Assembly (NCBI GenBank): GCA_045649505.1
Contig: JAZRQA010000061.1
Location: 7,235-71,234 of the forward strand
DNA: 64,000 nucleotides
Reading direction: 5' to 3'
Origin: Acutalibacteraceae bacterium
GTDB taxonomy: Bacteria; Bacillota; Clostridia; Oscillospirales; Acutalibacteraceae
The translations under genes were made by a program, and so were the position numbers. Positions within the stretch are counted from its first letter, which is position 1. Every line of letters starts with the position of its first letter. Below the pieces are notes generated by a model that saw only the letters and a list, made by a program, of their open reading frames with translations, ran no database searches and had not been told where the DNA came from. Positions 1-64,000 of the stretch are shown here, in pieces.

Positions 1-761
1 TTGCCGTTACTTTTGCAGTGCCGCCTAAATCAATTATATCTGGCGAGCGAGCAAAACTTCTTATGACTCGTTCGGGTAAGCAGAGAAGCTTTGCTGAACT
101 GGGCGTTGAAAAATGCGATTTTCTTGATTTTGATGCCGTGCGGGATATGTCGCCTGTACAGTTTCTTGATTTTATCTGCAACAAATATAATGTTAAAATG
201 ATATCCTGCGGCTTTAACTACCGCTTTGGCAAGGACGCTGCGGGAGATGTAGAACTGCTGAAAAACTATTGCGCTAAAAAGGGAATAAAACTTCATATAT
301 GTCCACCCGTAACCGAAAACGGGATCTTAATCTCCTCCTCGGTTATAAGAGAGCTTATTGCCAAGGGTGATATTGAAACAGCAAATACCCTTTTATATAA
401 GCCCTTCGGATTTGATGCCCCTGTAATTCACGGTGATTGCCGAGGCAGAACAATAGGCTTCCCAACCGTTAATCAGCTTTATCCCCCTGAGCTTGTGTTG
501 CCCAAATTCGGGGTATATTCGGCGGATGCATATATCGGCGGCAAATACTATCGCGCCGTTACAAATTTAGGGCTTCGCCCCACATACCGTGTTGAAGCAC
601 CCTTGAGCGAAAGCTATCTTTTATGCTTTGAGGGCGACCTATACGGCAGTGTGGTAGAAATAAGACTTAAGCGGTTCTTGCGCGGTGAGGAAAAATTTTC
701 AAATATACAGGAACTTAAATCTGCCATAAGCGGAGATGTTTCTAAAGTGAAGTGGGAATAA
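1..761 (+). CDS. ribF: Bifunctional riboflavin kinase / FMN adenylyltransferase, 5' end cut by window edge
   Basis: Frame is open from the window start. FAD-synthetase part (GFNYRFGKDAAGD) is followed by the riboflavin-kinase part (GRTIGFPTVN, VTNLGLRPT). Confidence 0.85.
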   Translation, partial: AVTFAVPPKSIISGERAKLLMTRSGKQRSFAELGVEKCDFLDFDAVRDMSPVQFLDFICNKYNVKMISCGFNYRFGKDAAGDVELLKNYCAKKGIKLHICPPVTENGILISSSVIRELIAKGDIETANTLLYKPFGFDAPVIHGDCRGRTIGFPTVNQLYPPELVLPKFGVYSADAYIGGKYYRAVTNLGLRPTYRVEAPLSESYLLCFEGDLYGSVVEIRLKRFLRGEEKFSNIQELKSAISGDVSKVKWE

Positions 762-762
762 A

Positions 763-1704
763 ATGTTAGAAAACTTTTTAACCGTTGCAGGGCAGGTGCT
801 GGTGCTTTTCGGACTTATTGCAATGGGTTTTATACTTACAAAAAAAGGAATGTTAACAGAAAACGGCGCCAAGGTTTGTACCGATATTGCGCTCTACCTT
901 GCGGTGCCTGCGGTAATAATCCGCTCCTTTGTCAGCATGGAATATAACGCTGCCACACTTAAAACACTTCTATTTAGCTGTGGGGTGTGCTTGCTTATTC
1001 ATATTGCATATATTATTGTGGGCATGCTTGTTTTTTCAAGTCGAGATGATTCGCGTCAGCGAGTAATGCGCTTTGCCGCAATCTTTTCAAACGCGGGCTT
1101 TATGGCGCTGCCTTTACAGGAGGCACTGCTCGGTGAACAGGGTGTTTTCTTCGGCGCGACCTATGTGGTAATTTTTAATATCGTTGCCTGGAGCTACGGA
1201 GTAATTCTTATGAGCGGCGAAAAAAAGCAGCTTTCGGTTAAAAAAATGCTTTTCACTCCCGGACTTATCGGCACCGCGATAGGTGTGCTTTTCTTTGCGA
1301 TAAGTCTGCCTGTACCCGATATCATCAAAACCACTGGAATTTCTTTAATAAACCATACCGCTAATTTAAATACTCCAATACCTATGATAGTTATTGGTTA
1401 CTACCTTGCTACAAGCGACTTTAAAAAGGCTCTTAAAGATAAGGGTTGTTACTTAAATCTTGCAATGAGGCTGATTTTAATGCCCCTTGCAACGCTCGGC
1501 GTGCTTTATGCCTGCGCAATGAGAGGAACAATGCTTGTGTCATTAACCGTTGCCGCAAGCGCACCCACCGCCGCAATGACCACGATGTTTGCTGCAAAAT
1601 ACGGCAGAGATACCGAGCTTTCGGTTAATATTGTTTCTCTGTCAACCCTGCTTTCGATAATAACAATGCCTATTATAGTGGCAATAGCCCAATACATTGC
1701 GTAA
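763..1704 (+). CDS. AEC-family (auxin efflux carrier-like) membrane transporter
   Basis: 313 aa and strongly hydrophobic, with about 10 TM segments in two lobes. Starts 2 nt after the ribF stop. Confidence 0.65.
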   Translation: MLENFLTVAGQVLVLFGLIAMGFILTKKGMLTENGAKVCTDIALYLAVPAVIIRSFVSMEYNAATLKTLLFSCGVCLLIHIAYIIVGMLVFSSRDDSRQRVMRFAAIFSNAGFMALPLQEALLGEQGVFFGATYVVIFNIVAWSYGVILMSGEKKQLSVKKMLFTPGLIGTAIGVLFFAISLPVPDIIKTTGISLINHTANLNTPIPMIVIGYYLATSDFKKALKDKGCYLNLAMRLILMPLATLGVLYACAMRGTMLVSLTVAASAPTAAMTTMFAAKYGRDTELSVNIVSLSTLLSIITMPIIVAIAQYIA

Positions 1705-1736
1705 AAAGACCGAAAATTATTTCGGTCTTTTTTTGT
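1705..1736 (+). terminator. Intrinsic terminator after the AEC transporter
   Basis: AGACCGAAA-atta-TTTCGGTCT hairpin followed by T7. Confidence 0.8.
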
Positions 1737-1743
1737 TAAATCC

Positions 1744-1772
1744 TTGACAATCCAACTAAAGTAGTGTATAAT
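1744..1772 (+). promoter_or_regulatory. Sigma-A type promoter of the Crp/Fnr-ABC operon
   Basis: TTGACA (1744-1749), 17-nt spacer, TG-n-TATAAT (1765-1772). Confidence 0.6.
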
Positions 1773-1798
1773 AAAACTGTCCCAAATGGGACAGTTTT
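1773..1798. promoter_or_regulatory. 26-bp perfect palindrome (candidate operator) at the transcription start region
   Basis: AAAACTGTCCCA-aa-TGGGACAGTTTT lies immediately downstream of the -10 box and upstream of the RBS of the Crp/Fnr-family gene. Confidence 0.5.
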
Positions 1799-1809
1799 GA
1801 GGTGAAAAA

Positions 1810-2436
1810 ATGCAGGACCTTTTTCTGACAAGAGGGCTTGACGAAAATCAAATGGCGGACATAAAGAAACTTATGCCGCCGCCAAGGGCTTTTGAAAAGG
1901 GCGAACTTATTTACGGCGAGGAGCATTTTTTAAAGGCAATCGGCGTGATAACGAAGGGTAGCGTTACCGTAAAAACGGCTGATAACGGCACCACCATATT
2001 GCGTACTCTTTGTGCGGGGGAAACCTTTGGGGCCTCGGCGGTGTATAGCAGTCAGGAGCGGTTTGTAAGCAAAATTACTGCCGCAACGCAGTGCGAAATA
2101 GTTTTTTTAGATGAAGATACCTTATCGAAAATATTTTTAAAATTTCCTAGTACGGTTAAAAACTATATTGAACTTTTGTCCGACAAGATCAGGTTTTTAA
2201 ATCAAAAAATAGGTATTCTTTCGGCTAAATCAACGCCGCAACGGGTTTACGAATACCTGCTTACCGTTTGTAACGATGAAGGAAATGCAGTTTTACCTAA
2301 TATGACCTGTGTTTGCAAAACCCTCGGTATAGGGCGTTCAAGCCTGTACCGCAGTTTTGACATTTTGAGTGAAAAGGGTCTTATAGAAAAACGAGAAAAC
2401 AAAGTAAAGGTGATAAGCTATGAAAAAAACAGTTAG
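1810..2436 (+). CDS. Crp/Fnr-family transcriptional regulator
   Basis: 208 aa. N-terminal cNMP-binding-like beta-roll (GELIYGEE..GETFGASAV) and C-terminal HTH (TCVCKTLGIGRSSLYRSFDIL). Confidence 0.8.
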   Translation: MQDLFLTRGLDENQMADIKKLMPPPRAFEKGELIYGEEHFLKAIGVITKGSVTVKTADNGTTILRTLCAGETFGASAVYSSQERFVSKITAATQCEIVFLDEDTLSKIFLKFPSTVKNYIELLSDKIRFLNQKIGILSAKSTPQRVYEYLLTVCNDEGNAVLPNMTCVCKTLGIGRSSLYRSFDILSEKGLIEKRENKVKVISYEKNS

Positions 2437-3394
2437 TATTTTACTCGTCCTTGTCCTTGTTGTAGGACTTCTTGCGGGCTGCGGCGAAAGGTCAGCCCAG
2501 CGTACGGCTATGAATGTTTATGCCATTAAGGGCCCTACGGGTATCGGTTTGGTTTCGCTTATGCAGGCTGATGAAAACGGTACCGCCAAGCACGACTATA
2601 ACTTTACCGTTGTTGCAGAGCCTAGCGAGGTTATTGGTAAGATATCGAGTAAAGAGGCGGATATTGCCGCTATTCCTACAAATATGGCATCCGCTCTTTA
2701 TAAAAAGACCTCAGGCGGAATTACCGTGCTCGCCCTTAATACATCGGGTAACCTGTTCATTATGGAAAAGGGCAACGAAATAAACTCTATTTCCGACTTA
2801 AAGGGCAAGACCGTCTACTCCACAGGTCAGGGCGCAAACCCTGAATTTATTATCAACTACATTTTAAAGAAAAATAATCTGAATGTCGGTACCGATGTAA
2901 AGGTTGAATACCTCGCCCAGAACGATGAGCTGGTTGCTAAGCTTAAAACTAACGATAATGCTATTCTTTTAGCCCCTCAACCTGCCGCCGCTACCGTGCT
3001 TTCCAAGGTTGAAGGCTCCCGTCTTGCCATTGATATGACAGATGAGTTTGAAAAGGCATCGGGCGTTAATATGTATATGGGCTGCATTGTTGTAAGAAAT
3101 GAGTTTCTAAAAGAAAACGAAGCCGCCGTTAAGGAGTTTTTAAATGAGTACGAGGCGTCGGTAAACAAGGTTCTTAACGATACCGACGGTTGCGCAACCC
3201 TTTGCGAAAAGTATCAAATAATTCCTGCATTTAAGATTGCTCAAAAGGCTATTCCTGAGAGTGGCGTATGCTATCTTGACGGTGAGGATATGAAAATTGC
3301 GTTGTCAAAATACCTTAAAATCTGCCTTGGCGAAATGCCAAAGCTTATAGGAGGAGAAGTGCCGAGTGAAGCCTTCTACTATACAGGCAAGTAA
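2420..3394 (+). CDS. ABC transporter substrate-binding lipoprotein (NMT1/SsuA-like)
   Basis: Signal peptide with lipobox LLAGC. Periplasmic-binding fold typical of nitrate/sulfonate/HMP-type binding proteins. Overlaps the regulator stop. Confidence 0.7.
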   Translation: MKKTVSILLVLVLVVGLLAGCGERSAQRTAMNVYAIKGPTGIGLVSLMQADENGTAKHDYNFTVVAEPSEVIGKISSKEADIAAIPTNMASALYKKTSGGITVLALNTSGNLFIMEKGNEINSISDLKGKTVYSTGQGANPEFIINYILKKNNLNVGTDVKVEYLAQNDELVAKLKTNDNAILLAPQPAAATVLSKVEGSRLAIDMTDEFEKASGVNMYMGCIVVRNEFLKENEAAVKEFLNEYEASVNKVLNDTDGCATLCEKYQIIPAFKIAQKAIPESGVCYLDGEDMKIALSKYLKICLGEMPKLIGGEVPSEAFYYTGK

Positions 3395-4121
3395 AAAATT
3401 TATCATTGCCTTGGCGGTTGGAGCGTTTTGGGTTGGAGTATGGTATTTAGCGGCTGTTTTGGTTAATCAGGAGCTGCTGGTACCTACCCCTGCGCTTACC
3501 GTAAAAACTCTTTTTGGTCTTGCCGCCACGGGTAAGTTCTGGCTCAATGTGCTTTTTTCAACTCTTCGTATAATCGAAGGATTTTTAATTGGCGTATTGC
3601 TTGGCATTTTAGGTGGATATCTAAGCGCAAAAAGCCGCATAATACACATTCTGTGCTCCCCCGTTTTACATCTTGCCAGAGCTGTGCCCGTAGTGTCCTT
3701 TATTCTGCTTGCATTTGTATGGATAAAAACCAACGGCATAGCAGTGTTCATAACCGTGCTTATGGTGACGCCTATTATCTGGGAAACGGTGCGCTCAGCT
3801 CTTTGCTCAATCGACCGTAAATTGGTGGAAATGGGTCAGGTTTTCTTGCTTTCTTCAAGGGAAATTCTTTTAAAAATCAAGCTTCCGCAGATAATACCTG
3901 CCTTTTTAACCGCCTGCACCTCTGCATTAGGCCTTGCGTGGAAGGCGGGTATAGCGGCGGAATACATTTGTCACCCAAAGCAGTCGGTGGGCGTAATGCT
4001 ATATAACGCAAAAACCTACCTTGAAACCGCTGAAACCTTTGCGCTCACCCTTGTGGTGGTGATTGTTTCACTTGCTCTTGAGTTGCTTATGAAGCGTGTG
4101 ACACGGAGGTGGCGGGTATGA
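3366..4121 (+). CDS. ABC transporter permease (BPD_transp_1 type)
   Basis: 251 aa with about 6 TM segments. Overlaps both neighbouring genes. The start codon (GTG 3366) is uncertain. Confidence 0.75.
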   Translation: MKPSTIQASKKFIIALAVGAFWVGVWYLAAVLVNQELLVPTPALTVKTLFGLAATGKFWLNVLFSTLRIIEGFLIGVLLGILGGYLSAKSRIIHILCSPVLHLARAVPVVSFILLAFVWIKTNGIAVFITVLMVTPIIWETVRSALCSIDRKLVEMGQVFLLSSREILLKIKLPQIIPAFLTACTSALGLAWKAGIAAEYICHPKQSVGVMLYNAKTYLETAETFALTLVVVIVSLALELLMKRVTRRWRV

Positions 4122-4675
4122 TAGAGTTTAAAAACGTTAATTTTGCCTACTCTGATAAGGCGGTCATAAAAGACTTTAATTTAAAGATTGCAACTGGTGA
4201 GCGTGTTTGCATTTTCGGCGAATCGGGAAAAGGGAAAACCACGCTGCTTCGTCTTATATCAGGGCTTGAAAAGCCCACATCAGGTCAAATAACAGGCATA
4301 AACGGCAAAAAAATCTCTGTTGTCTTTCAGGAGGACAGATTGCTTAAGTGGCGCAGCGTCCTCGATAACGCCGCCCTTGCAGGCAACAGGGAAAAGGCGG
4401 AAGAAATTCTCGCCGCCCTTGGACTTGGTGATTGTTTAGATATGTACCCTGACGAGCTGAGCGGTGGTATGCGCCGAAGGGTTGCAATTGCTCGCGCCTT
4501 GTGTGCCGATTTCGATATACTTTTGCTCGATGAGCCCTTTAACGGCTTAGACGAGGAACTTATAAAAATCACTGCCGCGCTTATTGATAAACACCTTTTT
4601 GGGCGTACTCTTGTGCTTGTAACCCACAATGAGGAAAACTTACAGCTTTTGCAGGCAAAGAAAATAGTAATTTAG
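4118..4675 (+). CDS. ABC transporter ATP-binding protein (short form)
   Basis: Walker A GESGKGKTT, signature LSGGMRRR, Walker B LLLDEP. ATG 4118 follows GGAGGTGG and forms an ATGA overlap with the permease stop. Confidence 0.85.
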   Translation: MIEFKNVNFAYSDKAVIKDFNLKIATGERVCIFGESGKGKTTLLRLISGLEKPTSGQITGINGKKISVVFQEDRLLKWRSVLDNAALAGNREKAEEILAALGLGDCLDMYPDELSGGMRRRVAIARALCADFDILLLDEPFNGLDEELIKITAALIDKHLFGRTLVLVTHNEENLQLLQAKKIVI

Positions 4676-4703
4676 CATTGCAATTAACAACAAAATATAA
4701 TAA

Positions 4704-4737
4704 AATAACAGTATCAATACAGATGCTGTTATTTTTT
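4704..4737 (+). terminator. Probable intrinsic terminator of the ABC operon
   Basis: AATAACAG-N13-CTGTTATT followed by a T-run. The loop is rather long. Confidence 0.5.
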
Positions 4738-4756
4738 AATTGGAGTGAGCATAAAG

Positions 4757-5962
4757 ATGAAATATCTGGTAATTTTGTGCGACGGTATGGCGGACCTGCC
4801 AAACGCCGCGCTTAACGGGAAAACACCTATGCAGTGCGCAAAAAAGCCGAATATTGATGCTATGTGTAAAATGGGTAAAAGCGGTCTTTGCAAAACCGTA
4901 GCTGATGGTATGAAGCCGGGAAGCGATGTCGCAAACCTTAGCGTTTTGGGTTATGACCCTACCGTCTGCTATACAGGACGCTCTCCGTTGGAGGCGGCAA
5001 GCATCGGCGTTGGTTTAAAGCCTGACGATGTGGCTTTGCGTTGTAATATCGTTACTTTGTCCGATGAGGAAGATTACGAGGATAAAACTATGGTGGATTA
5101 CTGCGCGGGTGATATCTCCACCGCCGAGGCCGAGCAAATCATAAAAACTATTGAGCAAAAGCTTGGCAGCGATATTTATACCTTCTATGCAGGCGTTTCC
5201 TACCGCCATTGTCTGGTTGTTGCAAATGGAACAACCGAACTTGGAACAATGACTCCACCGCACGATATAAGCGGCAAAGTTGTGGGCGAGTATTTGAGCA
5301 AGTCGCAAAATGCCGCACCGCTTGTTGAGCTTATGAAAAAAAGCTATGATATTTTAAAGGAACACCCCGTAAATAAGGCAAGAACTAAGCGGGGTGAACG
5401 CCCTGCTAATTCAATATGGCTTTGGGGTGAGGGTAGGAAGCCTGTCCTTGAGAATTTTAAGAATAAATTCGGCGTTAGCGGCGCAATAGTTTCGGCGGTT
5501 GACCTGCTTAAGGGTATAGGTATCTGCGCAGGTATGGCTACGCCTGACGTTGCAGGTGCAACGGGATATATTGATACTAATTTTGAAGGCAAGGCGCAAG
5601 CCGCAATTAAGGCATTTGAGGACGGCAATGACCTTGTATACATACATATTGAAGCTCCTGACGAATGCGGTCACCGAGGTGAACCGTTTAACAAGGTCAA
5701 GGCTATAGAGCTTATTGATGAGAAAATAGCAGCGCCTGTGCTTGAATACCTGAAAAAACAAGGGGATTTTCGTGTTCTTGTTATGCCCGACCACCCTACA
5801 CCCCTTTCTACAATGACCCACTCGGCCGAGGCTGTGCCCTATATGCTTTACGATAGCCGCAATCCTCAGCGCGGCGAGCCTTCCTTTACCGAGGAAAACG
5901 CAAAGAACGGTGAGTATATTGAAAACGGTCCTCAGGTTATGAGCCTGCTGCTTGAAAAATAA
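4757..5962 (+). CDS. apgM: Cofactor-independent phosphoglycerate mutase, archaeal-type (ApgM family)
   Basis: MKYLVILCDGMAD N-terminus, metalloenzyme motifs (HIEAPDECGH, MPDHPTP). GGAG lies 11 nt upstream of ATG 4757. Confidence 0.8.
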   Translation: MKYLVILCDGMADLPNAALNGKTPMQCAKKPNIDAMCKMGKSGLCKTVADGMKPGSDVANLSVLGYDPTVCYTGRSPLEAASIGVGLKPDDVALRCNIVTLSDEEDYEDKTMVDYCAGDISTAEAEQIIKTIEQKLGSDIYTFYAGVSYRHCLVVANGTTELGTMTPPHDISGKVVGEYLSKSQNAAPLVELMKKSYDILKEHPVNKARTKRGERPANSIWLWGEGRKPVLENFKNKFGVSGAIVSAVDLLKGIGICAGMATPDVAGATGYIDTNFEGKAQAAIKAFEDGNDLVYIHIEAPDECGHRGEPFNKVKAIELIDEKIAAPVLEYLKKQGDFRVLVMPDHPTPLSTMTHSAEAVPYMLYDSRNPQRGEPSFTEENAKNGEYIENGPQVMSLLLEK

Positions 5963-5981
5963 TATAAAGCGAGGCTCTTTA

Positions 5982-7379
5982 ATGTTAAGCGAATGGCTAA
6001 GTATAATAGATTCCTTTGTCTGGGGTGTGCCCCTTATCTCACTCATAGTGTTTGTGGGAATTTATCTAACCGTTCGCCTTAAATTTCTTCAGATTTTCTC
6101 TTTGAAAAGAGCGATGAAGAGTATATTTGAAAAAGAACAGGGCGCCGACGGAGATGTTTCCGGTTTCGGCGCCCTTTGCATTTCCCTTTCTGCAACGCTC
6201 GGAACGGGTAACATCGTAGGTGTCGCCACAGCCGTAATCTTAGGCGGTCCTGGCGCGCTGTTTTGGATGTTGGTTGCCGCCTTTTTCGGTATGGCGACAA
6301 AATATGCCGAAGGCGTTCTCGCGGTTAAATACCGCGTAAAAAGCGGCAGTGGGCATATCGGCGGCCCGTTTTATTATATAGAGCGGGGAATGGGCGAAAA
6401 ATACAAATGGCTTGCTAAGGCCTTTGCCTTTTTTGGTGCCGTTGCGGGGGCGCTGGGTATAGGTACCGTCGCCCAGATAAGCGGCATAACCGCTGCCGCA
6501 AGGGATTTTTTTGACCCTAACCGTCAAAATTGCGCATTCACCCTTTTCGGCAATTCCTATACCGTAGCCGAAGTAATAACGGGTGTTATAGTCACCCTGC
6601 TCGCAGGTGCGGTGCTTATAGGCGGCGTAAAGCGTATAGCAAAGGTGTCACAGTTCTTTATTCCCGTTATGTCCTTCATATATATTTTTATATGCCTTAC
6701 AATATTACTGACCAACGCAACGGCGCTTCCCCAAGCGGTGTGGGTGATAATAAAGGGCGCATTTGACCCTAAAGCCGTTACAGGCGGTACGGTGGGCAGT
6801 ATGTTTGCCGCGCTTCAGGTGGGAGTTGCAAGGGGCGTATTCACAAATGAATCGGGCCTTGGCTCGGCCCCCATAGCCGCCGCCGCCGCGAAAAGCAACT
6901 CCTGTGTAAAACAAGGTCTTGTGTCTATGACGGGTACCTTCATAGATACGATGATTATGTGTACCATAACAGGACTTTGTATTGTGGTAACGGGTGCGTG
7001 GCGGCAAAGCGGGCTGGAGGGCGTTCAGGTTACTGCCTATACCTTTAGTCAGGGAATAAATTTTCTGTCGGATAGAGCCTGTGAGGGGATATTAAGTCTT
7101 TGTCTTGTGTTTTTTGCTTTTTCCACAATTATCGGTTGGTATTACTATGCTCGTTGCTGTGCCGAATATTTTTTTAACTGTAATCCGTTTGCAATTAAAG
7201 CCTACCGCATTTTTTATATTGCCGCAGTCGGGGTGGGCGCCTATATCCCCATTTCTGCCGTGTGGAGCCTCGCCGATATTTTTAATGCTCTTATGGCTTT
7301 GCCAAATCTTTGGGCGCTTCTCGCCCTTAGCGGCGAGGTGATAAAGGAAACAAGACAAGATTCTTTGAGGCAACTGTGA
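5982..7379 (+). CDS. Alanine/glycine:cation symporter (AGCS family)
   Basis: About 465 aa and polytopic. AGCS-like motifs (GTGNIVGVATA, FTNESGLGSAPIAAAAA). GAGG lies 7 nt upstream of ATG 5982. Confidence 0.85.
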   Translation: MLSEWLSIIDSFVWGVPLISLIVFVGIYLTVRLKFLQIFSLKRAMKSIFEKEQGADGDVSGFGALCISLSATLGTGNIVGVATAVILGGPGALFWMLVAAFFGMATKYAEGVLAVKYRVKSGSGHIGGPFYYIERGMGEKYKWLAKAFAFFGAVAGALGIGTVAQISGITAAARDFFDPNRQNCAFTLFGNSYTVAEVITGVIVTLLAGAVLIGGVKRIAKVSQFFIPVMSFIYIFICLTILLTNATALPQAVWVIIKGAFDPKAVTGGTVGSMFAALQVGVARGVFTNESGLGSAPIAAAAAKSNSCVKQGLVSMTGTFIDTMIMCTITGLCIVVTGAWRQSGLEGVQVTAYTFSQGINFLSDRACEGILSLCLVFFAFSTIIGWYYYARCCAEYFFNCNPFAIKAYRIFYIAAVGVGAYIPISAVWSLADIFNALMALPNLWALLALSGEVIKETRQDSLRQL

Positions 7380-7404
7380 AAATTGTATTTTTGTGTATAT
7401 GAAC

Positions 7405-7442
7405 AAACCAACCGTATGGAGAAAACACCATACGGTTGGTTT
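7405..7442. terminator. Bidirectional terminator between convergent genes
   Basis: 15-bp perfect stem AAACCAACCGTATGG / CCATACGGTTGGTTT with an 8-nt loop, flanked by A/T runs. Confidence 0.8.
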
Positions 7443-7447
7443 ATAAT

Positions 7448-7720
7448 TTATAAATTTCTTTTAATTTCATCAAGTTCTTTTTTTATATTATCTATTTTTC
7501 TTCTCAGGTCTTCCTTGGATAATACGGAACTGCTCGTTCTTCCTACAAGATAGTCTATACTTACCTTAAAATAATCCGAGAGCTTGATAAGTGCATAACT
7601 ATCAGGATTGGTTCTTTCGGTTTCATAATTGGAGATGGTCTTTTGATCAATGCCCGTGGCATTTGCAATATCTATTTGTCTTAAATTTTTCTCCTCGCGC
7701 AGTTGACGGATCCTATTCAT
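7448..7720 (-). CDS. XRE-family HTH transcriptional regulator
   Basis: 90 aa with an HTH_3-like N-terminus (LREEKNLRQIDIANATGIDQKTISNYE). AT-rich, and divergent from the dockerin gene. Confidence 0.85.
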   Translation of the reverse strand: MNRIRQLREEKNLRQIDIANATGIDQKTISNYETERTNPDSYALIKLSDYFKVSIDYLVGRTSSSVLSKEDLRRKIDNIKKELDEIKRNL

Positions 7721-7781
7721 AGTTAATCAGCCTTTCGCATATATAATTTCCTAAATTATACTAAAAAATTACTAATAAGAC

Positions 7782-7810
7782 TTGATTTACTAAGAAAATA
7801 CGGTTATAAT
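7782..7810 (+). promoter_or_regulatory. Sigma-A type promoter of the dockerin/cohesin gene pair
   Basis: TTGATT (7782-7787), 17-nt spacer, TATAAT (7805-7810). Confidence 0.55.
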
Positions 7811-7819
7811 AATGTCTAA

Positions 7820-7835
7820 TAGGAATATATTCCTA
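7820..7835. promoter_or_regulatory. 16-bp perfect palindrome, candidate operator
   Basis: TAGGAATA|TATTCCTA starts 10 nt downstream of the -10 box. Confidence 0.45.
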
Positions 7836-7865
7836 CAAGGTGAAAATATAAAAGGAGAAAAATAA

Positions 7866-10800
7866 ATGAAAAAGTTAGTTGCATTGGTACTGTCAGTTGT
7901 ATTAATGATTTCAGTTTTACCGCTTAATGCTTTTGCAATGGATTGGGACTCTATTGTTAGTATTTCTTTTGCAGATACATATGTTTATGATGGAATGCAA
8001 GAGGACGGCGGCAAGTTTGAACAATTTTATGTAAAAATTATAACGACCTTTGAAGATGGTAGTACATCTGAGGAAGACCGTATTGCTTATAGAAACGGTG
8101 GGGTTGAGGTTAATTGGGGAACATTATATTTATCTGATAATCAAGACACAGAAACTTGGGAAGTTGGCAATACTTATCAAGTTACAGGCACTGTGGGAAG
8201 TTTTACAAATACATTTAACGTTGAAGTACGTGAAAACCCAATTCAAGAAATATCTATCGACGATTTTTGCATTATAAAATCTGATGAGTATTTTTCAGAA
8301 GGAAATGGCGAAGTCTATAACATCTACAACTTAATGGGATATTATCGCCCTTATTATGTTACATATAAAGACGGAAGTAGTACACCGGTTTATGGACCTT
8401 TTTCAACTGGTGAATACACTTCGGTTGATTTAATTACGACCTGTGTAGTTCCTTATGAGGACTGGGAAAGCGGAAACACCTATGAAGTAATGGGAACATT
8501 ATTAGGAGTAAGCACTACATTTAATGTAACTGTACTCGAAATTGAAAGTATCGAAATCGAAGATGTGGAATGCATCGAAAATTTCAATGGTTATATGGCA
8601 GGGTATTGGGATGAAAATGATAACTATATCGAGAATGCTTGGTTTGAGTATTATATCTCACCGGAAAAAATCACTATAGAGTTTACTAACACCTCAATTA
8701 CCGGTGATTTGTATGAAATAAGTGAATTTATAGGGTTATATCCTAACTGCTACTCTGATCAGGCCTACGAAAATCAATGGGGTCTTGGCAATCACACCGC
8801 TACAATAAACATTTGTGGTTATGAGCAAAATTATAATGTTAAGGTAGTCGAAACACCTATTAAAGATATAATAATTGATGATATAACCTATATTGAAGGC
8901 ACAAATCGATGGAATGATGGTCCGAATTATTATGAGTACTATATCAATCCCGAAACTCTGATGGTAATTTTAAAAGACGATACCGTTATAACAGGTACAT
9001 ATAACGATGTTTGTGAACAATTAGGATATTATGGTGATTGCAGTTCGGATCAATCTTATGAGAATCTGTGGGGTGTTGGTGAACATAAGGCTACTATTAA
9101 TCTAATGGGTTATGTGAAAGAATATTCTATCAATATTATAAAATCACCAATTAGCAGTATTGAAATTGAAGATATTGAAATACTTGAGTGTACACATGGC
9201 TATTATAATGATAAAGAAAATTATATGTATACTTCTTTCTCACCGACATTTAGTGTTACCTTTTCTGATGGCAGTGTGAAATCGGGATTAACTGAAGGAA
9301 TAACTATAGATGAAGAATACTATAGCTTAGAAATTAGAGACTATACAGATCAATATGTTTCGCCTTGGGTTGTAGGTAATACATACGAAATTATAGGTTC
9401 TGTTTTAGGTGTTAGTGATACATTTAATGTAACTATAACTGAAAGTCCCGTGGTTAGCATAGAAGTTGAAGACGTTACCTGTATTGAGGGTACAAGAGGC
9501 TACTATATTATTGATGACGCCGGAAATTACTATGAGTACACCGATATTTATATGTATCCGAATTATTCGGTTATACTGAAAGATGGCACTGAATTGGAAG
9601 CAGCATTTCATTCACCTTACGAAGGCTATATGGGTATGGGTGAATATGGAGTATTAATAGACGGTCAAATTTATGATATTAGTAATATAACCGATAACCA
9701 AAATGAACAACACTGGAGTGTTGGAACGCATACGGCAACAGCAGAGTTTTTAGGTGCTACAGATGAATTTAATGTTATAATAACCGAAAGCCCTGTTGAA
9801 AGTGTTAGGGTTGAAGATATAACGGTAATTAATGGTATAGACTCCTATTATAATGGTGATTTTGATTATTACAATCTGTATCCCACATATACCGTTACTT
9901 TCAAAGACGGAACCGAAAAGACATTCACGAATGGAACAGGAACAGCTTTAGACGGAAATTATTTTAGTTATTTAGATGTTCATTATAATCAATGGGAAGC
10001 GCCATTTGAAACCGGAGAAACTTATCAAATCGTCGGAAATTTTGGTTTAGCAACAGACACTTTTGAGGTTTCGGTAGTGGAAAATCCGGTTGAGAGTATC
10101 GAAGTTATAAGTGAGCCTAACAAGACTGAATATTTAGTTGGCGAATATTATGATTTAAAGGGTATGACCATACGGATTCATTATGATGATAGCACTTATG
10201 AGGATATAAATATCGAAAGTACTTGTAATGCGAATGCAGTCGGATTTGGTGTCTTGGCCTATTATTCTAACAAACTGCAAAAATTTGGTTATTTATCTTT
10301 GCCTGACGGTTCTTTTGATACTGTCGGCCAACAAGCAATAGAAATTGAATTATTTGGAAAAACCTGTGAACTGAATGTTACAGTTGAAGAAAACCCGATT
10401 GAAAGCATTTCTATTAGAGAAGATGCTGATAAATCTATCATAATTACCGTAAACAATATGGGCGGCACGAGTTATGATATGAAAATATTAGATATAACTT
10501 ATCTTTGGTTTGAAGACAATGTCGCGTATACTCCAATTTTTACAGATAAAGGAATTTTTGATGCAGCAATATTTGATGATGAGGGAAGCATTGCTATAGG
10601 ACTGGGAGATGTCTATTCAGAAGATATAATTAAAAGCAATACTCTTACCGGAAGTGAGTGGTACGAAGTTGTAAAGCTTATTAGCAATAATTTGGAAATG
10701 CCGCTCATAATGTTGAATTCTGATATAGGGTCTTTTGCAGGCAAAATTACCGCTGACAATATTGATGAAATTATTAAAGCTGCAGGCTATATGGATAATA

Positions 10801-11336
10801 ATTTATGGGCAAATGCCGATCAAATTATTGATATGAAATATGCTGTGTTCGAAGGAGAGATTGTAAGAAAAGCAGTCTTAAAATTCTTTGCTCTTGACAA
10901 CATTGATTTATCGCTGTCTGAAAATTATAATCCTGATACCGATACATATAAATTTCCTATAGAAGACTCTGGGGGATACGGAGTTAACAAGCCTTATCAA
11001 CTGGAGTACAGCAATGGAATTTGGACTGCAAAATTAACTATGTTTGTAGATGAACCGGGCGCGGAGCAGTCAGTTATATACGTTAAGCTTAACGATGAAC
11101 ACAAGATAGTAAGTTTTAATTTTAATGCTAATGCTAATGTTAATGTAGGCGACCTTGACGGTGATGAAGAAAAAACCGACTGGGACGGTGTTTTGCTTGC
11201 CCGTTACCTCGCAGGATGGAATGTAGAGATTTCAGCCGAAGAAGTATTAGATATCGATGGTGATGGCGAGATTACCGACTGGGACGGCGTTGTTTTGGAT
11301 CGCTATCTCGCAGGTTGGAATGTTTCAATAGGTTAA
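7866..11336 (+). CDS. Secreted 1156-aa modular protein with C-terminal dockerin
   Basis: Signal peptide (..LPLNAFA). Eight ~100-aa modules each end in (F/Y)NVxVxExP(I/V)xxIxIxD, and one is Big_3-like (PNKTEYLVGEYYDLKGMTIRIHYDD). An unknown ~240-aa region follows, then a duplicated dockerin segment. Confidence 0.85.
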   Translation: MKKLVALVLSVVLMISVLPLNAFAMDWDSIVSISFADTYVYDGMQEDGGKFEQFYVKIITTFEDGSTSEEDRIAYRNGGVEVNWGTLYLSDNQDTETWEVGNTYQVTGTVGSFTNTFNVEVRENPIQEISIDDFCIIKSDEYFSEGNGEVYNIYNLMGYYRPYYVTYKDGSSTPVYGPFSTGEYTSVDLITTCVVPYEDWESGNTYEVMGTLLGVSTTFNVTVLEIESIEIEDVECIENFNGYMAGYWDENDNYIENAWFEYYISPEKITIEFTNTSITGDLYEISEFIGLYPNCYSDQAYENQWGLGNHTATINICGYEQNYNVKVVETPIKDIIIDDITYIEGTNRWNDGPNYYEYYINPETLMVILKDDTVITGTYNDVCEQLGYYGDCSSDQSYENLWGVGEHKATINLMGYVKEYSINIIKSPISSIEIEDIEILECTHGYYNDKENYMYTSFSPTFSVTFSDGSVKSGLTEGITIDEEYYSLEIRDYTDQYVSPWVVGNTYEIIGSVLGVSDTFNVTITESPVVSIEVEDVTCIEGTRGYYIIDDAGNYYEYTDIYMYPNYSVILKDGTELEAAFHSPYEGYMGMGEYGVLIDGQIYDISNITDNQNEQHWSVGTHTATAEFLGATDEFNVIITESPVESVRVEDITVINGIDSYYNGDFDYYNLYPTYTVTFKDGTEKTFTNGTGTALDGNYFSYLDVHYNQWEAPFETGETYQIVGNFGLATDTFEVSVVENPVESIEVISEPNKTEYLVGEYYDLKGMTIRIHYDDSTYEDINIESTCNANAVGFGVLAYYSNKLQKFGYLSLPDGSFDTVGQQAIEIELFGKTCELNVTVEENPIESISIREDADKSIIITVNNMGGTSYDMKILDITYLWFEDNVAYTPIFTDKGIFDAAIFDDEGSIAIGLGDVYSEDIIKSNTLTGSEWYEVVKLISNNLEMPLIMLNSDIGSFAGKITADNIDEIIKAAGYMDNNLWANADQIIDMKYAVFEGEIVRKAVLKFFALDNIDLSLSENYNPDTDTYKFPIEDSGGYGVNKPYQLEYSNGIWTAKLTMFVDEPGAEQSVIYVKLNDEHKIVSFNFNANANVNVGDLDGDEEKTDWDGVLLARYLAGWNVEISAEEVLDIDGDGEITDWDGVVLDRYLAGWNVSIG
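7938..10400 (+). repeat. Eight tandem ~100-aa protein modules (protein-level repeat)
   Basis: The (F/Y)NV-type module-end motif recurs at aa 117, 219, 323, 421, 520, 635, 733 and 836. Two alternating subtypes are visible (W.VGNTY..G type and NYYEYY..DQ.YEN.WG.G.H.AT type). Confidence 0.7.
11148..11333 (+). other. Dockerin module (two Ca-binding segments)
   Basis: GDLDGDEEKTDWDGVLLARYLAGW and LDIDGDGEITDWDGVVLDRYLAGW form duplicated EF-hand-like loops each followed by a helix. Confidence 0.85.
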
Positions 11337-11349
11337 GAGGAGAATTTCA

Positions 11350-12864
11350 ATGAAAAAAGTAATATCTATTTTAATAGCTTTAGTTTTAACATTTGCTTTG
11401 TTTTGCGTTCCTGCTTCCGCAGCAGGAACGGGCACATTAGCACTTTCAAACGCTGAAGGAAAACAAGGAGATACTGTTACGGTAAATGTAAACCTTAACT
11501 CTAACCCGGGACTTATAACAATGAAATTTACAGTTTCTTGGGGAGATGGTTTAGAGTTAACTGGTGTTTCTAACTCTGGATTGCTTGCTGGCTGGACAAC
11601 ACCTGCACCGACAATCAGTTCACCCTATACTTTGCGTTGGGCCGATTCTCTTTCAACGACTAATAGTACAAAAACAGGCAAAATTGCAACGCTTACTTTT
11701 AAAATTAAGGATAATGCAACCGTAGGCAATAAGACCGTTACTTTAACATTTAGTGAATCTCGTGATGCAAACGGCGGCAGAAATACTTTCGGTAATGCCA
11801 CCGCAACTGTTAAAGTTAACTGTAAGACCCACACCTACGGTACATATACCAAAAAGGATAATACAAACCACACCCGTACCTGCTCTGCCTGCGGAAACGT
11901 TGAGACCAAGGCGCACACCTGGAATGGCGGTAGTGTAACCAAACCCGCTGACTGTAAAGAAGCGGGCAATACACACTATACCTGTACTGCTACAGGTTGC
12001 GGAGCTACTAAGGATGGCCCTATTTCAAAAACAAATAATCATACATATGGTTCTTGGAGTCAGACAAAGGCACCAAAATGCACCGAAAAAGGCCAACAAT
12101 CAAGAACATGTTCAACCTGTCAAAAAGTAGAAACAAAGGATGTTGCGGCAACCGGACATAAAATGGGTTCTTGGTCGCGAACCAAGGCACCGAGTTGTAC
12201 TACAAAAGGCGCAGAGACAAGAAAGTGTTCAAAGTGTAATTATACCGAAAGCAGAGATATTCCCGCCACAGGTCACTCTTTAGGTAATTGGAAAACCACA
12301 AGGGAAGCAAACTGTGAAGCAAAGGGTGAGCAAACAAGAAGTTGCTCTAAATGCTCACACAAAGAAACAAAGGCAGTTAATGCACTGGGTCATAAGTTCT
12401 CTAATCCCACCGTTACAAAGGAGCCTGCCTGCACCGAGACGGGAATTGAAACGGGCAAGTGTACTGTTTGCAAAAAGGAAACGACAAACACTATTCCCGC
12501 TGCAGGTCACAAAATGGGTGAAAGTGTTGTAACACTTGAGCCAACTTGTACAGCCGAAGGTAAAAAAGAAGGCACTTGCACTATTTGTGGAACAAAGGCA
12601 GAAGAAACAATTGCACCAGAGGGACATAGCTTTAGCGAGGCGGTTGTAACAAAAGAAGCCACCGAAACCGAAACGGGAATAAAGACTAAAACCTGCACCG
12701 CTTGCGGTACTACGGAGGAAGAAATAATTCCCGTTATAAGTAAGGTCGGCGGAGCTTCTGCGACAATGCTTCTTATCATTGGCGGCGCGGGAGTATTACT
12801 GATTGCGGCGGTAGTTATAATTATTGTAGCCACCAAAAAGAAAAAGGCAAAAGAACAGGAATAA
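11350..12864 (+). CDS. Membrane-anchored cohesin-domain protein with His/Cys-rich repeats
   Basis: Signal peptide (VPASA|AG). Cohesin-like beta-sandwich at aa ~27-157 (GDTVTVNVNLNSNPGLITMKFTVSW..). Eight ~39-aa H/C repeats. C-terminal TM helix with a KKKKAKEQE tail. RBS GAGGAG lies 14 nt after the dockerin gene stop. Confidence 0.8.
   Translation: MKKVISILIALVLTFALFCVPASAAGTGTLALSNAEGKQGDTVTVNVNLNSNPGLITMKFTVSWGDGLELTGVSNSGLLAGWTTPAPTISSPYTLRWADSLSTTNSTKTGKIATLTFKIKDNATVGNKTVTLTFSESRDANGGRNTFGNATATVKVNCKTHTYGTYTKKDNTNHTRTCSACGNVETKAHTWNGGSVTKPADCKEAGNTHYTCTATGCGATKDGPISKTNNHTYGSWSQTKAPKCTEKGQQSRTCSTCQKVETKDVAATGHKMGSWSRTKAPSCTTKGAETRKCSKCNYTESRDIPATGHSLGNWKTTREANCEAKGEQTRSCSKCSHKETKAVNALGHKFSNPTVTKEPACTETGIETGKCTVCKKETTNTIPAAGHKMGESVVTLEPTCTAEGKKEGTCTICGTKAEETIAPEGHSFSEAVVTKEATETETGIKTKTCTACGTTEEEIIPVISKVGGASATMLLIIGGAGVLLIAAVVIIIVATKKKKAKEQE
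11821..12738 (+). repeat. Eight ~39-aa repeats of form H-x4-W-x6-P-x-C-x3-G-x4-C-x2-C (protein-level)
   Basis: Example units are HKMGSWSRTKAPSCTTKGAETRKCSKCNYTESRDIPATG and HSLGNWKTTREANCEAKGEQTRSCSKCSHKETKAVNALG. Confidence 0.75.
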
Positions 12865-12891
12865 TCTAATTGTTAATTTTCTGTAAAACGG

Positions 12892-12921
12892 CTTGACTTT
12901 TCCATAAAAAGGTTATACAAT
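12892..12921 (+). promoter_or_regulatory. Sigma-A type promoter of htpG
   Basis: TTGACT (12892-12897), 18-nt spacer, TACAAT (12916-12921). Confidence 0.55.
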
Positions 12922-12922
12922 A

Positions 12923-12949
12923 TTAGCACTCAGGTTTTTCGAGTGCTAA
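12923..12949. promoter_or_regulatory. CIRCE element (HrcA operator)
   Basis: Perfect match to the consensus TTAGCACTC-N9-GAGTGCTAA, directly downstream of the -10 box. Confidence 0.9.
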
Positions 12950-12972
12950 TATTTTTTTGCAAGGTGAAGAAA

Positions 12973-14859
12973 ATGGCTAAAAAACAGTTTAAAACAGAGT
13001 CTAAGAAACTTCTGGATATGATGATAAACTCTATCTATACACATAAGGAAATTTTCTTGCGTGAGCTTATTTCAAACGCGAGTGACGCTATTGATAAGCT
13101 TTATTTTCGCTCCTTAACCGATAACAGCGTGGGACTTTCCCGCGATGAGTTTGCGGTGTGGCTGAGCGCCGATAAGGATAATCGCATTTTAAAAATTACC
13201 GATAACGGTATCGGCATGACCAAGGAGGAGCTTGAAAACAACCTTGGTACCATAGCTAAGAGCGGCTCCTTTGATTTTAAAAATAATAACACCGAAAAAA
13301 CCGATATTGATATAATAGGTCAGTTTGGCGTTGGCTTTTATTCGGCTTTTATGGTAAGTGACGATATCACCGTTATTTCCCGCGCCTTCGGCAGTGATGA
13401 GGCTTATAAGTGGCATTCTGCAGGGGTGGACGGCTATTCGGTTGAGCCTTGCGAAAGGGAAGATTTCGGTACCGAGATAACCCTTCACATTAAGGAAAAT
13501 ACCGAAAATGAGCAGTATGACGAGTTCCTTGATGCATACCGTTTAAGAGCACTTGTCAAAAAGTATTCCGATTATATCCGCTACCCTATAAAAATGAATA
13601 TGGAAAACCGTGTGCTTAAAGAGGGTAGTGAAAATGAGTACGAAACCGTAATTGAGGAGCAAACACTTAACAGTATGGTACCTTTGTGGCGCAAAAACGC
13701 TAAAGAGGTAACCGAGGATGAGTATAATAACTTCTATAGGGACAAGTTCTACGATTTTGAGGCACCTGCAAAGGTGATACATTCCCACACAGAGGGCAGT
13801 GCCACCTATGATGCGCTTATGTTTATTCCTGCCCACGCGCCCTTTGACTATTATTCAAAGGATTTTGAAAAGGGTTTACAGCTCTATTCAAGCGGTGTTC
13901 TTATAATGGACAAATGCGGTGATTTACTTCCCGATTATTTCTCCTTTGTAAGGGGCCTTGTTGACAGTGCCGATTTATCTCTTAATATTTCGCGTGAGCT
14001 GTTACAGCACGACCATCAGCTTAAGATAATCGCTAAGACAATAGAAAAGAAAATAAAAAGCGAGCTTACAAAAATGCTGGATACCGACCGCGAGGGTTAT
14101 GAAAAATTCTTTAAAGCCTTTGGAATTCAGTTGAAATTCGGTCTTTATAGCGACTACGGCACCCATAAGGATGTACTCAAAGACCTTGTCATCTTCTGCT
14201 CAAGCTTTGAGAATAAAATGACAACTTTAAAGGAGTATATCACCCGTGCGGGCGAAGATGCAAAGACCATTTACTACGCTTGCGGTGAAACCTATGATAA
14301 AATTTTAATGCTACCTCAGGTTGAGGCCGCTAAGGAACGCAAAATTGAGGTGTTACTGCTTACCGATGATGTAGACGAGTTTGCTCTTAAAATGTTGAAC
14401 GAGTATGAAGGCAAGCAGTTTGTAAATATTTGTAGTGAAAATGCCGATATCCTGAGTGAGGATGAAAAGGAAGCCTTAAAGAAGGAAAACGAGGAAAACG
14501 CCGAGCTGTTAAAGCTTATGAAGGAAAGCATTGGCGACGCCGTTAGCGCGGTCAAGTTTACAAACACACTTAAAAATCACCCTGTTTGTCTATCCAGCGA
14601 GGGCGGCATCTCGACCGAAATGGAGAAGGTGTTAAATTCTATGCCCGGCGCAGGGGAAAACAAGGTCAAGGCGCAGATAGTGTTGGAAATAAGCCTTGAG
14701 CACCCCATTGCTACCAAGCTTAAGGAACTTTATACATCCGATAAGGAAAAGGTTGCCGATTATGCAAAGATTCTCTATGCTCAGGCGCGGCTTATCGGCG
14801 GAATGTCTATAGAAAATCCAACCGAGCTATCAGGTCTGGTATGCGCACTTATGATATAG
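12973..14859 (+). CDS. htpG: Molecular chaperone HtpG (Hsp90)
   Basis: ELISNASDA, GQFGVGFYSAF and LNISRE motifs. 628 aa counted from ATG 12973 (MAKKQFKTES). Confidence 0.95.
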   Translation: MAKKQFKTESKKLLDMMINSIYTHKEIFLRELISNASDAIDKLYFRSLTDNSVGLSRDEFAVWLSADKDNRILKITDNGIGMTKEELENNLGTIAKSGSFDFKNNNTEKTDIDIIGQFGVGFYSAFMVSDDITVISRAFGSDEAYKWHSAGVDGYSVEPCEREDFGTEITLHIKENTENEQYDEFLDAYRLRALVKKYSDYIRYPIKMNMENRVLKEGSENEYETVIEEQTLNSMVPLWRKNAKEVTEDEYNNFYRDKFYDFEAPAKVIHSHTEGSATYDALMFIPAHAPFDYYSKDFEKGLQLYSSGVLIMDKCGDLLPDYFSFVRGLVDSADLSLNISRELLQHDHQLKIIAKTIEKKIKSELTKMLDTDREGYEKFFKAFGIQLKFGLYSDYGTHKDVLKDLVIFCSSFENKMTTLKEYITRAGEDAKTIYYACGETYDKILMLPQVEAAKERKIEVLLLTDDVDEFALKMLNEYEGKQFVNICSENADILSEDEKEALKKENEENAELLKLMKESIGDAVSAVKFTNTLKNHPVCLSSEGGISTEMEKVLNSMPGAGENKVKAQIVLEISLEHPIATKLKELYTSDKEKVADYAKILYAQARLIGGMSIENPTELSGLVCALMI

Positions 14860-14984
14860 GAGCCAATGAAGATTTACGGCAAACCACTGATATTTAAAAA
14901 GAGAGTAAAAAAGCCGAGATGCAAAGCACCTCTTCTTTTTTATTAAAGTTGATTTAAATATATCCTTTATCGAAAAGGACCTAG

Positions 14985-16256
14985 TTACTTTGTTATCTTA
15001 TCGCAGCCCATATAAGGTCTTAGTGCTTCGGGAATGGTCACGCTGCCGTCCTCGTTCTGGTAGTTTTCAAGTATTGCGGCAACGGTTCTTCCAACTGCAA
15101 CACCCGAACCGTTAAGGGTGTGCACAAGCTGCGCCTTATCCTTAATATCCTTCTTGAAGCGGATGGAGCCGCGGCGCGCCTGATAATCCTCAAAGTTGGA
15201 GCAGCTTGAAATCTCAACATATCTGCCGTAGCTGGGCATCCACACCTCAATATCATAGGTCTTCGCGGAGGAGAAGCCAAGGTCACCCGAACAAAGGCAT
15301 ACAACACGGTAGGGAAGTCCCAGTCCTGCCAGCACACGCTCAGCATCTTTTGTAAGGCTTTCAAGCTCTTCATATGAATTTTCAGGGTCAGCAAATTTAA
15401 CAAGCTCAACCTTGTTAAACTGGTGCTGACGGATAAGACCGCGGGTATCTCTGCCCGCGCTTCCTGCCTCAGCACGGAAGCAAGCGGAATATGCGGCATA
15501 TTTAATAGGCAGCTTCTTTCCGTCAACAATCTCGTCCCTGTGCATATTGGTAACGGGTACCTCAGCGGTGGGAATAAGGAAGTAATCATTGGTGAGCTTA
15601 AAGGCATCCTCCTCAAATTTGGGGAGCTGTCCTGTTGCGGTCATAGATGCGCGGTTTGCCATAAAGGGAGGCAACACCTCGGTATAACCGTGTTCGGTGT
15701 GGGTGTTAAGGAAGTAGTTTATAATGCTGCGTTCAAGGCGCGCGCCAAGTCCTTTATAGAAGTGGAAACGGGTTCCTGTTACCTTAGCGGCAGTTTCGGG
15801 GTCAAGAATTCCAAGATTTGCTCCGATATCCCAGTGCGCTTTAGGCTCATAGGGGAAATTTGTCGGCTCACCGTTACGGCGAATTTCAACATTATCCGAA
15901 TCATCGTGACCAACGGGCACGCTTGCATGAGGGATGTTGGGTATCTGTAGCAGCAGCTCGCGCTGTTTTGCCTCAAGTTCAGACTGTACCTTGCCATCCT
16001 CCTTAATTTTATCGGAGATTTCCTTCATTTTAGTCATAAGCTCATCGGTGCTAACACCCTGCTTTTTGAGCATAGGAATCTGCTTCGATGCAGCGTTCTG
16101 TTCTGCGCGAAGAGCCTCTACCTGTGTGGTAAGCTCAAGACGCTTTGCATCAATGGCGAGCAGCTCATCAATAACCGCATCAAGGTTACCGTTGCGGTTT
16201 TTTACCGCCTGTTTTACCATATCGGGATTACTTCTTACAAGTTTAATATCTAACAT
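14985..16256 (-). CDS. serS: Seryl-tRNA synthetase
   Basis: MLDIKLVR start, N-terminal coiled-coil arm, class II core ([24 protein letters not shown]). Lies 20 nt downstream of parB. Confidence 0.95.
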
Positions 16257-16275
16257 AACTATTTTTCTCCAATTT

Positions 16276-17130
16276 TTATTTTTTTCCTGCAAGCTTATTG
16301 GCAAATTCAGCAAGCTCCTGCCTACTGTAAAATTCAAGCGTTATGGTGCCCTTTTCTCCCTTTCCTGGTTTTACGCTAACCCGTCTGCCGAGTTCATTCT
16401 TAAGGGATAGCTCAACCTCGCGGAAGAAGGTGGGTTTAACGGGTGACGGGGTTCGTTTGTTCGAAGCACCCTTGCTCAGCGCCTTTGCAGCGGCTTCAAG
16501 CTCACGCACATTTGACCCATCAAGTGCCATTTTGAAAAGAATATTACGGTGAGCATCGGTCTCGGCGACTAAAATTGCTCTTGCATGCCCCGCCGAAATG
16601 CTGCCCTGTTGTAGCGCGGCAAGAATATTTTCGGGAAGATTAAGAAGTCGTAAAGCGTTTGCCACAGCGCTTCTTGATTTACCCATCCTTGTTGCTACCG
16701 TTTCCTGTGTAAGATTGTATTTATCCATAAGACTGCGATAGCCTAACGCCTCTTCAACGGGATTTAGGTCTTCGCGCTGTAAATTTTCTATCATAGCAAT
16801 TTCGCCAGCGCTTTGCGCATCAAGCGATTTGACTATTACGGGAATTTCCTCAAGCTCGGCAAGGCGGCAGGCGCGCCAGCGGCGTTCACCCGCTATTATC
16901 TCATACCTTCCGCTGAGCAGCGGGCGTACCAAAATTGGCTGTAAAAGGCCGTGAAGCTTAATACTCTCACTTAACTCACTGAGTGACTCCTCGTCAAAAG
17001 CACGGCGGGGCTGTTCTTTGTTTGGTTCTATCTCGTTTATTTTTAAGATTATAACCTGCTCGCTGTCGGTAGCGTTTTCGTCCAGCAGGGAATTAAAACC
17101 GCGGCCTAGACCGCCTTTTTTTACTGCCAT
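16276..17130 (-). CDS. parB: Chromosome partitioning protein ParB/Spo0J
   Basis: [10 protein letters not shown], ParB box ([18 protein letters not shown]) and an HTH. The ATG forms a TAATG overlap with the parA stop. Confidence 0.9.
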
Positions 17131-17924
17131 TATTTCCACCCCTTATTTCTCTTTAAAAATTCTTTTGCAAGGGCGTTGTACGCGTCAGTGCCCTTGGCGT
17201 GCTTATCATAATATTGTATCGGCATACCGTAGCTTGGTGCCTCAGATAGGCGCACACCTCGCGGAATTACCGTAGAGTAAAGCTTGTCCGCAAAGTAGCG
17301 TTTAATCTCGCTGACTACCTGCTGCGTCAGATTGAGGCGTCCGTCATACATCGTAAGCAGAACACCCTCAAGCTCCAGCGCGCTGTTATAAAGCCGCTTT
17401 ACCTGACGGATGGAGGATATAAGCTGACTCAGCCCTTCCATTGCATAATATTCGCATTGAATAGGCACCAAAACGGTGTCACTTGCGTTGAGCGCGTTTA
17501 TGGTTATAAGCCCAAGTGACGGAGGGCAGTCAATAAGAATAAAGTCATAGCTTTCCCTTACAACAAGTAATGCGCTTTTAAGCTTTTCGTGGCGGTTTTC
17601 TATATCAATAAGCTCTACCTCTGCACCTGCAAGGTCCATATTTGAGGGAACGACACTTACATTTTTGAACTTAGTTTCAATAACGGTGTCCTTAATAGAT
17701 GCTGAATTTATAAGCAGGTCGTAGGAGGATTTTTTGACATCTCTTTTATTTATCCCGTAACCGCTGGTGGAGTTTCCCTGAGGGTCAATGTCAACAAGCA
17801 GAACCTTTTTCCCTGCAAGACCGAGTCCCGCTGCAAGATTAACGGCAGAGGTGGTTTTGCCCACGCCGCCCTTCTGATTGACTATGGAAACTATCTTACC
17901 CAACTCGGATAACCCCCTTAACAT
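17130..17924 (-). CDS. parA: Chromosome partitioning ATPase ParA/Soj
   Basis: Deviant Walker A NQKGGVGKTT. The true start may be TTG at 17903 (LGKIVSIVNQKGG) behind AAGGGGG. Confidence 0.9.
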   Translation of the reverse strand: MLRGLSELGKIVSIVNQKGGVGKTTSAVNLAAGLGLAGKKVLLVDIDPQGNSTSGYGINKRDVKKSSYDLLINSASIKDTVIETKFKNVSVVPSNMDLAGAEVELIDIENRHEKLKSALLVVRESYDFILIDCPPSLGLITINALNASDTVLVPIQCEYYAMEGLSQLISSIRQVKRLYNSALELEGVLLTMYDGRLNLTQQVVSEIKRYFADKLYSTVIPRGVRLSEAPSYGMPIQYYDKHAKGTDAYNALAKEFLKRNKGWK

Positions 17925-18035
17925 ATACTATTAAATTATAGTACCATATAATAAGAAAAAAATCAACGAATAAAGCCATAAAATTTATAAATTTTAAGTT
18001 TTTAACCGTGTAGTATTTTCTCCTTTGCCACAACC

Positions 18036-18077
18036 AAAAGAAAAAGCCGTCACATTCTTTAATGTGCGGCTTTTTTT
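18036..18077 (-). terminator. Intrinsic terminator after the membrane-protein gene
   Basis: GCCG(t)CACATT-cttt-AATGTG(c)GGC hairpin flanked by A/T runs. On the minus strand it is followed by TTTTTCTTTT. Confidence 0.65.
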
Positions 18078-18079
18078 GT

Positions 18080-18934
18080 TTATTCGTCGGCATTGAGTAT
18101 TAAATCCTGTACCGAAAGCCCTGCGCCATCGTGACGCGGTGTGTAGAAGAATTTTGAAGGTGGTATATCCTTTATCCTGAAAACTGAGGTGCAAAGAATG
18201 AAAATTCCCATAAATAAGCAGGAGGGAATATACAGACTGCTTGAATGTATAAGCGCATCGTTTTCTGAAAGCATTGCTATGATTATGGGTATTACCTGTG
18301 TAAAAATTATAAGGCAGGCGGCAAGTGCGGTAGGGAGCACCTTTGCATTTATTTTCTCGGAATTCACCGAGTTTTGAATCTTGGCATACTGCATCATAAA
18401 TATAAGGCTTGCACAAAGTGAGGCAAGCTCAAATACGTTATCTGCAATAGTAGATACGCCCGAATAGGTGATAAACACAACTATAATACGGAAAAGAAAG
18501 AATACTGCCGGTATAATAAGGAAAATACCTGGTGCAGGCACAAGGCCTGAGAAGTAAATACCAAGCCACATAAACACAACGCAGCTTAGCACGCCGAATA
18601 TAGTCTGTAGCAGGTTTTGCCAAGGCATTGCAGAGCCGGAATAATCAACAAAAAGAGCCTCGGTTCCAATCGAAAGGCCAAGCAACACCGAAATGAAGGT
18701 GTTTACCGTGTTCAAAAAGGCGGGAGCCTTTGGGCGTGAACATTTAGCGGCAAAAACTATACAAAGAAGTATTGCGGATATAATTATTACCATCATACCG
18801 TAGGAAAAAACTTCATATCCCTTTTTAAAAAAGCCGCTGGAGGCTTCGGTGGTAAAGAAAATCATAAGTGTTCTCAGTGTTACTGAAACTGCCAGAGCAA
18901 GCGAGAAAAAAATCATTGTTTTTCTAAAATTCAT
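18080..18934 (-). CDS. Polytopic membrane protein of unknown function
   Basis: About 284 aa from MNFRKTMIFF, with 7-8 hydrophobic segments. No motif recognised. Confidence 0.5.
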   Translation of the reverse strand: MNFRKTMIFFSLALAVSVTLRTLMIFFTTEASSGFFKKGYEVFSYGMMVIIISAILLCIVFAAKCSRPKAPAFLNTVNTFISVLLGLSIGTEALFVDYSGSAMPWQNLLQTIFGVLSCVVFMWLGIYFSGLVPAPGIFLIIPAVFFLFRIIVVFITYSGVSTIADNVFELASLCASLIFMMQYAKIQNSVNSEKINAKVLPTALAACLIIFTQVIPIIIAMLSENDALIHSSSLYIPSCLFMGIFILCTSVFRIKDIPPSKFFYTPRHDGAGLSVQDLILNADE

Positions 18935-19043
18935 AACAAGTCCTTTCGTAACATAAATATTATTGAGCACAAAAATATTTTATCCCCAAACAAAGGAAAA
19001 GTCAATAGATATACGCTGTTCTTTACAAATCAAAGGAGTAATT

Positions 19044-19991
19044 ATGAAAAATGTATACCTTGCGGTGCTTGCCGCGCTTTTAGCTTCAATTCTGCTTATA
19101 CCTCTTATAGCGGTTGCTTCGCCCGTTAATAGTAACATACAAAATTCGCCGCAGCTATCACAAACGGCACAGGTGTGCCTTAAGATAACCGAAACGTCAG
19201 AAATAAAAAAAATAGATTTAGCCGATTATATTTTCGGTGCGGTTGCCGCCGAAATGCCCGCAAATTACAGCGAGGAAGCCTTAAAAAGTCAGGCGGTTGC
19301 CGCCTATACATTTTATCTTTTCAGAAAAGGCGAAAACTCAGCTAAAGGTTATGACATAACCGATTCGCATATTACCGATCAAGCATATTTAAACAGCGAT
19401 CAGTTAAAGAAAAAATGGGGAGATGCCTACGCGGCAAACTCTGAGAAAATAAAGTCGGCGGTTGCGTCGGTCTCAGGTATGGCGGTGACCTATCAGGGCA
19501 AGCCTATTTTAGCGGCTTACCACGCCATTTCCCCAGGGAAAACCCAGTCAGCCGCCGATGTGTGGGGCGGGGAATACCCCTACCTTACAGTGGTAGACAG
19601 TATAGGCGACCTACTATGCCCTGAGTATCTTAGTAGTGTTACCGTAAACGTGGATGAACTAAAAAAAGCGCTTAATGGCAAGGTTGAGTTTTCGGGCGAG
19701 GCAAAGAACTGGATAGGAAAAGCGGTTTCTAACTCAGGTGGCGGCGTAAAAACCATAAAAATATGCGGTACTGCCCTTGAGGGCAGTACCGTGCGTGATT
19801 TATTAAAATTAAGAAGCACATCCTTTGATGTTGCCTACAGTGCTGACAAAGGCTTTACCTTTACGGTACGCGGTTACGGTCACGGAGTGGGAATGAGCCA
19901 ATACGGAGCCAACTATATGGCGCTGCAGGGTAGCACGTATATGGAAATACTAAGCTGGTACTATCCGGGCTGTCAGCTTCAAAAGATTTAA
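19044..19991 (+). CDS. spoIID: Stage II sporulation protein D (SpoIID/LytB domain)
   Basis: Signal anchor, then SpoIID motifs (EALKSQAVAAYTF, AAYHAISPGKT, GHGVGMSQYGA). AGGAG lies upstream of ATG 19044. Confidence 0.85.
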   Translation: MKNVYLAVLAALLASILLIPLIAVASPVNSNIQNSPQLSQTAQVCLKITETSEIKKIDLADYIFGAVAAEMPANYSEEALKSQAVAAYTFYLFRKGENSAKGYDITDSHITDQAYLNSDQLKKKWGDAYAANSEKIKSAVASVSGMAVTYQGKPILAAYHAISPGKTQSAADVWGGEYPYLTVVDSIGDLLCPEYLSSVTVNVDELKKALNGKVEFSGEAKNWIGKAVSNSGGGVKTIKICGTALEGSTVRDLLKLRSTSFDVAYSADKGFTFTVRGYGHGVGMSQYGANYMALQGSTYMEILSWYYPGCQLQKI

Positions 19992-20001
19992 GCCGTAAAA
20001 T

Positions 20002-20544
20002 TTAAATATTGTCACTGCTAAGCAGTGAGCTGGCAATTATATTATAACCAAAGGGGCTGTTACCGTTTTGAGTAAACACCGTAACGCAGGTAACTTTATT
20101 GCCCGAATCAGCATCAATGGCGCAGGAGGTAACGGTTAAAACACCCGCCTCCTCTTTTATATTGGTAATGGTATGCCTAAAACTGATAAAGCCGCGGGGA
20201 ACAATATAAACAGCCCCCTCTTTTCTCTCAAACTGCGCATTTAATGTATCGTCACAGTAAACGGGTATACCATACATAGCATCAATAAAGGGGAAAAGCA
20301 CATCGACTGAAATATAATCCCCATCTCTGCTTTCAAGTAACGCAAGGCAGGAGTTGTTTATAACTGTGTGCATATCATCAAAATCATTGCCGTATAAATA
20401 GTTATGGTCAAGCATATTTGTAAGACGCGCGGTAAGGGCGTCTTGTTGAGTATTTAAAGCATCGCCAGAAGCCGCAAGACAGGTAAAACTGCTCAGCACA
20501 ATAAGCAACGCCATAAGTAATGTCGTGTAAAAACCTCGCTTCAT
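20002..20544 (-). CDS. Exported hypothetical protein
   Basis: 180 aa with an N-terminal signal peptide (LLMALLIVLSSFTCLAA). No recognised domain. Confidence 0.5.
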   Translation of the reverse strand: MKRGFYTTLLMALLIVLSSFTCLAASGDALNTQQDALTARLTNMLDHNYLYGNDFDDMHTVINNSCLALLESRDGDYISVDVLFPFIDAMYGIPVYCDDTLNAQFERKEGAVYIVPRGFISFRHTITNIKEEAGVLTVTSCAIDADSGNKVTCVTVFTQNGNSPFGYNIIASSLLSSDNI

Positions 20545-20732
20545 TTATCCCGCCTGCCCTTCGTTTTGATTTTAATTTATTATATATAATTTTTGCTAAA
20601 AAAAACACTTCATTTCAGTTACAATACGGTGTCAATGAGGTTACAATTTTTGCTTAAAAGATTACAGGCTTGAAACCTTTGTTTTGTTATATACATTATA
20701 CAAAAGCAAAACAATTTGTGCAAAATTATTAG

Positions 20733-20761
20733 TTGAAATCACAATATAGGTGTGATATAAT
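20733..20761 (+). promoter_or_regulatory. Sigma-A type promoter of the EF-G2 gene
   Basis: TTGAAA, 17-nt spacer, TATAAT. The spacer contains TCACA-N7-TGTGA. Confidence 0.5.
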
Positions 20762-20807
20762 ATGATACATACAAGGCTTAAAGCCTGCGGAATAGGAGTG
20801 GTTACAT

Positions 20808-22838
20808 ATGAAACCTGAAAAAATATTAAATATTGCATTGCTGGGTCACGCCGGTTCCGGTAAGACCACCTTGGCGGATGCGATTTTATGCTATGCAAAG
20901 GCTACCGACCGTATCGGCAAGATAGATGACAGTACAACTGTTATGGATTTTGATGCGGAGGAAAAGAAGCGTAAGGTTTCGGTTTCTACCTCGGTCTATT
21001 CATTCGATACTGCAGATAGGCATATAAACCTTATAGATGCCCCCGGTATGTTTGATTTTGCGGGCGGAGTTACCGAGGCGCTTGCCGCGGCAGATAGTGC
21101 GCTTATAGCAATTTCGGGCAAATCGGGTCTTACCGTTGGTGCCGAGTTGGCTTATGAAAAGGCGAGCGCGGCAAAAAAAGCAATAGCGTTTTTTGTTGGT
21201 AAGCTTAATTCTACCCATGCTCACTTTAACCGCGTTATTTCCTCCCTTACGGCGCGCTACGGTGCCGTTATCTGCCCCGTTGTTGTCCCCGTTATGGAGA
21301 GCGAATCGGTTGCCTGTTATGTAAACCTTATCGAAAACAAGGCATACGCGGTTGACGGACTTAACTTCCGTGAGTGCCCCTATACCGAGACACAGGATAT
21401 TGCAAATATGCGCGGAATTATGCTCGAAGCCGTTGCCTCGGTAAATGATGAGCTTATGGAAAAATATTTCGGCGGCGAGGAATTTACAACCGAAGAGATA
21501 ATCGGCGGTCTTGCCGCAGGTATAAAGGCAGGGGATATCTGTCCCGTGTTCTCGGGCGTTCAGCAAACGGGCGATGCCGTTGGCATTATGTGTGATATAT
21601 TAGCCAAAATAATGCCTGGAGCAGATAACCTTTATGTGCTTGACGGCGAGGAGGAAAAGAGTGTTACCGTCAGCGAGGATGATGCACCCTCCCTTTTTGT
21701 ATTCAAAACCGTTGCCGACCCCTTTGTAGGAAAGCTTTCCTATTTTAAGGTGCTGGGCGGAAAGATAACTGCCGATACAAGGCTTAAAAATGTGCGTACA
21801 GGCGAGGAAATGCGCCTTGCAAAGCTGCTCGTTCTTAAGGGCGGCAAGCAGTCAGATGTTCGTGAGCTTACTGCAGGTGATATCGGCGCCGCGCAGAAAC
21901 TCGGTGATGTTCTAACAGGGGATACATTGCGTGCCGCGGGCGGTGCGGTAGCTGCAGCTATGCAGTTTGACCGTCCTTGCCTGTCTGTTGCTGTATATCC
22001 GCAAAACAAGGGCGATGAGGAAAAAATTGCTCAGGGAATTGCCCGCCTCGCCGAGGAGGACAGAACAATTTCCTTTGCAACCGACCGCGAAACAAGGGAA
22101 CCAATACTCAGTGCTCTTGGTGAGCAGCATATAGATGTTATCCTGTCTAAGCTTAAAAGTAAATATGGCGTAACTGCCGTTACAAAGGAGCCTAAGGTTG
22201 CCTACCGCGAGAAGATAAGAAAGCCTGTTAAGGTACAGGGCAGATATAAAAAACAGTCGGGCGGTCACGGTCAGTTCGGTGATGTATGGATTGAGTTTGA
22301 GCCTTGTGAGAGTGACGATATGATATTTGAGGAGAAGGTGTTCGGCGGTGCTGTACCCAAGAATTTCTTCCCCGCAGTTGAAAAAGGTTTAAGAGATAGT
22401 GCGCAAAAGGGCGTTTTAGCGGGATTCCCCGTTGTAGGCCTTAAGGCAACCCTTGTTGACGGTTCTTATCACCCCGTTGACTCATCGGAAATGTCCTTTA
22501 AGATGGCGGCATCTGTTGCTTATAAGGAAGGTATTCCTCAGGCAAATCCCGTATTACTTGAGCCTATCGGTACGCTAAAGGTGCTGATTTGTGATGACAA
22601 CCTCGGTGATGTTATAGGTGATATAAACAAACGTCGCGGCAAGATAATCGGAATGAATCCTGCACAGAACAAAATGCAGGAGGTTGTCGGCGAGGTTCCC
22701 ATTGCCGAAATGGCAGATTTTGCAACAGCAATGCGCTCCATAACAGGCGGCAGAGCCACCTTTACGCTTGATTTTGAGCGATATGAGGAGGCACCTGCTC
22801 ATATATCTAAAAAGATAATTGAGGAAAACGCTCAATAG
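20808..22838 (+). CDS. Elongation factor G paralogue (EF-G2 type translational GTPase)
   Basis: G1 motif GHAGSGKTT (the EF-G2 form, as in Thermus EF-G-2), DAPG, and EF-G domains II-V (GKLSYFKVLGG, GGHGQFG). Confidence 0.85.
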   Translation: MKPEKILNIALLGHAGSGKTTLADAILCYAKATDRIGKIDDSTTVMDFDAEEKKRKVSVSTSVYSFDTADRHINLIDAPGMFDFAGGVTEALAAADSALIAISGKSGLTVGAELAYEKASAAKKAIAFFVGKLNSTHAHFNRVISSLTARYGAVICPVVVPVMESESVACYVNLIENKAYAVDGLNFRECPYTETQDIANMRGIMLEAVASVNDELMEKYFGGEEFTTEEIIGGLAAGIKAGDICPVFSGVQQTGDAVGIMCDILAKIMPGADNLYVLDGEEEKSVTVSEDDAPSLFVFKTVADPFVGKLSYFKVLGGKITADTRLKNVRTGEEMRLAKLLVLKGGKQSDVRELTAGDIGAAQKLGDVLTGDTLRAAGGAVAAAMQFDRPCLSVAVYPQNKGDEEKIAQGIARLAEEDRTISFATDRETREPILSALGEQHIDVILSKLKSKYGVTAVTKEPKVAYREKIRKPVKVQGRYKKQSGGHGQFGDVWIEFEPCESDDMIFEEKVFGGAVPKNFFPAVEKGLRDSAQKGVLAGFPVVGLKATLVDGSYHPVDSSEMSFKMAASVAYKEGIPQANPVLLEPIGTLKVLICDDNLGDVIGDINKRRGKIIGMNPAQNKMQEVVGEVPIAEMADFATAMRSITGGRATFTLDFERYEEAPAHISKKIIEENAQ

Positions 22839-22860
22839 GTGAGCACTAAAGAAAAAAACA

Positions 22861-22910
22861 AAAGCGTCGAGTACAATTAACTGTTTGTGCTCGACGCTTT
22901 TTCTTTTTTT
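22861..22910 (+). terminator. Intrinsic terminator
   Basis: AAAGCGTCGAG-N18-CTCGACGCTTT followed by a T-run. Confidence 0.75.
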
Positions 22911-22924
22911 TTACACTTTGTCCG

Positions 22925-22953
22925 TTCTAAAATCGGAAAATGGGACATACCTT
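22925..22953 (+). promoter_or_regulatory. Weak candidate sigma-E type promoter of spoIIIA
   Basis: CATACCTT (22946-22953) resembles the sigma-E -10 box CATACA-T. The upstream TTCTAAA is only a poor -35. Confidence 0.25.
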
Positions 22954-22981
22954 TTCTTAAGAGAAGAAAAGGAGGATAAAA

Positions 22982-23911
22982 ATGATAGAGATGAAAAATA
23001 CTGTAGGTTTTGACGGTGCGCTTTACGCTCTGCCTCCGAGGCTGTCAGGCGTGCTTATAAACCTCCCCGACGATGTAAAAAACAATGTTCAGGAGATTCG
23101 CTTAAGGCGCTCTTGTCCACTGACATTAACCCTTGCGGGTAGGTCTGTATGGATAAGAACTGACGGTACGATTTCGGTAAACTTAGATGATAAACTTTTA
23201 ATAGTTTATGACGAGGAGGTGGAAAGCTGCTTTCGCCTTTTGTGCCGCGGCTCGGTTTACTCGCACGAGGAGGAAATAAAAAACGGGTTTATACGAATGT
23301 ATTCAGGTCACCGCGCGGGTATATGCGGTAGAGTTGTAGGTTCAAATTTAAGTGATATTACCTCGGTGAACATACGTATCGCAAGACAGATTTTCGGTGC
23401 GGCGGACAGCATTATAAAAAGGTATGCGGGAGAGGGTTTGCTGATAGCAGGTGCGCCCGGTAGCGGTAAAACAACCGTACTTCGCGACCTTATCCGCCAG
23501 CTTTCCTGCGGTGTAACGGGCAAATTTTATAAAATAGCCGTAATAGATACAAGGGGTGAGCTTTCGGGAGCGGGAGCGCAGGGCACCGTAAATGATTTAG
23601 GCCCCGGTTGCGATATACTGCTTGATTGTGAAAAGGGTGAGGGACTTCAAATGGCGGTGCGAACCCTCGGCCCCGACCTTGTTGCATTTGATGAGATAGG
23701 TACTTCCGCCGAGCTTGAGGGTGTAAAGCAGGGAATACATACAGGCGTGGGGGTTATAACCACCGCCCATGCAGGAAGCATACAGGAGCTTATGTCGCGA
23801 GAGATTACAAGGGACTTGATATTAAGCGGTGCGGTGTCCACTGTTGTGTTCTTAAAGGGCGTTGGCGAGCCGCCCCTTATATACTCTGCCGCAACAAATC
23901 AGGCATCATGA
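22982..23911 (+). CDS. spoIIIAA: Stage III sporulation protein AA (ATPase)
   Basis: Walker A GAPGSGKTT, Walker B VAFDEIG. First gene of an 8-gene overlapping operon. Confidence 0.9.
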   Translation: MIEMKNTVGFDGALYALPPRLSGVLINLPDDVKNNVQEIRLRRSCPLTLTLAGRSVWIRTDGTISVNLDDKLLIVYDEEVESCFRLLCRGSVYSHEEEIKNGFIRMYSGHRAGICGRVVGSNLSDITSVNIRIARQIFGAADSIIKRYAGEGLLIAGAPGSGKTTVLRDLIRQLSCGVTGKFYKIAVIDTRGELSGAGAQGTVNDLGPGCDILLDCEKGEGLQMAVRTLGPDLVAFDEIGTSAELEGVKQGIHTGVGVITTAHAGSIQELMSREITRDLILSGAVSTVVFLKGVGEPPLIYSAATNQAS

Positions 23912-24354
23912 AAATGGTAGGACTTATTCTTATAGCTGTGAGTGCTGTGGCGGTAGGCTTCAAGGCGGCGGCAAGGCTTACCGCACGGCGCAGGGCACTG
24001 AGCACGTTACTGCTTGCCTTTAGCGAGATAGCAAGCCGTATACAGCTCAGGGAGGAGCGCAACATAATTCTCTCAAAGGTCTTTTCCGAGCCATTTACCG
24101 TTATACAGGGTGATGATACAACAATAAGTGTGACCTGCTCGGCTCTTGATAAGGGTGATAACGACCTACTTTGCGAGTTTACCCAAAAGCTCGGCCTCGG
24201 GGATGTTAACAGTCAGCTTGAACTGTGCAACGCTTACGGCGAGCTTATAAAAAAATGTATGGCCGATGCCGAGCATAAGGAGCGGCAAAAGGCGGGAATG
24301 TACCGCACCTGCGGTGTGCTTGCCGCGGCGGCGTTGGTGGTATTACTTATATAG
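23908..24354 (+). CDS. spoIIIAB: Stage III sporulation protein AB
   Basis: 148 aa with N- and C-terminal TM segments. ATGA overlap with AA. Position is conserved in the operon. Confidence 0.8.
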   Translation: MKMVGLILIAVSAVAVGFKAAARLTARRRALSTLLLAFSEIASRIQLREERNIILSKVFSEPFTVIQGDDTTISVTCSALDKGDNDLLCEFTQKLGLGDVNSQLELCNAYGELIKKCMADAEHKERQKAGMYRTCGVLAAAALVVLLI

Positions 24355-24362
24355 GTGAAAAA

Positions 24363-24557
24363 ATGGATGTAGATTTTATTTTCAGGGTCGCGGCAATAGG
24401 CATTATAGTAACGGTGCTTAACTTACTGCTTGTGCGCAGCGGCCGCGAGGAGCAGGCAATGCTCACTACCCTTGCAGGGCTTGTGGTAGTGCTTTTAATG
24501 ATAATAAACGTAATAGCACAGCTTTTTGATACCGTAAAAAGCGTGTTCGGTCTTTAG
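24363..24557 (+). CDS. spoIIIAC: Stage III sporulation protein AC
   Basis: 64 aa with two TM helices (IGIIVTVLNLLL..SGREEQA..). Confidence 0.85.
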   Translation: MDVDFIFRVAAIGIIVTVLNLLLVRSGREEQAMLTTLAGLVVVLLMIINVIAQLFDTVKSVFGL

Positions 24558-24559
24558 CT

Positions 24560-24946
24560 ATGGAGCTTTTTAAAATTTTATTCGTTTGCTTTATTGCCGC
24601 GGCACTGGCAGTATTGCTCAAACAGTACAAGGGCGAATATGCCTTTGCAATTTCGGTAGGTGCCGGGGTAACGGTGCTTATAACGGTGATAGAAAGACTT
24701 GTAGATGCATTTACAAAGACATATTCGGCGTTTGCCGCGGCAGGTATAGATACATATTATTTCACCGTGGTGCTTAAGGCTGTTGGTATAGGCTGGCTTA
24801 CGCGCTTTATCGCCGATACCTGTAGGGATTCGGGACTTGCATCTATTGCCTCAGGTGCCGAGCTGGCAGGCAGATGCGCAATATTTTTGCTGAGTCTGCC
24901 GTTGCTTTTAAAATTGATGGAAATTGCAAAACAAATACTTATATGA
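24560..24946 (+). CDS. spoIIIAD: Stage III sporulation protein AD
   Basis: 128 aa polytopic protein, paralogous to AC in style. Confidence 0.85.
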   Translation: MELFKILFVCFIAAALAVLLKQYKGEYAFAISVGAGVTVLITVIERLVDAFTKTYSAFAAAGIDTYYFTVVLKAVGIGWLTRFIADTCRDSGLASIASGAELAGRCAIFLLSLPLLLKLMEIAKQILI

Positions 24947-26055
24947 AAAAGATAATAGTTACTGCTATTCTTATTTTGGTCTTTGCGCTCCCTGTTTGCG
25001 CACAAGAAAATTTATATCAAAATCAGCTTGGAAACAGCGGTGCAAAGGAACTGGAGAAAATTTTGCCCGAGGGTGCGAAAGATATATTTGATGACCTTGA
25101 AATAGATATTAAAAACCCAAATATAGCGGACAAAATAACGGTGCAAAGTATTTTTAAAATCATTTCAAATTTTATAAAAAACGGCGGTAAGATACCCGCG
25201 CGCACAGGACTTTGCGTACTTGCGCTTATAATAATTGCCGCCGCCTTCTCCTCACTCGGAGCAGGCGGTGAAATAAGCGAAACGGCAGAGCTTGCCTGCA
25301 CCGCCGCGGTGGCAGTTTGCCTTCTTATTCCTGTATATAATTTTGTAGGAAGCACTGCCTCGGCTATGAAGGGCGCAGGCGTGTTTATGACGGGATTTGT
25401 TCCCATTTTTGCAGGAATAGTCACTATGAGCGGTGCTGTGGGCACATCAACAGTATCCAGCGTTACACTGCTTGCGGCGGCGCAGGGGCTCACTTGGTTT
25501 TCCGCCTTCGGTGTAGTGCCCGTAATGTGTGCATATCTGGCGGTATCGGGCTGTTGCGCCGTGTCGCCGCTTATGGGTAAAACCGGTATAAGCGAGTCGG
25601 TAAAAAAGCTTGCAATGTGGGTGCTTTCACTTATACTAACCGTGTTTTCGGGGGTAATGAGTCTGCAAACGATGTTAAGCGGTGCCGCCGACAGTATGGC
25701 TCTTAGGACGGGCAAGTTTTTAATAGGCTCGGCTTTACCGCTGGGTGGCTCAGCCATAGGCGAGGCGGTGAGTACTCTTGTAGGCTCTATGGGCGTACTT
25801 AAAAACACCGTTGGAATATATGCTATTATGGCTGTGGCGGTTTGTGTTATTCCGCTTTGTATAGAGCTGCTGCTATACCGCTTTTGGCTTTTTGTATCGG
25901 GCAGTGCGGCTGCCCTTTTCGGACAGACACGAATCACCTCGGTTATAAAGGCTGCGGATAGCGTTTTATCGGTTTTGGTAAGCCTTATACTTTTTACCGC
26001 GGCATTGTTTATTATATGTATAATCATAGTTGTAAAGGCAGGTGTCGCGGCGTGA
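24943..26055 (+). CDS. spoIIIAE: Stage III sporulation protein AE
   Basis: Signal peptide MKKIIVTAILILVFALPVCAQ followed by a polytopic domain. ATGA overlap with the AD stop. Confidence 0.85.
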   Translation: MKKIIVTAILILVFALPVCAQENLYQNQLGNSGAKELEKILPEGAKDIFDDLEIDIKNPNIADKITVQSIFKIISNFIKNGGKIPARTGLCVLALIIIAAAFSSLGAGGEISETAELACTAAVAVCLLIPVYNFVGSTASAMKGAGVFMTGFVPIFAGIVTMSGAVGTSTVSSVTLLAAAQGLTWFSAFGVVPVMCAYLAVSGCCAVSPLMGKTGISESVKKLAMWVLSLILTVFSGVMSLQTMLSGAADSMALRTGKFLIGSALPLGGSAIGEAVSTLVGSMGVLKNTVGIYAIMAVAVCVIPLCIELLLYRFWLFVSGSAAALFGQTRITSVIKAADSVLSVLVSLILFTAALFIICIIIVVKAGVAA

Positions 26056-26483
26056 ATAACCTAACGGGAGCCGCGCTGGGTATATGCACCGCCTTTGTGT
26101 TTATGGGTGCTGTTCAAATGATAGCTCCGGGCGGCGCAATGAAGAAAAGCATAAGCTACCTTTTGGGGCTTGCTTTTTTGGTTATAATTCTTATTAGTGC
26201 GCTTGCTATAGGCAAATTTGATATAAGCGTAAATGGCACATCACAGGTAGAAACCGAAAATATCCCCGCAATGGCAGGCGGCGCGGCAAAATATCTCTGC
26301 GAAAGTGCGCTTAAAAGTCACAATATAAGTTTTAAGAATATAACCGTAAATGCGGATATTTGTGAAGATGGGAGCATATCTATTATTAGAGTAAGGGTAG
26401 TATCCGCGCACTCTAAGGCTGAAATAGCCGCTGCGCTGGAAGGATTGGTGCCCGAATCTGAGCTGGAGGTTATAAATGAATGA
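26052..26483 (+). CDS. spoIIIAF: Stage III sporulation protein AF
   Basis: GTG 26052 forms a GTGA overlap with the AE stop. Two N-terminal TM segments. Confidence 0.75.
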   Translation: MNNLTGAALGICTAFVFMGAVQMIAPGGAMKKSISYLLGLAFLVIILISALAIGKFDISVNGTSQVETENIPAMAGGAAKYLCESALKSHNISFKNITVNADICEDGSISIIRVRVVSAHSKAEIAAALEGLVPESELEVINE

Positions 26484-27000
26484 GCGGCTAAAAGAAATTT
26501 TTTCAAAATTTAAAAAGGGTAAGGCGTTGCTTTTAATAGGCATTGTCGGAATTGTGCTCATAGGTGCCTCATCCTTTCTACCATCAAACAATACCTGTGC
26601 AAAAAATGAGAGTACGTCACTAGGTGCACAGGAATACTGTAGAGCTCTTGAGAAGAAAGTAAAAAACACCGTGAGCGCCATTACAGGCAGCGATGATGTA
26701 AACGTAGCAATAACCCTTGAAAGCGGCGTAAAATATTCCTATGCCGATGAGGTCGAGAACAACTCCACCGAAAAGGTTCAAAGCTCCGCTACCGACAAAA
26801 CCGACGAACTGAGAAGCAGTTACATAACCGTAAAGCTTGCCGACGGAAGCGAATCAGCATTGCTTATAACCGAGTTTATGCCTGAAATCCGCGGTGTTAC
26901 GGTGGTATGTGGGGGCAGTGATAGGGACGAGGAGATAGAAAATGCCGTTATAGCAATGCTGGGCATAACCTCCAGGCGTTTGTGCGTGGTAACTAAATAA
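26476..27000 (+). CDS. spoIIIAG: Stage III sporulation protein AG
   Basis: N-terminal TM segment and a C-terminal ring-forming region (MPEIRGVTVVCGG). Confidence 0.8.
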   Translation: MNERLKEIFSKFKKGKALLLIGIVGIVLIGASSFLPSNNTCAKNESTSLGAQEYCRALEKKVKNTVSAITGSDDVNVAITLESGVKYSYADEVENNSTEKVQSSATDKTDELRSSYITVKLADGSESALLITEFMPEIRGVTVVCGGSDRDEEIENAVIAMLGITSRRLCVVTK

Positions 27001-27021
27001 TTTATTCAGGAGGAAAACAAA

Positions 27022-27576
27022 TTGAAAAAGGGTAAGGTTTTTACTAAAAGTCAGATAGCACTTTGCGTAATGGTATTGGCTCTTGGCGCCGCGGTCTGGC
27101 TTAATATGAAATATTCATCAAGTCTTGAAACAACAAAGGATACGACATCGAAATATCTTGGTGATACTCAGTATGTGGGCAGCGTAAGTGACTCCTCTGC
27201 GGTGCAAACAGCGGGGAGCGCGCAGCAATCGGATTATTTCACTACGGCTAAGGCGCAAAGGCAACAGGCTTTAAAGGCGGCTCAGGAGCAGATTGACGAA
27301 ACGCTTAAAAGTGACTCGGCTACAGCCGAGGATAAAAAGGCAATGCAGGCGTTAAGTGCCGCACTTGCAAAGAGAATTGAGGCTCAAACAAACATTGAAA
27401 ATCTTCTAAAGGCGAAGGGCTTTGATGAGGCACTTGCGGTTATTAGCGATGATTCGGTCGATATAGTGGTTCGAAGCGACGGGCTTTTGGCGAGCGAAAC
27501 CCTGCAAATACAGGAAATTGCCGTAGCACAGAGCGGTGCAAAGCTTAGTGATATAAAAATTATTCCCGTAAAATAG
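27022..27576 (+). CDS. spoIIIAH: Stage III sporulation protein AH
   Basis: TTG start behind AGGAGG. N-terminal TM segment, Q/A-rich coiled region, C-terminal YscJ/FliF-like domain. Confidence 0.8.
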   Translation: MKKGKVFTKSQIALCVMVLALGAAVWLNMKYSSSLETTKDTTSKYLGDTQYVGSVSDSSAVQTAGSAQQSDYFTTAKAQRQQALKAAQEQIDETLKSDSATAEDKKAMQALSAALAKRIEAQTNIENLLKAKGFDEALAVISDDSVDIVVRSDGLLASETLQIQEIAVAQSGAKLSDIKIIPVK

Positions 27577-27637
27577 TTGTGTTCTTGAAAGTTTTGTGTT
27601 ATACTAAATTAAAACAGAGCAAAAACCTTTTGAAAGG

Positions 27638-27988
27638 ATGTATATTATGAATAACACAAGTGGTCTTGCAATAAACACTGCTGTTGTTGAAAAAATGGCG
27701 GGTATTGCCGCTACAGAGGTTGAGGGAGTTAAAGGCCTTGCCGCTAAAACTGCCGATATTAAGCAGATAATCAGCCGAAATACCGTTTTCAAGCCTGTAA
27801 AGGTAGAAACCAAAAACGGCACCATTGAAATTGATATTTATATCTGTGTAACCGAAAATGCACAGGTAAAGCAGGTTGCTGAGAATGTTCAGGCAAGCGT
27901 TAAGGAAAAACTTCAGAATATGACGGGAAATGCCGTTACCCACGTTAATGTTTACGTTGCCGATGTAGCATTTGAGGAAGAAAAATAA
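27638..27988 (+). CDS. Asp23/Gls24-family alkaline shock protein
   Basis: 116 aa. IAGIAATEVEGV and VNVYV motifs are typical of Asp23. Confidence 0.85.
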   Translation: MYIMNNTSGLAINTAVVEKMAGIAATEVEGVKGLAAKTADIKQIISRNTVFKPVKVETKNGTIEIDIYICVTENAQVKQVAENVQASVKEKLQNMTGNAVTHVNVYVADVAFEEEK

Positions 27989-28005
27989 CAATACGATTTG
28001 TTTTT

Positions 28006-28038
28006 AGGAACGCTATGTTAAGAAGCGTTCCTTTTTTT
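28006..28038 (+). terminator. Intrinsic terminator after asp23
   Basis: AGGAACGCT-N9-AGCGTTCCT followed by T6. Confidence 0.8.
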
Positions 28039-28045
28039 AAAAAGT

Positions 28046-28076
28046 AATCCCCCGTCCTTTGAAAGGACGGGGGATT
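28046..28076 (-). terminator. Intrinsic terminator after aspS
   Basis: AATCCCCCGTCCTTT / AAAGGACGGGGGATT stem 5 nt beyond the aspS stop. Confidence 0.8.
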
Positions 28077-28080
28077 TTTA

Positions 28081-29865
28081 CTATTTATTCTGATTTATAA
28101 TTGCAATAGAAAGGTCGTTAAGCTGAGTAGCGTCTACACAGCTCGGCGCGCCGCTCATAAGCTCACCCGAGTTTGAAACCTTGGGGAACGCAATAACATC
28201 GCGCAGTGTTTCACAGCCGCACATAAGCATAGCAATTCGGTCAAGACCTATGCCCATACCGCCGTGGGGCGGTGCACCGAAACGAAATGCATCAGTAAGG
28301 AATCCGAACTTCTCGTGCGCCTGCTCGTCGGTAAGACCGAGTGCCCTGAACATCTTGCTCTGAAGCTCGGGGTCGGTAATACGAATGGAGCCTGAGGAAA
28401 GCTCAACACCGTTAAGCACAAGGTCATACGCCTTGGCGAACACCTTTGCAGGGTCGGTGTCAAGGTACTGGATGCTTTCATCCAGCGGTGAGGTAAAGGG
28501 ATGATGCATTGCATCCCAGTTGCCCGTTTCCTCATTGTACTCAAAGAACGGGAATTCGGTTATCCAAAGGAAATTAAAGGTATTGGGAATAATGTCAAGC
28601 TTCTTTGCAACGGTTAAACGTAAAGCGCCCAGTACAGGCAGAGTTATCTTAGCCTTGTCGGCAATAATAAGAATAACGTCGCCCTGCTTTGCGCCCATAC
28701 GGGAAAGAATACCGTTCATTTCATCTTCGCTCATAAACTTGGCAAAGGAGCAATTTGGTACTTCCTCGGCCCAACGGATAAAGGCAAGGCCCTTTGCGCC
28801 GATTCCTCTCACCTGCTCGGTGAGCTTGTCTATCTCTTTTCTCGTGAGCACCCCTGCGGCGTTCTCGGCATTTATTGCCCTGACTGTGCCGCCGTTTTTA
28901 ACAGTATCGGAAAATACTGAAAATCCGCAGTTTTCCACAATATCCGAAATATCGGTTATCTTAAGGCCAAAACGGGTATCGGGCTTATCGGAGCCGTAGC
29001 TGTTCATAGCCTCGGTATAGGTCATACGGGGAAGGGGTGTGGGAATATCAATATCCAGAACATCCTTGAACAGGCGCTTAACATAGCCTTCGCCAATGGA
29101 TAAAACATCCTCAATATCAACAAAGGACATCTCAAGGTCTATCTGTGTAAACTCCGGCTGGCGGTCTGCGCGAAGGTCCTCATCACGGTAGCAACGCGCA
29201 ATCTGCATATAGCGATCAAAACCCGAGAGCATTAAAAGCTGCTTATACATCTGAGGGGACTGCGGCAGCGCAAAGAAGCTTCCAGGATGTACGCGTGAGG
29301 GAACAAGATAATCTCTTGCGCCTTCGGGTGTAGATTTTATAAGGGTGGGTGTTTCTATCTCAATAAATCCGTTTTCATCAAAATAGTCACGGGTCACCTT
29401 AGCAATGCGGTGACGGGTGAGAATGTTGTTTTGAAGATTTGCGCGGCGCAGGTCAAGATAGCGGTACTTAAGGCGCAATTCTTCGTTTGCGTTGGTATCG
29501 GTCAAAATTTCAAAGGGCGGTGTTGCGCTTATACCAAGAACATTTAAGGTATCAACGGCAATCTCAATTTCGCCTGTGGGTATCTCCTTGTTTATTGAAG
29601 AGCGGATTCTAACAGTACCCTTTGCCATAACCACATATTCACTGCGTATTTCAAACGCTTTATTGAATACATCTCTGTCGGTAGCATCGTCAAAAGCAAG
29701 CTGAACAATACCTGTACGGTCTCTCAAATCAATGAAAATAAGGGAGCCAAGATCGCGCTGACGCTGTACCCAGCCTGCAACAGTAACGGTTTTTCCCTCA
29801 TCCTCGCGGCGCAACGCTGCGCAATATACACTTCGGCGAAGCTCGCCCATTTTATCAAGTTTCAT
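28081..29865 (-). CDS. aspS: Aspartyl-tRNA synthetase
   Basis: 594 aa. OB-fold N-terminus and class II motifs (FFALPQSPQMYKQLLM, GGMGIGLDR). Confidence 0.95.
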   Translation of the reverse strand: MKLDKMGELRRSVYCAALRREDEGKTVTVAGWVQRQRDLGSLIFIDLRDRTGIVQLAFDDATDRDVFNKAFEIRSEYVVMAKGTVRIRSSINKEIPTGEIEIAVDTLNVLGISATPPFEILTDTNANEELRLKYRYLDLRRANLQNNILTRHRIAKVTRDYFDENGFIEIETPTLIKSTPEGARDYLVPSRVHPGSFFALPQSPQMYKQLLMLSGFDRYMQIARCYRDEDLRADRQPEFTQIDLEMSFVDIEDVLSIGEGYVKRLFKDVLDIDIPTPLPRMTYTEAMNSYGSDKPDTRFGLKITDISDIVENCGFSVFSDTVKNGGTVRAINAENAAGVLTRKEIDKLTEQVRGIGAKGLAFIRWAEEVPNCSFAKFMSEDEMNGILSRMGAKQGDVILIIADKAKITLPVLGALRLTVAKKLDIIPNTFNFLWITEFPFFEYNEETGNWDAMHHPFTSPLDESIQYLDTDPAKVFAKAYDLVLNGVELSSGSIRITDPELQSKMFRALGLTDEQAHEKFGFLTDAFRFGAPPHGGMGIGLDRIAMLMCGCETLRDVIAFPKVSNSGELMSGAPSCVDATQLNDLSIAIINQNK

Positions 29866-29877
29866 TTTATAAACCTC

Positions 29878-31185
29878 CTACTGCGCGATAGCATTTGTAA
29901 GATTATCTATAGCCATGGTCTGTTTTGCCGCATAAAGCTCATCAACTATATTTTCAAGGTCAATTTCTCGGCTTTCGCCGTTTTCCATATTCTTTATGTT
30001 GGCCTTTTTGTTTTTAAGCTCATCATCACCGAGCACCATCGTAAATGCGGCACCAAGCTTGTTGGCGTAGCGCATCTGCGCCTTAACGCCCCTACCGCTT
30101 ATCTCGCATTGGGCAGCAAATCCCTCGGCGCGTAGCTTGGCGCAAAGACCGCTTGCCTTAACTGCAGCATCGGCGCCCATTGCGGCAATAAATAAGTCGC
30201 ATTTTTCAGGTTTTGGAAGATCAATACCTTGATTTTCAAGCACAAGCATAAGGCGCTCGATACCCATTCCAAAGCCTAAAGCAGGGAGCGCGGGACCGCC
30301 CATCTGGGAAACAAGCCCGTCATATCTGCCGCCGCCGCAAACGGTACCCTGAGCACCAATATCGTTTGAAACAAACTCGAAAACAGTCCTTGTGTAGTAG
30401 TCAAGCCCTCTTACAATATGAGGGTCGACAGTATACTCAATACCCATTGCGCTAAGATGGCTTTTAACGCCCTCAAAATGCTCGGCACATTCATCGCAAA
30501 GGTAGTCTATCATAACAGGGGCTTGCTTTGCTATTTTAGAGCATATGGGTGACTTGCAATCTAAAATTCGCATAGGATTACGCTCAAGCCTGTCCTTACA
30601 GGTTTCGCACAGCTCATCAGTGTGTGCGGCAAAATAGGCTTTAAGAGCCTCGTGATATTTTGCTCTGCAGGTAGGACAGCCTATGGAATTTATCTGCAAG
30701 GAAAGATTTTTAATACCAAGTCCACTCAGCACACTGCGGCCAAGGGCTATGACCTCGGCATCGGCACCGGGCTCACCGGCACCAAAGCACTCAATGCCAA
30801 ATTGGTGAAACTCCCTGAGTCTGCCTGCCTGAGGCTTTTCGTAGCGGTAACAACCGCCTATATAACAGACCTTAAGAGGCAACGCGCCATTTACAAGGCC
30901 GTTTTCTATAGCGCTGCGCACAACACCGGCAGTAAGTTCGGGGCGAAGCGTGATGCTCCTTCCGCCCTTATCGTCAAAGGTATACATTTCCTTTTGAACA
31001 ACATCGGTAGTATCACCAACGCTGCGCTTGAACACCTCGGTATGCTCAAATACGGGTACACGTATCTCCTTAAATCCGTAAAGCCTTGCGGTGTCAAGCA
31101 TATATTCTTCGACAAATTGCCATTTATAGCTGTCCTCAGGTAACAGGTCACAGGTTCCCTTAATAGCACGGTTTATTTCAGCCAT
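29878..31185 (-). CDS. hisS: Histidyl-tRNA synthetase
   Basis: 435 aa. Motifs include YRYEKPQAGRLREFHQ, GGGRYDGL and GFGMGIERL. Confidence 0.95.
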   Translation of the reverse strand: MAEINRAIKGTCDLLPEDSYKWQFVEEYMLDTARLYGFKEIRVPVFEHTEVFKRSVGDTTDVVQKEMYTFDDKGGRSITLRPELTAGVVRSAIENGLVNGALPLKVCYIGGCYRYEKPQAGRLREFHQFGIECFGAGEPGADAEVIALGRSVLSGLGIKNLSLQINSIGCPTCRAKYHEALKAYFAAHTDELCETCKDRLERNPMRILDCKSPICSKIAKQAPVMIDYLCDECAEHFEGVKSHLSAMGIEYTVDPHIVRGLDYYTRTVFEFVSNDIGAQGTVCGGGRYDGLVSQMGGPALPALGFGMGIERLMLVLENQGIDLPKPEKCDLFIAAMGADAAVKASGLCAKLRAEGFAAQCEISGRGVKAQMRYANKLGAAFTMVLGDDELKNKKANIKNMENGESREIDLENIVDELYAAKQTMAIDNLTNAIAQ

Positions 31186-31288
31186 CTAATATCCTCTCCA
31201 ATACCGAAAAACGGCATAATGTATGGGAGGATGCTATCCTCCCGTAAAGTTCACAGGGCGGCATTTGCGCCGCCCGATAGTTTTGTTA

Positions 31289-31687
31289 TCAGCCCTTGCG
31301 CACAATATCACGCCAGTCAAGATCACCGCGCTCAAGTCCATGAATAAGCATTTCAGCCGTTGCAATATTGGTGGCAACGGGAATATTATGAACATCGCAA
31401 AGGCGCAGCATTACCTGATCGTCATTTTCACCCTTAGGATTGAGCGGGTCGCGGAAGTAAAGCACAAGGTCAATTTCATCGCAACCTATTCTCGCGGCAA
31501 TCTGCTGAGAGCCGCCCTGAGAGCCGCCTAAAAAGCGTATTATATTAAGCCCTGTAGCTTCGGCAACGGTTTTTCCCGTCGTACCTGTAGCAAGCAAAGT
31601 ATGTCTGCTTAAAATGCCGCAGTAGGCAATACAAAACTGTACCATAAGCTCTTTTTTTGCGTCATCTGCAATCAAAGCAATGTTCAT
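31289..31687 (-). CDS. mgsA: Methylglyoxal synthase
   Basis: 132 aa. Motifs include IALIADDAKK, LLATGTTG and GPLGGDQQ-like GGSQGGSQQ. Confidence 0.9.
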   Translation of the reverse strand: MNIALIADDAKKELMVQFCIAYCGILSRHTLLATGTTGKTVAEATGLNIIRFLGGSQGGSQQIAARIGCDEIDLVLYFRDPLNPKGENDDQVMLRLCDVHNIPVATNIATAEMLIHGLERGDLDWRDIVRKG

Positions 31688-31734
31688 TTAAATCATCCTC
31701 GCTGTATCTAATTTAACAAGACCATAAATTTAGT

Positions 31735-32466
31735 CTATATTTTTTTTGGTTTCGGCAATCGCACATTCTCTCCCTGAAGGCGTTTTGAAATTCGGAAAAA
31801 AGCCCTGGCCGCGCGTCCTTTTTTTAAAGGCTTGCCCTTTGCGGCGGCAACCATAAGTTCCTGTGCGTAAGGAACAATTCCGATAAGCTGAATCCCTGTG
31901 TGGTCAATAGTGTCGTCAATGTTTTTATAAATTCCGCTTTTAATAAGCCGAATATCAAATCTGTTTAGAACCATGCGCACATTGTCAGAGAAAGCACAAA
32001 TTCTTTCGCATATACCCGCCGCATCTCTTATACACACGACATCGGGGGTCACTACCACAAGATGTGTTGTACCGCTCGGCATTGCTGCGCAAAGCTTAAA
32101 ATCAACGCCTGCGGGGAAATCAAAAATAACAATATCGTAAAGGCCTGCAACCTCTGCGGCAAAGCTCGCAAAGGAAAAGGTATCTATCATACCTTCATCG
32201 GCAGGTGCGGCAAGAAGATCTAATTTTTTAAATCCCTCAACCGCGCAAACAGCATCCTCAAGAGGCTTTCCAAGCAGTACATCGCTTATATCAAATACAA
32301 GACGGGCGCTTACTCCAAGCATTAAATCAAGGCATCTTAGCCCCGCATCCATATCAACAAGCAGTACGCTTTTACCCGCCGCGGCAAAGGCACAGGAAAG
32401 TCCTGCGCTGAAGGTGGATTTTCCAACCCCACCTTTGCCGGAGGTCACGGTATAAATTTCACTCAT
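31735..32466 (-). CDS. MinD/ParA-family P-loop ATPase (MinD-like)
   Basis: Deviant Walker A SGKGGVGKST. Sits between PBP2 and mgsA, where clostridial min genes usually lie, but no minC or minE is seen. Confidence 0.65.
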   Translation of the reverse strand: MSEIYTVTSGKGGVGKSTFSAGLSCAFAAAGKSVLLVDMDAGLRCLDLMLGVSARLVFDISDVLLGKPLEDAVCAVEGFKKLDLLAAPADEGMIDTFSFASFAAEVAGLYDIVIFDFPAGVDFKLCAAMPSGTTHLVVVTPDVVCIRDAAGICERICAFSDNVRMVLNRFDIRLIKSGIYKNIDDTIDHTGIQLIGIVPYAQELMVAAAKGKPLKKGRAARAFFRISKRLQGENVRLPKPKKI

Positions 32467-32535
32467 AAAACCGTTACTCCTATATCATATATATCTAAAG
32501 CAGATTTTAACATAAAGTTGCTATCTCGTCAAGAT

Positions 32536-34527
32536 TTATTCTAATACAACATAAGGCTTTTGATATGTTGTATCGGTTTCGTCGGCAAAGAAATATGCGT
32601 CCATAATAGTCTTGGCAACGGTGGCGGCGTAGGAGCTTACCTCGCCGTGCTCCAACACAACGGCTATAGCTATTTCGGGGTTATCAAAGGGGGCGAAGGC
32701 TATAAAGACGCAGTGGTCGGGACCTGAGGTTGTCTGTGAGGTACCCGTTTTACCGCCTACCTTAAGCGGATAACTGCCGAATACTCCGCTACCTGTACCG
32801 TCGGTAGTAACCGAAAGCATTCCTTCCTTAACGTCCTCAAGATTTTTTTCCGATATTTTAATTTTATTAAGTTGTTTGCCCTTATTCTCGTAATAGGTCT
32901 CACTCAGGTCGTAGGAAACAGTCTTGGATATAAGCGATGCTTGATGGCGTGTTCCGCCGTTGGCAAGTGTTGCAGTATAGCTTGCAAGCTGTAGCGGAGT
33001 GAAGGCGTTCATTTGTCCAATAGCCGCCTGCAGTGTGTCACCGCCCATACTATCGGTAGTGGGCTCAACAAGCAGACCTGCCGAGGCAGAAACCTCGGTT
33101 TTCGGGGCAACGCCAAGACCGAATTGCTTAAAGTAATCGGTAAGCTTCATAATACCTATGCGCTTGCCGAGTTCGAAGAAATAGTAGTTACAAGAGCGAG
33201 ACAGAGCTTTTGTGAGAGCTGTGCTTCCGTGCCAACCCATACAGTTTGGTCTATAGTCTGAAAAGAAGGTGTATGTGTGCTGGCAGTAAATACTTTCATC
33301 GCTGGTGACAAGACCGTTTTCAAGAGCCGCAATCGCAACGGCAGGCTTTATAGTGGAACCTATAGGATATATACCGTTAAAGGCGCGGTCGGTCAGCGGT
33401 TTTGCAGGGTCGTTTGCAAGGGATGAATATATCTCATGGTAGGTAGACATATCGAAGGAGGGATAGTTAGCCGAAACAATTACCTCGTTGGTATCTACTT
33501 TAACTGCAACTGCGGCACCGCCTACAACTCTGCCGCCTTTTTGATTTCTGTTTGACTGCGCTTTTTTAATAACGCCCGCCAGAGAGTCCTGCGCTGTGCG
33601 CTGAATTGTTTTATCAAGGGTCAGCATAATCGTTTTACCCGAAACAGGTTCTTTGGTAACGGTGGTTTCAAGTATAGTACCCTTTGAATCTATTTTATAG
33701 GTTATCTCACCGTCAGTACCGCGAAGGTCGCTTTCGGCATAGGCTTCAATACCGCTTTTTCCCACCTTATCGTTATAGGAGTAGCCTTTTTCCTTAAGCT
33801 CGGCCCACTCCTCAGCATAAATGGGACCAAGCTCCCCGATAATGTTAGGGGCAAGGGTGGTATCAACATATTCTCTGAACGGAGTTATGTCAACCGTAAC
33901 ACCGTTAAGAATAAAATTATATTCACTTATAACGCGCATAAGCTCGGCTGAGATATCCTCGGCAAAAATGTAGGGGTTAGTAACCGAGAAATCTGTAATT
34001 TCCATTGAATAGCGAACACCCATAATAAGGCGTTGCTGTGCGCGGGAGTAGTTTTCAAGGGAATAGCGTTTAACCATCTGCACAAAGCAGTTTTCAGCCG
34101 TTGCGTAATCGGCAAGGTTAAGTGTCGCAATAAGCTGATTTTTTGCCGTTTCTTCACCCTTGTAGGTAAAGGGTTCGCCCTGTGATAGGGGCAGTTTGTC
34201 CTCCCACTGCGCATTTTTATCTTTAAAAATGCCTATAAGGCGTAAAATGGTATCATTAAGCTGAGCGCGGCGGATGTTGGCGCTGTTAAAAACAACATTA
34301 TATCCGTCACGGTTAACGGCTATTTGCCGCCCGTAGCAGTCAAGTATCTCACCGCGCGGAGCCTTTATTTTTGAAACAATGGTGGAAATTCCCGCGCCCT
34401 GCGCTGTGTAGGTATCGGCATTAACTATCTGGAGTGAGCAAATGCGCACAACGTAAAGCAGCACGATAACCACTGCGATTATTGACAACACGGTTATTCG
34501 CGTCTGCTTTTTTCTTGTAAATGCCAT
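32536..34527 (-). CDS. Penicillin-binding protein 2 (elongation transpeptidase)
   Basis: N-terminal TM anchor and dimerisation domain. Transpeptidase motifs STIKP, SRSCN and KTGTS. The start could be 34527 or 34536. Confidence 0.9.
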   Translation of the reverse strand: MAFTRKKQTRITVLSIIAVVIVLLYVVRICSLQIVNADTYTAQGAGISTIVSKIKAPRGEILDCYGRQIAVNRDGYNVVFNSANIRRAQLNDTILRLIGIFKDKNAQWEDKLPLSQGEPFTYKGEETAKNQLIATLNLADYATAENCFVQMVKRYSLENYSRAQQRLIMGVRYSMEITDFSVTNPYIFAEDISAELMRVISEYNFILNGVTVDITPFREYVDTTLAPNIIGELGPIYAEEWAELKEKGYSYNDKVGKSGIEAYAESDLRGTDGEITYKIDSKGTILETTVTKEPVSGKTIMLTLDKTIQRTAQDSLAGVIKKAQSNRNQKGGRVVGGAAVAVKVDTNEVIVSANYPSFDMSTYHEIYSSLANDPAKPLTDRAFNGIYPIGSTIKPAVAIAALENGLVTSDESIYCQHTYTFFSDYRPNCMGWHGSTALTKALSRSCNYYFFELGKRIGIMKLTDYFKQFGLGVAPKTEVSASAGLLVEPTTDSMGGDTLQAAIGQMNAFTPLQLASYTATLANGGTRHQASLISKTVSYDLSETYYENKGKQLNKIKISEKNLEDVKEGMLSVTTDGTGSGVFGSYPLKVGGKTGTSQTTSGPDHCVFIAFAPFDNPEIAIAVVLEHGEVSSYAATVAKTIMDAYFFADETDTTYQKPYVVLE

Positions 34528-34796
34528 TTGTCTCACCTCCTGTGTAGTGATTATAATGAATATAGGTTGGTGAAAAAGCGCACTTGCGCTTTTTCACGGA
34601 CAAATTTTTAATTTGTCCGTGAAATTATAAAAATAATTTCACCTATTTCATTGCAATGATGTCGGCGTAAATAATCAAGGATTATTTACATAAAACCGCT
34701 ATGTGTAGCGGTTTTTCGAAAAACCTTTATTTGAAAGCTTTTCGACTACCGATTATCATTATAAAAACGTATATTGATTTTTCGGAGGAAAAAACT

Positions 34797-36080
34797 ATGG
34801 ATAAAGCGTTAATTGGTACAAAATGTGTACAAGGCGGTTACCGTCCTTCAAACGGTGAACCAAGACAGGTACCCATTATTCAGAGTACCACTTTTAAATA
34901 TGCTACAAGCGAGGAAATGGGCAAGCTGTTTGACCTTGAGGCAAGCGGTTATTTCTATTCCCGTCTTCAAAACCCCACCTGTGACACGGTTGCTGCAAAG
35001 ATATGCGAGCTTGAGGGCGGAACTGCCGCAATGCTTACCTCATCGGGTATGGCGGCAAGCTTTCTCGCTGTGTTTAATATTTGTTCTTGCGGAGACCATT
35101 TCATTTCAAGTTCAGCAATTTACGGCGGAACATTTAACCTTTTTGCGGTTACACTAAAGAGAATGGGTATTGAATGTACCTTTATCTCCCCCGACTGCAC
35201 CGATGAAGAGTTTCACGCCGCCTTTAAGGATAACACCAAGCTTGTATTTGGTGAGACCATTGCCAACCCTGCTTTAAGGGTTTTGGATATTGAGCGTTTT
35301 GCCAATATTGCGCACGCCCACGGCGTTCCCCTTATTATTGATAACACCTTCCCCACACCCGTTCACTGCAGACCTTTTGAGTGGGGTGCTGATATTGTTA
35401 CCCACGCTACCACAAAGTATATGGACGGTCACGGAAGTGCTGTAGGCGGTGCTATAGTTGATTCGGGTAAATTTGACTGGACTAAATATCCCGATAAATT
35501 CCCCGGACTTTGCACACCCGATGAAAGCTATCACGGTATTACCTACACCGAACGTTTTGGTATTGAGGGCGCATATATAACCAAGGCCACCGCTCAGCTT
35601 ATGCGCGACCTTGGCGTTACCGCCGCACCTATGAGCGCATATCTTTTAAACCTTGGTCTTGAGAGCCTGCACGTAAGGATGAAGCGACACTCCGATAACG
35701 GTCTTGCAGTTGCTAAATTCCTTGAGAATCACGAAAAAATCGGTTGGGTTAATTTCCCTGGGCTTGAGGGCAACGAGGATTATGAATTAACACAAAAATA
35801 TCTTCCCGACGGCACCTGCGGTGTAATCAGCTTCGGTGTTAAAGGCGGAAGAGAGGCAGCCTCTAAGTTTATGAAGGCGCTAAACCTTATTGCTATTGAA
35901 ACTCATGTTGCCGATGCTCGTTCGTGTTGTCTGCACCCTGCTACCGCAACACACAGACAGTTAAGCGATGAAGAACTTGTCTTAGCGGGAGTTGGTCCCG
36001 ACCTTATCCGTCTTTCTTGCGGTCTTGAGGATGCCGCCGACCTTATTGCCGATATTGAACAGGCACTGAGCAATGTATAA
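34797..36080 (+). CDS. metY: O-acetylhomoserine sulfhydrylase (PLP-dependent Cys/Met family)
   Basis: 427 aa from MDKALIGTKCVQGGY. PLP-lysine region HATTKYMDGHG. GGAGGA lies upstream of ATG 34797. Confidence 0.9.
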   Translation: MDKALIGTKCVQGGYRPSNGEPRQVPIIQSTTFKYATSEEMGKLFDLEASGYFYSRLQNPTCDTVAAKICELEGGTAAMLTSSGMAASFLAVFNICSCGDHFISSSAIYGGTFNLFAVTLKRMGIECTFISPDCTDEEFHAAFKDNTKLVFGETIANPALRVLDIERFANIAHAHGVPLIIDNTFPTPVHCRPFEWGADIVTHATTKYMDGHGSAVGGAIVDSGKFDWTKYPDKFPGLCTPDESYHGITYTERFGIEGAYITKATAQLMRDLGVTAAPMSAYLLNLGLESLHVRMKRHSDNGLAVAKFLENHEKIGWVNFPGLEGNEDYELTQKYLPDGTCGVISFGVKGGREAASKFMKALNLIAIETHVADARSCCLHPATATHRQLSDEELVLAGVGPDLIRLSCGLEDAADLIADIEQALSNV

Positions 36081-36105
36081 AAATAATTTTTAACGAGGTA
36101 ATATA

Positions 36106-37023
36106 ATGCCTATTAAAATACCGAACGACCTCCCTGCAGTACAAACGCTGTTGGACGAAAATATTTTTGCCATAACCGAAACAAGGGCAATTACTCAGGA
36201 TATTCGTCCCCTTAAAATTCTGCTTCTCAATCTTATGCCTAAGAAGATAGAAACCGAGACCCAGATTTGCAGAATTTTGGGTAACACCCCCTTACAGATA
36301 GAGTTAACCCTTATCCGCACAAGCACCCACGAGGGTAAAAACACCTCAAAGGAACATCTTCTTGCGTTTTATAAGACCTTCGAGGATGTAAAACACGAAA
36401 ACTTTGACGGTATGATAATCACGGGCGCGCCCGTTGAGCAGCTTGAATTTGAACAGGTCGATTACTGGGATGAGCTTTGCACTATTATGGATTGGAGCAC
36501 CACTCATGTGCACAGTACAATGCACATTTGTTGGGGTGCACAGGCAGGTCTTTACCACCATTTTGGAATAAAAAAGCATCCCCTTGACAAAAAACTTTTC
36601 GGGGTATTTGCGCACAAATGCGAACACCCGAAATCTATGCTCCTTCGTGGCTTTGACAGCGTTTTTTACGTGCCCCACTCCCGTTATACCGAGGTAAGGC
36701 GCGAGGATATTCTTTCGTGTAAGGATTTAAAAATACTTGTTTCCTCACCTGAAGCAGGTGTGCATATTGTTGCCCAGAACGGCGGAAGAAGATTTTTTGT
36801 TATGGGTCACGCGGAATATGACCCCCTCACCCTTGATGCAGAATATAAGCGTGATGCCGCCGCGGGACTTGACACCGCAATCCCCAAAAATTACTATCCC
36901 GACAACGACCCCGATAAATTCCCCATTGTAAACTGGCGCGCACACGGAAGTCTTATTTTTATAAATTGGCTCAACTATTTTGTGTACCAGTCTACCCCCT
37001 ATGACCTAAAGGAAATAAAATAA
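36106..37023 (+). CDS. metA: Homoserine O-acyltransferase (MetA family)
   Basis: 305 aa. Motifs include [23 protein letters not shown] and ICWGAQA. Confidence 0.9.
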
Positions 37024-37041
37024 GAAATTTTTAAAAAGGTC

Positions 37042-37070
37042 TTGACAAACAAAAAGCACTGTGTTACAAT
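37042..37070 (+). promoter_or_regulatory. Sigma-A type promoter of T-box leader 1
   Basis: TTGACA, 17-nt spacer, TG-n-TACAAT. Confidence 0.65.
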
Positions 37071-37076
37071 ACGAAA

Positions 37077-37353
37077 AAATATAAAGGCAATGACGAAGAC
37101 GGTTTAGTTTTTCGGTTTTCAGAGAATCGGCGGTTGGTGCAAGCCGATAACCTACAAACTTTGTAACCCATCCCTTCCGAGCCGGAGGTAAAAAAGGCGT
37201 TTCGCTTAGTAGATATCTCCCGTGATTGCTGCGTAAAGGCATAGGAATTGTAAGATTCCGAGAGTGGCAGTTTTTACTGCAATTTGAGTGGTACCGCGGA
37301 TGTGAATTATCACACTCGTCTCAAAGAAATTGAGACGGGTGTTTTTTATTTTT
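37077..37353 (+). promoter_or_regulatory. T-box riboswitch leader 1 (specifier read as AUC, Ile)
   Basis: Stem I has a GA motif (AATGA..GA), an AGAGA bay and a GGTGCAA distal loop. T-box core is AATTTGAGTGGTACCGCGG (37281-37298). Terminator spans 37312-37340 with a T-run. ATC at 37170-37172 lies just 5' of the lower helix. Confidence 0.9.
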
Positions 37354-37378
37354 TAACCTGTCGAAAGGTGTGAGAAAA

Positions 37379-39646
37379 ATGTCAACAGTAGAAAATAAAA
37401 AATTATTAGAGGTGGCGGCGCGTATTCGCGAAATGCGCGAAATCTGCTCGCTTAGTACCGAAGAAATGGCCGAAAAGACCGAGGTCAGCGTAGCCGAATA
37501 CGAGGCTTATGAGGCAGGAAAACAGGATTTCCCCTTTACCTTTATTCATAAATGCGCCCTTGCCTTTAACCTTGGAATTTCCGACCTGCTTGAGGGCCAC
37601 AGCGCCAACCTTTCCTCTTATACCGTTACCCGCAAAGGGCAAGGACAGGAGACAGCCAAGGAGGAAGGAATAAGTATTCAGAACTTGGCTCCCCTTTTCA
37701 GAAAGAAAATTGCCGAGCCTTATTGGGTACGCTATGACTATGACGAAAGTCTTCAAAACAAGCCTATTCATCTGACCAAGCATTCAGGTCAGGAGTTTGA
37801 CTTTGTTATGAGCGGTCGACTTAAAATTCAAATCGGTGATAATATTGAATATTTAAGCGAGGGTGACAGCATTTATTATAACTCCTCCACCCCTCACGGT
37901 ATGATAGCCGTTGACGGCAAAGAGTGTCTTTTTGTTGCCGTTGTTCTTCCCGGTGAGGATGAAAGCGAGCCCGCCGCAAGAAATACCATTATGTCGATGC
38001 ACACCTCCACCAAAAGGCTTGTGAGCGATGAATTTATCACCACGGCGGAGAACGAAAAGGGTTATCTTGAAAAGATTGACTTTAAAAATGAAGACCGCTT
38101 TAACTTTGCCTTTGATGTGGTTGATGCCATTGCAAAGAAGGACCCCGAAAAGCTTGCTATGCTTCATCTTGATAAAAACAAGGTGGAACGCCGCTTTACC
38201 TTTAATGATATGAAGCGCGCCTCTAACCAGTGCGCCAACTACTTTAAATCCCTCGGTATCAAAAAGGGTGACAAGGTTATGCTTGTACTCAAGCGTCATT
38301 ATCAGTTCTGGTATGCAATTCTTGCTCTGCACAAGCTTGGCGCAATAGCTATTCCTGCAACAAATCAGCTTGTTGCTCACGATTTTGAGTACCGCTTTAA
38401 CAGCGCCGATGTTAGCGCCATTGTTTGTACTGCTGACGGCGATGTTGCAAATCAGGTAGATTTAGCCCAGAGCACAAGCGCGACCTTAAAGACCAAGATC
38501 CTTGTGGGTGGCGAAAAAGAGGGCTGGCATAATTTTGATGAGGAATATCCTCTGTATTCAGCCCACTACTATCGTGATGAAAATACCGCCTGTGGTGATG
38601 ACCTTATGCTGATGTTCTTTACATCAGGCACCACAGGCTATCCAAAAATTGCCGCGCACAGCTATAAATATGCTTTAGGGCATTACATAACTGCAAAATA
38701 CTGGCACGGCGTGAGTGAAGGCGGACTTCATTTTACAATCTCAGAAACAGGTTGGGGCAAAGCCCTTTGGGGCAAGCTTTACGGACAATGGCTGTGCGAG
38801 GGAGCGGTGTTTACCTATGACTTTGACCGCTTCGCCGCAAGTGATATTTTGCCTATGTTCGCAAAATATAATATAACCACATTCTGCGCGCCCCCAACAA
38901 TGCTTAGAATGATGATAAAAGAGGATATCTCAAGGTATGACCTTTCCTCCATAAAGCATATGACCACTGCAGGTGAGGCTTTAAACCCTGAGGTTTACCG
39001 TCAGTTCGAAAAGGCAACGGGGCTTCAGATAATGGAAGGCTTCGGTCAGACCGAGCTTACCCTTGTTATTGCAAACCTTATGGGCGGCTCTCACAAGCTT
39101 GGCTCAATGGGAAAACCTACTCCCCTTTATGATGTTGATATTCTTGATCCTGACGGTAATCCAGTTGAGGACGGTGAAACAGGCGAAATTGTTGTTAAGA
39201 CAAGTGATAAGGTGCCCTGTGGACTGTTCAGCGGATATTACAAAAATCAAGAAAAAACCGACGAGGTATGGCACGACGGCTATTACCACACAGGAGATAC
39301 CGCCTGGCGTGATGAGGACGGATTCATCTGGTATGTGGGCAGAGTTGATGATGTTATCAAATCTTCGGGTTACCGTATAGGACCCTTTGAGATTGAAAGC
39401 GTTATAATGGAATTGCCTTATGTCCTTGAATGCGGCGTTTGCGCGGCACCTGATGAGGTGCGTGGTCAGGTAGTTAAGGCAAGCATTGTTCTGGTTAAGG
39501 GCACGAAAGAGTCCGATGAACTTAAAAAAGAGATACAGGATTATGTTAAGAATCACACTGCGCCCTATAAGTATCCGCGTATTGTTGAGTTCAGGGAGTC
39601 TTTGCCTAAGACGATAAGCGGTAAAATTCAGCGAAACAAGCTTTAA
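37379..39646 (+). CDS. XRE-HTH + cupin + medium-chain (ACSM/MACS-like) AMP-forming acyl-CoA synthetase fusion
   Basis: HTH_3 at aa ~10-72. Cupin at aa ~80-190 (GQEFDFVMSG..GDSIYYNSSTPHGM). Ligase from nt ~38090 (FNFAFDVVD, FFTSGTTGYPK, YHTGD, GYRIGPFEIE, SGKIQRNKL). Confidence 0.85.
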   Translation: MSTVENKKLLEVAARIREMREICSLSTEEMAEKTEVSVAEYEAYEAGKQDFPFTFIHKCALAFNLGISDLLEGHSANLSSYTVTRKGQGQETAKEEGISIQNLAPLFRKKIAEPYWVRYDYDESLQNKPIHLTKHSGQEFDFVMSGRLKIQIGDNIEYLSEGDSIYYNSSTPHGMIAVDGKECLFVAVVLPGEDESEPAARNTIMSMHTSTKRLVSDEFITTAENEKGYLEKIDFKNEDRFNFAFDVVDAIAKKDPEKLAMLHLDKNKVERRFTFNDMKRASNQCANYFKSLGIKKGDKVMLVLKRHYQFWYAILALHKLGAIAIPATNQLVAHDFEYRFNSADVSAIVCTADGDVANQVDLAQSTSATLKTKILVGGEKEGWHNFDEEYPLYSAHYYRDENTACGDDLMLMFFTSGTTGYPKIAAHSYKYALGHYITAKYWHGVSEGGLHFTISETGWGKALWGKLYGQWLCEGAVFTYDFDRFAASDILPMFAKYNITTFCAPPTMLRMMIKEDISRYDLSSIKHMTTAGEALNPEVYRQFEKATGLQIMEGFGQTELTLVIANLMGGSHKLGSMGKPTPLYDVDILDPDGNPVEDGETGEIVVKTSDKVPCGLFSGYYKNQEKTDEVWHDGYYHTGDTAWRDEDGFIWYVGRVDDVIKSSGYRIGPFEIESVIMELPYVLECGVCAAPDEVRGQVVKASIVLVKGTKESDELKKEIQDYVKNHTAPYKYPRIVEFRESLPKTISGKIQRNKL

Positions 39647-39662
39647 TTTTAATAAAAAAGTA

Positions 39663-39692
39663 TTGACACAAAGCCCACACTTATGATAAAAT
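39663..39692 (+). promoter_or_regulatory. Sigma-A type promoter of T-box leader 2
   Basis: TTGACA, 18-nt spacer, TG-n-TAAAAT. Confidence 0.55.
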
Positions 39693-39698
39693 ACTATA

Positions 39699-39996
39699 AA
39701 AATTGATAAAGGCTTTGACGAAGAGGGCATAATTTACCCCCTTGCCTTACAGAGAGATGGCGTTTGGTGCAAGCCATTGGCAAGAAATTATGTTTGTAGC
39801 TTCCGAGTCGGGAGAAAGAAAGGGGCGGCTTGCTCTGAGTAGAATCTTCCCGTGATTGCTGCGTAAAGGCATAGGAATTGTCAGATTCCGAGAGGGGCAG
39901 TTTTAAACTGCAATTTGAGTGGTACCGCGGGTCAACTGAAACTTTTCAGCGCTCGTCTCAAAGTCATAACTTTGGGACGGGTGTTTTTTTCGTCCC
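39699..39996 (+). promoter_or_regulatory. T-box riboswitch leader 2 (specifier read as GUA, Val)
   Basis: Same architecture as leader 1. Has AGAGAG, GGTGCAA, core AATTTGAGTGGTACCGCGG (39912-39930) and a terminator at 39952-39990. GTA at 39796-39798 is followed by G and then the CTTC lower helix. Confidence 0.9.
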
Positions 39997-40014
39997 GGGA
40001 AATGGAGAAAATGT

Positions 40015-42306
40015 ATGGAACAAATTACAGGGCTTGATTTTAAAATCAAGGAAATGGCGTCCCGTATCAGGGAGCTTCGAGAGCTTGAGGGCTTAACCAC
40101 CGCCCAGATGGCTTTGAAAACCGATATTAGCGAAGGTGAATATATAGAGTGTGAGTCGGGCAAAAAGGATTTGAACTTTGCCTTTATTTATCGTTGTGCA
40201 ATGGCGTTGAGCGTTAATGTTACCGATATTATCGAAGGTCACTCTCCTACACTTAAATCCTATACCGTTACCCGCTTCGGCGCAGGTCAGAAGGTTTCAC
40301 AGGCTCACGGTATGACCTATTATAACCTTGCTTATGCTTTCCGCGACAGAATAGCCGAGCCTCTTTATGTTCGCAGTGTTTACGACGAGAATGCCGAAAA
40401 CACAAAGGATATTGAGCTTACCACCCACGCAGGTCAGGAGTGCGACCTGATTATCGAGGGTAATCTTATGGTTCAGATTGGTGAGCACAGGGAGATTTTG
40501 GGCCCAGGTGACAGCATCTATTTTGATTCTGACACACCTCACGGTATGATAGCCGTTGGCGGTAAAGACTGTATTTTTTATGCCATTGTTCTTAATCCCA
40601 CAGGTGAGCCTATACCCGAGCTTACCACAAGGCAGGCGGTGAGAGAAAATCACAACGCCAAAAGAGATACCAAGAACCGTATATATAAAAAGTATATTGA
40701 TGTAGTTGAGAATGAAAACGGAACGCCTACCTCTATCACCTTTAAGAATACCGAGAAGTTCAACTTTGCTTTTGACCTTGTTGATGCTTTAAGCGAGCGC
40801 GAGCCTGAAAAAATGGCAATGTTGCACATTTCCCGAGATGGTGATGAGCGCCGTTTTACCTTTAAGGATATGAAAAAAGCAAGTGCCCAATGCGCTAACT
40901 ACTTTAAATCCCTCGGCATTAAAAAGGGCGACAGAGTTATGCTTATTTTAAAGCGTCACTATCAATTTTGGTTTGCAATGCTGGGTCTTAATAAGCTTGG
41001 CGCAATAGCTATTCCCGCACCTAATCAGCTTTTGGACCATGACCTTGAATACCGATTTAATGCGGCAGGGATTGACACAGTTATCTGCACCGCTGACGGT
41101 GATGTTGCAAGACAGGTAGATATTGCCGCCGCTAAATGCGATACAATACGTAATAAACTTATTGTAAACGGAAGCAGAGAGGGCTGGCGCAGTTTTGACG
41201 ATGAGTACACCCTTTTCAGTTCCCATTTTGAGCGTAATGAGGACTCACCCTGCGGTGATGACCCGATGCTTATGTTCTTTACCTCGGGTACTACGGGATA
41301 TCCCAAGATTGCAACCCATAACCACAAATATCCGCTGGGACACTTCCACACCGCCAAATACTGGCACGACGTTGACCCTGACGGACTGCACTTTACCATC
41401 TCGGATACGGGCTGGGCTAAGGCAATGTGGGGCAAGCTTTACGGACAGTGGCTGTGCGAGGCGGCAACCTTTGTTTATGACTTTGACCGCTTTGATGCGG
41501 CAGAAATTCTGCCCATGTTTGCAAAGCATAAGATAACCACCTTCTGCGCGCCGCCCACAATGCTTCGTATGATGATAAAGCAGGATATTTCAAAATATGA
41601 TTTCTCCTCTGTTAAGCATATGACCACTGCAGGTGAGGCTTTAAATCCTGAGGTATACCGTCAGTTTGAAAAGGCAACGGGACTGCAGATTATTGAAGGC
41701 TTCGGTCAGACCGAAAGCACTATGATTATAGGTAATATGGTTGGTGCTTCCCATAAAATCGGTTCAATGGGCAAACCTGCCCCTATTTATAATGTTAAGA
41801 TTGTTGACCCCGAAGGTAATGAGGTTGCCGTAGGCGAAACTGGTGAAATTGTTGTTGATATTTCAAACGGCGCGCCCTGTGGACTCTTTACAGGCTACTA
41901 CCGTGACGAGGCCAAAACAAAAGAGGTTTGGCATGACGGCTTCTATCATACGGGAGATACCGCCTGGAAGGATGAGGACGGCTTCTTCTGGTATGTTGGC
42001 CGTGTAGATGACGTTATCAAGTCCTCAGGCTACCGCATTGGTCCCTTTGAAATTGAAAGCGTTATTATGGAATTACCTTATGTTCTTGAATGCGGCGTTT
42101 GCGCCGCACCCGATGAAGTGCGCGGTCAGGTAGTTAAGGCAAGCATTGTTCTTGTTGATGGCACCGAGGGTACTGATGAACTTAAAAAAGAGATACAAGA
42201 GTATGTTAAAAAGCATACTGCGCCCTACAAATATCCGCGAATCGTTGTATTTAAGGATTCTCTGCCCAAGACGGTAAGCGGAAAGATACAAAGGAACAAG
42301 CTTTAA
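40015..42306 (+). CDS. XRE-HTH + cupin + medium-chain AMP-forming acyl-CoA synthetase fusion (paralogue of 37379..39646)
   Basis: Same three-part architecture. HTH-cupin module spans nt 40015-40596 and the ligase starts at ~40753. The C-terminal ~90 aa are nearly identical to the upstream paralogue. Confidence 0.85.
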   Translation: MEQITGLDFKIKEMASRIRELRELEGLTTAQMALKTDISEGEYIECESGKKDLNFAFIYRCAMALSVNVTDIIEGHSPTLKSYTVTRFGAGQKVSQAHGMTYYNLAYAFRDRIAEPLYVRSVYDENAENTKDIELTTHAGQECDLIIEGNLMVQIGEHREILGPGDSIYFDSDTPHGMIAVGGKDCIFYAIVLNPTGEPIPELTTRQAVRENHNAKRDTKNRIYKKYIDVVENENGTPTSITFKNTEKFNFAFDLVDALSEREPEKMAMLHISRDGDERRFTFKDMKKASAQCANYFKSLGIKKGDRVMLILKRHYQFWFAMLGLNKLGAIAIPAPNQLLDHDLEYRFNAAGIDTVICTADGDVARQVDIAAAKCDTIRNKLIVNGSREGWRSFDDEYTLFSSHFERNEDSPCGDDPMLMFFTSGTTGYPKIATHNHKYPLGHFHTAKYWHDVDPDGLHFTISDTGWAKAMWGKLYGQWLCEAATFVYDFDRFDAAEILPMFAKHKITTFCAPPTMLRMMIKQDISKYDFSSVKHMTTAGEALNPEVYRQFEKATGLQIIEGFGQTESTMIIGNMVGASHKIGSMGKPAPIYNVKIVDPEGNEVAVGETGEIVVDISNGAPCGLFTGYYRDEAKTKEVWHDGFYHTGDTAWKDEDGFFWYVGRVDDVIKSSGYRIGPFEIESVIMELPYVLECGVCAAPDEVRGQVVKASIVLVDGTEGTDELKKEIQEYVKKHTAPYKYPRIVVFKDSLPKTVSGKIQRNKL

Positions 42307-42971
42307 TGAAGGAATTTAAACGTTTAACTTTACTTTGCGGGCATTACGGCAGCGGCAAAACAAATGTTGCGGTTAATGTTGCATTTGAGCTTAAAAAAGT
42401 GTATAATAATGTAGCCGTTGCGGATTTGGATATAGTTAACCCCTATTTTCGCGCAAAGGATTCCCGTAAGGATTTTGAGCACAAGGGCATTCGCCTTATC
42501 TGCTCGGAATATGCCAACACAAATGTTGACATTCCTGCCTTACCCGCGGATATCTACACCATTACGGTAGACAAAAGCATGTACACCGTACTTGATATCG
42601 GCGGCGATGACCGCGGCGCCTACGCCCTTGGAAGAATTGCTGATGATATTAAGGCGGAAGACAACTACGAGATGCTTATGGTAATAAACCGCTACCGTCC
42701 GCTTACCCCCGACGCGCAAAGCACTCTCGAGGTTATGCGGGAAATTGAGGCGGCGTGCAAAATCCCCTTTACGGGACTTGTTAATAATTCAAACCTCGGT
42801 GAGCTTACCGCGGCAAGCGATGTGCTTGAAAGCATACTCTATGCAAATGAGGTGTCAAGGCTTTCGGGGCTACCCGTGGTTATGACAACGGTAAATGAAA
42901 AACTGTATTGTGAGCTTGAGGACAGGGTGGAGAATTTATTTCCCCTTACTCTGCAATCCAAGTTGATATAA
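42306..42971 (+). CDS. P-loop NTPase of unknown function (SIMIBI/MinD-CooC-like)
   Basis: 221 aa. N-terminal GHYGSGKTN Walker A, hydrophobic strand plus DIGGDD as a Walker-B-like element. TAATG overlap with the ligase stop. Confidence 0.5.
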   Translation: MKEFKRLTLLCGHYGSGKTNVAVNVAFELKKVYNNVAVADLDIVNPYFRAKDSRKDFEHKGIRLICSEYANTNVDIPALPADIYTITVDKSMYTVLDIGGDDRGAYALGRIADDIKAEDNYEMLMVINRYRPLTPDAQSTLEVMREIEAACKIPFTGLVNNSNLGELTAASDVLESILYANEVSRLSGLPVVMTTVNEKLYCELEDRVENLFPLTLQSKLI

Positions 42972-42988
42972 TTTAAGGAGCGATGAAT

Positions 42989-43195
42989 ATGGCAAAGCTT
43001 ACATTTAAAACAGACCTTTGTAAGGGCTGCGGGCTGTGTGTTGATGCCTGCCCGAAAAATCTGCTGTGTCTGGCACCCGATAAGATAAATAAAAAGGGTC
43101 ACCACCCAGTGGAAATAACCGATCAGAATGCCTGTATTGGCTGCGCTTTTTGCGCTACTATGTGCCCTGATTGCATTATTAAGGTAGAAAGGTAG
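42989..43195 (+). CDS. 2x[4Fe-4S] ferredoxin (delta subunit of 2-oxoacid:ferredoxin oxidoreductase)
   Basis: CKGCGLCVDACP and CIGCAFCATMCP motifs. GGAG lies 9 nt upstream of ATG 42989. Confidence 0.85.
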   Translation: MAKLTFKTDLCKGCGLCVDACPKNLLCLAPDKINKKGHHPVEITDQNACIGCAFCATMCPDCIIKVER

Positions 43196-43206
43196 GGAAA
43201 AAGGAT

Positions 43207-44274
43207 ATGTCTGATAAGGTACTTATGAAGGGCAATGAAGCCATTGCGGAAGCCGCTATTATTGCAGGCTGCCGACACTATTTCGGCTATCCCATTACTC
43301 CCCAAACCGAAATCGCCGCATATATGGCAAAAAAAATGCCTAAAATAGGCGGAACATTTTTACAGGCAGAAAGTGAAATTGCCGCAATAAATATGGTCTA
43401 CGGCGTTTCCTCTACGGGTAAACGCGTTATGACATCATCCTCAAGTCCGGGTATTGCGCTTAAGAGCGAGGGACTTTCCTATCTCGCAGGCGCAGACCTT
43501 CCCGCACTTGTTGTAAATGTTCAGCGCGGCGGCCCCGGTCTTGGCGGTATTCAGCCCAGTCAGTCTGATTATTTTCAGGCTACCCGTGCAGGCGGTCACG
43601 GTGATTTCCGTATGATTGTTCTTGCCCCCGCATCCGTTCAGGAGATGGCAGAGCTTACCGTTAAGGGCTTTGAGCTTGCGGATACATACAGAATGACTTC
43701 TATGATACTTGCTGACGGTACAATGGGTCAGATGATGGAGCCCGTTTCCCTTGACCTTGAGGTTGCTCCCGCTCCCGAAAAGCCTTGGGCTACTACAGGC
43801 ACCAAGGGGATACGCCCCCACAATATTGTAAATTCACTTTTCCTTGCTCCCGAAGAGCTTGAGAAGTTTAATTTTGACCGTTTTGAGCGTTATAAATACA
43901 TTGAAGAAAACGAAGCAATGTATGAGGAATATATGATGGAGGATGCCGAAATTTGCATAGCTGCCTTCGGTATTGCCGCCCGTGTTTCTAAAAACGCTAT
44001 AAACGAGGCAAGAAAGCAGGGTATTAAGGTTGGTATGATTAGACCTATTACCCTTTGGCCCTTCCCTAACGCCCCATTTGAAAAAGCTGCAGATAAGGTA
44101 AATTCGATTATATGCGTTGAGCTTTCAATGGGTCAGATGATCGAGGATGTACGCCTTGCCACACACTGCAAGGTTGACGTAACCCTTTGCAACCGTGTAG
44201 GCGGTATGATACCCTCTCCCGAACAGGTGCTTGAGGCTATAAAAGTGGCGGCTAAAAACGGAGGTGCAAAATAA
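43207..44274 (+). CDS. 2-oxoacid:ferredoxin oxidoreductase alpha subunit (VOR/KOR type)
   Basis: 355 aa. Motifs MKGNEAIAEAAI.AGCR.YFGYPITPQ and QAESEIAAINM are typical of the four-subunit OFOR alpha subunit. Confidence 0.85.
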   Translation: MSDKVLMKGNEAIAEAAIIAGCRHYFGYPITPQTEIAAYMAKKMPKIGGTFLQAESEIAAINMVYGVSSTGKRVMTSSSSPGIALKSEGLSYLAGADLPALVVNVQRGGPGLGGIQPSQSDYFQATRAGGHGDFRMIVLAPASVQEMAELTVKGFELADTYRMTSMILADGTMGQMMEPVSLDLEVAPAPEKPWATTGTKGIRPHNIVNSLFLAPEELEKFNFDRFERYKYIEENEAMYEEYMMEDAEICIAAFGIAARVSKNAINEARKQGIKVGMIRPITLWPFPNAPFEKAADKVNSIICVELSMGQMIEDVRLATHCKVDVTLCNRVGGMIPSPEQVLEAIKVAAKNGGAK

Positions 44275-45029
44275 TGGTAGTTTTTGATAAACCTAAGGCT
44301 TTAACAGATGTGCCTATGCACTACTGCCCCGGTTGCACACACGGTATTGTTCACCGCCTTGTTGCCGAGGTTATTGATGAGCTCCAAATTGAGGGCAAGA
44401 CCATTGGTATTGCGCCTGTTGGTTGCTCTGTTATGGCTTATAACTATTTTAACTGTGATATGATTGAAGCAGCTCACGGACGCGCTCCTGCAGTTGCTAC
44501 GGGCGTTAAGCGTTCCGACCCTGACAACCACATCGTGTTTACATATCAGGGTGACGGTGACCTTGCTTCAATCGGTATGGCTGAAACCGTGCATAGCGCG
44601 GCAAGAAACGAGAACATCACCGTTATATTCATTAACAACGCAATTTACGGTATGACAGGCGGTCAGATGGCACCTACCTCTCTGCCCGGTCAGGTTACTC
44701 AAACCTCACCCTATGGCCGTGATGTAAAGCAATGCGGTTACCCCGTTAAGGTTTGCGAAATGCTTAGCGAGCTTGAGGGTCCCGAATATCTTGAGCGCGT
44801 TACCGTAAACAATGTTAAGAATATTAAAAACGCCAAGAAGGCTATAAAGAAGGCCTTCCAGAATCAGATAGACGGCAAGGGCTTCTCCCTTGTAGAGGTA
44901 GTTTCGACCTGTCCCACCAACTGGGGTATGACTCCGCAGAAGGCACTCAAATGGATAGATGACAATATGCTGCCCTACTATCCTTTGGGCGTTTATAAAG
45001 ACCGTTCTGCCCAAAAGGAGGAGAAATAA
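44274..45029 (+). CDS. 2-oxoacid:ferredoxin oxidoreductase beta subunit (TPP-binding)
   Basis: YCPGCTHG cluster/TPP region and GDGD..NNAIYGMTGGQ motif. ATG overlaps the alpha stop. Confidence 0.85.
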   Translation: MVVFDKPKALTDVPMHYCPGCTHGIVHRLVAEVIDELQIEGKTIGIAPVGCSVMAYNYFNCDMIEAAHGRAPAVATGVKRSDPDNHIVFTYQGDGDLASIGMAETVHSAARNENITVIFINNAIYGMTGGQMAPTSLPGQVTQTSPYGRDVKQCGYPVKVCEMLSELEGPEYLERVTVNNVKNIKNAKKAIKKAFQNQIDGKGFSLVEVVSTCPTNWGMTPQKALKWIDDNMLPYYPLGVYKDRSAQKEEK

Positions 45030-45568
45030 TGAGTACCAAAAATTTTCTGTTTTCCGGTTTCGGTGGTCAGGGTATTCTCTTTGCAGGTAAGTTCCTTGCC
45101 TACAAGGGTCTGTATGAAGGTAAAAATGTAAGCTGGCTGCCCTCCTACGGCCCCGAAATGCGCGGCGGTACCGCAAGCTGCTCGGTTATTGTAAGCGAAG
45201 AAGCAGTTGGCTCGCCGATAGTATCAAACCCCGATATTCTGGTTGCAATGAATCTGCCCAGCCTTGATAAATTTGAAAATGATATTGTATCAGGCGGTCT
45301 TGTGTTTGCCGATTCCGCTCTTATTGAGCGCAAGGTAAACCGTGACGATATTACCGCTTATTACATTCCTGCAACCCGTCTTGCAGGTGAAAACGGTATG
45401 CCCACGCTTGCTAATATGATTATTATGGGCAAGATTTTAAAGGTGCTCGGCGAGTATGATGAGGAAAGCCTTAAAGCTACAATGGCAAAGGTTATCCCCC
45501 CGAAGCACGCAGATATGCTTGAAGTAAACCTTAAGGCACTTAAAATCGGTGCCAATTATGAGGAGTAA
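45029..45568 (+). CDS. 2-oxoacid:ferredoxin oxidoreductase gamma subunit
   Basis: 179 aa. GFGGQGILFAGK motif. ATG overlaps the beta stop. Confidence 0.85.
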   Translation: MSTKNFLFSGFGGQGILFAGKFLAYKGLYEGKNVSWLPSYGPEMRGGTASCSVIVSEEAVGSPIVSNPDILVAMNLPSLDKFENDIVSGGLVFADSALIERKVNRDDITAYYIPATRLAGENGMPTLANMIIMGKILKVLGEYDEESLKATMAKVIPPKHADMLEVNLKALKIGANYEE

Positions 45569-45573
45569 TTAAA

Positions 45574-46635
45574 ATGGAAATTTCTATTACAAAAACAACT
45601 GCGCCCAAGGTTAAGCCCGAGGCTTCAACCCTTGGTTTTGGTAAATTCTTTACCGACCATATGTTTATGATGGACTTCTCCCGCGAGGAAGGTTGGCACG
45701 ATGCAAGAATTATCCCCTTTGCCAACATCTCTTTGCACCCTGCCTCCACCGTACTACACTACGGCTCCGAAATATTTGAGGGCTTAAAAGCCTACCGTCG
45801 CGCAGACGGCAAGGTTCAATTGTTCAGACCTATGGAAAACATCCGCAGAATGAACAACTCTGCTGACAGACTTTGTCTGCCTCAGATTCCTGAGGATATG
45901 GCCCTTGAGGTATTAACTAAATTTGTAGAGCTTGAGCAGGATTGGACGCCCAGCGCAGAGGGTACCTCCCTCTATCTTCGTCCCTTTATGTTCGGCAATG
46001 ACGAATCCCTCGGTGTTCACGCCGTTCATAACGCAACCTTTGTTATAATAGCTTCCCCTGTTGGCAGCTATTATAAAGAGGGTATAAACCCTGTCAAGAT
46101 TATGATTGAGGATGAGGATGTCCGTGCGGTACGCGGCGGTACAGGTTATGCCAAATGCGGCGGTAACTATGCCGCATCCAACCGTGCAGGTGAGCGTGCC
46201 GAGCAAAAGGGTTATTCTCAGGTGCTCTGGCTTGACGGTGTTGAGCGTAAATATATTGAGGAGGTTGGCGCCATGAACGTTATGTTCAAAATCGGCGGCG
46301 AGGTTATCACTCCTATGCTTTCAGGCTCCATTCTCCCCGGTATTACAAGAAAGTCCTGTATTGAGGTTCTTAAAAAGGCGGGCTACACCGTAAGCGAGCG
46401 ACTGCTCAGCATTGATGAGCTTGCCGCCGCTATGGAAAACGGTACCCTTGAGGAGGCATGGGGTTGCGGTACTGCCGCAGTTGTTTCCCCCATTGGCGAG
46501 CTTTGCTACAAGGATAAGAAATACACCGTTAATAACGGTGAGATAGGCAAGGTTACCCAGATGCTTTACGATACCTTGACAGGTATTCAGTGGGGTAAAA
46601 TTGAGGACACATTTAATTGGACCTACGAGATATAA
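45574..46635 (+). CDS. ilvE: Branched-chain amino acid aminotransferase (class IV PLP, long form)
   Basis: 353 aa. Motifs include FTDHMF, HYGSEIFEGLKAY, KCGGNYAAS and ILPGITR. Confidence 0.9.
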   Translation: MEISITKTTAPKVKPEASTLGFGKFFTDHMFMMDFSREEGWHDARIIPFANISLHPASTVLHYGSEIFEGLKAYRRADGKVQLFRPMENIRRMNNSADRLCLPQIPEDMALEVLTKFVELEQDWTPSAEGTSLYLRPFMFGNDESLGVHAVHNATFVIIASPVGSYYKEGINPVKIMIEDEDVRAVRGGTGYAKCGGNYAASNRAGERAEQKGYSQVLWLDGVERKYIEEVGAMNVMFKIGGEVITPMLSGSILPGITRKSCIEVLKKAGYTVSERLLSIDELAAAMENGTLEEAWGCGTAAVVSPIGELCYKDKKYTVNNGEIGKVTQMLYDTLTGIQWGKIEDTFNWTYEI

Positions 46636-46639
46636 TCTT

Positions 46640-46675
46640 AAAACCCTTTTGTTTGCGCAAAAGGGTTTTTCTTTT
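46640..46675 (+). terminator. Intrinsic terminator ending the ligase-VOR-ilvE operon
   Basis: AAAACCCTTTT-N8-AAAAGGGTTTT followed by a T-rich run. Confidence 0.8.
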
Positions 46676-46684
46676 AAAAAGATG

Positions 46685-46713
46685 TTGACAAATAATTTCA
46701 CTTATGATATAAT
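46685..46713 (+). promoter_or_regulatory. Sigma-A type promoter of T-box leader 3
   Basis: TTGACA, 17-nt spacer, TG-n-TATAAT. Confidence 0.65.
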
Positions 46714-46719
46714 ACATAA

Positions 46720-46992
46720 AAATTTTTGAAATGCTATGAAGGAATTATTTTTGATTCTCCCCTTCCTTTCAGAGAGCTGCTGTTTGGTGCAAGGCGGTAG
46801 GAAGCGAACCGAAAAGTCTCATTCCGGAGCAGAGCGGCTGAAAATTAAGTTAAGCTGCTACGGTTTGCCCCGTTATCTTGGCAGAAGGCTTGTTAGAGCC
46901 TTAGTGAGTGACCGTGTTATACGGTAATCAGGGTGGTACCGCGAATTATTATTCGTCCCTGAGGTTGGATGTCCCGGCCTCAGGGACTTTTT
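46720..46992 (+). promoter_or_regulatory. T-box riboswitch leader 3 (specifier read as CUC, Leu)
   Basis: GA motif (TATGA..GGA), AGAGAG, GGTGCAA, core AATCAGGGTGGTACCGCG (46926-46943). Terminator is GTCCCTGAGG-N13-CCTCAGGGAC plus T5 (46955-46992). CTC at 46818-46820 is followed by A and then the TTCC lower helix. Confidence 0.9.
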
Positions 46993-47031
46993 ATGTGGTA
47001 AAAAAATTAGCGCGAAAGGTCGAAGAAAGAA

Positions 47032-48411
47032 ATGCAAAAAATCAAAATTATTGACAACACTCTTGCAAGAGAAAACGGCACTTTTTCTTTTAAGGAAAAA
47101 ATTGAGATTGCCCGTCAGCTTGAAAAATTAAATGTCGACACCATTGAACTTAGCGAAATTGAGAATGAGCACACCGATATTCTTCTTGTGCGCACCCTTT
47201 CTTCATTTGTTAAAAACAGTACCGTTTCGGTTGGAGCAGGCTCCGATGCAAAGAGTATTGAAAACGCCGCAGCTGCTCTTAGCGGCACTAATAATCCTTG
47301 TATCCGAATTGAGCTTCCCCTCTCCACTGTCGGTATGGAATATATCAGTCGCAAAAAGGCGCCTAAGATGCTCGAATGGATTAGCGAGTGCGTTACCGCC
47401 GCTAAGAAGAAGTGCAGCGAGGTTGAATTTTGCGCGGTAGACGCTACACGCGCCGATAAGGATTTTTTAATTACAGCCATTGACACTGCCGCCAAGGCGG
47501 GTGCAACAAGAATTTGTATTTGTGACAGCACAGGAAATATGATGCCTGATGATTTTGCCGCCTTTGCCAGCGAGGTTAAGGCAACTACAAATCTACCTGT
47601 AGGTGTAAAATGTAACAACAAAAACGGTCTTGCCGTTGCTCAGGCAATTCTCAGCGCAAGGCAGGGTATTGAATATGTTAAGGCGCAGGTAGGCTGTGAG
47701 GGTGTTGATCTTGAAATCTTTTCCGATATGGTTAAAAACTGCGGAAATGACTACGGCTTTTACTGCGATATAAAAACCACCGAGCTTCACAGGATAATTA
47801 ATCAGATTAAGTGGATTAGTGAAAATGCAAAAAGTGATAATTCGGCAATGCGCGTAGGCACAATTGAAGAATGGGGTATTCATCTTGATGCAAAGGATGA
47901 TATTGCCGCCGTTACCGCCGCCTCTAAAAAGCTTGGTTATGACCTTTCGGAGGAGGACTGTGCCAAGGTTTACGAAGAATTTTGCCGTGTTGCCGATAAA
48001 AAAGATGTAGGCGCTAAAGAGCTTGAAGCCATTATAGCAAGCGTTGCTTTGCAGGTGCCCGCCACCTATAAGCTTATAAACTATGTTGTAAACAGCGGTA
48101 ATATTATTTCTACAAGCGCACAGCTTACCTTAGAAAAGGACGGCAAGGAAATTCAGGGTGTACAGATGGGTGACGGTCCTATTGATGCCGCATTTAAAGC
48201 TATTGAGGGCATTATTGGCTGTCATTTTGAGCTTGATGATTTCCAAATTCAGTCGGTTACCGAGGGTAAGCAGGCACTTGGCAGTGCCATTGTTAAACTG
48301 CGTTCAAGCGGAAAGCTTTACTGCGGCAACGGTATCTCTACTGATATTATAGGAGCAAGTATTCGCGCATATATAAGCGCCGTTAATAAGATTGTTTACG
48401 AGGAGGCGTAA
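47032..48411 (+). CDS. 2-isopropylmalate/citramalate synthase homologue with degenerate active site and intact LeuA_dimer regulatory domain
   Basis: Aligns with LeuA over its full length. However, TLRDGEQ is replaced by TLARENG, HxHxxD by KCNNKNG, and GERAGN by GCEGVD. The C-terminal domain is conserved (GDGPIDAAFKAIE..SVTEG.QALG..V.L...G....G.G.STDII.AS..AY..A.NKI). Confidence 0.7.
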   Translation: MQKIKIIDNTLARENGTFSFKEKIEIARQLEKLNVDTIELSEIENEHTDILLVRTLSSFVKNSTVSVGAGSDAKSIENAAAALSGTNNPCIRIELPLSTVGMEYISRKKAPKMLEWISECVTAAKKKCSEVEFCAVDATRADKDFLITAIDTAAKAGATRICICDSTGNMMPDDFAAFASEVKATTNLPVGVKCNNKNGLAVAQAILSARQGIEYVKAQVGCEGVDLEIFSDMVKNCGNDYGFYCDIKTTELHRIINQIKWISENAKSDNSAMRVGTIEEWGIHLDAKDDIAAVTAASKKLGYDLSEEDCAKVYEEFCRVADKKDVGAKELEAIIASVALQVPATYKLINYVVNSGNIISTSAQLTLEKDGKEIQGVQMGDGPIDAAFKAIEGIIGCHFELDDFQIQSVTEGKQALGSAIVKLRSSGKLYCGNGISTDIIGASIRAYISAVNKIVYEEA

Positions 48412-48413
48412 AA

Positions 48414-50921
48414 ATGAAATTTTCCTTTTCAACAAAGGGTTGGCACGAAAGCACATTTGATGATTTCTGCCGTGTAGCACAGGAGCTGAAATTTGAAGGC
48501 ATTGAGCTGCACAACATTTATAACCGCCTCTTTACCGATAGGGACGGTGCTTTCCACGACTATACCGCCGCGGCTACTGTCCGCCGTCTTTATGAACGCA
48601 AGCTGACTCTTCCCTGTATTGACACCGTATGTAATATTGCCCGCGACGATATTGATTCCTGTTTAAAAGAAATCGGTGCCTGTGCTCAAATTGCAAAAAA
48701 TCTTCACATCCCCTGCATTCGTTTAAAGGCAACCGCTAATATCGGCGACCAAGATGCTACGCAACACCTTTGCGCAATTATAGAGAAGGCTCTACCCGAG
48801 GCAACCGATTTAGGTATTACCCTTTTACTTGAAACATCGGGTCTTTTTGCCGATACCAAGGCACTGCGTGTTATACTTGACAGCTTTGCAAGTGATAATT
48901 TAGCCGCTCTGTGGAATTTATCTGCCGCGTATTTTGAATTTGGAGAGGACGCCGACACCGTTATTAAGAACCTTGGTGCCTATGTACGCCATGTTCATTT
49001 CAGCGATGCGATAAAATCAGATGATGAGATAACCTACTGTCTTGCAGGCGAGGGCACGCTTCCCATAAAGGAAATGATGCTTGCTCTACGCTCGGTGAAC
49101 TATGATGGCTTTATCTCCCTTGTTTGGGACCCTACATGGTGCAGTGAACTCGACGATATGGAGATAATTTTCTCACAGTTTGTTAACTTTATGAAACAGT
49201 TTGCCGATACCTCCAGGAATGAGTCCACCCTTTATTACAACAGGGCGCATACGGGTAAGTATGTATGGAAAAAGGACCTGCTGATTGACGCCACCTTTTC
49301 ACAGGTGCTTGACCGTATGGTTGAGGAATTCCCCGACCAATATTGCTTTAAATACACAACCCTTGACTATACCCGTACCTATAGCGAGTTCAGAGATGAC
49401 GTTGACACCTTCGCCCGCGCTCTTATCAGTATGGGTGTTAAGGCGGGTAGCAAGGTTGCAGTTTGGGCGAGCAACGTACCGCAGTGGTATATTGCTTTTT
49501 GGGCAACCACAAAAATAGGCGCGATACTGGTTACCGTAAACACCGCCTATAAAATCCACGAGGCTGAATATCTGTTAAAGCAGTCTGATACACACACTCT
49601 GATTATGACGCAGGGTGCTAAGGACACCGATTACGGTAAAATAATAGCACGACTGTGCCCCGAACTTGAAAATTTAAAGGCGGGACAGTCACTGCACAGC
49701 AAAAAACTGCCCTTCCTGCGCAATGTTATAACAGTTGGATTTAGGCAAAGAGGCTGTATGACCTGGAGCGAAGCTGTTGCCCGTTCTTCGCAGGTGCCTG
49801 CCTCCGAGGTCTACCGTATGGCGGCCACCGTGGATAAGGACGATGTATGCAATATGCAGTACACATCGGGAACCACGGGATTCCCAAAGGGTGTTATGCT
49901 CACCCATTATAATGTTGTTAATAACGGCAAATATATCGGCGACCATATGGACCTTTCCACAGCCGACCGTATGATGATACAGGTGCCAATGTTCCACTGC
50001 TTCGGTATGGTACTTTCTATGACCGCAAGTATGACCCACGGTACAACAATGTATCCCCTGCCCTATTTCTCACCAGGGCCCGCGCTTTCCTGTGTGCACA
50101 ATGAGCATATCACCGCCTTTAACGGTGTTCCCACTATGTTTATTGCAATGATGCAGCACGCCGATTTTGCAAAAACCGATTTTTCGCATATGCGTGTTGG
50201 TATTATGGCAGGCTCAAACTGCCCTGCAGACCTTATGAAAAAGGCCACGCAGGTTATGAATATGACCGAAATCGTATCGGTTTACGGTCAGACCGAGGCT
50301 AGTCCGGGTTGCACTATGAGTAGCTACTACGATTCTCTTGAGGTGCGTACCGAAACTGTCGGAAGCGCTTTTGCCAATGTTGAGTGTAAGATAGTCGACC
50401 CCGAAACGGGCGAGGACTGCGATGTTGGTGTAACGGGTGAATTTGTCGCCAGGGGCTACAATATCATGAAGGGATATTACAAAATGCCCACCGCTACTGC
50501 CGAGGCTATTGATAAGGACGGTTGGCTCCATACAGGTGACCTTGCCTGTAAAACGGCTGAGGGAAACTATCTTATTACAGGCAGACTTAAGGATATGATA
50601 ATCCGCGGCGGCGAAAATATTTATCCTAAGGAGATAGAGGAGTTTATCTACACCAATAATAAGGTAAGCGACGTTCAGGTTATAGGCGTTCCCGACGAGC
50701 AGTACGGCGAGGAGATAATGGCGTGTATTATCCTTAAAAAGGGCGAAAGTATGACCGAGCAAGAGATGAGGGCATATATCTCCGCCAATATGGCAAGGCA
50801 CAAGGTGCCACGATATATTCAATTTATGGATAGTTTTCCGATGAATGCCGCAGGAAAGATTTTAAAATACAAAATGCGCGAGGATGCCGCACAGCGTTTA
50901 GGATTGAAGGCAGATAAATAA
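48414..50921 (+). CDS. Fusion of a xylose-isomerase-like TIM barrel (AP_endonuc_2) with a FadD/ACSF2-like AMP-forming acyl-CoA ligase
   Basis: TIM barrel at aa 1-~263 (FEGIELH, LLLETSG, YVRHVHFSD). Ligase at aa ~290-835 (QYTSGTTGFPKGVMLTH, YGQTE, WLHTGD, GRLKDMIIRGGENIYP, AGKILK). Confidence 0.8.
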   Translation: MKFSFSTKGWHESTFDDFCRVAQELKFEGIELHNIYNRLFTDRDGAFHDYTAAATVRRLYERKLTLPCIDTVCNIARDDIDSCLKEIGACAQIAKNLHIPCIRLKATANIGDQDATQHLCAIIEKALPEATDLGITLLLETSGLFADTKALRVILDSFASDNLAALWNLSAAYFEFGEDADTVIKNLGAYVRHVHFSDAIKSDDEITYCLAGEGTLPIKEMMLALRSVNYDGFISLVWDPTWCSELDDMEIIFSQFVNFMKQFADTSRNESTLYYNRAHTGKYVWKKDLLIDATFSQVLDRMVEEFPDQYCFKYTTLDYTRTYSEFRDDVDTFARALISMGVKAGSKVAVWASNVPQWYIAFWATTKIGAILVTVNTAYKIHEAEYLLKQSDTHTLIMTQGAKDTDYGKIIARLCPELENLKAGQSLHSKKLPFLRNVITVGFRQRGCMTWSEAVARSSQVPASEVYRMAATVDKDDVCNMQYTSGTTGFPKGVMLTHYNVVNNGKYIGDHMDLSTADRMMIQVPMFHCFGMVLSMTASMTHGTTMYPLPYFSPGPALSCVHNEHITAFNGVPTMFIAMMQHADFAKTDFSHMRVGIMAGSNCPADLMKKATQVMNMTEIVSVYGQTEASPGCTMSSYYDSLEVRTETVGSAFANVECKIVDPETGEDCDVGVTGEFVARGYNIMKGYYKMPTATAEAIDKDGWLHTGDLACKTAEGNYLITGRLKDMIIRGGENIYPKEIEEFIYTNNKVSDVQVIGVPDEQYGEEIMACIILKKGESMTEQEMRAYISANMARHKVPRYIQFMDSFPMNAAGKILKYKMREDAAQRLGLKADK

Positions 50922-51733
50922 TGGTACAGGACAAATATTTTGTTATAGATGCTCACTGCCATATTTATCCCCAAAAGATAGTGGAAAAGGCAGTAGCAGG
51001 TACCGATAACTTTTATGGTGTTAAGTCGGAATGCTACGGTACCTATACCGATTTAATAAACTGCGGCGCCGCGTGCGGGATTGACCTCTTTATAGTTCAG
51101 TCGGTTGCCACAACGCCGAAGCAGGTGCAAAGCATAAACGACTTCATTGCCGAGAGTGTTGCACAACATCCCCACAGGCTCACCGGTCTTGGTACCCTTC
51201 ACCCCGATAGCGAGGATATTGCGGGGGATGCGAAGCATATTCTTTCCCTTGGTCTTCACGGGGTAAAGATTCACCCAGACATTCAGCGTTTTGCTTTGGA
51301 TGATGAAAAATGTCTTGAAATGTATAGAGTTTGTGAGGAGTACGCTCTGCCTATGCTTATTCACACAGGGGATAACCGCTATGATTTTTCTAATCCCAAC
51401 CGTCTTATCCCCGTACTTCGCGCCTTCCCCCGTTTAACGGTGGTGGGCGCCCACTTTGGCGGATTTTCGGTGTGGCAGGAAGCGGCAGAAAAGCTTTACA
51501 AGATAGATAACTTTTTTGTTGATTGCTCCTCTACCTTTCCCTTTATCGGTGTGGATGCCGCAAGGCCTCTTGTAAGCAAATTTACCCCTGATAAAATTCT
51601 TTTCGGCACCGATTATCCTATGTGGGCACCCGATAAGGAGATTAAACGCTTTTTATCCCTTAATTTAAGTGAAAAAGACAACCAAAAAATATTCAGTGAA
51701 AATGCTAAAAAGGTGTATAGGCTCGATTTTTAA
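50921..51733 (+). CDS. Amidohydrolase_2-family TIM-barrel metal-dependent hydrolase/decarboxylase
   Basis: 270 aa. Motifs include IDAHCHIYP, GVKIHPD, HTG and LFGTDYPMW. ATG overlaps the upstream stop. Confidence 0.75.
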   Translation: MVQDKYFVIDAHCHIYPQKIVEKAVAGTDNFYGVKSECYGTYTDLINCGAACGIDLFIVQSVATTPKQVQSINDFIAESVAQHPHRLTGLGTLHPDSEDIAGDAKHILSLGLHGVKIHPDIQRFALDDEKCLEMYRVCEEYALPMLIHTGDNRYDFSNPNRLIPVLRAFPRLTVVGAHFGGFSVWQEAAEKLYKIDNFFVDCSSTFPFIGVDAARPLVSKFTPDKILFGTDYPMWAPDKEIKRFLSLNLSEKDNQKIFSENAKKVYRLDF

Positions 51734-51741
51734 AGAAAAAG

Positions 51742-51780
51742 CAGTGCATTATGAACGATTTCATAATGCACTGTTTTTTT
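51742..51780. terminator. Bidirectional terminator between convergent operons
   Basis: 13-bp perfect stem CAGTGCATTATGA / TCATAATGCACTG with a 6-nt loop and T7. Confidence 0.85.
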
Positions 51781-51781
51781 A

Positions 51782-54532
51782 TTAGCTATTAAACGAACTG
51801 ACCGTTATGCCTCTTTCCTCACCGTTAAGAATAGCTTCAATATCTCTTTCCTCACCGGGATACAGCAGGAAAAAGTTGTCACTTAAAACAATTCGTGTTC
51901 TGACATCCTTAGTATCTATTACAACAGGATATGCAGGAACACTTCCTTCATTTTTTACCTTCACACGCAAATTAACAAAGTTGTCATCGGCAAGTTCGCT
52001 GATAACCTTAAAGGAAAGCTTTGCCTTCGGAGCATTCGTGAGTTGGGGCTTAAGCCAGGGACCGTCTTTGAATAAAATATTCTCCTGTGCGTCTGCTCGT
52101 TGATTGGCAAGAATTTCTTCATCCTCAAGTATGCTCAGCACTTTTGGGAAGTATATGCTTTCTCCGCAAAGTTCTCCGTTTGTTATAAATCGAACACAAA
52201 TTAAGAAATATTTATCTGCCCAATCTTTAGGAACCTCAAAGTTATAGGTAGATATATCATTACAGCCGTGCTTTAATTTTTCTACCGTTACCTCTTCACG
52301 CCTTACTATATTGAGATTTGGGTCAATTATTGCTATATCTAATGTGTTACGAGAAGATTCTTCCCTTTCGCTCATAATTTTAAGCGGTAGGTCTATTATC
52401 TCGCTTGGCACCAGATTATTATGCTCAAAAGCAATAAATGGATGGATACTCTCATATGCGCGTTTAACAGCATAATACTGTGCTTCCGGATTACCGTAAC
52501 CGTCAACAAGCTGAATTGCCGCGGTAGGCCACGGACGGTTAAATACCCAAGGCATTATTCCTGCTGTTATGGGATAATTTTCCATTATGCTCTCAATCAT
52601 TATAAGATAAAATTCATAAGCCGAAAGCTGTGTTGCATCGGTTAGATCCTTAACACTTATGTCTTCTATATCACATATATGAGATGCACGCGAAAGCATT
52701 CTGGGCACTCTTGTGGGATCAAATTCATTGAAATGATTTCTAAATGCAGGGAATTGGTTAGAAAAGTCTTCGCTGAAAATATTTCTTAATCCCTTACTAA
52801 TTTCCTCCTCAGGAATAACTTGCTTGAGAGTTTTATAGGTAGGGAAATTATGTATTCCGCTTTCTGATATAAAGGGAAGCTGTTTATAAATATGTCTATA
52901 CCACGTAGGCTCCATATCCCTATAAGGATGAATATCTCCGCCGTCTTGACATGAGGCATAGAAAATTCTGTCAGGAGCAAACAAATCTTTGACATTTTGT
53001 ATGGTAAACATCGAGGCGGCATTGTATTTTGAAAGGGGATTAAATTCGTTTCCGCCGCACCATACCGTAAACGAAGGATGATTTCTTATTCTGCAAATAT
53101 TATAAGTAAGCTGTGTTCTTAATATATCAGGATCCCAATACCGTGTGACTTGGTTAGCTATAGGACAATCCTGAAACACCATTATTCCGTACTTATCGCA
53201 AAGCTCGTAGAATTTATCAGATTCGGGAACTCCGCCTCCGCTCCATACTCGCATCATTTGTATCCCCGCATTTGCGGCAAGCTTTATAAACCACTCATAA
53301 TCCTTATTTTTTCCTTTGAGCATTTGATCAATAGGCGCCATATTCATTCCTTTTAAGAACATTTTCTCGCCATTGACCACAAACTGAAATTTGCTCCAGC
53401 GCGGCAAAAACTTCTCGCCCTCATTATCGGTTACTTCTACCGTGCGGATACCTGTTTTAAAGGACTGAGTATCGCATAAAATATCTTCGTTATAAAGTTT
53501 TAAGGAAATTTCGTATAAAGGTTGCTTTCCCCTTCCTATAGGATACCATAAAAACGGATTTTCGATTTCTATTGTTTTTCTTACAAAGCGGTAGCTGAGA
53601 TACTCAGGCTTTAATTTTGTCATACTAAGGTCAAACATTTTTACATTTTCTCTTAAATGGTAAACCACCGCTTTGTTTGGTGCCGTCAAGGTAATTTCAA
53701 TACTTATGTTTTCGTCGGAGAAACTGTCTGTAAGCTTATCTAAGGTGGATTCCATAGGACTCCATAAGCGACGGGCGTTATATGTCGAAAGGTATCCCTT
53801 TTTTTCATCCATATACTTATTTGTTATCGGTATTTCCAGTTTTAAAATTGCCTTGTTATCCTTTATTGAATCGGCAAAAATATAAGGATTTGTAATATGA
53901 TACTTGTTTAAAAACTCAATACGTACCCCACGCCAAATTCCTATAACGCAAAAATGGCCGTTTGAAGTGAGCTTGTCATTTGAAAGATACCACGGCACAA
54001 TAGCATCTGTTTCCACAAGATTACTCGGTTGCCCATATACTATATCTTCGGGTTTAAACTCTTTGTGTGTAAAGCCATAGTTAAATGCTGTACATTCTAC
54101 AACAAGTGTATTTTCACCTGTATTTATATGCTCTGATACCTCAATAACGGGACCACCCAACATTCCTTCGTGGTTACCGAGTAAAACGCCGTTAAGCCAA
54201 ATTCGGCTGTAATAAGCAAGACCGTCAAAGCACAAATATGCAATGTCCTCTTTATTTTCCTCTTTAACAGTAAATTCCTTTTTGAAATACCATACCTTAC
54301 TGTTCATAAACTCATACAAAGCACTGTTTGTATCTTCGTAAGGATGAGGTAAAATACCGGCCTCGTAGAGGCACCAGCCTGCCGCTTGCGGAATTGTTGC
54401 CGAATACTTATAATCAAGCTCTTGCACATCTTCAGTTCGTGCATCTACACATGTGAAATCCCATACCGAATCAAGCGGCAAATGCTTTTCACCTTCACGC
54501 GGTTCAATATATAAATTCTTATTCAGTTCCAT
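51782..54532 (-). CDS. GH2-family glycoside hydrolase (beta-mannosidase / exo-glucosaminidase-like), cytoplasmic
   Basis: 916 aa with no signal peptide. Sugar-binding N-domain (VWLNGVLLGNHEG). Candidate acid/base in WCGGNEF and candidate nucleophile in FISESGIH. Confidence 0.8.
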   Translation of the reverse strand: MELNKNLYIEPREGEKHLPLDSVWDFTCVDARTEDVQELDYKYSATIPQAAGWCLYEAGILPHPYEDTNSALYEFMNSKVWYFKKEFTVKEENKEDIAYLCFDGLAYYSRIWLNGVLLGNHEGMLGGPVIEVSEHINTGENTLVVECTAFNYGFTHKEFKPEDIVYGQPSNLVETDAIVPWYLSNDKLTSNGHFCVIGIWRGVRIEFLNKYHITNPYIFADSIKDNKAILKLEIPITNKYMDEKKGYLSTYNARRLWSPMESTLDKLTDSFSDENISIEITLTAPNKAVVYHLRENVKMFDLSMTKLKPEYLSYRFVRKTIEIENPFLWYPIGRGKQPLYEISLKLYNEDILCDTQSFKTGIRTVEVTDNEGEKFLPRWSKFQFVVNGEKMFLKGMNMAPIDQMLKGKNKDYEWFIKLAANAGIQMMRVWSGGGVPESDKFYELCDKYGIMVFQDCPIANQVTRYWDPDILRTQLTYNICRIRNHPSFTVWCGGNEFNPLSKYNAASMFTIQNVKDLFAPDRIFYASCQDGGDIHPYRDMEPTWYRHIYKQLPFISESGIHNFPTYKTLKQVIPEEEISKGLRNIFSEDFSNQFPAFRNHFNEFDPTRVPRMLSRASHICDIEDISVKDLTDATQLSAYEFYLIMIESIMENYPITAGIMPWVFNRPWPTAAIQLVDGYGNPEAQYYAVKRAYESIHPFIAFEHNNLVPSEIIDLPLKIMSEREESSRNTLDIAIIDPNLNIVRREEVTVEKLKHGCNDISTYNFEVPKDWADKYFLICVRFITNGELCGESIYFPKVLSILEDEEILANQRADAQENILFKDGPWLKPQLTNAPKAKLSFKVISELADDNFVNLRVKVKNEGSVPAYPVVIDTKDVRTRIVLSDNFFLLYPGEERDIEAILNGEERGITVSSFNS

Positions 54533-54654
54533 AATATTACCTCCTTAATTATAATAGTACAAATTTAATAAAGACGAGTCAACATTTTTCATATTACGAA
54601 AAACCATTGACTTGACAAGGTATGTGTTGTATACTGAAAAAGAGGTGAAAAATA

Positions 54655-55419
54655 ATGTCTAATTGCGTTGAAAAGACAATGCTTATTTTAAGAGCAATAT
54701 CAGACTGCCACGGTTCACCTATGTCACTTAACTGTATCTGTGAAAAAACGCAAATAAACAAAAGCACCGCCTCTCATATAATTAAAACCTTGTGTGACAG
54801 CGGTTATATGCAAAGAATTTCTAAAAATATAGGTTACTTACCAGGTCCTGAGCTATTCTTCCTCACAAGATACGGAAGCTACTCACAGGATGTTCTGCAA
54901 ATAAGTCATCCTTTACTCGAGTGGTTACACGAAAAAACGCATGACACCGTTATTTTTGCCATAATGAAAAACGAAAGAAAATATATTATAGATCGAGTTA
55001 TAGGCAATCTAGATTATTTGGATAAAAAAGCGGATATTCTAAACGATAATCTATTTAAAACTGTGACAGGAAGAATCCTTCTTGCACATCTTCCTGAATA
55101 TGAAGCCGCAACCATTTACCGAAATAATAAACATAAAATCATTATAGATTGGCCTGAAGCTAATACAGAGTCTAAATATATGCGCCAATTAAGTATAATA
55201 AAATCTCTTCCTGTATATTTTGTGAGAATAAAATCTGAGAATAAAACGCTTGAATCCTTCGCAACTGCAGTTATGCATAACGGGAAATGCATAGGCTCTT
55301 TAGGCGGTGTAATCACTATAGATGAGGGGAGCCCCTCCACTAATGATAAAGTTCTTCAAGAAATTTTCTGTTCTTTACTCAAATGTGCAAAGGAAATAGC
55401 AAGAAGAATAACATTTTGA
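54655..55419 (+). CDS. IclR-family transcriptional regulator
   Basis: 254 aa. N-terminal winged HTH (LILRAIS...MSLNCICEKTQINKSTASHIIKTL) and a C-terminal effector domain. AT-rich and divergent from the GH2 gene. Confidence 0.7.
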   Translation: MSNCVEKTMLILRAISDCHGSPMSLNCICEKTQINKSTASHIIKTLCDSGYMQRISKNIGYLPGPELFFLTRYGSYSQDVLQISHPLLEWLHEKTHDTVIFAIMKNERKYIIDRVIGNLDYLDKKADILNDNLFKTVTGRILLAHLPEYEAATIYRNNKHKIIIDWPEANTESKYMRQLSIIKSLPVYFVRIKSENKTLESFATAVMHNGKCIGSLGGVITIDEGSPSTNDKVLQEIFCSLLKCAKEIARRITF

Positions 55420-55581
55420 TAATATCAAAGGAAGCTACGGCGATATAAGAATGTCCGAAGCTTTCTTTTTTTATGTATTTGTTCACCTATTGTCAATGGA
55501 CAATAGGTCGTCCTACCAACCTTTGCAATAAAAAGTTTGAAAAGAAATTCAAAATTTACTAACCTTTTAAGTTTGACATAT

Positions 55582-55627
55582 AAAAAAACTGTCTTTGAAA
55601 CGACTAAGCGTTCCTACAAGACAGTTT
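55582..55627 (-). terminator. Intrinsic terminator after the esterase gene
   Basis: AAACTGTCTT / AAGACAGTTT stem followed on the minus strand by T7. Confidence 0.65.
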
Positions 55628-55650
55628 TCTTCTGCTTTTGTGCGCTGATT

Positions 55651-56514
55651 TTAAAGTTTTGAGAAATATTTTGCTTTGGTAAGAGGCTTATTTGCCTCCT
55701 CGGGATTATCGAAAAGGCGGTTAAGCCAACTGATTGAAAGAGGCATCCACTGGGCAAAGGATTTATCGCCGCCGCTGTTGTTGGTTATCGCGGTGCCGTC
55801 TGCAAGACCGTGACCGCCGTTAGGAAAGATATGCAGCTCACAGGGGACACCCTTTTCAATAAGTGCGTATGCGAATTTAATGCTGTCCTCAACGGGTACA
55901 GAACCATCTCGAACAGTATGCGCAAGGAAGGCTTGAGGTGTGCTTTCACTTACGCAGGTGTGAAGATTAAGGTCCTTATAGCGTTTATCAAAGTCAGCAT
56001 TTTCGCCAATTATCCGTTTTAAATTGTTTGAATTTTCAATCCAAGAGGTGGATAAAACGGGATAGCCTAAAATAAGTGCATTCGGCTTATTTTCGCCGTT
56101 AAAGCAACCCGATTTTTCCATAATTTCGGGGTTATTCCAATGAACGCCAAGACTTGCGGCAAGGTGACCGCCTGCCGAAAAACCGCAAAGTGCGATATTA
56201 TCCTCTTTAATAAAAAATCTATCGGCATTTTCGCGAATAAATTTTAAAGCGGCGCAAAGGTCTAAAAGGCTTCTGGGGAACACGGCCTTTTCCTTAAGGC
56301 TATAATAAAGTACAAAGGTGTTATAGCCTGCCGCGCTGTAGCGCATTGCGATGGGGTCCGCCTCACGGGGTGAACAAATATTATATCCGCCGCCGGGACA
56401 AACAACCACTGCAGGGAAACGGGGTTTGCTCGGCATTTCATTATTTGGCTCGTGACAATAACTTACAAGCACTACCTCACTGTCATCGGTTATATAATGT
56501 TTTTCGCAAATCAT
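55651..56514 (-). CDS. Alpha/beta-hydrolase esterase (Aes/acetyl-esterase-like)
   Basis: HGGG-like CPGGGY oxyanion region, nucleophile elbow GFSAGGH, and C-terminal GGHG. Confidence 0.75.
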   Translation of the reverse strand: MICEKHYITDDSEVVLVSYCHEPNNEMPSKPRFPAVVVCPGGGYNICSPREADPIAMRYSAAGYNTFVLYYSLKEKAVFPRSLLDLCAALKFIRENADRFFIKEDNIALCGFSAGGHLAASLGVHWNNPEIMEKSGCFNGENKPNALILGYPVLSTSWIENSNNLKRIIGENADFDKRYKDLNLHTCVSESTPQAFLAHTVRDGSVPVEDSIKFAYALIEKGVPCELHIFPNGGHGLADGTAITNNSGGDKSFAQWMPLSISWLNRLFDNPEEANKPLTKAKYFSKL

Positions 56515-56526
56515 ATTTTGTTCCTC

Positions 56527-57078
56527 CTAAAATTTATTGTTTTCTTTTAATACTTTAAGCTTTAGAATTGCCGCTTGGGTTTTTGCGTCCTTAATCTCAC
56601 CTGAAAGAACCATTTCTACCGCCTGTTCAAAGGGCATTTTTATTACATCAAGGAATTCGTCCTCATCGGTGCACTGCTGACCAAAGGTTAAATCCTTTGC
56701 TGCAAACATATAAATTACTTCGTTGCAGTAACCGGGAGTAGGATAAAGTTCGCCAAGGGAAATGTACTCCTTTGCCGTCGCGCCCGTTTCCTCTTTAAGC
56801 TCCCTTTTTCCGCAGGTGAGCGGGTCGCCGTCCCCTTCTTTATCCCTTTTTCCAGCAGGAATTTCCAATATAACCTCTTTGTATGGGTATCGAAACTGCT
56901 TTACAAGAAGGATATTATCCTCACTATCAATCGCAGCAACACAAACGCCGCCCGGATGCTCTACGACCTCTCTGCTTGCAGTATTACCGTCAGGCAAAAC
57001 AGCGGTATCACATCTAAGGTTTATGACTTTACCCGAAAATATCAGGTTGCTTTCAACGGTTTTTTCCTTTAGATTCAT
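56527..57078 (-). CDS. NUDIX hydrolase (ADP-ribose pyrophosphatase-like)
   Basis: Nudix box GKRDKEGDGDPLTCGKRELKEETG. Confidence 0.85.
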   Translation of the reverse strand: MNLKEKTVESNLIFSGKVINLRCDTAVLPDGNTASREVVEHPGGVCVAAIDSEDNILLVKQFRYPYKEVILEIPAGKRDKEGDGDPLTCGKRELKEETGATAKEYISLGELYPTPGYCNEVIYMFAAKDLTFGQQCTDEDEFLDVIKMPFEQAVEMVLSGEIKDAKTQAAILKLKVLKENNKF

Positions 57079-57124
57079 TATATTGCCTTCCCTTTCATAA
57101 ACATTTAAAAAGGAGTGAAAATAA

Positions 57125-58027
57125 ATGTCTAAGATTATAAATAGTATAGACTATGATTACATCAATGTCAAACAAAATATAAGATTACTTCTTGAAAAAT
57201 ACCCCGCTTTGCAATACGGTATTATAGGGCGCAGCTGTGTGGGGAGAGATATACCTATGCTAAAAATCGGCAGGGCAAGAGACTACGCCCTTTTTGCCGC
57301 CGCCTTTCACGGGAGTGAACGCATTACCTGCAATTTACTGCTTAGGTTTACCGAGGAGTTGTGCGAGGCGCTGGAAACCGACGGCGAATTTTCGGGTCTT
57401 AATGCAAGGAGGGCACTTAACGGACGCGGGCTTATAATTGTGCCGCTTGTTAATCCCGATGGGTGTGAAATTGCTCTACACGGACCATCGGGCAGCGGTT
57501 ATCTTGAAAATGCGGTACGAGATATTGGCGGCACAAACTTTGAAAAATGGAATGCAAACGCCCGAGGCGTTGATATAAATCATAATTTTTCGGCGGGCTG
57601 GAATGAGCTGAAAAAAGCCGAGCTTGAAAACGGCATAACAGGTCCCGCAATGACACGATTTGGCGGATATGCTCCCGAAAGTGAACCCGAAACAAAGGCT
57701 CTTACCGAGCTTTGTCGCGCCAATCGCATACGCCATGTTCTTGCATTTCACTCACAGGGTGAGGTGATATACTGGTCTTACGGTGATAAGGAGCCGCCGA
57801 AGGCTAAAAAAATGGCACAGATAATGGCGACCTCCTCGGGCTACGCGCTGGACGCGCCCATGGGTCTCGCGGTAGGCGGTGGATTTAAAGACTGGTTTAT
57901 CAGCGAATTCAACCGACCGGGTTTCACCGTTGAGGTAGGGTACGGACGCAATCCCCTGCCGCCAAGTGACCTTGATAAAATTTATCCCCGCCTTAAGGAA
58001 ATGATGATTCTTTCTGCCATAATGTAA
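57125..58027 (+). CDS. M14-family zinc carboxypeptidase (gamma-D-glutamyl-diamino acid peptidase-like)
   Basis: HxxE zinc motif (FHGSER), NPDG, and a second His region (LAFHSQGE). Confidence 0.8.
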   Translation: MSKIINSIDYDYINVKQNIRLLLEKYPALQYGIIGRSCVGRDIPMLKIGRARDYALFAAAFHGSERITCNLLLRFTEELCEALETDGEFSGLNARRALNGRGLIIVPLVNPDGCEIALHGPSGSGYLENAVRDIGGTNFEKWNANARGVDINHNFSAGWNELKKAELENGITGPAMTRFGGYAPESEPETKALTELCRANRIRHVLAFHSQGEVIYWSYGDKEPPKAKKMAQIMATSSGYALDAPMGLAVGGGFKDWFISEFNRPGFTVEVGYGRNPLPPSDLDKIYPRLKEMMILSAIM

Positions 58028-58284
58028 ATTAAAAGGTGTATTGTCAGAGATTTTTCTTTGGTTTTACACTTTTTTTATTGCTTTTAAATTTTAAAATTAC
58101 AGCATATTAAGCAGGTTTATTAGGGAATTGTTATTTTGCATAAAAATGATTTTTCGCATAGTTATGTTTTTTACAAAGAAAATAATAAAAAATGCAGAAA
58201 AAATCTTGAAAAATACAGAAAAATTAGGTATAATAATTGTTTGTTAAGGGATATATATTCATCCCTAAGAAAGGATAATGAAAT

Positions 58285-59487
58285 ATGGAGAACAAAGAAC
58301 GCAGAGTCGGCACGGTATCCAGAGGTATCCGTTGCCCTATCATCCGTCAGGGTGATGACCTTGCCCAAATCGTAAGCAACAGCGTGCTTGAAGCCGCCGA
58401 GATTGAGGGATTTGAGCTTCGCGACCGTGATGTTATTGCTATGACCGAGTCTATCGTGGCAAGAGCTCAGGGCAACTACGCATCAGTTGACGATATTGCA
58501 ACCGATGTTAAAGCCAAGCTTGGCGGAGAAACCATTGGTGTTATTTTCCCGATTCTTTCGCGTAACCGTTTTGCAATTTGCCTTCGCGGTATTGCTAAGG
58601 GTGCTAAAAAAATTGTTCTTATGCTCAGCTACCCCTCTGATGAGGTAGGTAACTCTCTTGCAACCTATGACCTTATTGACGCTGCGGGTATCAACCCCTA
58701 TACCGATGTGCTCTCTCTTGAGCGTTACCGCGAGGTTTTCGGAGTTCAGAAACTTGCCTTTACAGGTGTTGACTATGTTCAGTACTATGCCGACCTTATT
58801 AAGGAAATGGGTGCCGAGGTTGAGATTATATTTGCTAATCAGCCCAAGGCCATTTTAGATTATGCTGACCATATCCTTACGTGTGATATCCACACCCGCG
58901 TTCGCACAAAACGTCTTTTAAAGGAAGCAGGCGCAAAGGTTGTTTGTGGTCTTGACGATATTATGACTGCCCCCGTTAACGGCAGCGGATATAACGAGAA
59001 GTACGGTCTGCTCGGCTCTAATAAATCTACCGAGGATCAGATAAAACTCTTCCCCAAGGAGTGCAAGGACCTTGTTCTTGACGTTCAAAAGCGCATAAAG
59101 GCAGCCACAGGTAAAACCGTTGAGGTTATGGTTTACGGCGACGGCGCGTTTAAGGATCCTCAGGGTAAAATTTGGGAGCTTGCCGACCCCGTTGTTTCCC
59201 CCGCGTTTACCGACGGTCTTATAGGTACACCCAATGAGCTTAAGCTCAAGTACCTTGCAGATAACGATTATAAAAACCTTTCGGGCGAGGAGCTTAAAAA
59301 GGCTATTTCGGAATCTATTAAAAATAAGGACGGAAGCAGTCTTGTTGGTAATATGGCAGCTCAGGGTACCACACCCCGTCAGCTTACCGACCTTATTGGC
59401 TCACTTTGCGATTTAACCAGCGGCTCAGGTGACAAGGGTACACCCGTTGTTCTTGTTCAGGGCTATTTTGATAACTACACTAATTAA
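58285..59487 (+). CDS. CofE-like (F420-0:gamma-glutamyl ligase family) protein, long 400-aa form
   Basis: The N-terminus (PIIRQGDDLAQIV..DRDVIAMTESIVARAQG) and C-terminus (GDKGTPVVLVQG) match the CofE fold motifs as I remember them. A TTGAAA-17-TATAAT promoter lies at ~58205-58233. Confidence 0.55.
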   Translation: MENKERRVGTVSRGIRCPIIRQGDDLAQIVSNSVLEAAEIEGFELRDRDVIAMTESIVARAQGNYASVDDIATDVKAKLGGETIGVIFPILSRNRFAICLRGIAKGAKKIVLMLSYPSDEVGNSLATYDLIDAAGINPYTDVLSLERYREVFGVQKLAFTGVDYVQYYADLIKEMGAEVEIIFANQPKAILDYADHILTCDIHTRVRTKRLLKEAGAKVVCGLDDIMTAPVNGSGYNEKYGLLGSNKSTEDQIKLFPKECKDLVLDVQKRIKAATGKTVEVMVYGDGAFKDPQGKIWELADPVVSPAFTDGLIGTPNELKLKYLADNDYKNLSGEELKKAISESIKNKDGSSLVGNMAAQGTTPRQLTDLIGSLCDLTSGSGDKGTPVVLVQGYFDNYTN

Positions 59488-59506
59488 TTTTCGGGAGGAA
59501 AAAATT

Positions 59507-60493
59507 ATGTATCTTGATACCAATGTTCGTCCTGAAAATATGGAACGAATCACAACAAAAGAATTAGCAAATGCTTTCATTGAACAGGCTGTGAAGGAGG
59601 TCCGCGCCCAGGTTGGGGATAAAAAGGTTCTCCTTGCCCTTTCCGGCGGTGTTGACTCCTCGGTTGTTGCCGCATTGCTTATAAAGGCAGTTGGCAAGCA
59701 GCTTACCTGTGTTCATGTAAATCACGGCCTTATGCGCAAGGGTGAAAGCGAGCAGGTTATTGAAGTTTTTAAAGACGGTCTTGACGCAAACCTTATTTAC
59801 ATTGACGCAACCGACCGTTTCCTTTCCCTTTTAGAGGGAGTATCTGACCCCGAAAAGAAAAGAAAAATTATCGGCGGCGAATTCATTAAGGTTTTTGATG
59901 AAGAATCCGCAAAACTTGAGGGTATTTCCTTCCTTGCTCAAGGAACAATTTATCCTGACATTTTAGAATCTGACGGTGTTAAGGCTCACCATAATGTTGG
60001 CGGCCTCCCTGAGGATATGGAAATGGAGCTTTGCGAGCCCGTTAAGCTTCTTTTCAAGGATGAGGTTCGCATTGTTGGTGAGGCTTTAGGTCTGCCCCAC
60101 GGTATGGTTTACCGTCAGCCCTTCCCAGGCCCCGGTCTTGGTGTTAGATGCCTTGGCGCAATTACAAGAGACCGTCTTCACGCTCTGCGTGAGGCCGATG
60201 CAATTCTGCGTGAGGAGTTTGACAAGAGCGGTCTTGCTGAAAAGGTATGGCAATATTTCATTGCAGTTCCCGATATGACCGCCGTAGGCGTTATCGACGG
60301 CAAGCGTCTTGACGGTTGGTGCGCAATTATCCGCGCGGTTAACACGACCGACGCTATGACCGCCACCATTGAGGAGATACCCTATGCACTGCTACACCAC
60401 ATAACCGCACGAATCACAAGCGAGGTTAAGGGAATAAGCCGCGTGCTTATGGATATCACTCCCAAGCCCGTTGGTACTATAGAATTTGAATAA
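59507..60493 (+). CDS. guaA: GMP synthase ATP-pyrophosphatase/dimerisation part only (no glutamine amidotransferase domain)
   Basis: 329 aa from ATG 59507 behind GGGAGGA. PP-loop SGGVDSS. Other motifs are AQGTIYPD, HHNVGGLP, FPGPGLGVR and TIEFE. Collinear with E. coli GuaA residues ~200-525. Confidence 0.85.
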   Translation: MYLDTNVRPENMERITTKELANAFIEQAVKEVRAQVGDKKVLLALSGGVDSSVVAALLIKAVGKQLTCVHVNHGLMRKGESEQVIEVFKDGLDANLIYIDATDRFLSLLEGVSDPEKKRKIIGGEFIKVFDEESAKLEGISFLAQGTIYPDILESDGVKAHHNVGGLPEDMEMELCEPVKLLFKDEVRIVGEALGLPHGMVYRQPFPGPGLGVRCLGAITRDRLHALREADAILREEFDKSGLAEKVWQYFIAVPDMTAVGVIDGKRLDGWCAIIRAVNTTDAMTATIEEIPYALLHHITARITSEVKGISRVLMDITPKPVGTIEFE

Positions 60494-60503
60494 TATAGTA
60501 AAA

Positions 60504-60552
60504 CCCCGAAACACTTATAAACAAAGGGTTTCGGGGGGCTTTTTGTTTTTTT
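60504..60552 (+). terminator. Intrinsic terminator after guaA
   Basis: CCCCGAAAC-N15-GTTTCGGGG followed by a T-rich run. Confidence 0.75.
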
Positions 60553-60674
60553 GGCTCTATTTTGGCTCTAAAATTGGTTTACCAAAATCTTATTTGCAGT
60601 CTAACTGCTGAGAGTCGTATAATTTGGGATATAATAATTTATGAAAATAAAAATTTAGTTTTGAGAGATATTAT

Positions 60675-61466
60675 ATGCTGATTGATTTTCACACACACGC
60701 TTTTCCCGATAAAATAGCCGCTATGGCGATAGATAAACTTTCCTTTGTTTCAGGCGGGCTTAAACCCCATACCGACGGTACCCTTGACAGCCTTAAAGAG
60801 TCTATGAAAAAGGGAGAGGTTGATATTTCGGTAGTGATGAGCATTGCCACCAATGCGCATCAGCAAAAAAATGTAAACGATTTTGCCGCACGGATAAATA
60901 TGGAAGAAAACATCTTTGCGTTTGGGTCGGTTTTCCCTGATGCCGAGGATGCGCTTTATGAGCTTGAACGAATTAAGGCTTTGGGGCTTAAAGGCGTTAA
61001 GCTTCACCCCGATTATCAGGGCTTTATGGCCGATGATGAGAAGATGATACCCATTTATAAAAAAATCTCAAAGCTTGGTCTTATAACCCTTTTTCACGCA
61101 GGGTTAGATTACGGCTTTGCGCCGCCCTACGGCGCCACACCCGAACGGCTTTTAAAGGCACTGTCTTTTTTCGACACTCCCGTCATTGCCGCGCACTGGG
61201 GCGGTGTAGGTTGCGGAGAAAAGGTAATTGAACTGCTTTGCGGTAGGGATATTTACTTTGATACCTCCTTTGGATACTCAACGATGCCCAAATATTTTGC
61301 GCAAAAAATCATTGAAAAGCATGGGTGTGAAAAGATGCTTTTCGGCACCGACACACCTTGGCACACCGCGCAAATGGAAATGCGCTTACTTGACAGCCTT
61401 AAATTGACTGATACCGAAATGGCTGACATTACCCACAAAAATGCGCAAAAGCTTTTAGGAATATAA
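60675..61466 (+). CDS. Amidohydrolase_2-family TIM-barrel hydrolase (paralogue of 50921..51733)
   Basis: 263 aa. Motifs include IDFHTHAFP, GVKLHPD, FHAG and LFGTDTPW. Confidence 0.75.
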   Translation: MLIDFHTHAFPDKIAAMAIDKLSFVSGGLKPHTDGTLDSLKESMKKGEVDISVVMSIATNAHQQKNVNDFAARINMEENIFAFGSVFPDAEDALYELERIKALGLKGVKLHPDYQGFMADDEKMIPIYKKISKLGLITLFHAGLDYGFAPPYGATPERLLKALSFFDTPVIAAHWGGVGCGEKVIELLCGRDIYFDTSFGYSTMPKYFAQKIIEKHGCEKMLFGTDTPWHTAQMEMRLLDSLKLTDTEMADITHKNAQKLLGI

Positions 61467-61469
61467 CTA

Positions 61470-61506
61470 AAAAACACCTTCTCTTAAAATAAGAAGGTGT
61501 TTTTTG
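61470..61506 (+). terminator. Intrinsic terminator
   Basis: ACACCTTCT-N9-AGAAGGTGT followed by T5. Confidence 0.8.
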
Positions 61507-61566
61507 TTGCAATAAGCGAAAAAATCTATTAAAATAAATATATAAATTTTTTCGGAGATGATTTAA

Positions 61567-61959
61567 ATGAAAATTACAGGTATTCAGCACATTTGCCTTG
61601 AGGCTCAGGGCGTTGAGGCTTACGAAAAGACAGTTGATTTTTACCACCGTATACTTGGGCTGCCCGTTGCTCTTAAATGGGGCGAGGGCGAAAAGGCAGG
61701 CATCATGCTTGACACAGGTGCGGGCTGGCTTGAAATATTTGCTAAGGGCAAGGATAAACCAACGCAGGGACCGCTTCGCCATATGGCACTCAGCACGGAT
61801 GACCCCGATGCCTTCATTGAGGCTGTGCGTGCCGAGGGTTATGAGGTTACAATGGAGCCTAAGGACATTGAATTTGCAACCACTCCTCCTACCCCTGCAA
61901 GAATTGCTTTTTGCATAGGTCCCGTGGGTGAAGAGGTTGAGTTTTTTAAGCTGAAATAA
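61567..61959 (+). CDS. VOC/glyoxalase-family protein
   Basis: 130 aa. Opens with the beta-alpha-beta-beta-beta module IQHICLE, then HMALSTDD. Confidence 0.65.
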   Translation: MKITGIQHICLEAQGVEAYEKTVDFYHRILGLPVALKWGEGEKAGIMLDTGAGWLEIFAKGKDKPTQGPLRHMALSTDDPDAFIEAVRAEGYEVTMEPKDIEFATTPPTPARIAFCIGPVGEEVEFFKLK

Positions 61960-62038
61960 TTTTTTACTCTTGCCTTCGCTTTTACGAGTTTAGCCAACAC
62001 CTCATCAAAAGCGTTTTAAGAATATCTAAGGAGTAGTT

Positions 62039-62704
62039 ATGGTAAAACTGGGTAATGACTGGGACGGCATATTAGCCGATGAATTTGAAAAGCCCTACTA
62101 TAAAAAACTTCGCGCCTTTTTAAAAAGCGAATATTCAAAACAACGCGTATATCCCGATATGCACGATATTTTTACTGCCCTTAAAATGACATCCTATATG
62201 GATACTAAGGCGGTAATTATCGGGCAGGACCCGTATCACGGCGCGGGACAGGCGCACGGGCTTTGTTTCTCGGTTAAAAGGGGCGTTGCCGCGCCGCCAT
62301 CTTTGCAGAATATTTTTAAGGAAATGCAAGCGGATGTAGGAATAACTATACCTTGCCACGGTGAGCTTACCTCGCTCGCAAAGCAGGGTGTGCTACTGCT
62401 TAACACGGTTCTGACCGTAAGAGAAGGCTCTCCAAACTCCCACAAGGGAATGGGCTGGGAGACCTTTACAGACCGCGTGATTTCGGAGCTTAATAAAAAG
62501 GATACCCCCGTTGTGTTTCTGCTCTGGGGTGCCAACGCCGCTAAAAAGGCGGCGGTTATTGACAACCCAAAGCATATAAAATTACAAACCGTTCATCCCA
62601 GCCCCCTTTCGGCTTATGGCGGATTTTTTGGCTGCAAGCATTTTTCTAAAACCAATGAAATACTTAAAAGCAACGGCATTAGTCCGATAAACTGGCAGGT
62701 TTAA
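62039..62704 (+). CDS. ung: Uracil-DNA glycosylase (family 1)
   Basis: Motifs GQDPYH, LLLN and HPSPLSA. Confidence 0.95.
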   Translation: MVKLGNDWDGILADEFEKPYYKKLRAFLKSEYSKQRVYPDMHDIFTALKMTSYMDTKAVIIGQDPYHGAGQAHGLCFSVKRGVAAPPSLQNIFKEMQADVGITIPCHGELTSLAKQGVLLLNTVLTVREGSPNSHKGMGWETFTDRVISELNKKDTPVVFLLWGANAAKKAAVIDNPKHIKLQTVHPSPLSAYGGFFGCKHFSKTNEILKSNGISPINWQV

Positions 62705-62705
62705 T

Positions 62706-64000
62706 ATGAAACGCTACACACATTTTTTGTTCCCACCCTTTTTTGTTATGGCTGTTTTCGCAATTGTTTTTGCGACAAACGGCCTTTTTCCCTTTGGTGT
62801 GAACAGTCTTTCCTGGTGTGATATGAACCAGCAGGTCATTCCTCTGCTTTGCGATTTTAAGGATATTTTAAACGGGGAGGAAGGCTTTTTCCTGAGTATG
62901 CAAAATGCGGGAGCAATGAACTTTTACGGCGTATTTTTTTTCTTCTTAGCCTCGCCCTTTTCGTTCCTTGTTGCCTTTGTAAGCAAGGCGAATATTCCCC
63001 TTTTAATGAATATTCTTGTAGTATTAAAGCTGTGCCTGTGCGCAGGAAGCGCACAGATATATTTTGAAAAGCGTTTTTCCTCGCTTAGCCGAGTTTTCAA
63101 GACGGTACTGAGTGTATCCTACGCGTTTTGCGGCTACGGAATGCTTTTTTACCAAAACATTATCTGGCTTGATGTAATGTATCTTTTCCCGATTTTAATG
63201 CTTTCAATAGAACTGTTAGCCGAAAACGGCTCCCCCGTTCTTTTTACTGTGAGCCTTGCGGGAATTATTATAGTTAACTATTATTTAAGCTATATGGTCA
63301 TACTCTTTGTCATATTGTTTTTCACTCTTTATGCCCTTATTGTGCGCAAGGTCGACATTGAGGTTTTTATAAAGCTTGGATTTGGTACGGTATGCGCGCT
63401 GCTGTTAACGGCGGTTGTGTGGCTTCCAAGCCTTATTCAGTACACCTCCTCAGGCAGAACAAGCAATATTATCGCGGGTCTGCAAGGTTGCGGCTTTTTC
63501 ACCCATACGCACACAAGTGTGCCTGTGCTTCTTTGTACGGGGATAATTCCTTGCTGTTTAATTCTTATGCTGAGCACACTTCATAAGCAAAGCATCAAAA
63601 CAAAACTTTTTGCTGTAGTATTTTTTATGATGTGCGTGCCCATATTCATTGAGCCGATAAACCGAATGTGGCACACGGGAAATTATATGTCCTTCCCTGT
63701 GAGATACGGCTTTATGACGGTGTTTTCTGGACTTATTATCTGTGCGCACTATTTAAGCGCAAGCAAACTTGCAAAAAAAGGCAACGCCTCCGTTTCGGTT
63801 ATAGCTCTCGCTGTGAGCATCGGTACCGGCACCTTTATGCTTGGATACACTAAAAGGAATACCGATACCCTTTCAAGATATGTTCAGACCCTTTGGGGGG
63901 ACAACGCCTCTTTTAAAGGACTTATATTGCTTTTCCTTTGCGCGGGTGTTCTTTATCTTATGGTTCTCGTCCTCTCGAAAAAGGGAAAAATAGGAAAAAA
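62706..64000 (+). CDS. YfhO-family polytopic membrane protein (putative glycosyltransferase), 3' end beyond window
   Basis: Not in the ORF track because no stop is reached. I translated the frame from ATG 62706 and it stays open to 64000. It is very hydrophobic, with YfhO-like segments (MNQQVIPLL, MWHTGNYMSFPVRYGF). Confidence 0.7.
   Translation, partial: MKRYTHFLFPPFFVMAVFAIVFATNGLFPFGVNSLSWCDMNQQVIPLLCDFKDILNGEEGFFLSMQNAGAMNFYGVFFFFLASPFSFLVAFVSKANIPLLMNILVVLKLCLCAGSAQIYFEKRFSSLSRVFKTVLSVSYAFCGYGMLFYQNIIWLDVMYLFPILMLSIELLAENGSPVLFTVSLAGIIIVNYYLSYMVILFVILFFTLYALIVRKVDIEVFIKLGFGTVCALLLTAVVWLPSLIQYTSSGRTSNIIAGLQGCGFFTHTHTSVPVLLCTGIIPCCLILMLSTLHKQSIKTKLFAVVFFMMCVPIFIEPINRMWHTGNYMSFPVRYGFMTVFSGLIICAHYLSASKLAKKGNASVSVIALAVSIGTGTFMLGYTKRNTDTLSRYVQTLWGDNASFKGLILLFLCAGVLYLMVLVLSKKGKIGK

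Follow-up and report, generated by a model that had tools for sequence, protein, structure and literature searches.

We identified a block of three transcription units in the genome of an Acutalibacteraceae bacterium, each with a transcription-attenuating T-box leader at its 5' end, and found that the three leaders are isoleucine-, valine- and leucine-specific T-boxes, respectively. The block probably encodes a starvation-induced salvage route that leads from branched-chain acids through acyl-CoA and 2-oxoacids to the amino acids. The analysed window, that is, the whole stretch of DNA under study, spans 64,000 nt (assembly GCA_045649505.1, contig JAZRQA010000061.1, positions 7,235-71,234 of the forward strand). 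Unit 1 (Ile) consists of one ligase, lig1; Unit 2 (Val) of a second ligase, lig2, a P-loop protein, a four-subunit VOR-type 2-oxoacid:ferredoxin oxidoreductase (OFOR; hereafter VOR) and IlvE; and Unit 3 (Leu) of a degenerate LeuA homologue (LeuA*), a fusion of a TIM barrel with a ligase (lig3) and an amidohydrolase (Table 1). A sequence-only reading of this DNA had proposed such a salvage regulon; its observation is partly confirmed and its interpretation partly supported by the present analysis.

Table 1. Features of the block, with positions counted in the window
Feature	Position	Strand	Details
Promoter P1: TTGACA, 17-nt spacer, TG-extended TACAAT	37042..37070	+	11/12 consensus matches, TG present
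T-box leader 1	37081..37353	+	RF00230 match 37081-37326, 90.3 bits, E 1.2e-19; specifier AUC (Ile) 37170-37172; T-box core 37287-37298; terminator 37312-37342, then U-run
lig1: HTH(XRE) + cupin + AMP-forming acyl-CoA synthetase, 755 aa	37379..39646	+	Pfam HTH_19, Cupin_2, AMP-binding, AMP-binding_C
Promoter P2: TTGACA, 18-nt spacer, TG-extended TAAAAT	39663..39692	+	
T-box leader 2	39706..39996	+	RF00230 match 39706-39963, 83.1 bits, E 8.7e-18; specifier GUA (Val) 39796-39798; T-box core 39918-39929; terminator 39948-39985
lig2: HTH-cupin-ligase architecture like that of lig1	40015..42306	+	lig1 paralogue, 66% identity
P-loop NTPase, CbiA/ParA/MinD class	42306..42971	+	Walker A GHYGSGKT
2x[4Fe-4S] ferredoxin-like OFOR delta subunit	42983..43195	+	Pfam Fer4 families; NCBIfam delta-subunit models under cutoffs
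OFOR alpha subunit (VorB in NCBI naming)	43207..44274	+	NF005507 VorB 536.5 bits (cutoff 399); Pfam POR_N, PFOR_II
OFOR beta subunit, binds thiamine diphosphate	44274..45029	+	Pfam TPP_enzyme_C; NCBIfam beta-subunit models under cutoffs
OFOR gamma subunit	45029..45568	+	Pfam POR
IlvE, branched-chain amino acid aminotransferase (type II)	45574..46635	+	NF009897 488.8 bits (cutoff 307); TIGR01123 409 bits (cutoff 250)
Intrinsic terminator, end of Val-leader operon	46640..46669	+	-15.4 kcal/mol, z -4.5
Promoter P3: TTGACA, 17-nt spacer, TG-extended TATAAT	46685..46713	+	12/12 consensus matches
T-box leader 3	46727..46992	+	RF00230 match 46727-46963, 123.5 bits, E 6.7e-27; specifier CUC (Leu) 46818-46820; T-box core 46932-46943; terminator 46955-46987
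LeuA*: 2-isopropylmalate-synthase homologue	47032..48411	+	Pfam HMGL-like, LeuA_dimer; NCBIfam LeuA models all under cutoffs
lig3: xylose-isomerase-like TIM barrel (residues ~1-290) + AMP-forming acyl-CoA ligase	48414..50921	+	Pfam AP_endonuc_2, AMP-binding
Amidohydro_2-family metal hydrolase or decarboxylase-like protein	50921..51733	+	HxH, H, D metal ligands retained
Bidirectional terminator hairpin, closes block	51742..51773	.	-27.5 kcal/mol, z -9.0

The Rfam covariance model RF00230 matched all three leaders where the sequence-only reading had placed them, leader 3 alone scoring above the gathering score of 93 and leaders 1 and 2 falling slightly under it. Each leader is preceded by a promoter with a TG-extended -10 element, as had been claimed, and contains the GA/K-turn, the AGAGA motif, the GGUGCAA distal loop and the core [A/G]GUGGUACCGCG. 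In all three, a strong terminator followed by a U-run (-19.3 kcal/mol, z -5.2 in leader 1; -24.1, z -8.2 in leader 2; -28.1, z -7.0 in leader 3) alternates with an antiterminator that carries the 7-nt bulge UGGUACC, in agreement with the UGGU bulge reported earlier. Leaders 1 and 2 are nearly identical from Stem II through the T-box. Comparison of 35 leaders revealed compensatory changes in 16 of the 17 Stem I pairs.

In the covariance-model alignment, which had been suggested as a test of the salvage reading, AUC, GUA and CUC occupy the specifier positions of leaders 1, 2 and 3, so that all three are codons for branched-chain amino acids (BCAA), at exactly the coordinates first assigned to them. 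The variation among orthologous leaders, with synonymous third-base changes verified by the same alignment, agrees with this assignment: leader 1 orthologues have ATC in all 50 readable cases, leader 2 orthologues have GTA in 77 and GTC in 2, and leader 3 orthologues have CTC in 22, CTG in 4 and CCC in 1, i.e. 26 of the 27 readable leaders are Leu-specific. The leader with CCC, a proline codon, stands before a LeuA*/lig3 pair, and at one orthologous LeuA*/lig3 locus the T-box is absent in front. The base that follows the specifier codon of a T-box is usually a purine; in leader 1 it is C, and C likewise stands there in 27 of the 50 leaders that could be read, the window's own among them.

The block is conserved well beyond this genome, with synteny in at least 543 species of gut and rumen Clostridia (species-representative genomes; 543 relatives confirmed, 80 fetched), and its arrangement recurs in the 83 loci from other species that we examined. 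Given this recurrence, and given that the only three T-box cores in the 64-kb window all lie within the block, the association of T-boxes with these genes is beyond chance. Most of the fetched loci with a LeuA*/lig3 pair have it next to the VOR genes, oriented either way, and in L063 the pair is directly followed by ilvE, the P-loop gene and the genes after it. The P-loop gene lies between lig2 and the ferredoxin gene in most fetched loci; ilvE precedes it in L029, L053, L068 and L069. In L029 and L063 the amidohydrolase gene is not a neighbour of LeuA* and lig3. Some genomes have lig2 alone behind a Val T-box, with VOR not nearby.

The identification of the first two ligases as AMP-forming acyl-CoA ligases stands, but the sequence-only reading missed the module of about 240 aa, HTH(XRE) plus cupin, at the N-terminus of both proteins. 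We place the start of lig1 at the ATG at 37379; the mechanical ORF has GTG at 37370. The top NCBIfam model for lig1 is MbcS at 445 bits, both lig1 and lig2 scoring well under its equivalog cutoff of 850, and the top PDB match of the catalytic part of lig1 is MacsMa (3ETC, 632 bits), the pocket tryptophan of which ('KYW') is retained in both ligases. The preferred substrate of MacsMa is 2-methylbutyrate, and MbcS takes 2-methylbutyrate and isobutyrate, and isovalerate hardly at all. The orthologue groups of lig1 and lig2 are separated by fixed differences, including G460A directly after the conserved GW motif. On the strength of specifier codon and homology only, lig1 is predicted to be a 2-methylbutyrate-CoA ligase, lig2 an isobutyrate-CoA ligase and lig3 an isovalerate-CoA ligase.

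The gene order claimed for the Val unit, from lig2 to the aminotransferase, was borne out by the profile matches, with junctions that are either overlaps or gaps of 5-11 nt. A PDB search with the P-loop NTPase found no relative. VOR and IlvE are located under the Val switch only, so that starvation for isoleucine or leucine alone would not induce them, and the block is therefore not completely partitioned into one switch for each amino acid.

Rather than simply repeating the other two arms a third time, the Leu arm has LeuA* at its head and a ligase of a different family that is fused to a TIM barrel. The claim that a ligase is the first gene behind every leader holds for leaders 1 and 2 and fails for leader 3, where the ligase comes second. 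The catalytic metal motifs RDGEQ and HxH are missing from LeuA* of the window as well as from each of its 34 orthologues; by these criteria, LeuA* is no functional 2-isopropylmalate synthase. Among the orthologues, the leucine-regulatory LeuA_dimer domain is 73% identical and the barrel 50%, and we propose that LeuA* may be a non-catalytic sensor or a partner subunit. The lig3 protein, which is 79-82% identical over many species, is only 26% identical to lig1 and scores under every NCBIfam cutoff (NF009233, 650.7 bits, cutoff 832). Its AF2 model (pLDDT 78) resembles ketose 3-epimerases and AsbF, with an identity of about 15%. Four residues of the TIM domain, E140, H193, D198 and E245, are invariant and are presumed to be metal ligands; together with the retained ligands of the amidohydrolase, they suggest that this domain and the amidohydrolase are catalytically active.

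Under the salvage model, which we consider likely, uncharged tRNA-Ile, tRNA-Val or tRNA-Leu would pair with the respective specifier (AUC, GUA or CUC) and with the UGGU bulge, stabilizing the antiterminator such that RNA polymerase reads into the genes. The CoA thioesters of 2-methylbutyrate, isobutyrate and isovalerate would then be produced by lig1, lig2 and lig3, respectively, carboxylated to 2-oxoacids by VOR at the expense of reduced ferredoxin, and transaminated by IlvE to isoleucine, valine and leucine. T-boxes respond to uncharged cognate tRNA by turning genes on, which fits supply rather than breakdown. The RNA elements with their specifiers, the gene families, the paralogy, the extent of the synteny and the motif loss in LeuA* are observed; we infer what each ligase acts on, in which direction VOR works, the induction by starvation and what the HTH-cupin, LeuA*, TIM, P-loop and amidohydrolase parts do. 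The core of the model withstood each in-silico test applied to it. The RNA elements and specifiers, the kinship of the ligases, the matches to VorB and IlvE models and the synteny speak for the model; the deviant Leu arm, the confinement of VOR and IlvE to the Val unit, the ligase scores under the NCBIfam cutoffs, the CCC leader, the locus with no T-box and the C after the leader 1 codon speak against it. As a hypothesis only, the HTH-cupin modules and the regulatory domain of LeuA* may be sensors of end products or substrates that provide a second layer of control.

The main task of the ligases could instead be to provide the branched acyl-CoA primers from which branched-chain fatty acids of the membrane are made, at times when BCAA, from which such primers usually come, are scarce; amino-acid synthesis would then be secondary or absent. 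Such a role is the one demonstrated in Staphylococcus aureus for MbcS, the nearest named family, and mbcS is upregulated when CodY is inactive, i.e. under BCAA limitation; furthermore, lig1 stands alone behind its leader, as lig2 does in the genomes where VOR is not nearby. We nevertheless regard this explanation as improbable because most loci co-transcribe lig2 with VOR and IlvE, neither of which is needed to make primers from exogenous acids, because a T-box reads tRNA charging and hence the demand of protein synthesis, and because three amino-acid-specific switches exceed the needs of primer supply. Primer supply and amino-acid salvage are not mutually exclusive. That the block is catabolic, with IlvE and VOR oxidizing BCAA to acyl-CoAs and the ligases running in reverse, or otherwise serves fermentation, appears extremely unlikely: VOR-type OFORs are indeed reversible and function oxidatively in peptide-fermenting archaea, but induction by uncharged tRNA is the opposite of what degradation requires, and AMP-forming ligases release PPi and are irreversible in practice. 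Moreover, the usual ATP-conserving partners are missing, the Pfam and NCBIfam profiles having detected no ADP-forming synthetases and no Ptb/Buk in the block.

The remaining alternative concerns the Leu unit, which might carry out a different reaction linked to leucine, with some unknown acid as substrate and both the TIM barrel and the amidohydrolase active, or might have a regulatory role, leaving only the Ile and Val arms as simple ligase-VOR-IlvE routes. A plain isovalerate route would need neither LeuA* nor the TIM barrel nor the amidohydrolase, and their presence counts against salvage there; the presumed metal ligands of the barrel and those of the amidohydrolase are kept, lig3 comes from another ligase family, and one orthologous leader has a proline codon. 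The different family, however, is also what salvage would call for, given that MbcS-type enzymes are poor on isovalerate and a separate ligase would be expected. Because, in addition, all but one of the readable leaders are Leu-specific, the LeuA*/lig3 pair adjoins VOR and IlvE in most fetched loci that carry it and shares a gene string with ilvE in L063, and some loci can do without the amidohydrolase, we consider a separate function of the Leu unit somewhat unlikely.

If the salvage model is correct, the block would provide the genetic basis for a nutritional observation made 60 years ago and would turn the short branched fatty acids that neighbouring microbes produce back into BCAA. Allison and Bryant reportedly showed, in classical physiological work, that rumen bacteria reductively carboxylate branched-chain volatile fatty acids to BCAA. 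This conversion is mentioned in PMC7356843, and rumen carboxylation of isovalerate to leucine is on record in the literature. The chemistry proposed here is the same, with a ferredoxin-dependent OFOR, as in the rumen reaction and in the anabolic VOR of methanogens; however, the rumen work is physiological and enzymological, and we found in it neither a gene cluster nor dedicated ligases nor any account of how the route is regulated. The searchable literature yielded no description of a T-box-gated ligase/VOR/IlvE block, consistent with the earlier reading, which knew of none, and two broad surveys of T-boxes or regulatory RNAs name neither acyl-CoA ligases nor ferredoxin oxidoreductases among the targets.

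With the known RF00230 T-boxes, the leaders share the RNA architecture, the logic of tRNA charging and, among BCAA-specific members, the location before BCAA supply genes, as in the Leu-specific T-box of the Bacillus subtilis ilv-leu operon and the T-boxes before leuA in other bacteria (PMC2494555). Their targets differ, being acyl-CoA ligases, VOR and IlvE rather than aminoacyl-tRNA synthetases, transporters or de novo ilv/leu genes. LeuA* resembles 2-isopropylmalate synthase in its order of domains (TIM barrel, linker subdomain, C-terminal LeuA_dimer) and in Leu-specific control, but lacks RDGEQ and HxH(D)D, and its regulatory domain is better preserved than the barrel. MacsMa of Methanosarcina acetivorans and MbcS are likewise AMP-forming short/medium-chain acyl-CoA synthetases with the conserved pocket tryptophan, and the induction under BCAA limitation that is known for mbcS is proposed for the block. 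In contrast to these enzymes, lig1 and lig2 are two specialized paralogues, both with an HTH-cupin module at the N-terminus; and whereas MbcS is controlled by CodY and linked to FabH primer supply, these two ligases are under T-box control and linked to VOR and IlvE.

The three leaders of the block are T-boxes with branched-chain amino acid (BCAA) specifiers. When the whole window was searched with Rfam at curated thresholds, the leader of the Leu unit (leader 3) was the sole match to the T-box model RF00230 (46727-46963, 123.5 bits). The gathering score of this model is 93 bits, and a permissive scan of 36900-40100 placed the Ile leader (leader 1; 37081-37326, 90.3 bits, E 1.2e-19) and the Val leader (leader 2; 39706-39963, 83.1 bits, E 8.7e-18) just under it, both in full-length alignments (model positions 1-219). 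In the covariance-model alignments, the Stem I K-turn, the AG bay, the distal loop and a codon abutting the lower helix on its 5' side are present, and the specifier position holds a BCAA codon in all three leaders, namely AUC at 37170-37172, GUA at 39796-39798 and CUC at 46818-46820, the same triplets that the sequence-only reading had assigned; the next base 3' is C, G and A, respectively. The promoters, U-run terminators and UGGU bulges described in that reading were recovered by promoter search and folding. Upstream of each leader is a TTGACA promoter whose -10 element is TG-extended, an antiterminator with the 7-nt bulge UGGUACC folds in each, with the terminator overlapping its 3' strand, and the terminator hairpins, all followed by a U-run, have z values of -5.2, -8.2 and -7.0 in leaders 1, 2 and 3. 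The core reads [A/G]GUGGUACCGCG. A regular-expression search of the 64 kb found only these three T-box cores, all in the ligase/VOR block, and neither the Rfam search at the gathering threshold nor the core-motif search detected a T-box at serS, aspS or hisS (14985-16337, 28081-29865 and 29878-31185, all on the minus strand).

Comparison across species indicates that these specifiers are maintained. A scan with one genome per species yielded at least 543 confirmed relatives of the lig1/lig2 ligase family, and we examined the loci of the best 80 of these at least 543 together with three further contigs. A T-box core lies upstream of lig2 in 81 loci, of lig1 in 53 and of the gene for the LeuA-like protein in 29. 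A parser that located the specifier by the K-turn and the lower helix, with the window included in the counts, read ATC in 50 of 50 readable lig1 leaders, GTA (77 leaders) or GTC (2) in front of lig2, and CTC (22), CTG (4) or CCC (1) in front of the LeuA-like gene. Rfam alignments of orthologous leaders, which score 73-121 bits on RF00230, likewise place GUC in L013, CUG in L007, and both CUC and AUC in L045. Thus, the third base varies synonymously while the amino acid is kept, which matches the prediction for a functional specifier. Furthermore, in an RNAalifold analysis of 35 leaders, compensatory changes occur in 16 of 17 Stem I pairs, and the codon occupies the fixed columns 91-93. In L029, the leader upstream of the LeuA-like/lig3 pair (1250-1494, T-box score 121.5 bits) carries CCC followed by A, a Pro codon, and in L063 no T-box was found upstream of this pair. 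Five lig1 leaders seemed at first to carry an Ala (GCN) specifier, which proved to be a false Stem II match (the true codon in L045 is AUC in the Rfam alignment), and a Phe T-box in L023, considered as a possible aromatic-acid salvage unit, was rejected given that the downstream ORFs are of pheS/pheT size. From Stem II through the T-box, leaders 1 and 2 have nearly the same sequence, which shows that the leader-plus-ligase unit was duplicated in tandem and that the specifier changed afterwards. In some of the stretches examined, which span about 22 kb per locus, a lig2-type ligase behind a Val T-box is the sole gene of the block that was found (L031, L036, L056, L064-L067, L072, L074, L075, L078, L079 and L081-L083).

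Features of the ligase/VOR block
Feature	Position	Strand	Description
Unit 1 (single gene, lig1)	37379 (likely ATG) to 39646	+	XRE-type HTH, cupin, AMP-forming acyl-CoA synthetase
HTH-cupin module of lig1	37379-38110		N-terminal XRE-HTH and cupin
Unit 2	40015-46635	+	lig2, P-loop protein, 2x[4Fe-4S] ferredoxin, OFOR alpha/beta/gamma, IlvE
HTH-cupin module of lig2	40015-40770		N-terminal XRE-HTH and cupin
P-loop NTPase	42306-42971		Walker A GHYGSGKT, CbiA/ParA class
Terminator ending unit 2	46640-46669
LeuA-like protein	47032-48411	+	First gene of unit 3; HMGL-like and LeuA_dimer domains
lig3	48414-50921	+	Second gene of unit 3; N-terminal xylose-isomerase-like TIM barrel and ligase
Amidohydro_2 protein	50921-51733	+	Third gene of unit 3
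Bidirectional terminator closing the block	51742-51773

The content of the Val-leader unit is as previously described, with every junction an overlap or a gap of 5-11 nt. The statement that an acyl-CoA ligase comes first behind every leader holds for leaders 1 and 2 but not for leader 3, where the LeuA-like gene comes first and the ligase second. VOR, that is, the OFOR alpha, beta and gamma subunits with the ferredoxin as delta, and IlvE sit behind the Val leader only; because there is no terminator between lig1 and the promoter of leader 2, transcripts that escape leader 1 continue into leader 2. The commonest order among the loci examined is lig1, lig2, P-loop gene, ferredoxin, VOR alpha/beta/gamma and ilvE, with ilvE ahead of the P-loop gene in four loci and the LeuA-like/lig3 pair either following in the same orientation or lying upstream in divergent orientation. 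In the closest examined locus, from an Acutalibacteraceae MAG (L004), the VOR-block proteins are 88-94% identical to those of the window and the LeuA-like protein 69%. Both types of fusion ligase have very many close public relatives, annotated as 'AMP-binding protein' at most, from MAGs of Clostridia, Oscillospiraceae, Acutalibacteraceae or Ruminococcaceae.

The 64-kb window contains no ilv or leu genes of the de novo pathway, and instead holds housekeeping, sporulation and cohesin genes and the metY-metA pair. The latter genes (O-acetylhomoserine sulfhydrylase and homoserine O-acetyltransferase, 34701-37023) directly adjoin the block, as they do in three other species (L019, L037 and L043). 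At 7866-12864, a cohesin-domain protein comes after a 1156-aa protein that matches no Pfam family, a pair that resembles the scaffoldins of Ruminococcus-type amylosomes or cellulosomes. At 58285-60493, the gene for a protein with an F420-0:gamma-glutamyl ligase (CofE-like) domain overlaps the start of that for a GMP-synthase-C/NAD-synthase-like protein, an unusual pairing in a Clostridia genome.

The ligases behind the Ile and Val leaders are paralogues of the same architecture, with 66% identity. The closest solved structure to the catalytic part of lig1 is 3ETC (632 bits), the Methanosarcina acetivorans ligase MacsMa, which prefers 2-methylbutyrate and has an acyl pocket that depends on an alternative Trp (PMC10455477). 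This residue, Trp259, is kept in both paralogues (AKYWHGV in lig1 and AKYWHDV in lig2, compared to AKYWQNV in 3ETC). At 16 positions, the residue is fixed within the lig1 (n=53) and lig2 (n=83) orthologue groups and different between them; 10 of these lie in the HTH-cupin part and 6 in the ligase domain, the latter including Gly (lig1) versus Ala (lig2) right after the conserved GW and two positions after GFGQTE. Judging by acetyl-CoA synthetases, both regions presumably line the acyl pocket, and it would fit such a role that the ligase assigned to the larger acid has the smaller residue, Gly. The best NCBIfam model for both proteins is the MbcS equivalog NF047394, of which they fall far short (445 bits for lig1 and 442 for lig2; cutoff 850). 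The acids that MbcS activates are 2-methylbutyrate and isobutyrate, with isovalerate being a poor substrate (PMC10026030), which offers a rationale for the layout of the block, where the Leu unit has a ligase from outside the family shared by the paralogues of the Ile and Val units.

The HTH-cupin part of these fusions is 63-74% identical among orthologues, so the module is under selection. It has 2291 matches at E<=1e-3 in a library of 50%-identity representatives. Many of its relatives are free-standing proteins of about 185 aa (33-41% identity), which points to an XRE-cupin regulator as its probable origin. AF2 modelled the module poorly (pLDDT 47.6), with the HTH alone confident.

The assignments of the downstream enzymes differ in depth. 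IlvE reaches the equivalog level (NF009897, 488.8 bits, cutoff 307; TIGR01123, 409.4 bits, cutoff 250). OFOR alpha passes the VorB model NF005507 (536.5 bits, cutoff 399), and the beta, gamma and delta subunits are recognized by Pfam and NCBIfam domains, below the equivalog cutoffs. The name of the VorB model is an annotation; specificity for branched substrates and operation in the carboxylating direction are predictions from sequence. The P-loop protein, whose gene follows lig2 and precedes that of the ferredoxin in most loci examined, has no relative that we could find in the PDB. A role in ATP-driven electron transfer was considered for it and dropped, given the lack of such a relative and the presence of 4 Cys in 221 aa with no obvious NifH-like cluster. 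On the minus strand inside ilvE, 46070-46097 matches the sigma-70 consensus at 12 of 12 positions, probably by chance.

The Leu unit differs in kind. Alignment of the LeuA-like protein with the Listeria isopropylmalate synthase (IPMS; 3EWB) and 34 orthologues showed that, in the window and in these orthologues, RDGEQ is deleted or variable; where the HxH(D)D metal motif would stand, the window has KCNNK in place of HCHDD, and the residues of the orthologues vary. The structural DATR motif is kept, and the orthologues are all full-length (454-471 aa). The protein falls below the cutoff of every LeuA model in NCBIfam. Its C-terminal LeuA_dimer domain is virtually complete (PF08502, E 1.7e-31, positions 3-130 of 131) and is the best conserved part among the orthologues, with a mean identity of 73% compared to 50% for the barrel, whereas a working synthase would be expected to show the reverse. 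Because the catalytic motifs are lost and the regulatory domain is conserved over the barrel, we read the protein as a non-catalytic derivative that was retained for its regulatory domain. One hypothesis is that it senses leucine and acts on lig3.

The partner ligase, lig3, is only 26% identical to lig1. Its TIM domain matches Pfam AP_endonuc_2 (E 3.8e-15), and the AF2 model, of moderate to good confidence (pLDDT 78), has TM scores of 0.65-0.71 to ketose 3-epimerases, AsbF and Art22, with identities of 12-19%. The fold search identified the generic superfamily only. Residues E140, H193, D198 and E245 of this domain are invariant and are taken as putative metal ligands. The amidohydrolase of the unit also retains its metal ligands; it does not adjoin the pair in L029 and L063, which identifies the LeuA-like protein and lig3 as the constant core. 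In L063, this pair runs directly into ilvE and the P-loop gene and is thus tied to the VOR route. A second Amidohydro_2-family gene lies at 60675-61466, 9 kb downstream of that in the Leu unit.

T-boxes turn on transcription in response to uncharged cognate tRNA; acid activation by AMP-forming ligases runs essentially in one direction, and OFORs can work in both. Taking these properties together with the gene content and conservation, starvation-induced salvage of branched acids is the best reading of the block. Under this model, lig1, lig2 or lig3 would activate a branched acid to its acyl-CoA, VOR would convert the acyl-CoA to the 2-oxoacid with reduced ferredoxin and CO2, and IlvE would turn the 2-oxoacid into the amino acid. 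For the rumen, PMC7356843 cites conversion of isovalerate to leucine by carboxylation. A catabolic role of the same enzymes conflicts with the T-box logic, under which the genes are induced by shortage of the amino acids. The main rival holds that the block supplies lipid primers, as MbcS does, when BCAA are limiting; this is compatible with the ligases but leaves the co-transcribed VOR and IlvE unexplained; salvage and primer supply could also coexist.

The Leu unit contains parts that are superfluous to a simple salvage route. A more elaborate version of the salvage model, which we consider rather unlikely, is a two-layer, end-product-gated system widespread in gut and rumen Clostridia, in which each committed ligase would be controlled by a protein sensor of its own in addition to the T-boxes. 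The sensor of the Ile and Val ligases would be the XRE-HTH/cupin part of the fusion, once a transcription factor, and lig3 would be paired with a former isopropylmalate synthase surviving as a leucine-binding pseudoenzyme. The finished amino acid or the acid precursor would then shut off acid activation allosterically or, alternatively, would act through auto-regulation at the DNA level.

It has been known since the 1960s that isobutyrate, 2-methylbutyrate and isovalerate are required or assimilated by many rumen and gut Firmicutes. In the searchable literature, we found no description of the genes for this assimilation or of their regulation, and the block likely supplies the genes behind the classical phenotype. 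Every single component is of a known kind, and it is the combination that is undescribed as far as we found: VOR and IlvE surrounded by dedicated acid-activating ligases under three BCAA-specific T-boxes, the fusions of a ligase to an HTH-cupin module and to a TIM barrel, and the degenerate LeuA. Neither full-text searches of a literature collection without many subscription papers nor two broad surveys of T-box or cis-regulatory-RNA regulons brought up this combination, so that absence is not proof. If the salvage reading is correct, the genes of the route are now given for at least 543 species-level genomes, mostly of uncultured organisms, the specifier codons provide a ready substrate prediction for the three ligases (2-methylbutyrate for lig1, isobutyrate for lig2 and isovalerate for lig3), and the block becomes a marker for cross-feeding on products of protein fermentation. 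Branched volatile acids are feed additives and also markers of gut proteolysis, which makes the pathway of practical interest. Genome-based auxotrophy calls could then err both ways, because the VOR route can replace ilv and leu and because the LeuA-like protein resembles IPMS without its catalytic motifs. Two unusual architectures would also become available for study, the HTH-cupin-ligase fusion and the LeuA-derived pseudoenzyme, which, compared to 2-isopropylmalate synthase, shares the LeuA_dimer domain but lacks RDGEQ and HxH.

Follow-up and report, generated by a model that had tools for sequence, protein, structure and literature searches.

Ancient tandem T-box cassettes of Ile and Val type, predicted to gate paralogous branched-acid:CoA ligases, evolve as a mosaic in Oscillospirales

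Within the window, the whole 64,000-nucleotide stretch of DNA analyzed here, two head-to-tail units lie on the forward strand, each comprising a promoter, a T-box leader with an intrinsic terminator, and an ORF encoding an acyl-CoA synthetase fused to an N-terminal HTH-cupin head. A gene block encoding VorB and IlvE follows the second unit. The features are listed below.

37042..37070, + strand: unit 1 promoter, TTGACA-17-TACAAT with a TG extension (11/12 consensus matches)
37081..37326, + strand: T-box leader 1, Ile type (RF00230 covariance-model match)
37219..37298, + strand: homogenized 3' part of leader 1 (stem IIA/B region, extra hairpin, Stem III, T-box core); leader 2 counterpart at 39849-39930
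37312..37349, + strand: leader 1 intrinsic terminator (13 pairs, then a T run)
37379..39646, + strand: ligase 1, 755 aa, HTH_3 and cupin head (aa 1 to ~200) fused to an acyl-CoA synthetase
38879..39028, + strand: conversion tract A, ligase 1 codons 501-550; ligase 2 counterpart at 41539-41688
39269..39643, + strand: conversion tract B, ligase 1 codons 631-755, C-terminal ligase subdomain; ligase 2 counterpart at 41929-42303
39663..39692, + strand: unit 2 promoter, TTGACA-18-TAAAAT with a TG extension
39706..39963, + strand: T-box leader 2, Val type (RF00230 covariance-model match)
39948..39992, + strand: leader 2 intrinsic terminator (17 pairs, then a T run)
40015..42306, + strand: ligase 2, 763 aa, paralogous HTH-cupin::acyl-CoA synthetase
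42306..46635, + strand: genes behind the Val T-box, encoding a P-loop protein, a ferredoxin, VorB, a TPP beta subunit, a gamma subunit and IlvE
46640-46669: terminator 3' of the downstream gene block

In agreement with an earlier note on this DNA, which had described the two leader-plus-CDS pairs as head-to-tail paralogues, ligase 1 and ligase 2 share 66% amino acid identity over 754 aa, and the similarity of the two units is far beyond chance. The 3' halves of the leaders, for which about four differences had been counted, are separated by three substitutions and one indel in 80 nt (37219-37298 versus 39849-39930). Stem I and its specifier have diverged as described (AUC at 37170-37172, GUA at 39796-39798), and so has the HTH-cupin module, the most diverged part at ~45-50% amino acid identity. 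The last 90 codons, said to be almost identical even at nucleotide level, show 88.9% identity in protein but only 83.7% in DNA, with 44 differences, a third-position identity of 0.61 and a pS of 0.41-0.68. As had also been noted, no terminator-like site was present from the ligase 1 stop (39646) to leader 2. The unit 2 promoter, a strong site, begins 16 nt past this stop, and both promoter sites are conserved upstream of orthologous leaders.

Both leaders matched the T-box covariance model RF00230, leader 1 with 90.3 bits (E = 1.2e-19, model positions 1-219) and leader 2 with 83.1 bits in an end-to-end match (E = 9e-18, 1-219). These scores fall 3-10 bits under the gathering score (93 bits), being lowered by insertions, namely an extra hairpin and a long Stem II loop. 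Features common to both leaders and to known members of the family, such as the Bacillus subtilis tyrS, ileS, valS, and ilv-leu leaders, include a K-turn Stem I, specifier loop, AGAGA and distal-loop motifs, Stem II, the IIA/B region, Stem III, the UGGN bulge, and an exclusive terminator/antiterminator. The Stem I K-turn takes the form UGA...GA around a GAAG/CUUC helix, the AGAGA and GGUGNNAG motifs of Stem I are conserved among leaders, and the T-box sequence AAUUUGAGUGGUACCGCG is invariant in 48/48 leaders. The T-box core, including the UGGU bulge, occupies 37279-37298 in leader 1, with that of leader 2 at 39910-39929; the variable base of the UGGN bulge is U, matching A73 of tRNA-Val(UAC). 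Folding single Stem I sequences by MFE gave no useful signal (z of +0.6 and -0.5), and comparative folding took its place. In the 48 leaders compared, double changes occurred at 28 of the 45 predicted pairs, with covariation in Stem I (up to 25 double changes per pair in its helices), in Stems II and III, and in the extra hairpin. The terminators folded with MFEs of -23.9 kcal/mol (terminator 1, z of -3.76) and -29.8 kcal/mol (terminator 2, z of -3.74). The T-box UUUGAG is complementary to CUCAAA in the terminator 5' strand, so that antiterminator and terminator are mutually exclusive; in leader 1, the terminator 5' strand overlaps the antiterminator 3' strand at CUCAAA. Unlike RF00230, these leaders have this extra, covarying hairpin separating the IIA/B region from Stem III, as well as a compact specifier loop with a covarying 4-bp helix at the place of the model's S-turn.

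The AUC specifier of leader 1 is followed by C at 37173 and the GUA of leader 2 by G. An earlier, unfiltered scan of 80 loci recorded ATC in 60/60 upstream leaders and, downstream, 50 leaders with GTA or GTC; the specifier regular expression also matched a second CTTCCGAG-like Stem III site in ~12 leaders, and a distance filter was then applied. Among distinct, distance-filtered leaders, AUC was invariant in 64 orthologous upstream leaders, while all 47 downstream leaders carried GUA or GUC; in 44 genomes, the upstream and the downstream leader were both scored. Hence, the re-coding of the specifier (AUC versus GUA) that the earlier note had proposed is kept in 64 Ile-type and 47 Val-type leaders. 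Its worry that the C after AUC weakens the Ile call is removed by this invariance and by the frequency of C at that place in the 60 scored upstream leaders (A 29, C 22, G 9), a difference from other RF00230 T-boxes. The predicted specifier assignments, Ile for AUC and Val for GUA, are secure, and they match the amino acids served by the downstream branched-acid ligase, VorB, and IlvE. A tRNA-Val(UAC) with discriminator A73 is encoded in the genome; tRNA-Ile(GAU) was not found in the assembly, in which the rRNA operon was likewise not binned.

Both ligases contain AMP-binding and AMP-binding_C domains (E = 3e-64 and 3e-20, respectively), and the catalytic Lys609 of Acs aligns with Lys749 in ligase 1 and Lys757 in ligase 2. 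Their top NCBIfam match was MbcS (NF047394; 445 and 442 bits), but both score far under the equivalog cut-off of 850 bits and are relatives of MbcS, not equivalogs. The best solved structure was 3ETC, MacsMa of Methanosarcina acetivorans (E = 2e-189), with 53% (unit 1) and 51% (unit 2) identity across the ligase domain. MacsMa prefers 2-methylbutyrate as substrate (PMC10455477), while MbcS, which serves lipid synthesis in Staphylococcus aureus, selectively activates 2-methylbutyrate and isobutyrate (PMC10026030); the substrates of those enzymes are known, whereas those of the ligases described here are predicted. The position of Acs Trp414 is occupied by Gly556 in ligase 1 and Gly564 in ligase 2, predicting an enlarged acyl pocket. 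This replacement is reported in medium-chain enzymes (PMC10455477) and, together with an alternative Trp (KYW), is shared with MacsMa. The position of Acs Val310, a residue no more than 4 A away from the acyl group (PMC8511477), is Gly460 in the Ile unit (codon 38756-38758), as in MacsMa, versus Ala468 in the Val unit (codon 41416-41418). Across 114 units, this is the sole strictly type-specific ligase residue, with four further positions under relaxed scoring. Gly occurred with ATC in 65 units and Ala with GTA in 49 units (100% consistent), and the pairing also holds in a distant split-gene locus, L023; another distant locus of Ile type, L025, has Met at the pocket position and is an exception to Gly. 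Given the small number of type-specific ligase positions, the two enzymes may overlap in substrate range. The conserved specifier split, combined with a type-specific residue at a first-shell acyl-pocket position, argues for the earlier suggestion that a unit was duplicated, its codon changed, and its enzyme retuned.

Unlike MacsMa and MbcS, the ligases also possess the N-terminal HTH-cupin head, as well as T-box control and linkage to Vor and IlvE. Pfam assigned an N-terminal HTH_3 domain followed by a cupin barrel, and the AlphaFold model of the head had a mean pLDDT of 84. A PDB sequence search with the HTH-cupin head returned just one weak HTH match, hence a fold search was needed; the top Foldseek matches were 1Y9Q (E = 3e-14) and HppE. 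The head holds 19 of the 23 type-specific residues.

At least 46 species-level genomes of related gut/rumen bacteria carry the tandem pair; it occurs in every genome of the same genus and also in other families within Oscillospirales, and whole-gene dS between the two units is ~1.5. A recent duplication, as the earlier note had entertained, is therefore rejected; by its distribution and divergence, the duplication is ancient, across several families of Oscillospirales.

Uniform divergence between the units, which would have spoken against conserved tracts, was not seen; segments conflicted and tracts clustered by genome. The promoter, Stem I, and HTH-cupin head followed orthology, while clustering by genome was seen for the 3' half of the leaders and for codons ~501-550 and 631-755 of the ligases, the tracts showing it in three separate lineages. 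A nearest-neighbor test on leader 3' halves was dominated by closely related species, and quartet site counts were used instead. For genomes G000 versus G002, the N-terminal part contained 159 orthology-type and 15 concerted-type sites, compared to 15 and 29, respectively, in the tracts (p = 1e-14; third positions alone, p = 1e-4). Fisher tests on quartet sites gave p values of 1e-7 to 1e-15 in 5/6 genome comparisons, with G004, the closest relative, at 4e-5. Third-position identity in the tracts was 0.62 between paralogues versus 0.52-0.54 between same-genus orthologues, and outside the tracts 0.46 versus 0.55-0.60. Support for the Ile-type clade was 100/100 in codons 1-250, whereas this clade was rejected in the tracts by the AU test (delta lnL 86, p = 0.00016). 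In the leader 3' part, comparison of the window with 43 genomes recorded 301 concerted-type, 91 orthology-type, and 36 control sites, and compensatory stem variants were common to both leaders of one genome and different between genomes. Some of the third-position concerted-type sites could reflect genome-specific base composition; the control sites and the clear signal of the N-terminal part speak against this being the main cause. The AU test, the third-position identities, and the segment trees and quartet counts all agree with the ongoing gene conversion raised in the earlier note, and these comparisons support recurrent conversion between the units. The pair evolves as a mosaic, in which the promoter, Stem I with the specifier, the head, and the pocket neighborhood stay type-specific, while conversion repeatedly homogenizes the 3' half of the leaders together with codons ~501-550 and 631-755.

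The genome has one copy each of the Vor and IlvE genes, sited only behind the Val T-box, and G028 and G010 retain the downstream gene order. Neither ilvC nor ilvD was found in the genome, which is 96.75% complete. Among relatives, ilvC occurred in 1/17 with the fused ligase versus 15/24 others (Fisher p = 0.0003).

Several other explanations were weighed against these data. A specifier misread by one base would make leader 1 UCN (Ser) and leader 2 UGU (Cys), in line with the invariant T preceding GTA, through which TGT followed by A is also conserved, and with the shifted codons of leader 1 (TCA, TCC, and TCG), all of which encode Ser. This is scarcely credible, since the leaders are structurally homologous with the codon in identical alignment columns, the +1 frame in leader 2 is UAG, and the -1 frame in leader 1 is a variable CAU or UAU. 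Furthermore, GTA to GTC is a synonymous Val change, and the surrounding genes belong to branched-chain amino acid metabolism, against Ser or Cys specifiers. Similarity of the tracts through purifying selection on conserved RNA and protein parts alone, with no conversion, would fit the conservation of the C-terminal ligase subdomain and T-box core in all family members, and pS in the C-terminal tract of the window is still 0.41-0.68. However, selection alone would not be expected to bring paralogues closer than same-genus orthologues at third positions in the tracts and the reverse elsewhere, nor to cluster tracts by genome in three lineages where the AU test rejects orthology, and the within-genome sharing of compensatory stem variants also argues against it; we consider this account very improbable.

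The two ligases may, as MbcS does, share one substrate range, with the duplication only splitting regulation into Ile and Val inputs and the Gly/Ala difference being functionally minor. That MbcS accepts both acids (PMC10026030), that one strict and four relaxed type-specific ligase positions are all that separate 114 units, and that the paralogues exchange large ligase parts are consistent with this alternative. It is nonetheless unlikely, given that the Gly/Ala split tracks the specifier without exception in the 65 and 49 units and in L023, that it falls at a first-shell pocket position (PMC8511477), and that the pocket-flanking segments (codons 251-500 and 551-630) mostly retain the orthology signal. 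As for the fate of the acyl-CoAs, the nearest named family, MbcS, works in lipid synthesis (PMC10026030), and the products could feed branched-chain fatty acid or lipid synthesis, or the pathway could be catabolic, rather than serve amino acid synthesis. Such roles appear quite improbable in the face of control by tRNA-Ile and tRNA-Val charging, predicted cotranscription with Vor and IlvE, the absence of ilvC and ilvD, and the anticorrelation with ilvC among relatives. AMP-forming ligases run toward acyl-CoA formation, which also counts against a catabolic pathway.

We therefore favor, with a probability of roughly three in four, a reading of the locus, from an uncultured Acutalibacteraceae/Oscillospirales bacterium of gut or rumen, as ancient tandem attenuating T-box cassettes, one for Ile and one for Val, that gate branched-acid ligases for amino acid synthesis and evolve as a mosaic. 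In the proposed mechanism, uncharged tRNA-Ile would pair with AUC in the specifier loop of leader 1 Stem I, and uncharged tRNA-Val(UAC) with GUA in leader 2. The free ACCA end of the tRNA would then pair with the UGGU bulge, stabilizing the antiterminator over the strong terminator. Each leader is thus predicted to gate a MacsMa/MbcS-type AMP-forming short branched-chain acyl-CoA synthetase carrying the head. Homology, the pocket residue, and genomic context suggest that the Ile unit most likely activates 2-methylbutyrate and the Val unit most likely isobutyrate. Reductive carboxylation of the acyl-CoAs by Vor and transamination by IlvE would yield Ile and Val, a route that presumably stands in for the absent ilvC/ilvD pathway. 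The siting of single-copy Vor and IlvE behind the Val T-box alone weighs against this reading, since it leaves no evident way for Ile limitation by itself to raise them. Allison and Bryant are said to have found that rumen bacteria turn branched-chain volatile fatty acids into branched-chain amino acids by reductive carboxylation. The locus is predicted to follow this route, from acid to acyl-CoA, to 2-oxoacid by a ferredoxin oxidoreductase, and to amino acid; while that work is not known to have defined genes or regulation, the locus offers a candidate gene set with codon-addressed RNA control.

A more tentative idea, which we entertain without favoring it, is that conversion erases neutral differences, so that the type-specific remainder marks the minimal specificity determinants, with a putative sensor head co-specialized with the T-box. 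Read as natural 'chimeragenesis', the determinants may be Stem I with the specifier, the HTH-cupin head, and the Gly/Ala pocket switch. The head may then be a putative second, protein-level sensor for Ile versus Val, or for keto or branched acids, and could, for example, feed back on the ligase.

T-box duplication with a specifier change is already known in principle. Vitreschak and colleagues reportedly described in 2008 T-box duplication with a change of amino acid specificity. In the duplications with specificity change of Wels et al. (2008, PMC2494555), the T-box and gene were copied and then diverged, as here, and numerous T-box duplications and specificity changes have been noted (PMC3766115). 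Unlike these known cases, the copies described here are adjacent and kept in tandem in at least 46 species-level loci, and their mosaic evolution was measured, with conversion of specificity-neutral parts and exclusion of specificity-bearing parts. The target gene also differs, being an acid:CoA ligase as opposed to a tRNA synthetase, canonical biosynthetic gene, or transporter; in a literature search, no paper was found describing this ligase class as a T-box target. What is new, then, is an intact, tandem, and widely conserved T-box cassette with an acid:CoA ligase as the controlled gene, which, in Clostridia of gut and rumen without ilvC and ilvD, would connect the salvage of branched fermentation acids with the sensing of tRNA charge. 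Its mosaic conversion narrows the candidate specificity determinants to the specifier, one pocket residue, and a sensor-like head, all of which can be tested by swaps. The cassette would also provide a genetic handle on the need for branched-chain volatile fatty acids that has long been known in fiber-degrading bacteria of the rumen and gut.

The two units lie head-to-tail, an Ile-type unit (unit 1) upstream of a Val-type unit (unit 2), with the following features:

37042-37070, + strand, sigma-70-type promoter of unit 1
37081-37326, + strand, T-box leader 1, covariance match to the T-box model
37312-37342, + strand, terminator of leader 1
37379-39646, + strand, ligase 1 ORF, 755 aa
39663-39692, + strand, promoter of unit 2, 16 nt past the ligase 1 stop codon
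39706-39963, + strand, T-box leader 2, covariance match to the T-box model
39948-39985, + strand, terminator of leader 2
40015-42306, + strand, ligase 2 ORF, 763 aa
42306-46635, + strand, genes behind ligase 2: P-loop protein, ferredoxin, VorB, TPP beta subunit, gamma subunit and IlvE, then a terminator

Searched with the whole T-box model and E-value reporting, leader 1 (90.3 bits, E 1.2e-19) and leader 2 (83.1 bits, E 9e-18) both matched model positions 1-219, slightly under the Rfam gathering score of 93. At that threshold, the sole T-box reported in the window was a third one (46727-46963) with a CUC (Leu) specifier. The T-box bulge is UGGU in leaders 1 and 2 alike, and the unit 2 promoter is conserved. 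Both ligases comprise HTH_3, Cupin_2, AMP-binding, and AMP-binding_C domains and share 66% identity over 754 residues. No terminator-like site was found between ligase 1 and leader 2, as the earlier note had stated, hence transcripts from promoter 1 that extend beyond leader 1 must meet leader 2. The accompanying claim that read-through has to pass the Val leader holds for these transcripts, but leader 2 also has its own promoter.

Orthologous loci were gathered from 40 relatives and from 80 species-level genomes, which are MAGs of gut and rumen origin carrying the label Acutalibacteraceae, Oscillospiraceae, Ruminococcus, or Clostridia. The specifier was taken to be the triplet that precedes the conserved CUUCCGAG by four bases. 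Upstream leaders read ATC in 60/60 cases on the first pass, as did every one of the 64 distinct leaders retained after filtering, while downstream leaders read GTA (47) or GTC (3), the next base being G or A with a single exception. In the 60 upstream leaders, ATC was followed by A 29 times, by C 22 times, and by G 9 times. The caveat that a C after AUC made the Ile assignment the weakest is thus resolved; judged by this comparison of sequences, the AUC specifier of leader 1 is secure, and it is simply common in this leader family for a pyrimidine to follow it. Comparative folding of 48 leaders assigned the specifier columns to the 3' strand of an internal loop, with the GAAG/CUUC helix next to the K-turn at one end and a covarying 4-bp helix at the other. 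Out-of-frame specifiers were rejected, a +1 shift yielding UAG in leader 2 and a -1 shift a triplet that varies between CAU and UAU in leader 1. Among the tRNAs encoded in the genome is tRNA-Val(UAC), whose discriminator base is A73. Neither tRNA-Ile(GAU), tRNA-Leu(GAG), an rRNA operon, nor a 16S-like sequence was found in this genome's assembly, the rRNA operon probably not having been binned.

The leaders also depart from the Rfam T-box model in structure. Where the consensus has an AGUA/GAA S-turn, both have the covarying 4-bp helix, and the specifier loop (37098-37177 and 39724-39803) is unusually compact, its 5' strand being AC or AG and its 3' strand N-codon-N. An extra hairpin, GGAAUUGUNAGAUUCC (37243-37258 and 39873-39888), is inserted between the stem IIA/B region and Stem III and shows strong covariation, with 15 to 18 double changes per pair.

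The earlier note had offered either a recent duplication or ongoing gene conversion as the source of the near-identical stretches. A recent duplication was not borne out. Every same-genus genome whose contigs allow a view has the tandem pair, as do genomes from at least two further families of the order (G028 and G010); the arrangement is old. The sequence downstream was long enough to look for a second T-box at 61 loci. At 52 of these one lay no more than 450 nt from the ligase 1 stop, and 46 of the 52 read GTA or GTC as specifier. More distant Oscillospirales loci (L019, L021-L026) carry a three-part unit of T-box, separate HTH-cupin gene (~190 aa), and ligase (~550 aa), with specifier ATC, or GTA in L023; hence, both split and fused forms of the same cassette exist.

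Recurrent gene conversion between the units is, by contrast with a recent duplication, well supported by comparative sequence evidence. Segment trees of codons 1-250 split cleanly into Ile-type and Val-type clades, whereas for codons 631-755 the paralogues clustered together in G028, in G010, and in the window's genus. We counted quartet sites grouping the same unit across genomes (orthology-type) and sites grouping the two units of one genome (concerted-type). Between genomes G000 and G002, these numbered 159 and 15 in codons 1-250 vs. 15 and 29 in the tracts, codons 501-550 plus 631-755 (Fisher's test, p 1.4e-14 with all positions counted, 1.3e-4 with only third positions). Among the other five genome comparisons, four gave p 1e-7 to 1e-15 and the closest relative, G004, a weaker 4e-5 (all positions). 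Third-position identity in the tracts was 0.62 for paralogues and 0.52-0.54 for same-genus orthologues, vs. 0.46 and 0.55-0.60 elsewhere. In maximum-likelihood trees, the Ile-type clade had 100/100 support in the N-terminal part, was weakly rejected in the middle part (p 0.03), and was rejected in the tracts (delta lnL 86, AU p 0.00016).

The leaders gave a similar mosaic. Promoter and Stem I sites were mostly orthology-type (10727, with 3367 concerted and 2459 control), whereas concerted sites led in the 3' part (5855, with 4866 orthology and 1286 control), as they did when the window was set against 43 genomes (301 concerted, 91 orthology, 36 control). In the alignment, the extra hairpin and Stem III showed compensatory variants that were common to both leaders of a genome and differed between genomes (GGAAU/AUUCC in the window's genus, GAAGU/ACUUC in G028), and at locus L060 the 3' halves of the two leaders were nearly identical. 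In the window, the count of about four differences between the leader tracts (37219-37298 and 39849-39930) was right, at three substitutions and one indel. The description of the last ~90 ligase codons as almost identical was overstated: identity is 88.9% for the protein but 83.7% for the DNA (44 differences, third-position identity 0.61). Sliding windows over these codons still show synonymous differences at a proportion of 0.41-0.68 (whole gene 0.65, with dS about 1.5); because this proportion remains at about 0.4-0.6, the last coding-tract conversion in the window is not very recent. Overall, the original observation was partly confirmed and its interpretation partly supported. T-box duplication with a change of specificity has been documented (PMC2494555; PMC3766115), so the principle is already known; in the literature searched, we found no report of this class of T-box-controlled gene, of a conserved tandem cassette, or of a measured conversion-and-exclusion mosaic.

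Comparison of 65 Ile-type with 49 Val-type proteins gave nine strictly type-specific positions, eight of them in the HTH-cupin head (positions 44-115). With relaxed thresholds, 19/23 fell in the head and four in the ligase (460, 463, 475, and 562). This concentration suggests that the head recognizes something specific to Ile or Val. An AlphaFold model of the head (56 sequences, mean pLDDT 84) predicts five helices followed by a cupin barrel, with a Vibrio HTH_3 regulator (1Y9Q) and HppE as best structural matches; the fold thus resembles both HTH_3-cupin regulators and an enzyme. His135, Glu139, and His173 of ligase 1 (37781-37795, 37895-37897), invariant in 56 Ile- and Val-type heads, look like a cupin metal site and form a candidate triad.

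The ninth strict position is Gly460 (Ile type) vs. Ala468 (Val type) in the motif TGW[G/A]K. In alignment with E. coli Acs, Gly460/Ala468 corresponds to Val310 and Gly556/Gly564 to Trp414. Specificity in Acs is governed by Val310, Thr311, Val386, and Trp414, none of which is more than 4 Å from the acetyl group (PMC8511477), and Trp to Gly at the Trp414 position is typical of medium-chain enzymes (PMC10455477). The best solved relative, MacsMa (3ETC; E 2e-189, 53% identity to unit 1), prefers 2-methylbutyrate (PMC10455477). Like the Ile-type ligases, it has Gly at the Val310 position. The best NCBIfam match was MbcS, which activates 2-methylbutyrate and isobutyrate and is poor on isovalerate. 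Gly to Ala would add a methyl to the pocket wall, matching the one-carbon difference between the two acids. Locus L012 and the distant locus L023, where the genes are split, show the Gly-ATC/Ala-GTA link as well. An exception is L025 of genome G018, a distant split unit of the Ile type (ATC) with Met in place of Gly in the pocket position (SGWMK).

The order of the genes behind ligase 2 is kept in G028 and G010. Only 44 nt separate IlvE from the LeuA-like gene in G028 (locus L035, reverse complement 9868-9912), hence the Leu T-box cannot be present there. Neither ilvC nor ilvD was found in the window's genome (96.75% complete), and among 41 genomes ilvC occurred in 1/17 with the fused ligase vs. 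15/24 others (p 0.0003). Elsewhere in the same genome (contig C10, 4227-4478), a 104.7-bit T-box whose specifier is apparently UUC (Phe) immediately precedes a PaaK-like phenylacetate-CoA ligase ORF, with an IOR-type oxidoreductase subunit gene just upstream of the T-box; the logic of gating an acid:CoA ligase would apparently be used here for phenylalanine. The genome has a single copy each of IlvE and of Vor (ferredoxin, VorB, beta and gamma subunits), located only behind the Val T-box, though all three branched-chain units need them.

Follow-up and report, generated by a model that had tools for sequence, protein, structure and literature searches.

The two acyl-CoA ligases encoded side by side in the window, a 64,000-nucleotide stretch of DNA from an Acutalibacteraceae bacterium, each begin with an XRE-type helix-turn-helix (HTH) domain and a cupin. 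In our best reading, to which we give an even chance as a whole, these are salvage ligases whose HTH-cupin module binds a metal and a ligand and acts on the enzyme, not as a repressor, and the ligases of this clade have in the module an obligate partner protein, present either in fusion or as a translationally coupled separate subunit.

Both open reading frames showed the same order of parts: a five-helix XRE-type HTH, a cupin, approximately 18 disordered residues and a MACS/MbcS-type acyl-CoA ligase. The features of the two ligases were as follows.

37379-39646, forward strand: ligase 1, HTH-cupin fused to a MACS-type acyl-CoA ligase, 755 aa; proposed 2-methylbutyrate-CoA ligase
37385-37594, forward strand: ligase 1 XRE-type five-helix domain, residues 3-72 (AlphaFold helices; PDB profile matches)
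37646-37951, forward strand: ligase 1 cupin barrel, residues 90-191 (Cupin_2; invariant H135, E139, H173)
37955-38008, forward strand: ligase 1 flexible linker, residues 193-210 (pLDDT <50 in the full-length model)
38009-39643, forward strand: ligase 1 ligase proper, residues 211-755 (3ETC match; AMP-binding and AMP-binding_C)
40015-42306, forward strand: ligase 2, HTH-cupin fused to ligase, 763 aa, module at approximately 40015-40596; proposed isobutyrate-CoA ligase

The ATG of ligase 1 at 37379 is preceded by an AAGGTG Shine-Dalgarno sequence. A first-pass annotation, made from the sequence alone, had described about 190 N-terminal residues of HTH and cupin on both ligases, and this was borne out by Pfam, AlphaFold and profile matches to the PDB; the two peptides it quoted were located at residues 25-48 and 137-178 of ligase 1. 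The HMM search it had proposed with HTH_3, Cupin_2 and AMP-binding placed the latter two above their cut-offs and HTH_3 below threshold in both ligases. For ligase 1, the Pfam scores were 39.8 bits for Cupin_2 (cut-off 27.2), 217.5 for AMP-binding and 73.5 for AMP-binding_C, with HTH_19 (25.9), HTH_31 (26.2) and HTH_3 (21.4) each slightly under the cut-off. Ligase 2 scored 46.2, 224.4 and 74.6 for Cupin_2, AMP-binding and AMP-binding_C, respectively, and its HTH matches were sub-threshold. The Pfam HTH models exceeded their cut-offs in some orthologues, not in the window copies. The AlphaFold helices of the ligase 1 HTH (residues 3-22, 27-33, 38-45, 53-62 and 67-72) correspond to the five-helix XRE fold. 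A single-sequence search of the PDB with the module gave weak matches only, and a profile search was required; the family profile matched SinR, 434 repressor, PbsX and 1Y9Q. Judged by the predicted fold and these profile matches, the HTH is genuine despite its weak Pfam scores.

The ligase part contains the core motifs TSGTTGYPK and YHTGD and the C-terminal SGK lysine, and the AMP-binding core motifs (TSGTTGxPK, YxTGD and the C-terminal catalytic Lys) were invariant in 92 sequences. The closest solved relative was MacsMa (PDB 3ETC), which matched residues 222-753 of ligase 1 with an E-value of 2e-189. MacsMa prefers 2-methylbutyrate (PMC10455477), and is the archaeal MACS ligase with that preference that the first-pass annotation had mentioned. 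The linker of about 45 residues proposed there was too long, as disorder was predicted only for residues 193-210 and the 3ETC alignment starts already at residue 222. NCBIfam MbcS (NF047394) was the best-scoring family, at 445 and 442 bits against an equivalog cut-off of 850; by these scores, the window ligases are related, rather than equivalent, to S. aureus MbcS. The paralogues shared 66% identity overall, approximately 45-55% in the module and up to 90-95% over the C-terminal 120 residues, with the lowest identity (28%) in the linker. In the full-length AlphaFold model (pTM 0.67, linker disordered), no contact of the module with the ligase was predicted with confidence. No internal Shine-Dalgarno sequence and ATG for a ligase-only product were seen at the domain junction of either ligase.

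The ligases lie in two transcription units, each with a promoter and a T-box leader, and the second continues into the following genes.

37042-37070, forward strand: promoter of unit 1, TTGACA, 17 nt, TG-n-TACAAT (promoter scan, 11/12 matches, extended -10)
37081-37352, forward strand: T-box leader 1 (RF00230, 90.3 bits, E 2.4e-19); specifier AUC (Ile) at 37170-37172; terminator at 37312-37342 followed by a T run
39663-39692, forward strand: promoter of unit 2 (11/12 matches, extended -10)
39706-39995, forward strand: T-box leader 2 (RF00230, 83.1 bits, E 1.7e-17); specifier GUA (Val) at 39796-39798; terminator at 39948-39985 followed by a T run
42306-42971, forward strand: P-loop NTPase, CbiA/ParA-like; start overlaps the ligase 2 stop, position kept in most related loci
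42989-45568, forward strand: four-subunit 2-oxoacid:ferredoxin oxidoreductase (Pfam Fer4, POR_N/PFOR_II, TPP_enzyme_C, POR); subunits delta (2x[4Fe-4S]) 42989-43195, alpha 43207-44274, beta 44274-45029 and gamma 45029-45568
45574-46669, forward strand: class IV (branched-chain) aminotransferase (BCAT) at 45574-46635 (Aminotran_4, 109 bits), then the operon terminator at 46640-46669

T-box 1 gates ligase 1, and T-box 2 gates ligase 2 together with the P-loop gene, the oxidoreductase and the BCAT. Both T-box scores were slightly under the RF00230 gathering score of 93, yet the full model was covered; the leaders have stem I with its specifier loop, the T-box core with a UGGN bulge and the terminator/antiterminator. 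The specifiers were read from the sequence; in related loci, ATC stood at the specifier position of most copy-1 leaders, and GTA or GTC in copy-2 leaders. The layout of the unit 1 promoter recurred in approximately 95 orthologous leaders, and the cluster of ligase, P-loop, oxidoreductase and BCAT genes was conserved across related loci.

IlvC and IlvD were sought by their Pfam domains, and KARI_C and ILVD_EDD were absent from the 96.8%-complete genome. Taken together with the Ile and Val T-boxes and the oxidoreductase and BCAT context, this points to Ile and Val being made from salvaged 2-methylbutyrate and isobutyrate. The ligases are probably the enzymes that activate branched short-chain fatty acids for the synthesis of these amino acids; 2-methylbutyrate and isobutyrate are the putative substrates in view of the T-box specifiers, the neighbouring genes and the preference of MacsMa. 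In such a pathway, the ligases would be the ATP-consuming entry step from 2-methylbutyrate or isobutyrate to the acyl-CoA, the ferredoxin oxidoreductase would convert the acyl-CoA to the 2-oxoacid by reductive carboxylation, and the BCAT would yield Ile or Val. This would appear to be the sole route to Val and Ile in this 1.3-Mb genome. Rumen and gut Clostridia require isobutyrate, 2-methylbutyrate and isovalerate for branched-chain amino acids, and the ligases are likely entry enzymes and thus candidate genes for this long-known isoacid requirement. A parallel was seen in the Leu operon, where the ligase is paired with a LeuA-like protein in 28/29 loci; that protein is without the RDGEQ and HxH motifs and retains the LeuA_dimer regulatory domain. 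The Leu-branch ligase itself has an N-terminal xylose-isomerase-like TIM barrel, a domain of the metalloenzyme type.

The module was found in most of the Clostridia sampled (307 of 400 genomes), mostly in frames of approximately 760-820 aa, and frames of more than 680 aa held about five-sixths of the 150 best module matches. Other genomes had the same continuous HTH-cupin::ligase frame at over 590 loci. The pairing of enzyme and module is very common among Clostridia of the gut and rumen, and the fusion belongs to the standard ligase architectures of Clostridia, contrary to its first description as uncommon. The description as uncharacterised seems right, since no paper on the fusion was found in the literature. 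A frameshift or assembly artefact was ruled out by the continuous frame at those other loci; neither window copy has a break in its frame.

The split form consists of a separate gene of approximately 190 aa, usually immediately upstream of an unfused ligase gene. In 16 of 20 sampled cases of a seemingly free-standing module, an unfused MACS-type ligase gene lay directly downstream on the same strand. Nine of these 16 pairs had a stop/start overlap, TAATG or TGATG, behind a GGGAGGA Shine-Dalgarno sequence, an arrangement typical of subunits made in a fixed ratio. An Ile T-box precedes the XRE-cupin gene itself at split loci. The T-boxes of these loci were sought initially by a regular expression for T-box cores, which was mostly unsuccessful, and then by Rfam, which gave hits at the gathering score upstream of the split-form genes at 4/11 split loci; the remaining loci may have sub-threshold leaders. 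For a repressor gene, too, a place immediately upstream of the enzyme gene that it controls would be normal. Across 124 homologues, identity to the window copies was 61-67% in the HTH, 69-73% in the cupin and 75-79% in the ligase, and on this measure the module is under selection; at 70-80% protein identity, synonymous sites are probably saturated.

Among 109 sequences, H135, G137, E139, G146, G162, D163, S169, H173 and G174 of the cupin were invariant, and Q138 and D141 were conserved in at least 90%. In the alignment of the family profile to the PDB, H135, E139 and H173 matched H138, E142 and H180 of HppE, which we take to be its Fe(II) ligands. The His/Glu/His set is thus a putative metal site. 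Positions 92, 95, 98, 100, 110, 115, 131 and 192 were conserved within each copy and distinguished copy 1 from copy 2. Among solved XRE-cupins the nearest is 1Y9Q, whose cupin pocket holds D-methionine (PMC7901475).

The presumed recognition surface of the HTH was unconstrained and acidic. Positions 27, 38, 39, 42, 43 and 46 were taken, by our own alignment, as the counterparts of the DNA-contacting residues of 434 repressor, and with this presumed mapping their mean top-residue frequency was 0.37-0.42, compared with 0.70-0.75 for the whole HTH. These base-contact-equivalent positions were the most variable of the domain, rarely basic and mostly acidic or hydrophobic: position 38 was never Lys or Arg, and position 39 was Asp or Glu in 65% of the sequences. 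The net charge of the HTH was -6 in ligase 1 and negative in 124/124 homologues (mean -5.2, range -10 to -1), and the module is acidic overall. Helix 3 (S-E-E-E-Y-L-A-Y-E-S-G) was like that of HppE (T-P-E-T-V-A-A-W-E-N-G) and unlike those of 1Y9Q, SinR and PbsX. The fold-stabilising Arg20 and Glu45 and the entire five-helix domain were conserved.

The promoters were without a recognisable operator. No palindrome of 15-25 bp near -20 to +10 was present at either window promoter or conserved across the approximately 95 aligned promoters, which shared only the -35 and -10 elements; window promoter 1 had no inverted repeat with 7-bp arms. Inverted repeats numbered 5.8 in promoters and 2.6 in mononucleotide shuffles, and this excess was rejected as an operator signal because the examples inspected were A/T runs upstream of the -35 element, with no common motif or position. 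The findings on the recognition positions, charge and promoters, with the translational coupling of the split forms, suggest that the module acts on the ligase enzyme rather than on DNA. Variable recognition residues would also be expected if every species had its own operator. DNA interfaces differ among XRE-cupin regulators (PMC7901475).

In the mechanism that we propose, the cupin would hold a divalent metal at His135/Glu139/His173 together with a small ligand. The simplest candidate for this ligand is the pathway's end product (Ile in copy 1, Val in copy 2), with the acid substrate as the alternative; the end product is suggested solely by the logic of the pathway, and the sequence would accord just as well with the acid, the acyl-CoA, a 2-oxoacid or a metal alone. 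The module may then modulate adenylation or thioesterification by way of its helical domain and the short linker. Such control would be fast and post-translational, on top of the slower control by tRNA charging through the T-box. A metal on the cupin, the nature of its ligand and any influence on catalysis are, like the substrates of the ligases, predictions.

A transcriptional role was weighed against this mechanism. The ligase could be a trigger enzyme like BirA, PutA and NadR, in which binding of the HTH to DNA is switched either by what the cupin binds or by the ligase's catalytic state, which would put a transcriptional control on top of the T-box. Homology to free-standing XRE-cupin proteins extends over the whole module (33-41% identity), the module matches 1Y9Q both by profile (E 2e-9) and by fold (Foldseek, E 1.8e-13), and its Arg20, Glu45 and five-helix domain are conserved; the characterised XRE-cupins are local repressors of adjoining metabolic genes (PMC7901475; PMC12724383). 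We nevertheless consider this unlikely: the presumed DNA-reading positions are the least conserved ones, the charge of the HTH is uniformly negative, and neither window promoter nor the wider set offers a palindrome. A fusion or translational coupling of fixed stoichiometry to an abundant enzyme would also be unusual for a repressor, and T-box control is already present on these genes. A BirA-like variant, in which the HTH-cupin binds DNA or the T-box leader RNA only in a certain catalytic or ligand state of the ligase (e.g., with acyl-adenylate, Ile or Val bound), is rather improbable; if true, each unit would integrate at the transcriptional level the need for the amino acid, through the T-box, and the availability of the isoacid, through the enzyme. 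Of the two functions offered by the first-pass annotation, the sequence evidence thus favours the allosteric or accessory sensor and disfavours the DNA-binding regulator.

The cupin could instead be catalytic, a metalloenzyme of the HppE, Psf4 or KdgF kind acting on the acid, the acyl-adenylate or the acyl-CoA (e.g., by isomerisation, epimerisation or hydrolytic editing), with the helical domain serving substrate binding or oligomerisation as in HppE. Foldseek placed HppE, Psf4, HEPD and MPnS right behind 1Y9Q (E 1e-13 to 1e-9), the profile aligned with HppE over residues 6-181 (E 9.5e-5) with the invariant H/E/H on the Fe(II) facial triad, and the TIM barrel of the Leu-branch ligase is also an N-terminal domain of metalloenzyme type. 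HppE-type enzymes, and not repressors alone, are among the closest structural relatives of the module, a correction to the first-pass annotation. Catalysis is still rather doubtful in our view, as the conversion of acid to acyl-CoA, 2-oxoacid and amino acid needs no extra reaction, copy 2 keeps the same site although isobutyrate has no stereocentre, and O2-dependent chemistry is unlikely for a gut anaerobe. Identity to HppE is only approximately 18%, and HppE Lys23, presumably a substrate contact, is unmatched and aligns with a Gly/Ser position. It is very unlikely that the module is a scaffold only, with the cupin dimerising the ligase or docking the oxidoreductase or P-loop proteins, no ligand sensing and the HTH an evolutionary relic. 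Dimers are common among cupins and are the form in which XRE-cupins bind (PMC7901475), the genes for the ligase, the P-loop protein and the oxidoreductase are conserved as a group, and the overall acidity of the module would fit; a relic, however, would not retain the invariant His/Glu/His with the invariant or near-invariant Gln, Asp and Ser around it, nor the copy-specific conserved positions inside the barrel, and the degree of HTH conservation argues for a surface in use.

If the module senses a metabolite and directly controls an adenylating enzyme, as the preferred reading holds, the XRE-cupin fold, documented so far in repressors and in HppE-type enzymes, would gain a third use. Free-standing "XRE family transcriptional regulators" encoded beside ligase genes number in the hundreds and may be enzyme subunits, not regulators. 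The module would also offer a handle on isoacid use, which is relevant to ruminant nutrition.

Among known systems, the XRE-cupin transcription factors (PuuR, ErfA, PsdR, PauR, DbuR; 1Y9Q) have the same two-domain layout of approximately 185 aa and full-length homology with the module. Like the module, they are encoded beside related metabolic genes, and their cupin presumably binds a metabolite of the pathway. They differ in being stand-alone proteins of approximately 180-200 aa, whereas the module comes with an enzyme, by fusion (to a 545-aa ligase in the window copies) or by translational coupling. The module also has the invariant His/Glu/His site, its acidic HTH lacks in helix 3 the polar and basic residues of the DNA-binding members, and no palindromic operator was found for it.

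The mononuclear iron enzymes HppE, Psf4, HEPD and MPnS have the same architecture of an HTH-like alpha domain and a cupin, and their HTH-like domain is not known to bind DNA. The 2-His-1-Glu triad of HppE aligns residue for residue with that of the module, and helix 3 is alike in composition. The differences lie in the low identity, a gene context of ligase, oxidoreductase and BCAT rather than phosphonate genes, an anaerobic host, the lack of conservation of Lys23 and the absence of an evident catalytic role.

BirA, PutA and NadR likewise carry an HTH-type domain on the same polypeptide as an adenylate-forming or metabolic enzyme. DNA binding and operators have been demonstrated for them, whereas every sequence proxy for DNA binding was negative in the fusion. 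MbcS activates branched acids (PMC10026030). Both MacsMa and MbcS are without an N-terminal HTH-cupin, and the product of the ligases described here would feed the synthesis of amino acids rather than that of fatty acids.

The two acyl-CoA ligases share an identical Pfam domain layout:

37379-39646, + strand, ligase 1 (Ile unit; 755 aa counted from the ATG), in tandem with ligase 2
40015-42306, + strand, ligase 2 (Val unit; 763 aa), in tandem with ligase 1

Cupin_2 was detected in both at residues ~132-191 (39.8 and 46.2 bits; cut-off 27.2), as were AMP-binding (217 and 224 bits in ligases 1 and 2) and AMP-binding_C (73.5 and 74.6 bits). HTH_19, HTH_31 and HTH_3 matched residues ~12-73 weakly, slightly below their cut-offs (17.9-26.2 bits). 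AlphaFold2 modelling of the full-length ligase from a 92-sequence alignment (pLDDT 83, pTM 0.67) placed a five-helix XRE domain at residues 3-72 and a β-barrel at 90-191. The model gave no confidence on how the domains pack against each other. The HTH, cupin and ligase layout that the first-pass annotation had read in both paralogues was confirmed. Its ~45-aa linker was not: disorder was predicted at residues 75-79 and 193-210, and the linker is accordingly ~18 residues. The ligase portion already aligns with the archaeal MACS ligase MacsMa (PDB 3ETC) from residue 222 (E 2e-189). The top NCBIfam model was MbcS (445 bits; cut-off 850). The N-terminal ~190 residues are referred to here as the module, with ligase 1 numbering.

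The ligases are 66% identical overall, with 45-55% identity over the first 200 residues (~50% between the modules), 28% around residues 201-240 and 90-95% over the C-terminal ~120 (41900-42306 versus 39240-39646, + strand). The mean identity across 43 two-copy genomes followed the same gradient, high at the C-terminus and low in the module. The pattern suggests that the 3' ends are subject to gene conversion or strong constraint and that divergence is centred on the module and on residues 201-240 and 361-400.

Described initially as uncommon, the fusion proved to be very common. A module profile, run on 400 genomes sampled from the breadth of Clostridia, had a match in 307, and approximately five-sixths of the best 150 module matches in this class-wide sample sit in open frames longer than 680 aa. 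Thousands of full-length relatives carry the identical precomputed domain string, and a species-genome scan for the fused protein returned >590 loci, the closest being gut and rumen MAGs of Acutalibacteraceae, Ruminococcaceae and Oscillospiraceae. A frameshift-fused artefact, named earlier as a possible refutation, is excluded by the wide occurrence of the module in long frames and the >590 loci. In the rest of the phylum the module is less frequent (16/201 genomes at E 1e-25) and mainly free-standing. No paper on the fusion was found in the literature on cupin/acyl-CoA synthetase fusions, XRE-cupins and isoacid carboxylation genes, and to that extent it is uncharacterised, as had been supposed. 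The component parts are known families; the obligate pairing of module and ligase and a likely non-DNA role of the module appear to be new.

Free-standing proteins of ~185 aa match the module end to end (33-41% identity, exhaustive search). An unfused MACS-type ligase gene lies directly downstream on the same strand for 16 of the 20 free-standing XRE-cupin genes fetched, and likewise in loci L008 and L017. In nine of these 16 split pairs the stop codon overlaps the start codon (TAATG or TGATG), preceded by a GGGAGGA ribosome-binding site; in the others the two genes lie 8-38 nt apart or overlap by a short stretch. Module and ligase clade thus form a conserved pair, present as a single chain or made in a fixed ratio. 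The XRE-cupin gene itself is preceded by an Ile T-box in four of the split loci.

L008 (1501-3559) and L017 (3-2079) come from two congeneric species. In both, the XRE-cupin and ligase genes are read in different frames and share 29 nt, with the sole in-frame ATG 17 nt into the upstream gene. The arrangement is an unusual overlap or else a frameshift, common to both species, of a gene that was ancestrally fused. Another genome, that of L033 (5968-10029), has kept the XRE-cupin gene and lost the ligase. There the gene is directly followed by YkuD and ClpB-like genes, which in the related locus L046 (5986-11675) lie downstream of the ligase; the L033 gene is an orphaned module.

Both ligases in the window have a strong promoter and a T-box leader of their own, the leaders matching the model over its full length at 90.3 and 83.1 bits. 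The specifiers are AUC (37170-37172) and GUA (39796-39798); in related loci the position reads ATC in copy-1 leaders and GTA or GTC in copy-2 leaders. Directly upstream of the Ile unit (34701-37023, + strand) lie genes that we take, from their translations, to be O-acetylhomoserine sulfhydrylase and homoserine O-acyltransferase homologues. Ligase 2 heads an uninterrupted series of genes: a P-loop NTPase, a 2-oxoacid:ferredoxin oxidoreductase (2x[4Fe-4S] delta subunit, then alpha, beta and gamma) and a class IV aminotransferase, after which a terminator closes the operon. Of 80 loci examined, most have this cluster.

42306-42971, + strand, P-loop NTPase (weak CbiA/ParA-like matches); its start codon overlaps the ligase 2 stop

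The NTPase gene lies between the ligase and oxidoreductase genes in most related loci and may encode a maturation or assembly factor. KARI_C and ILVD_EDD had no match in the genome (1.31 Mb, 96.8% complete), and both were found in 14/14 control genomes. MacsMa prefers 2-methylbutyrate (PMC10455477), as the first-pass annotation had noted for an archaeal MACS ligase. Taken together, the specifiers, operon content, missing genes and MacsMa preference point to reductive-carboxylation salvage of 2-methylbutyrate to Ile and isobutyrate to Val, with these as the probable substrates.

Characterised XRE-cupins act as dimeric repressors on palindromes of 15-25 bp, located at ~-20 to +10 in the promoters of neighbouring genes (PMC7901475; PMC12724383). 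No conserved operator was found across ~95 aligned promoters, which had only TTGACA and an extended -10 in common; no inverted repeat with 7-bp arms was present in window promoter 1, and promoter 2 held only A/T-run repeats. The net charge of the HTH was negative in every homologue examined (mean -5.2). Positions 27, 38, 39, 42, 43 and 46, which in our own mapping are equivalent to the DNA-contacting residues of 434 repressor, had a mean top-residue frequency of 0.37-0.42 in 124 fused homologues, compared with 0.70-0.75 for the whole HTH. In this set, position 38 was never Lys or Arg and was hydrophobic in 60%, and position 39 was Asp or Glu in 65%. The invariant or near-invariant residues R15, I16, R20, Y41, E45, F53, F55 and C59 seem to have a structural role, in the core or on a non-DNA surface; of these, R20 and E45 are the counterparts of the buried R10-E35 salt bridge in 434 repressor. 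All the available sequence proxies for DNA reading were thus negative. Identity to the window copies was 61-67% in the HTH, 69-73% in the cupin and 75-79% in the ligase, and the module is under purifying selection despite its variable recognition surface.

A BirA-like trigger enzyme is unlikely, given the variable recognition positions, the acidic HTH and the lack of a shared operator. A catalytic cupin ranks marginally below it in probability, and a pure scaffold is the least probable reading. The reading we favour, at about even confidence, is that the module acts at the protein level and not on DNA, as a metal- and ligand-binding accessory domain. Such a domain would tune the ATP-consuming first step, acyl-CoA ligation, and feedback by the end product (Ile or Val) would be the most economical specific guess for the ligand. 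This logic of protein-level control is supported by a parallel in the Leu unit, where the partner of a different ligase is a LeuA-like protein:

46685-51733, + strand, third promoter and T-box unit, three genes (T-box 123.5 bits; specifier CUC (Leu) at ~46827-46829)
47032-48411, + strand, gene 1, LeuA-like protein without the RDGEQ and HxH catalytic motifs, LeuA_dimer regulatory domain kept
48414-50921, + strand, gene 2, xylose-isomerase-like TIM barrel::acyl-CoA ligase fusion (835 aa)
50921-51733, + strand, gene 3, Amidohydro_2 protein

The pair formed by genes 1 and 2 was present in 28/29 related loci having the ~820-aa ligase.

In the cupin, H135, G137, E139, G146, G162, D163, S169, H173 and G174 were invariant in 109 sequences, and Q138 and D141 were conserved in at least 90%. 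Positions 92, 95, 98, 100, 110, 115, 131 and 192 are conserved within each copy and carry different residues in the Ile copy and the Val copy, which is compatible with a copy-specific ligand or partner. With a module-only model (pLDDT 86.5), the top Foldseek match was 1Y9Q (E 1.8e-13), directly followed by HppE, Psf4, HEPD and MPnS (E 1e-13 to 1e-9), enzymes built, like the module, of an HTH-like α-domain and a cupin. HppE was aligned by the family profile over residues 6-181 (E 9.5e-5); counted along this alignment, H135, E139 and H173 fall on HppE H138, E142 and H180, which form its Fe(II) facial triad. In helix 3 the module is similar to HppE and dissimilar to 1Y9Q, SinR and PbsX. HppE, whose HTH-like domain is not known to bind DNA, is thus a precedent for an HTH-cupin architecture that works without DNA. 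The D-methionine in the pocket of 1Y9Q (PMC7901475) is a precedent for amino-acid binding.
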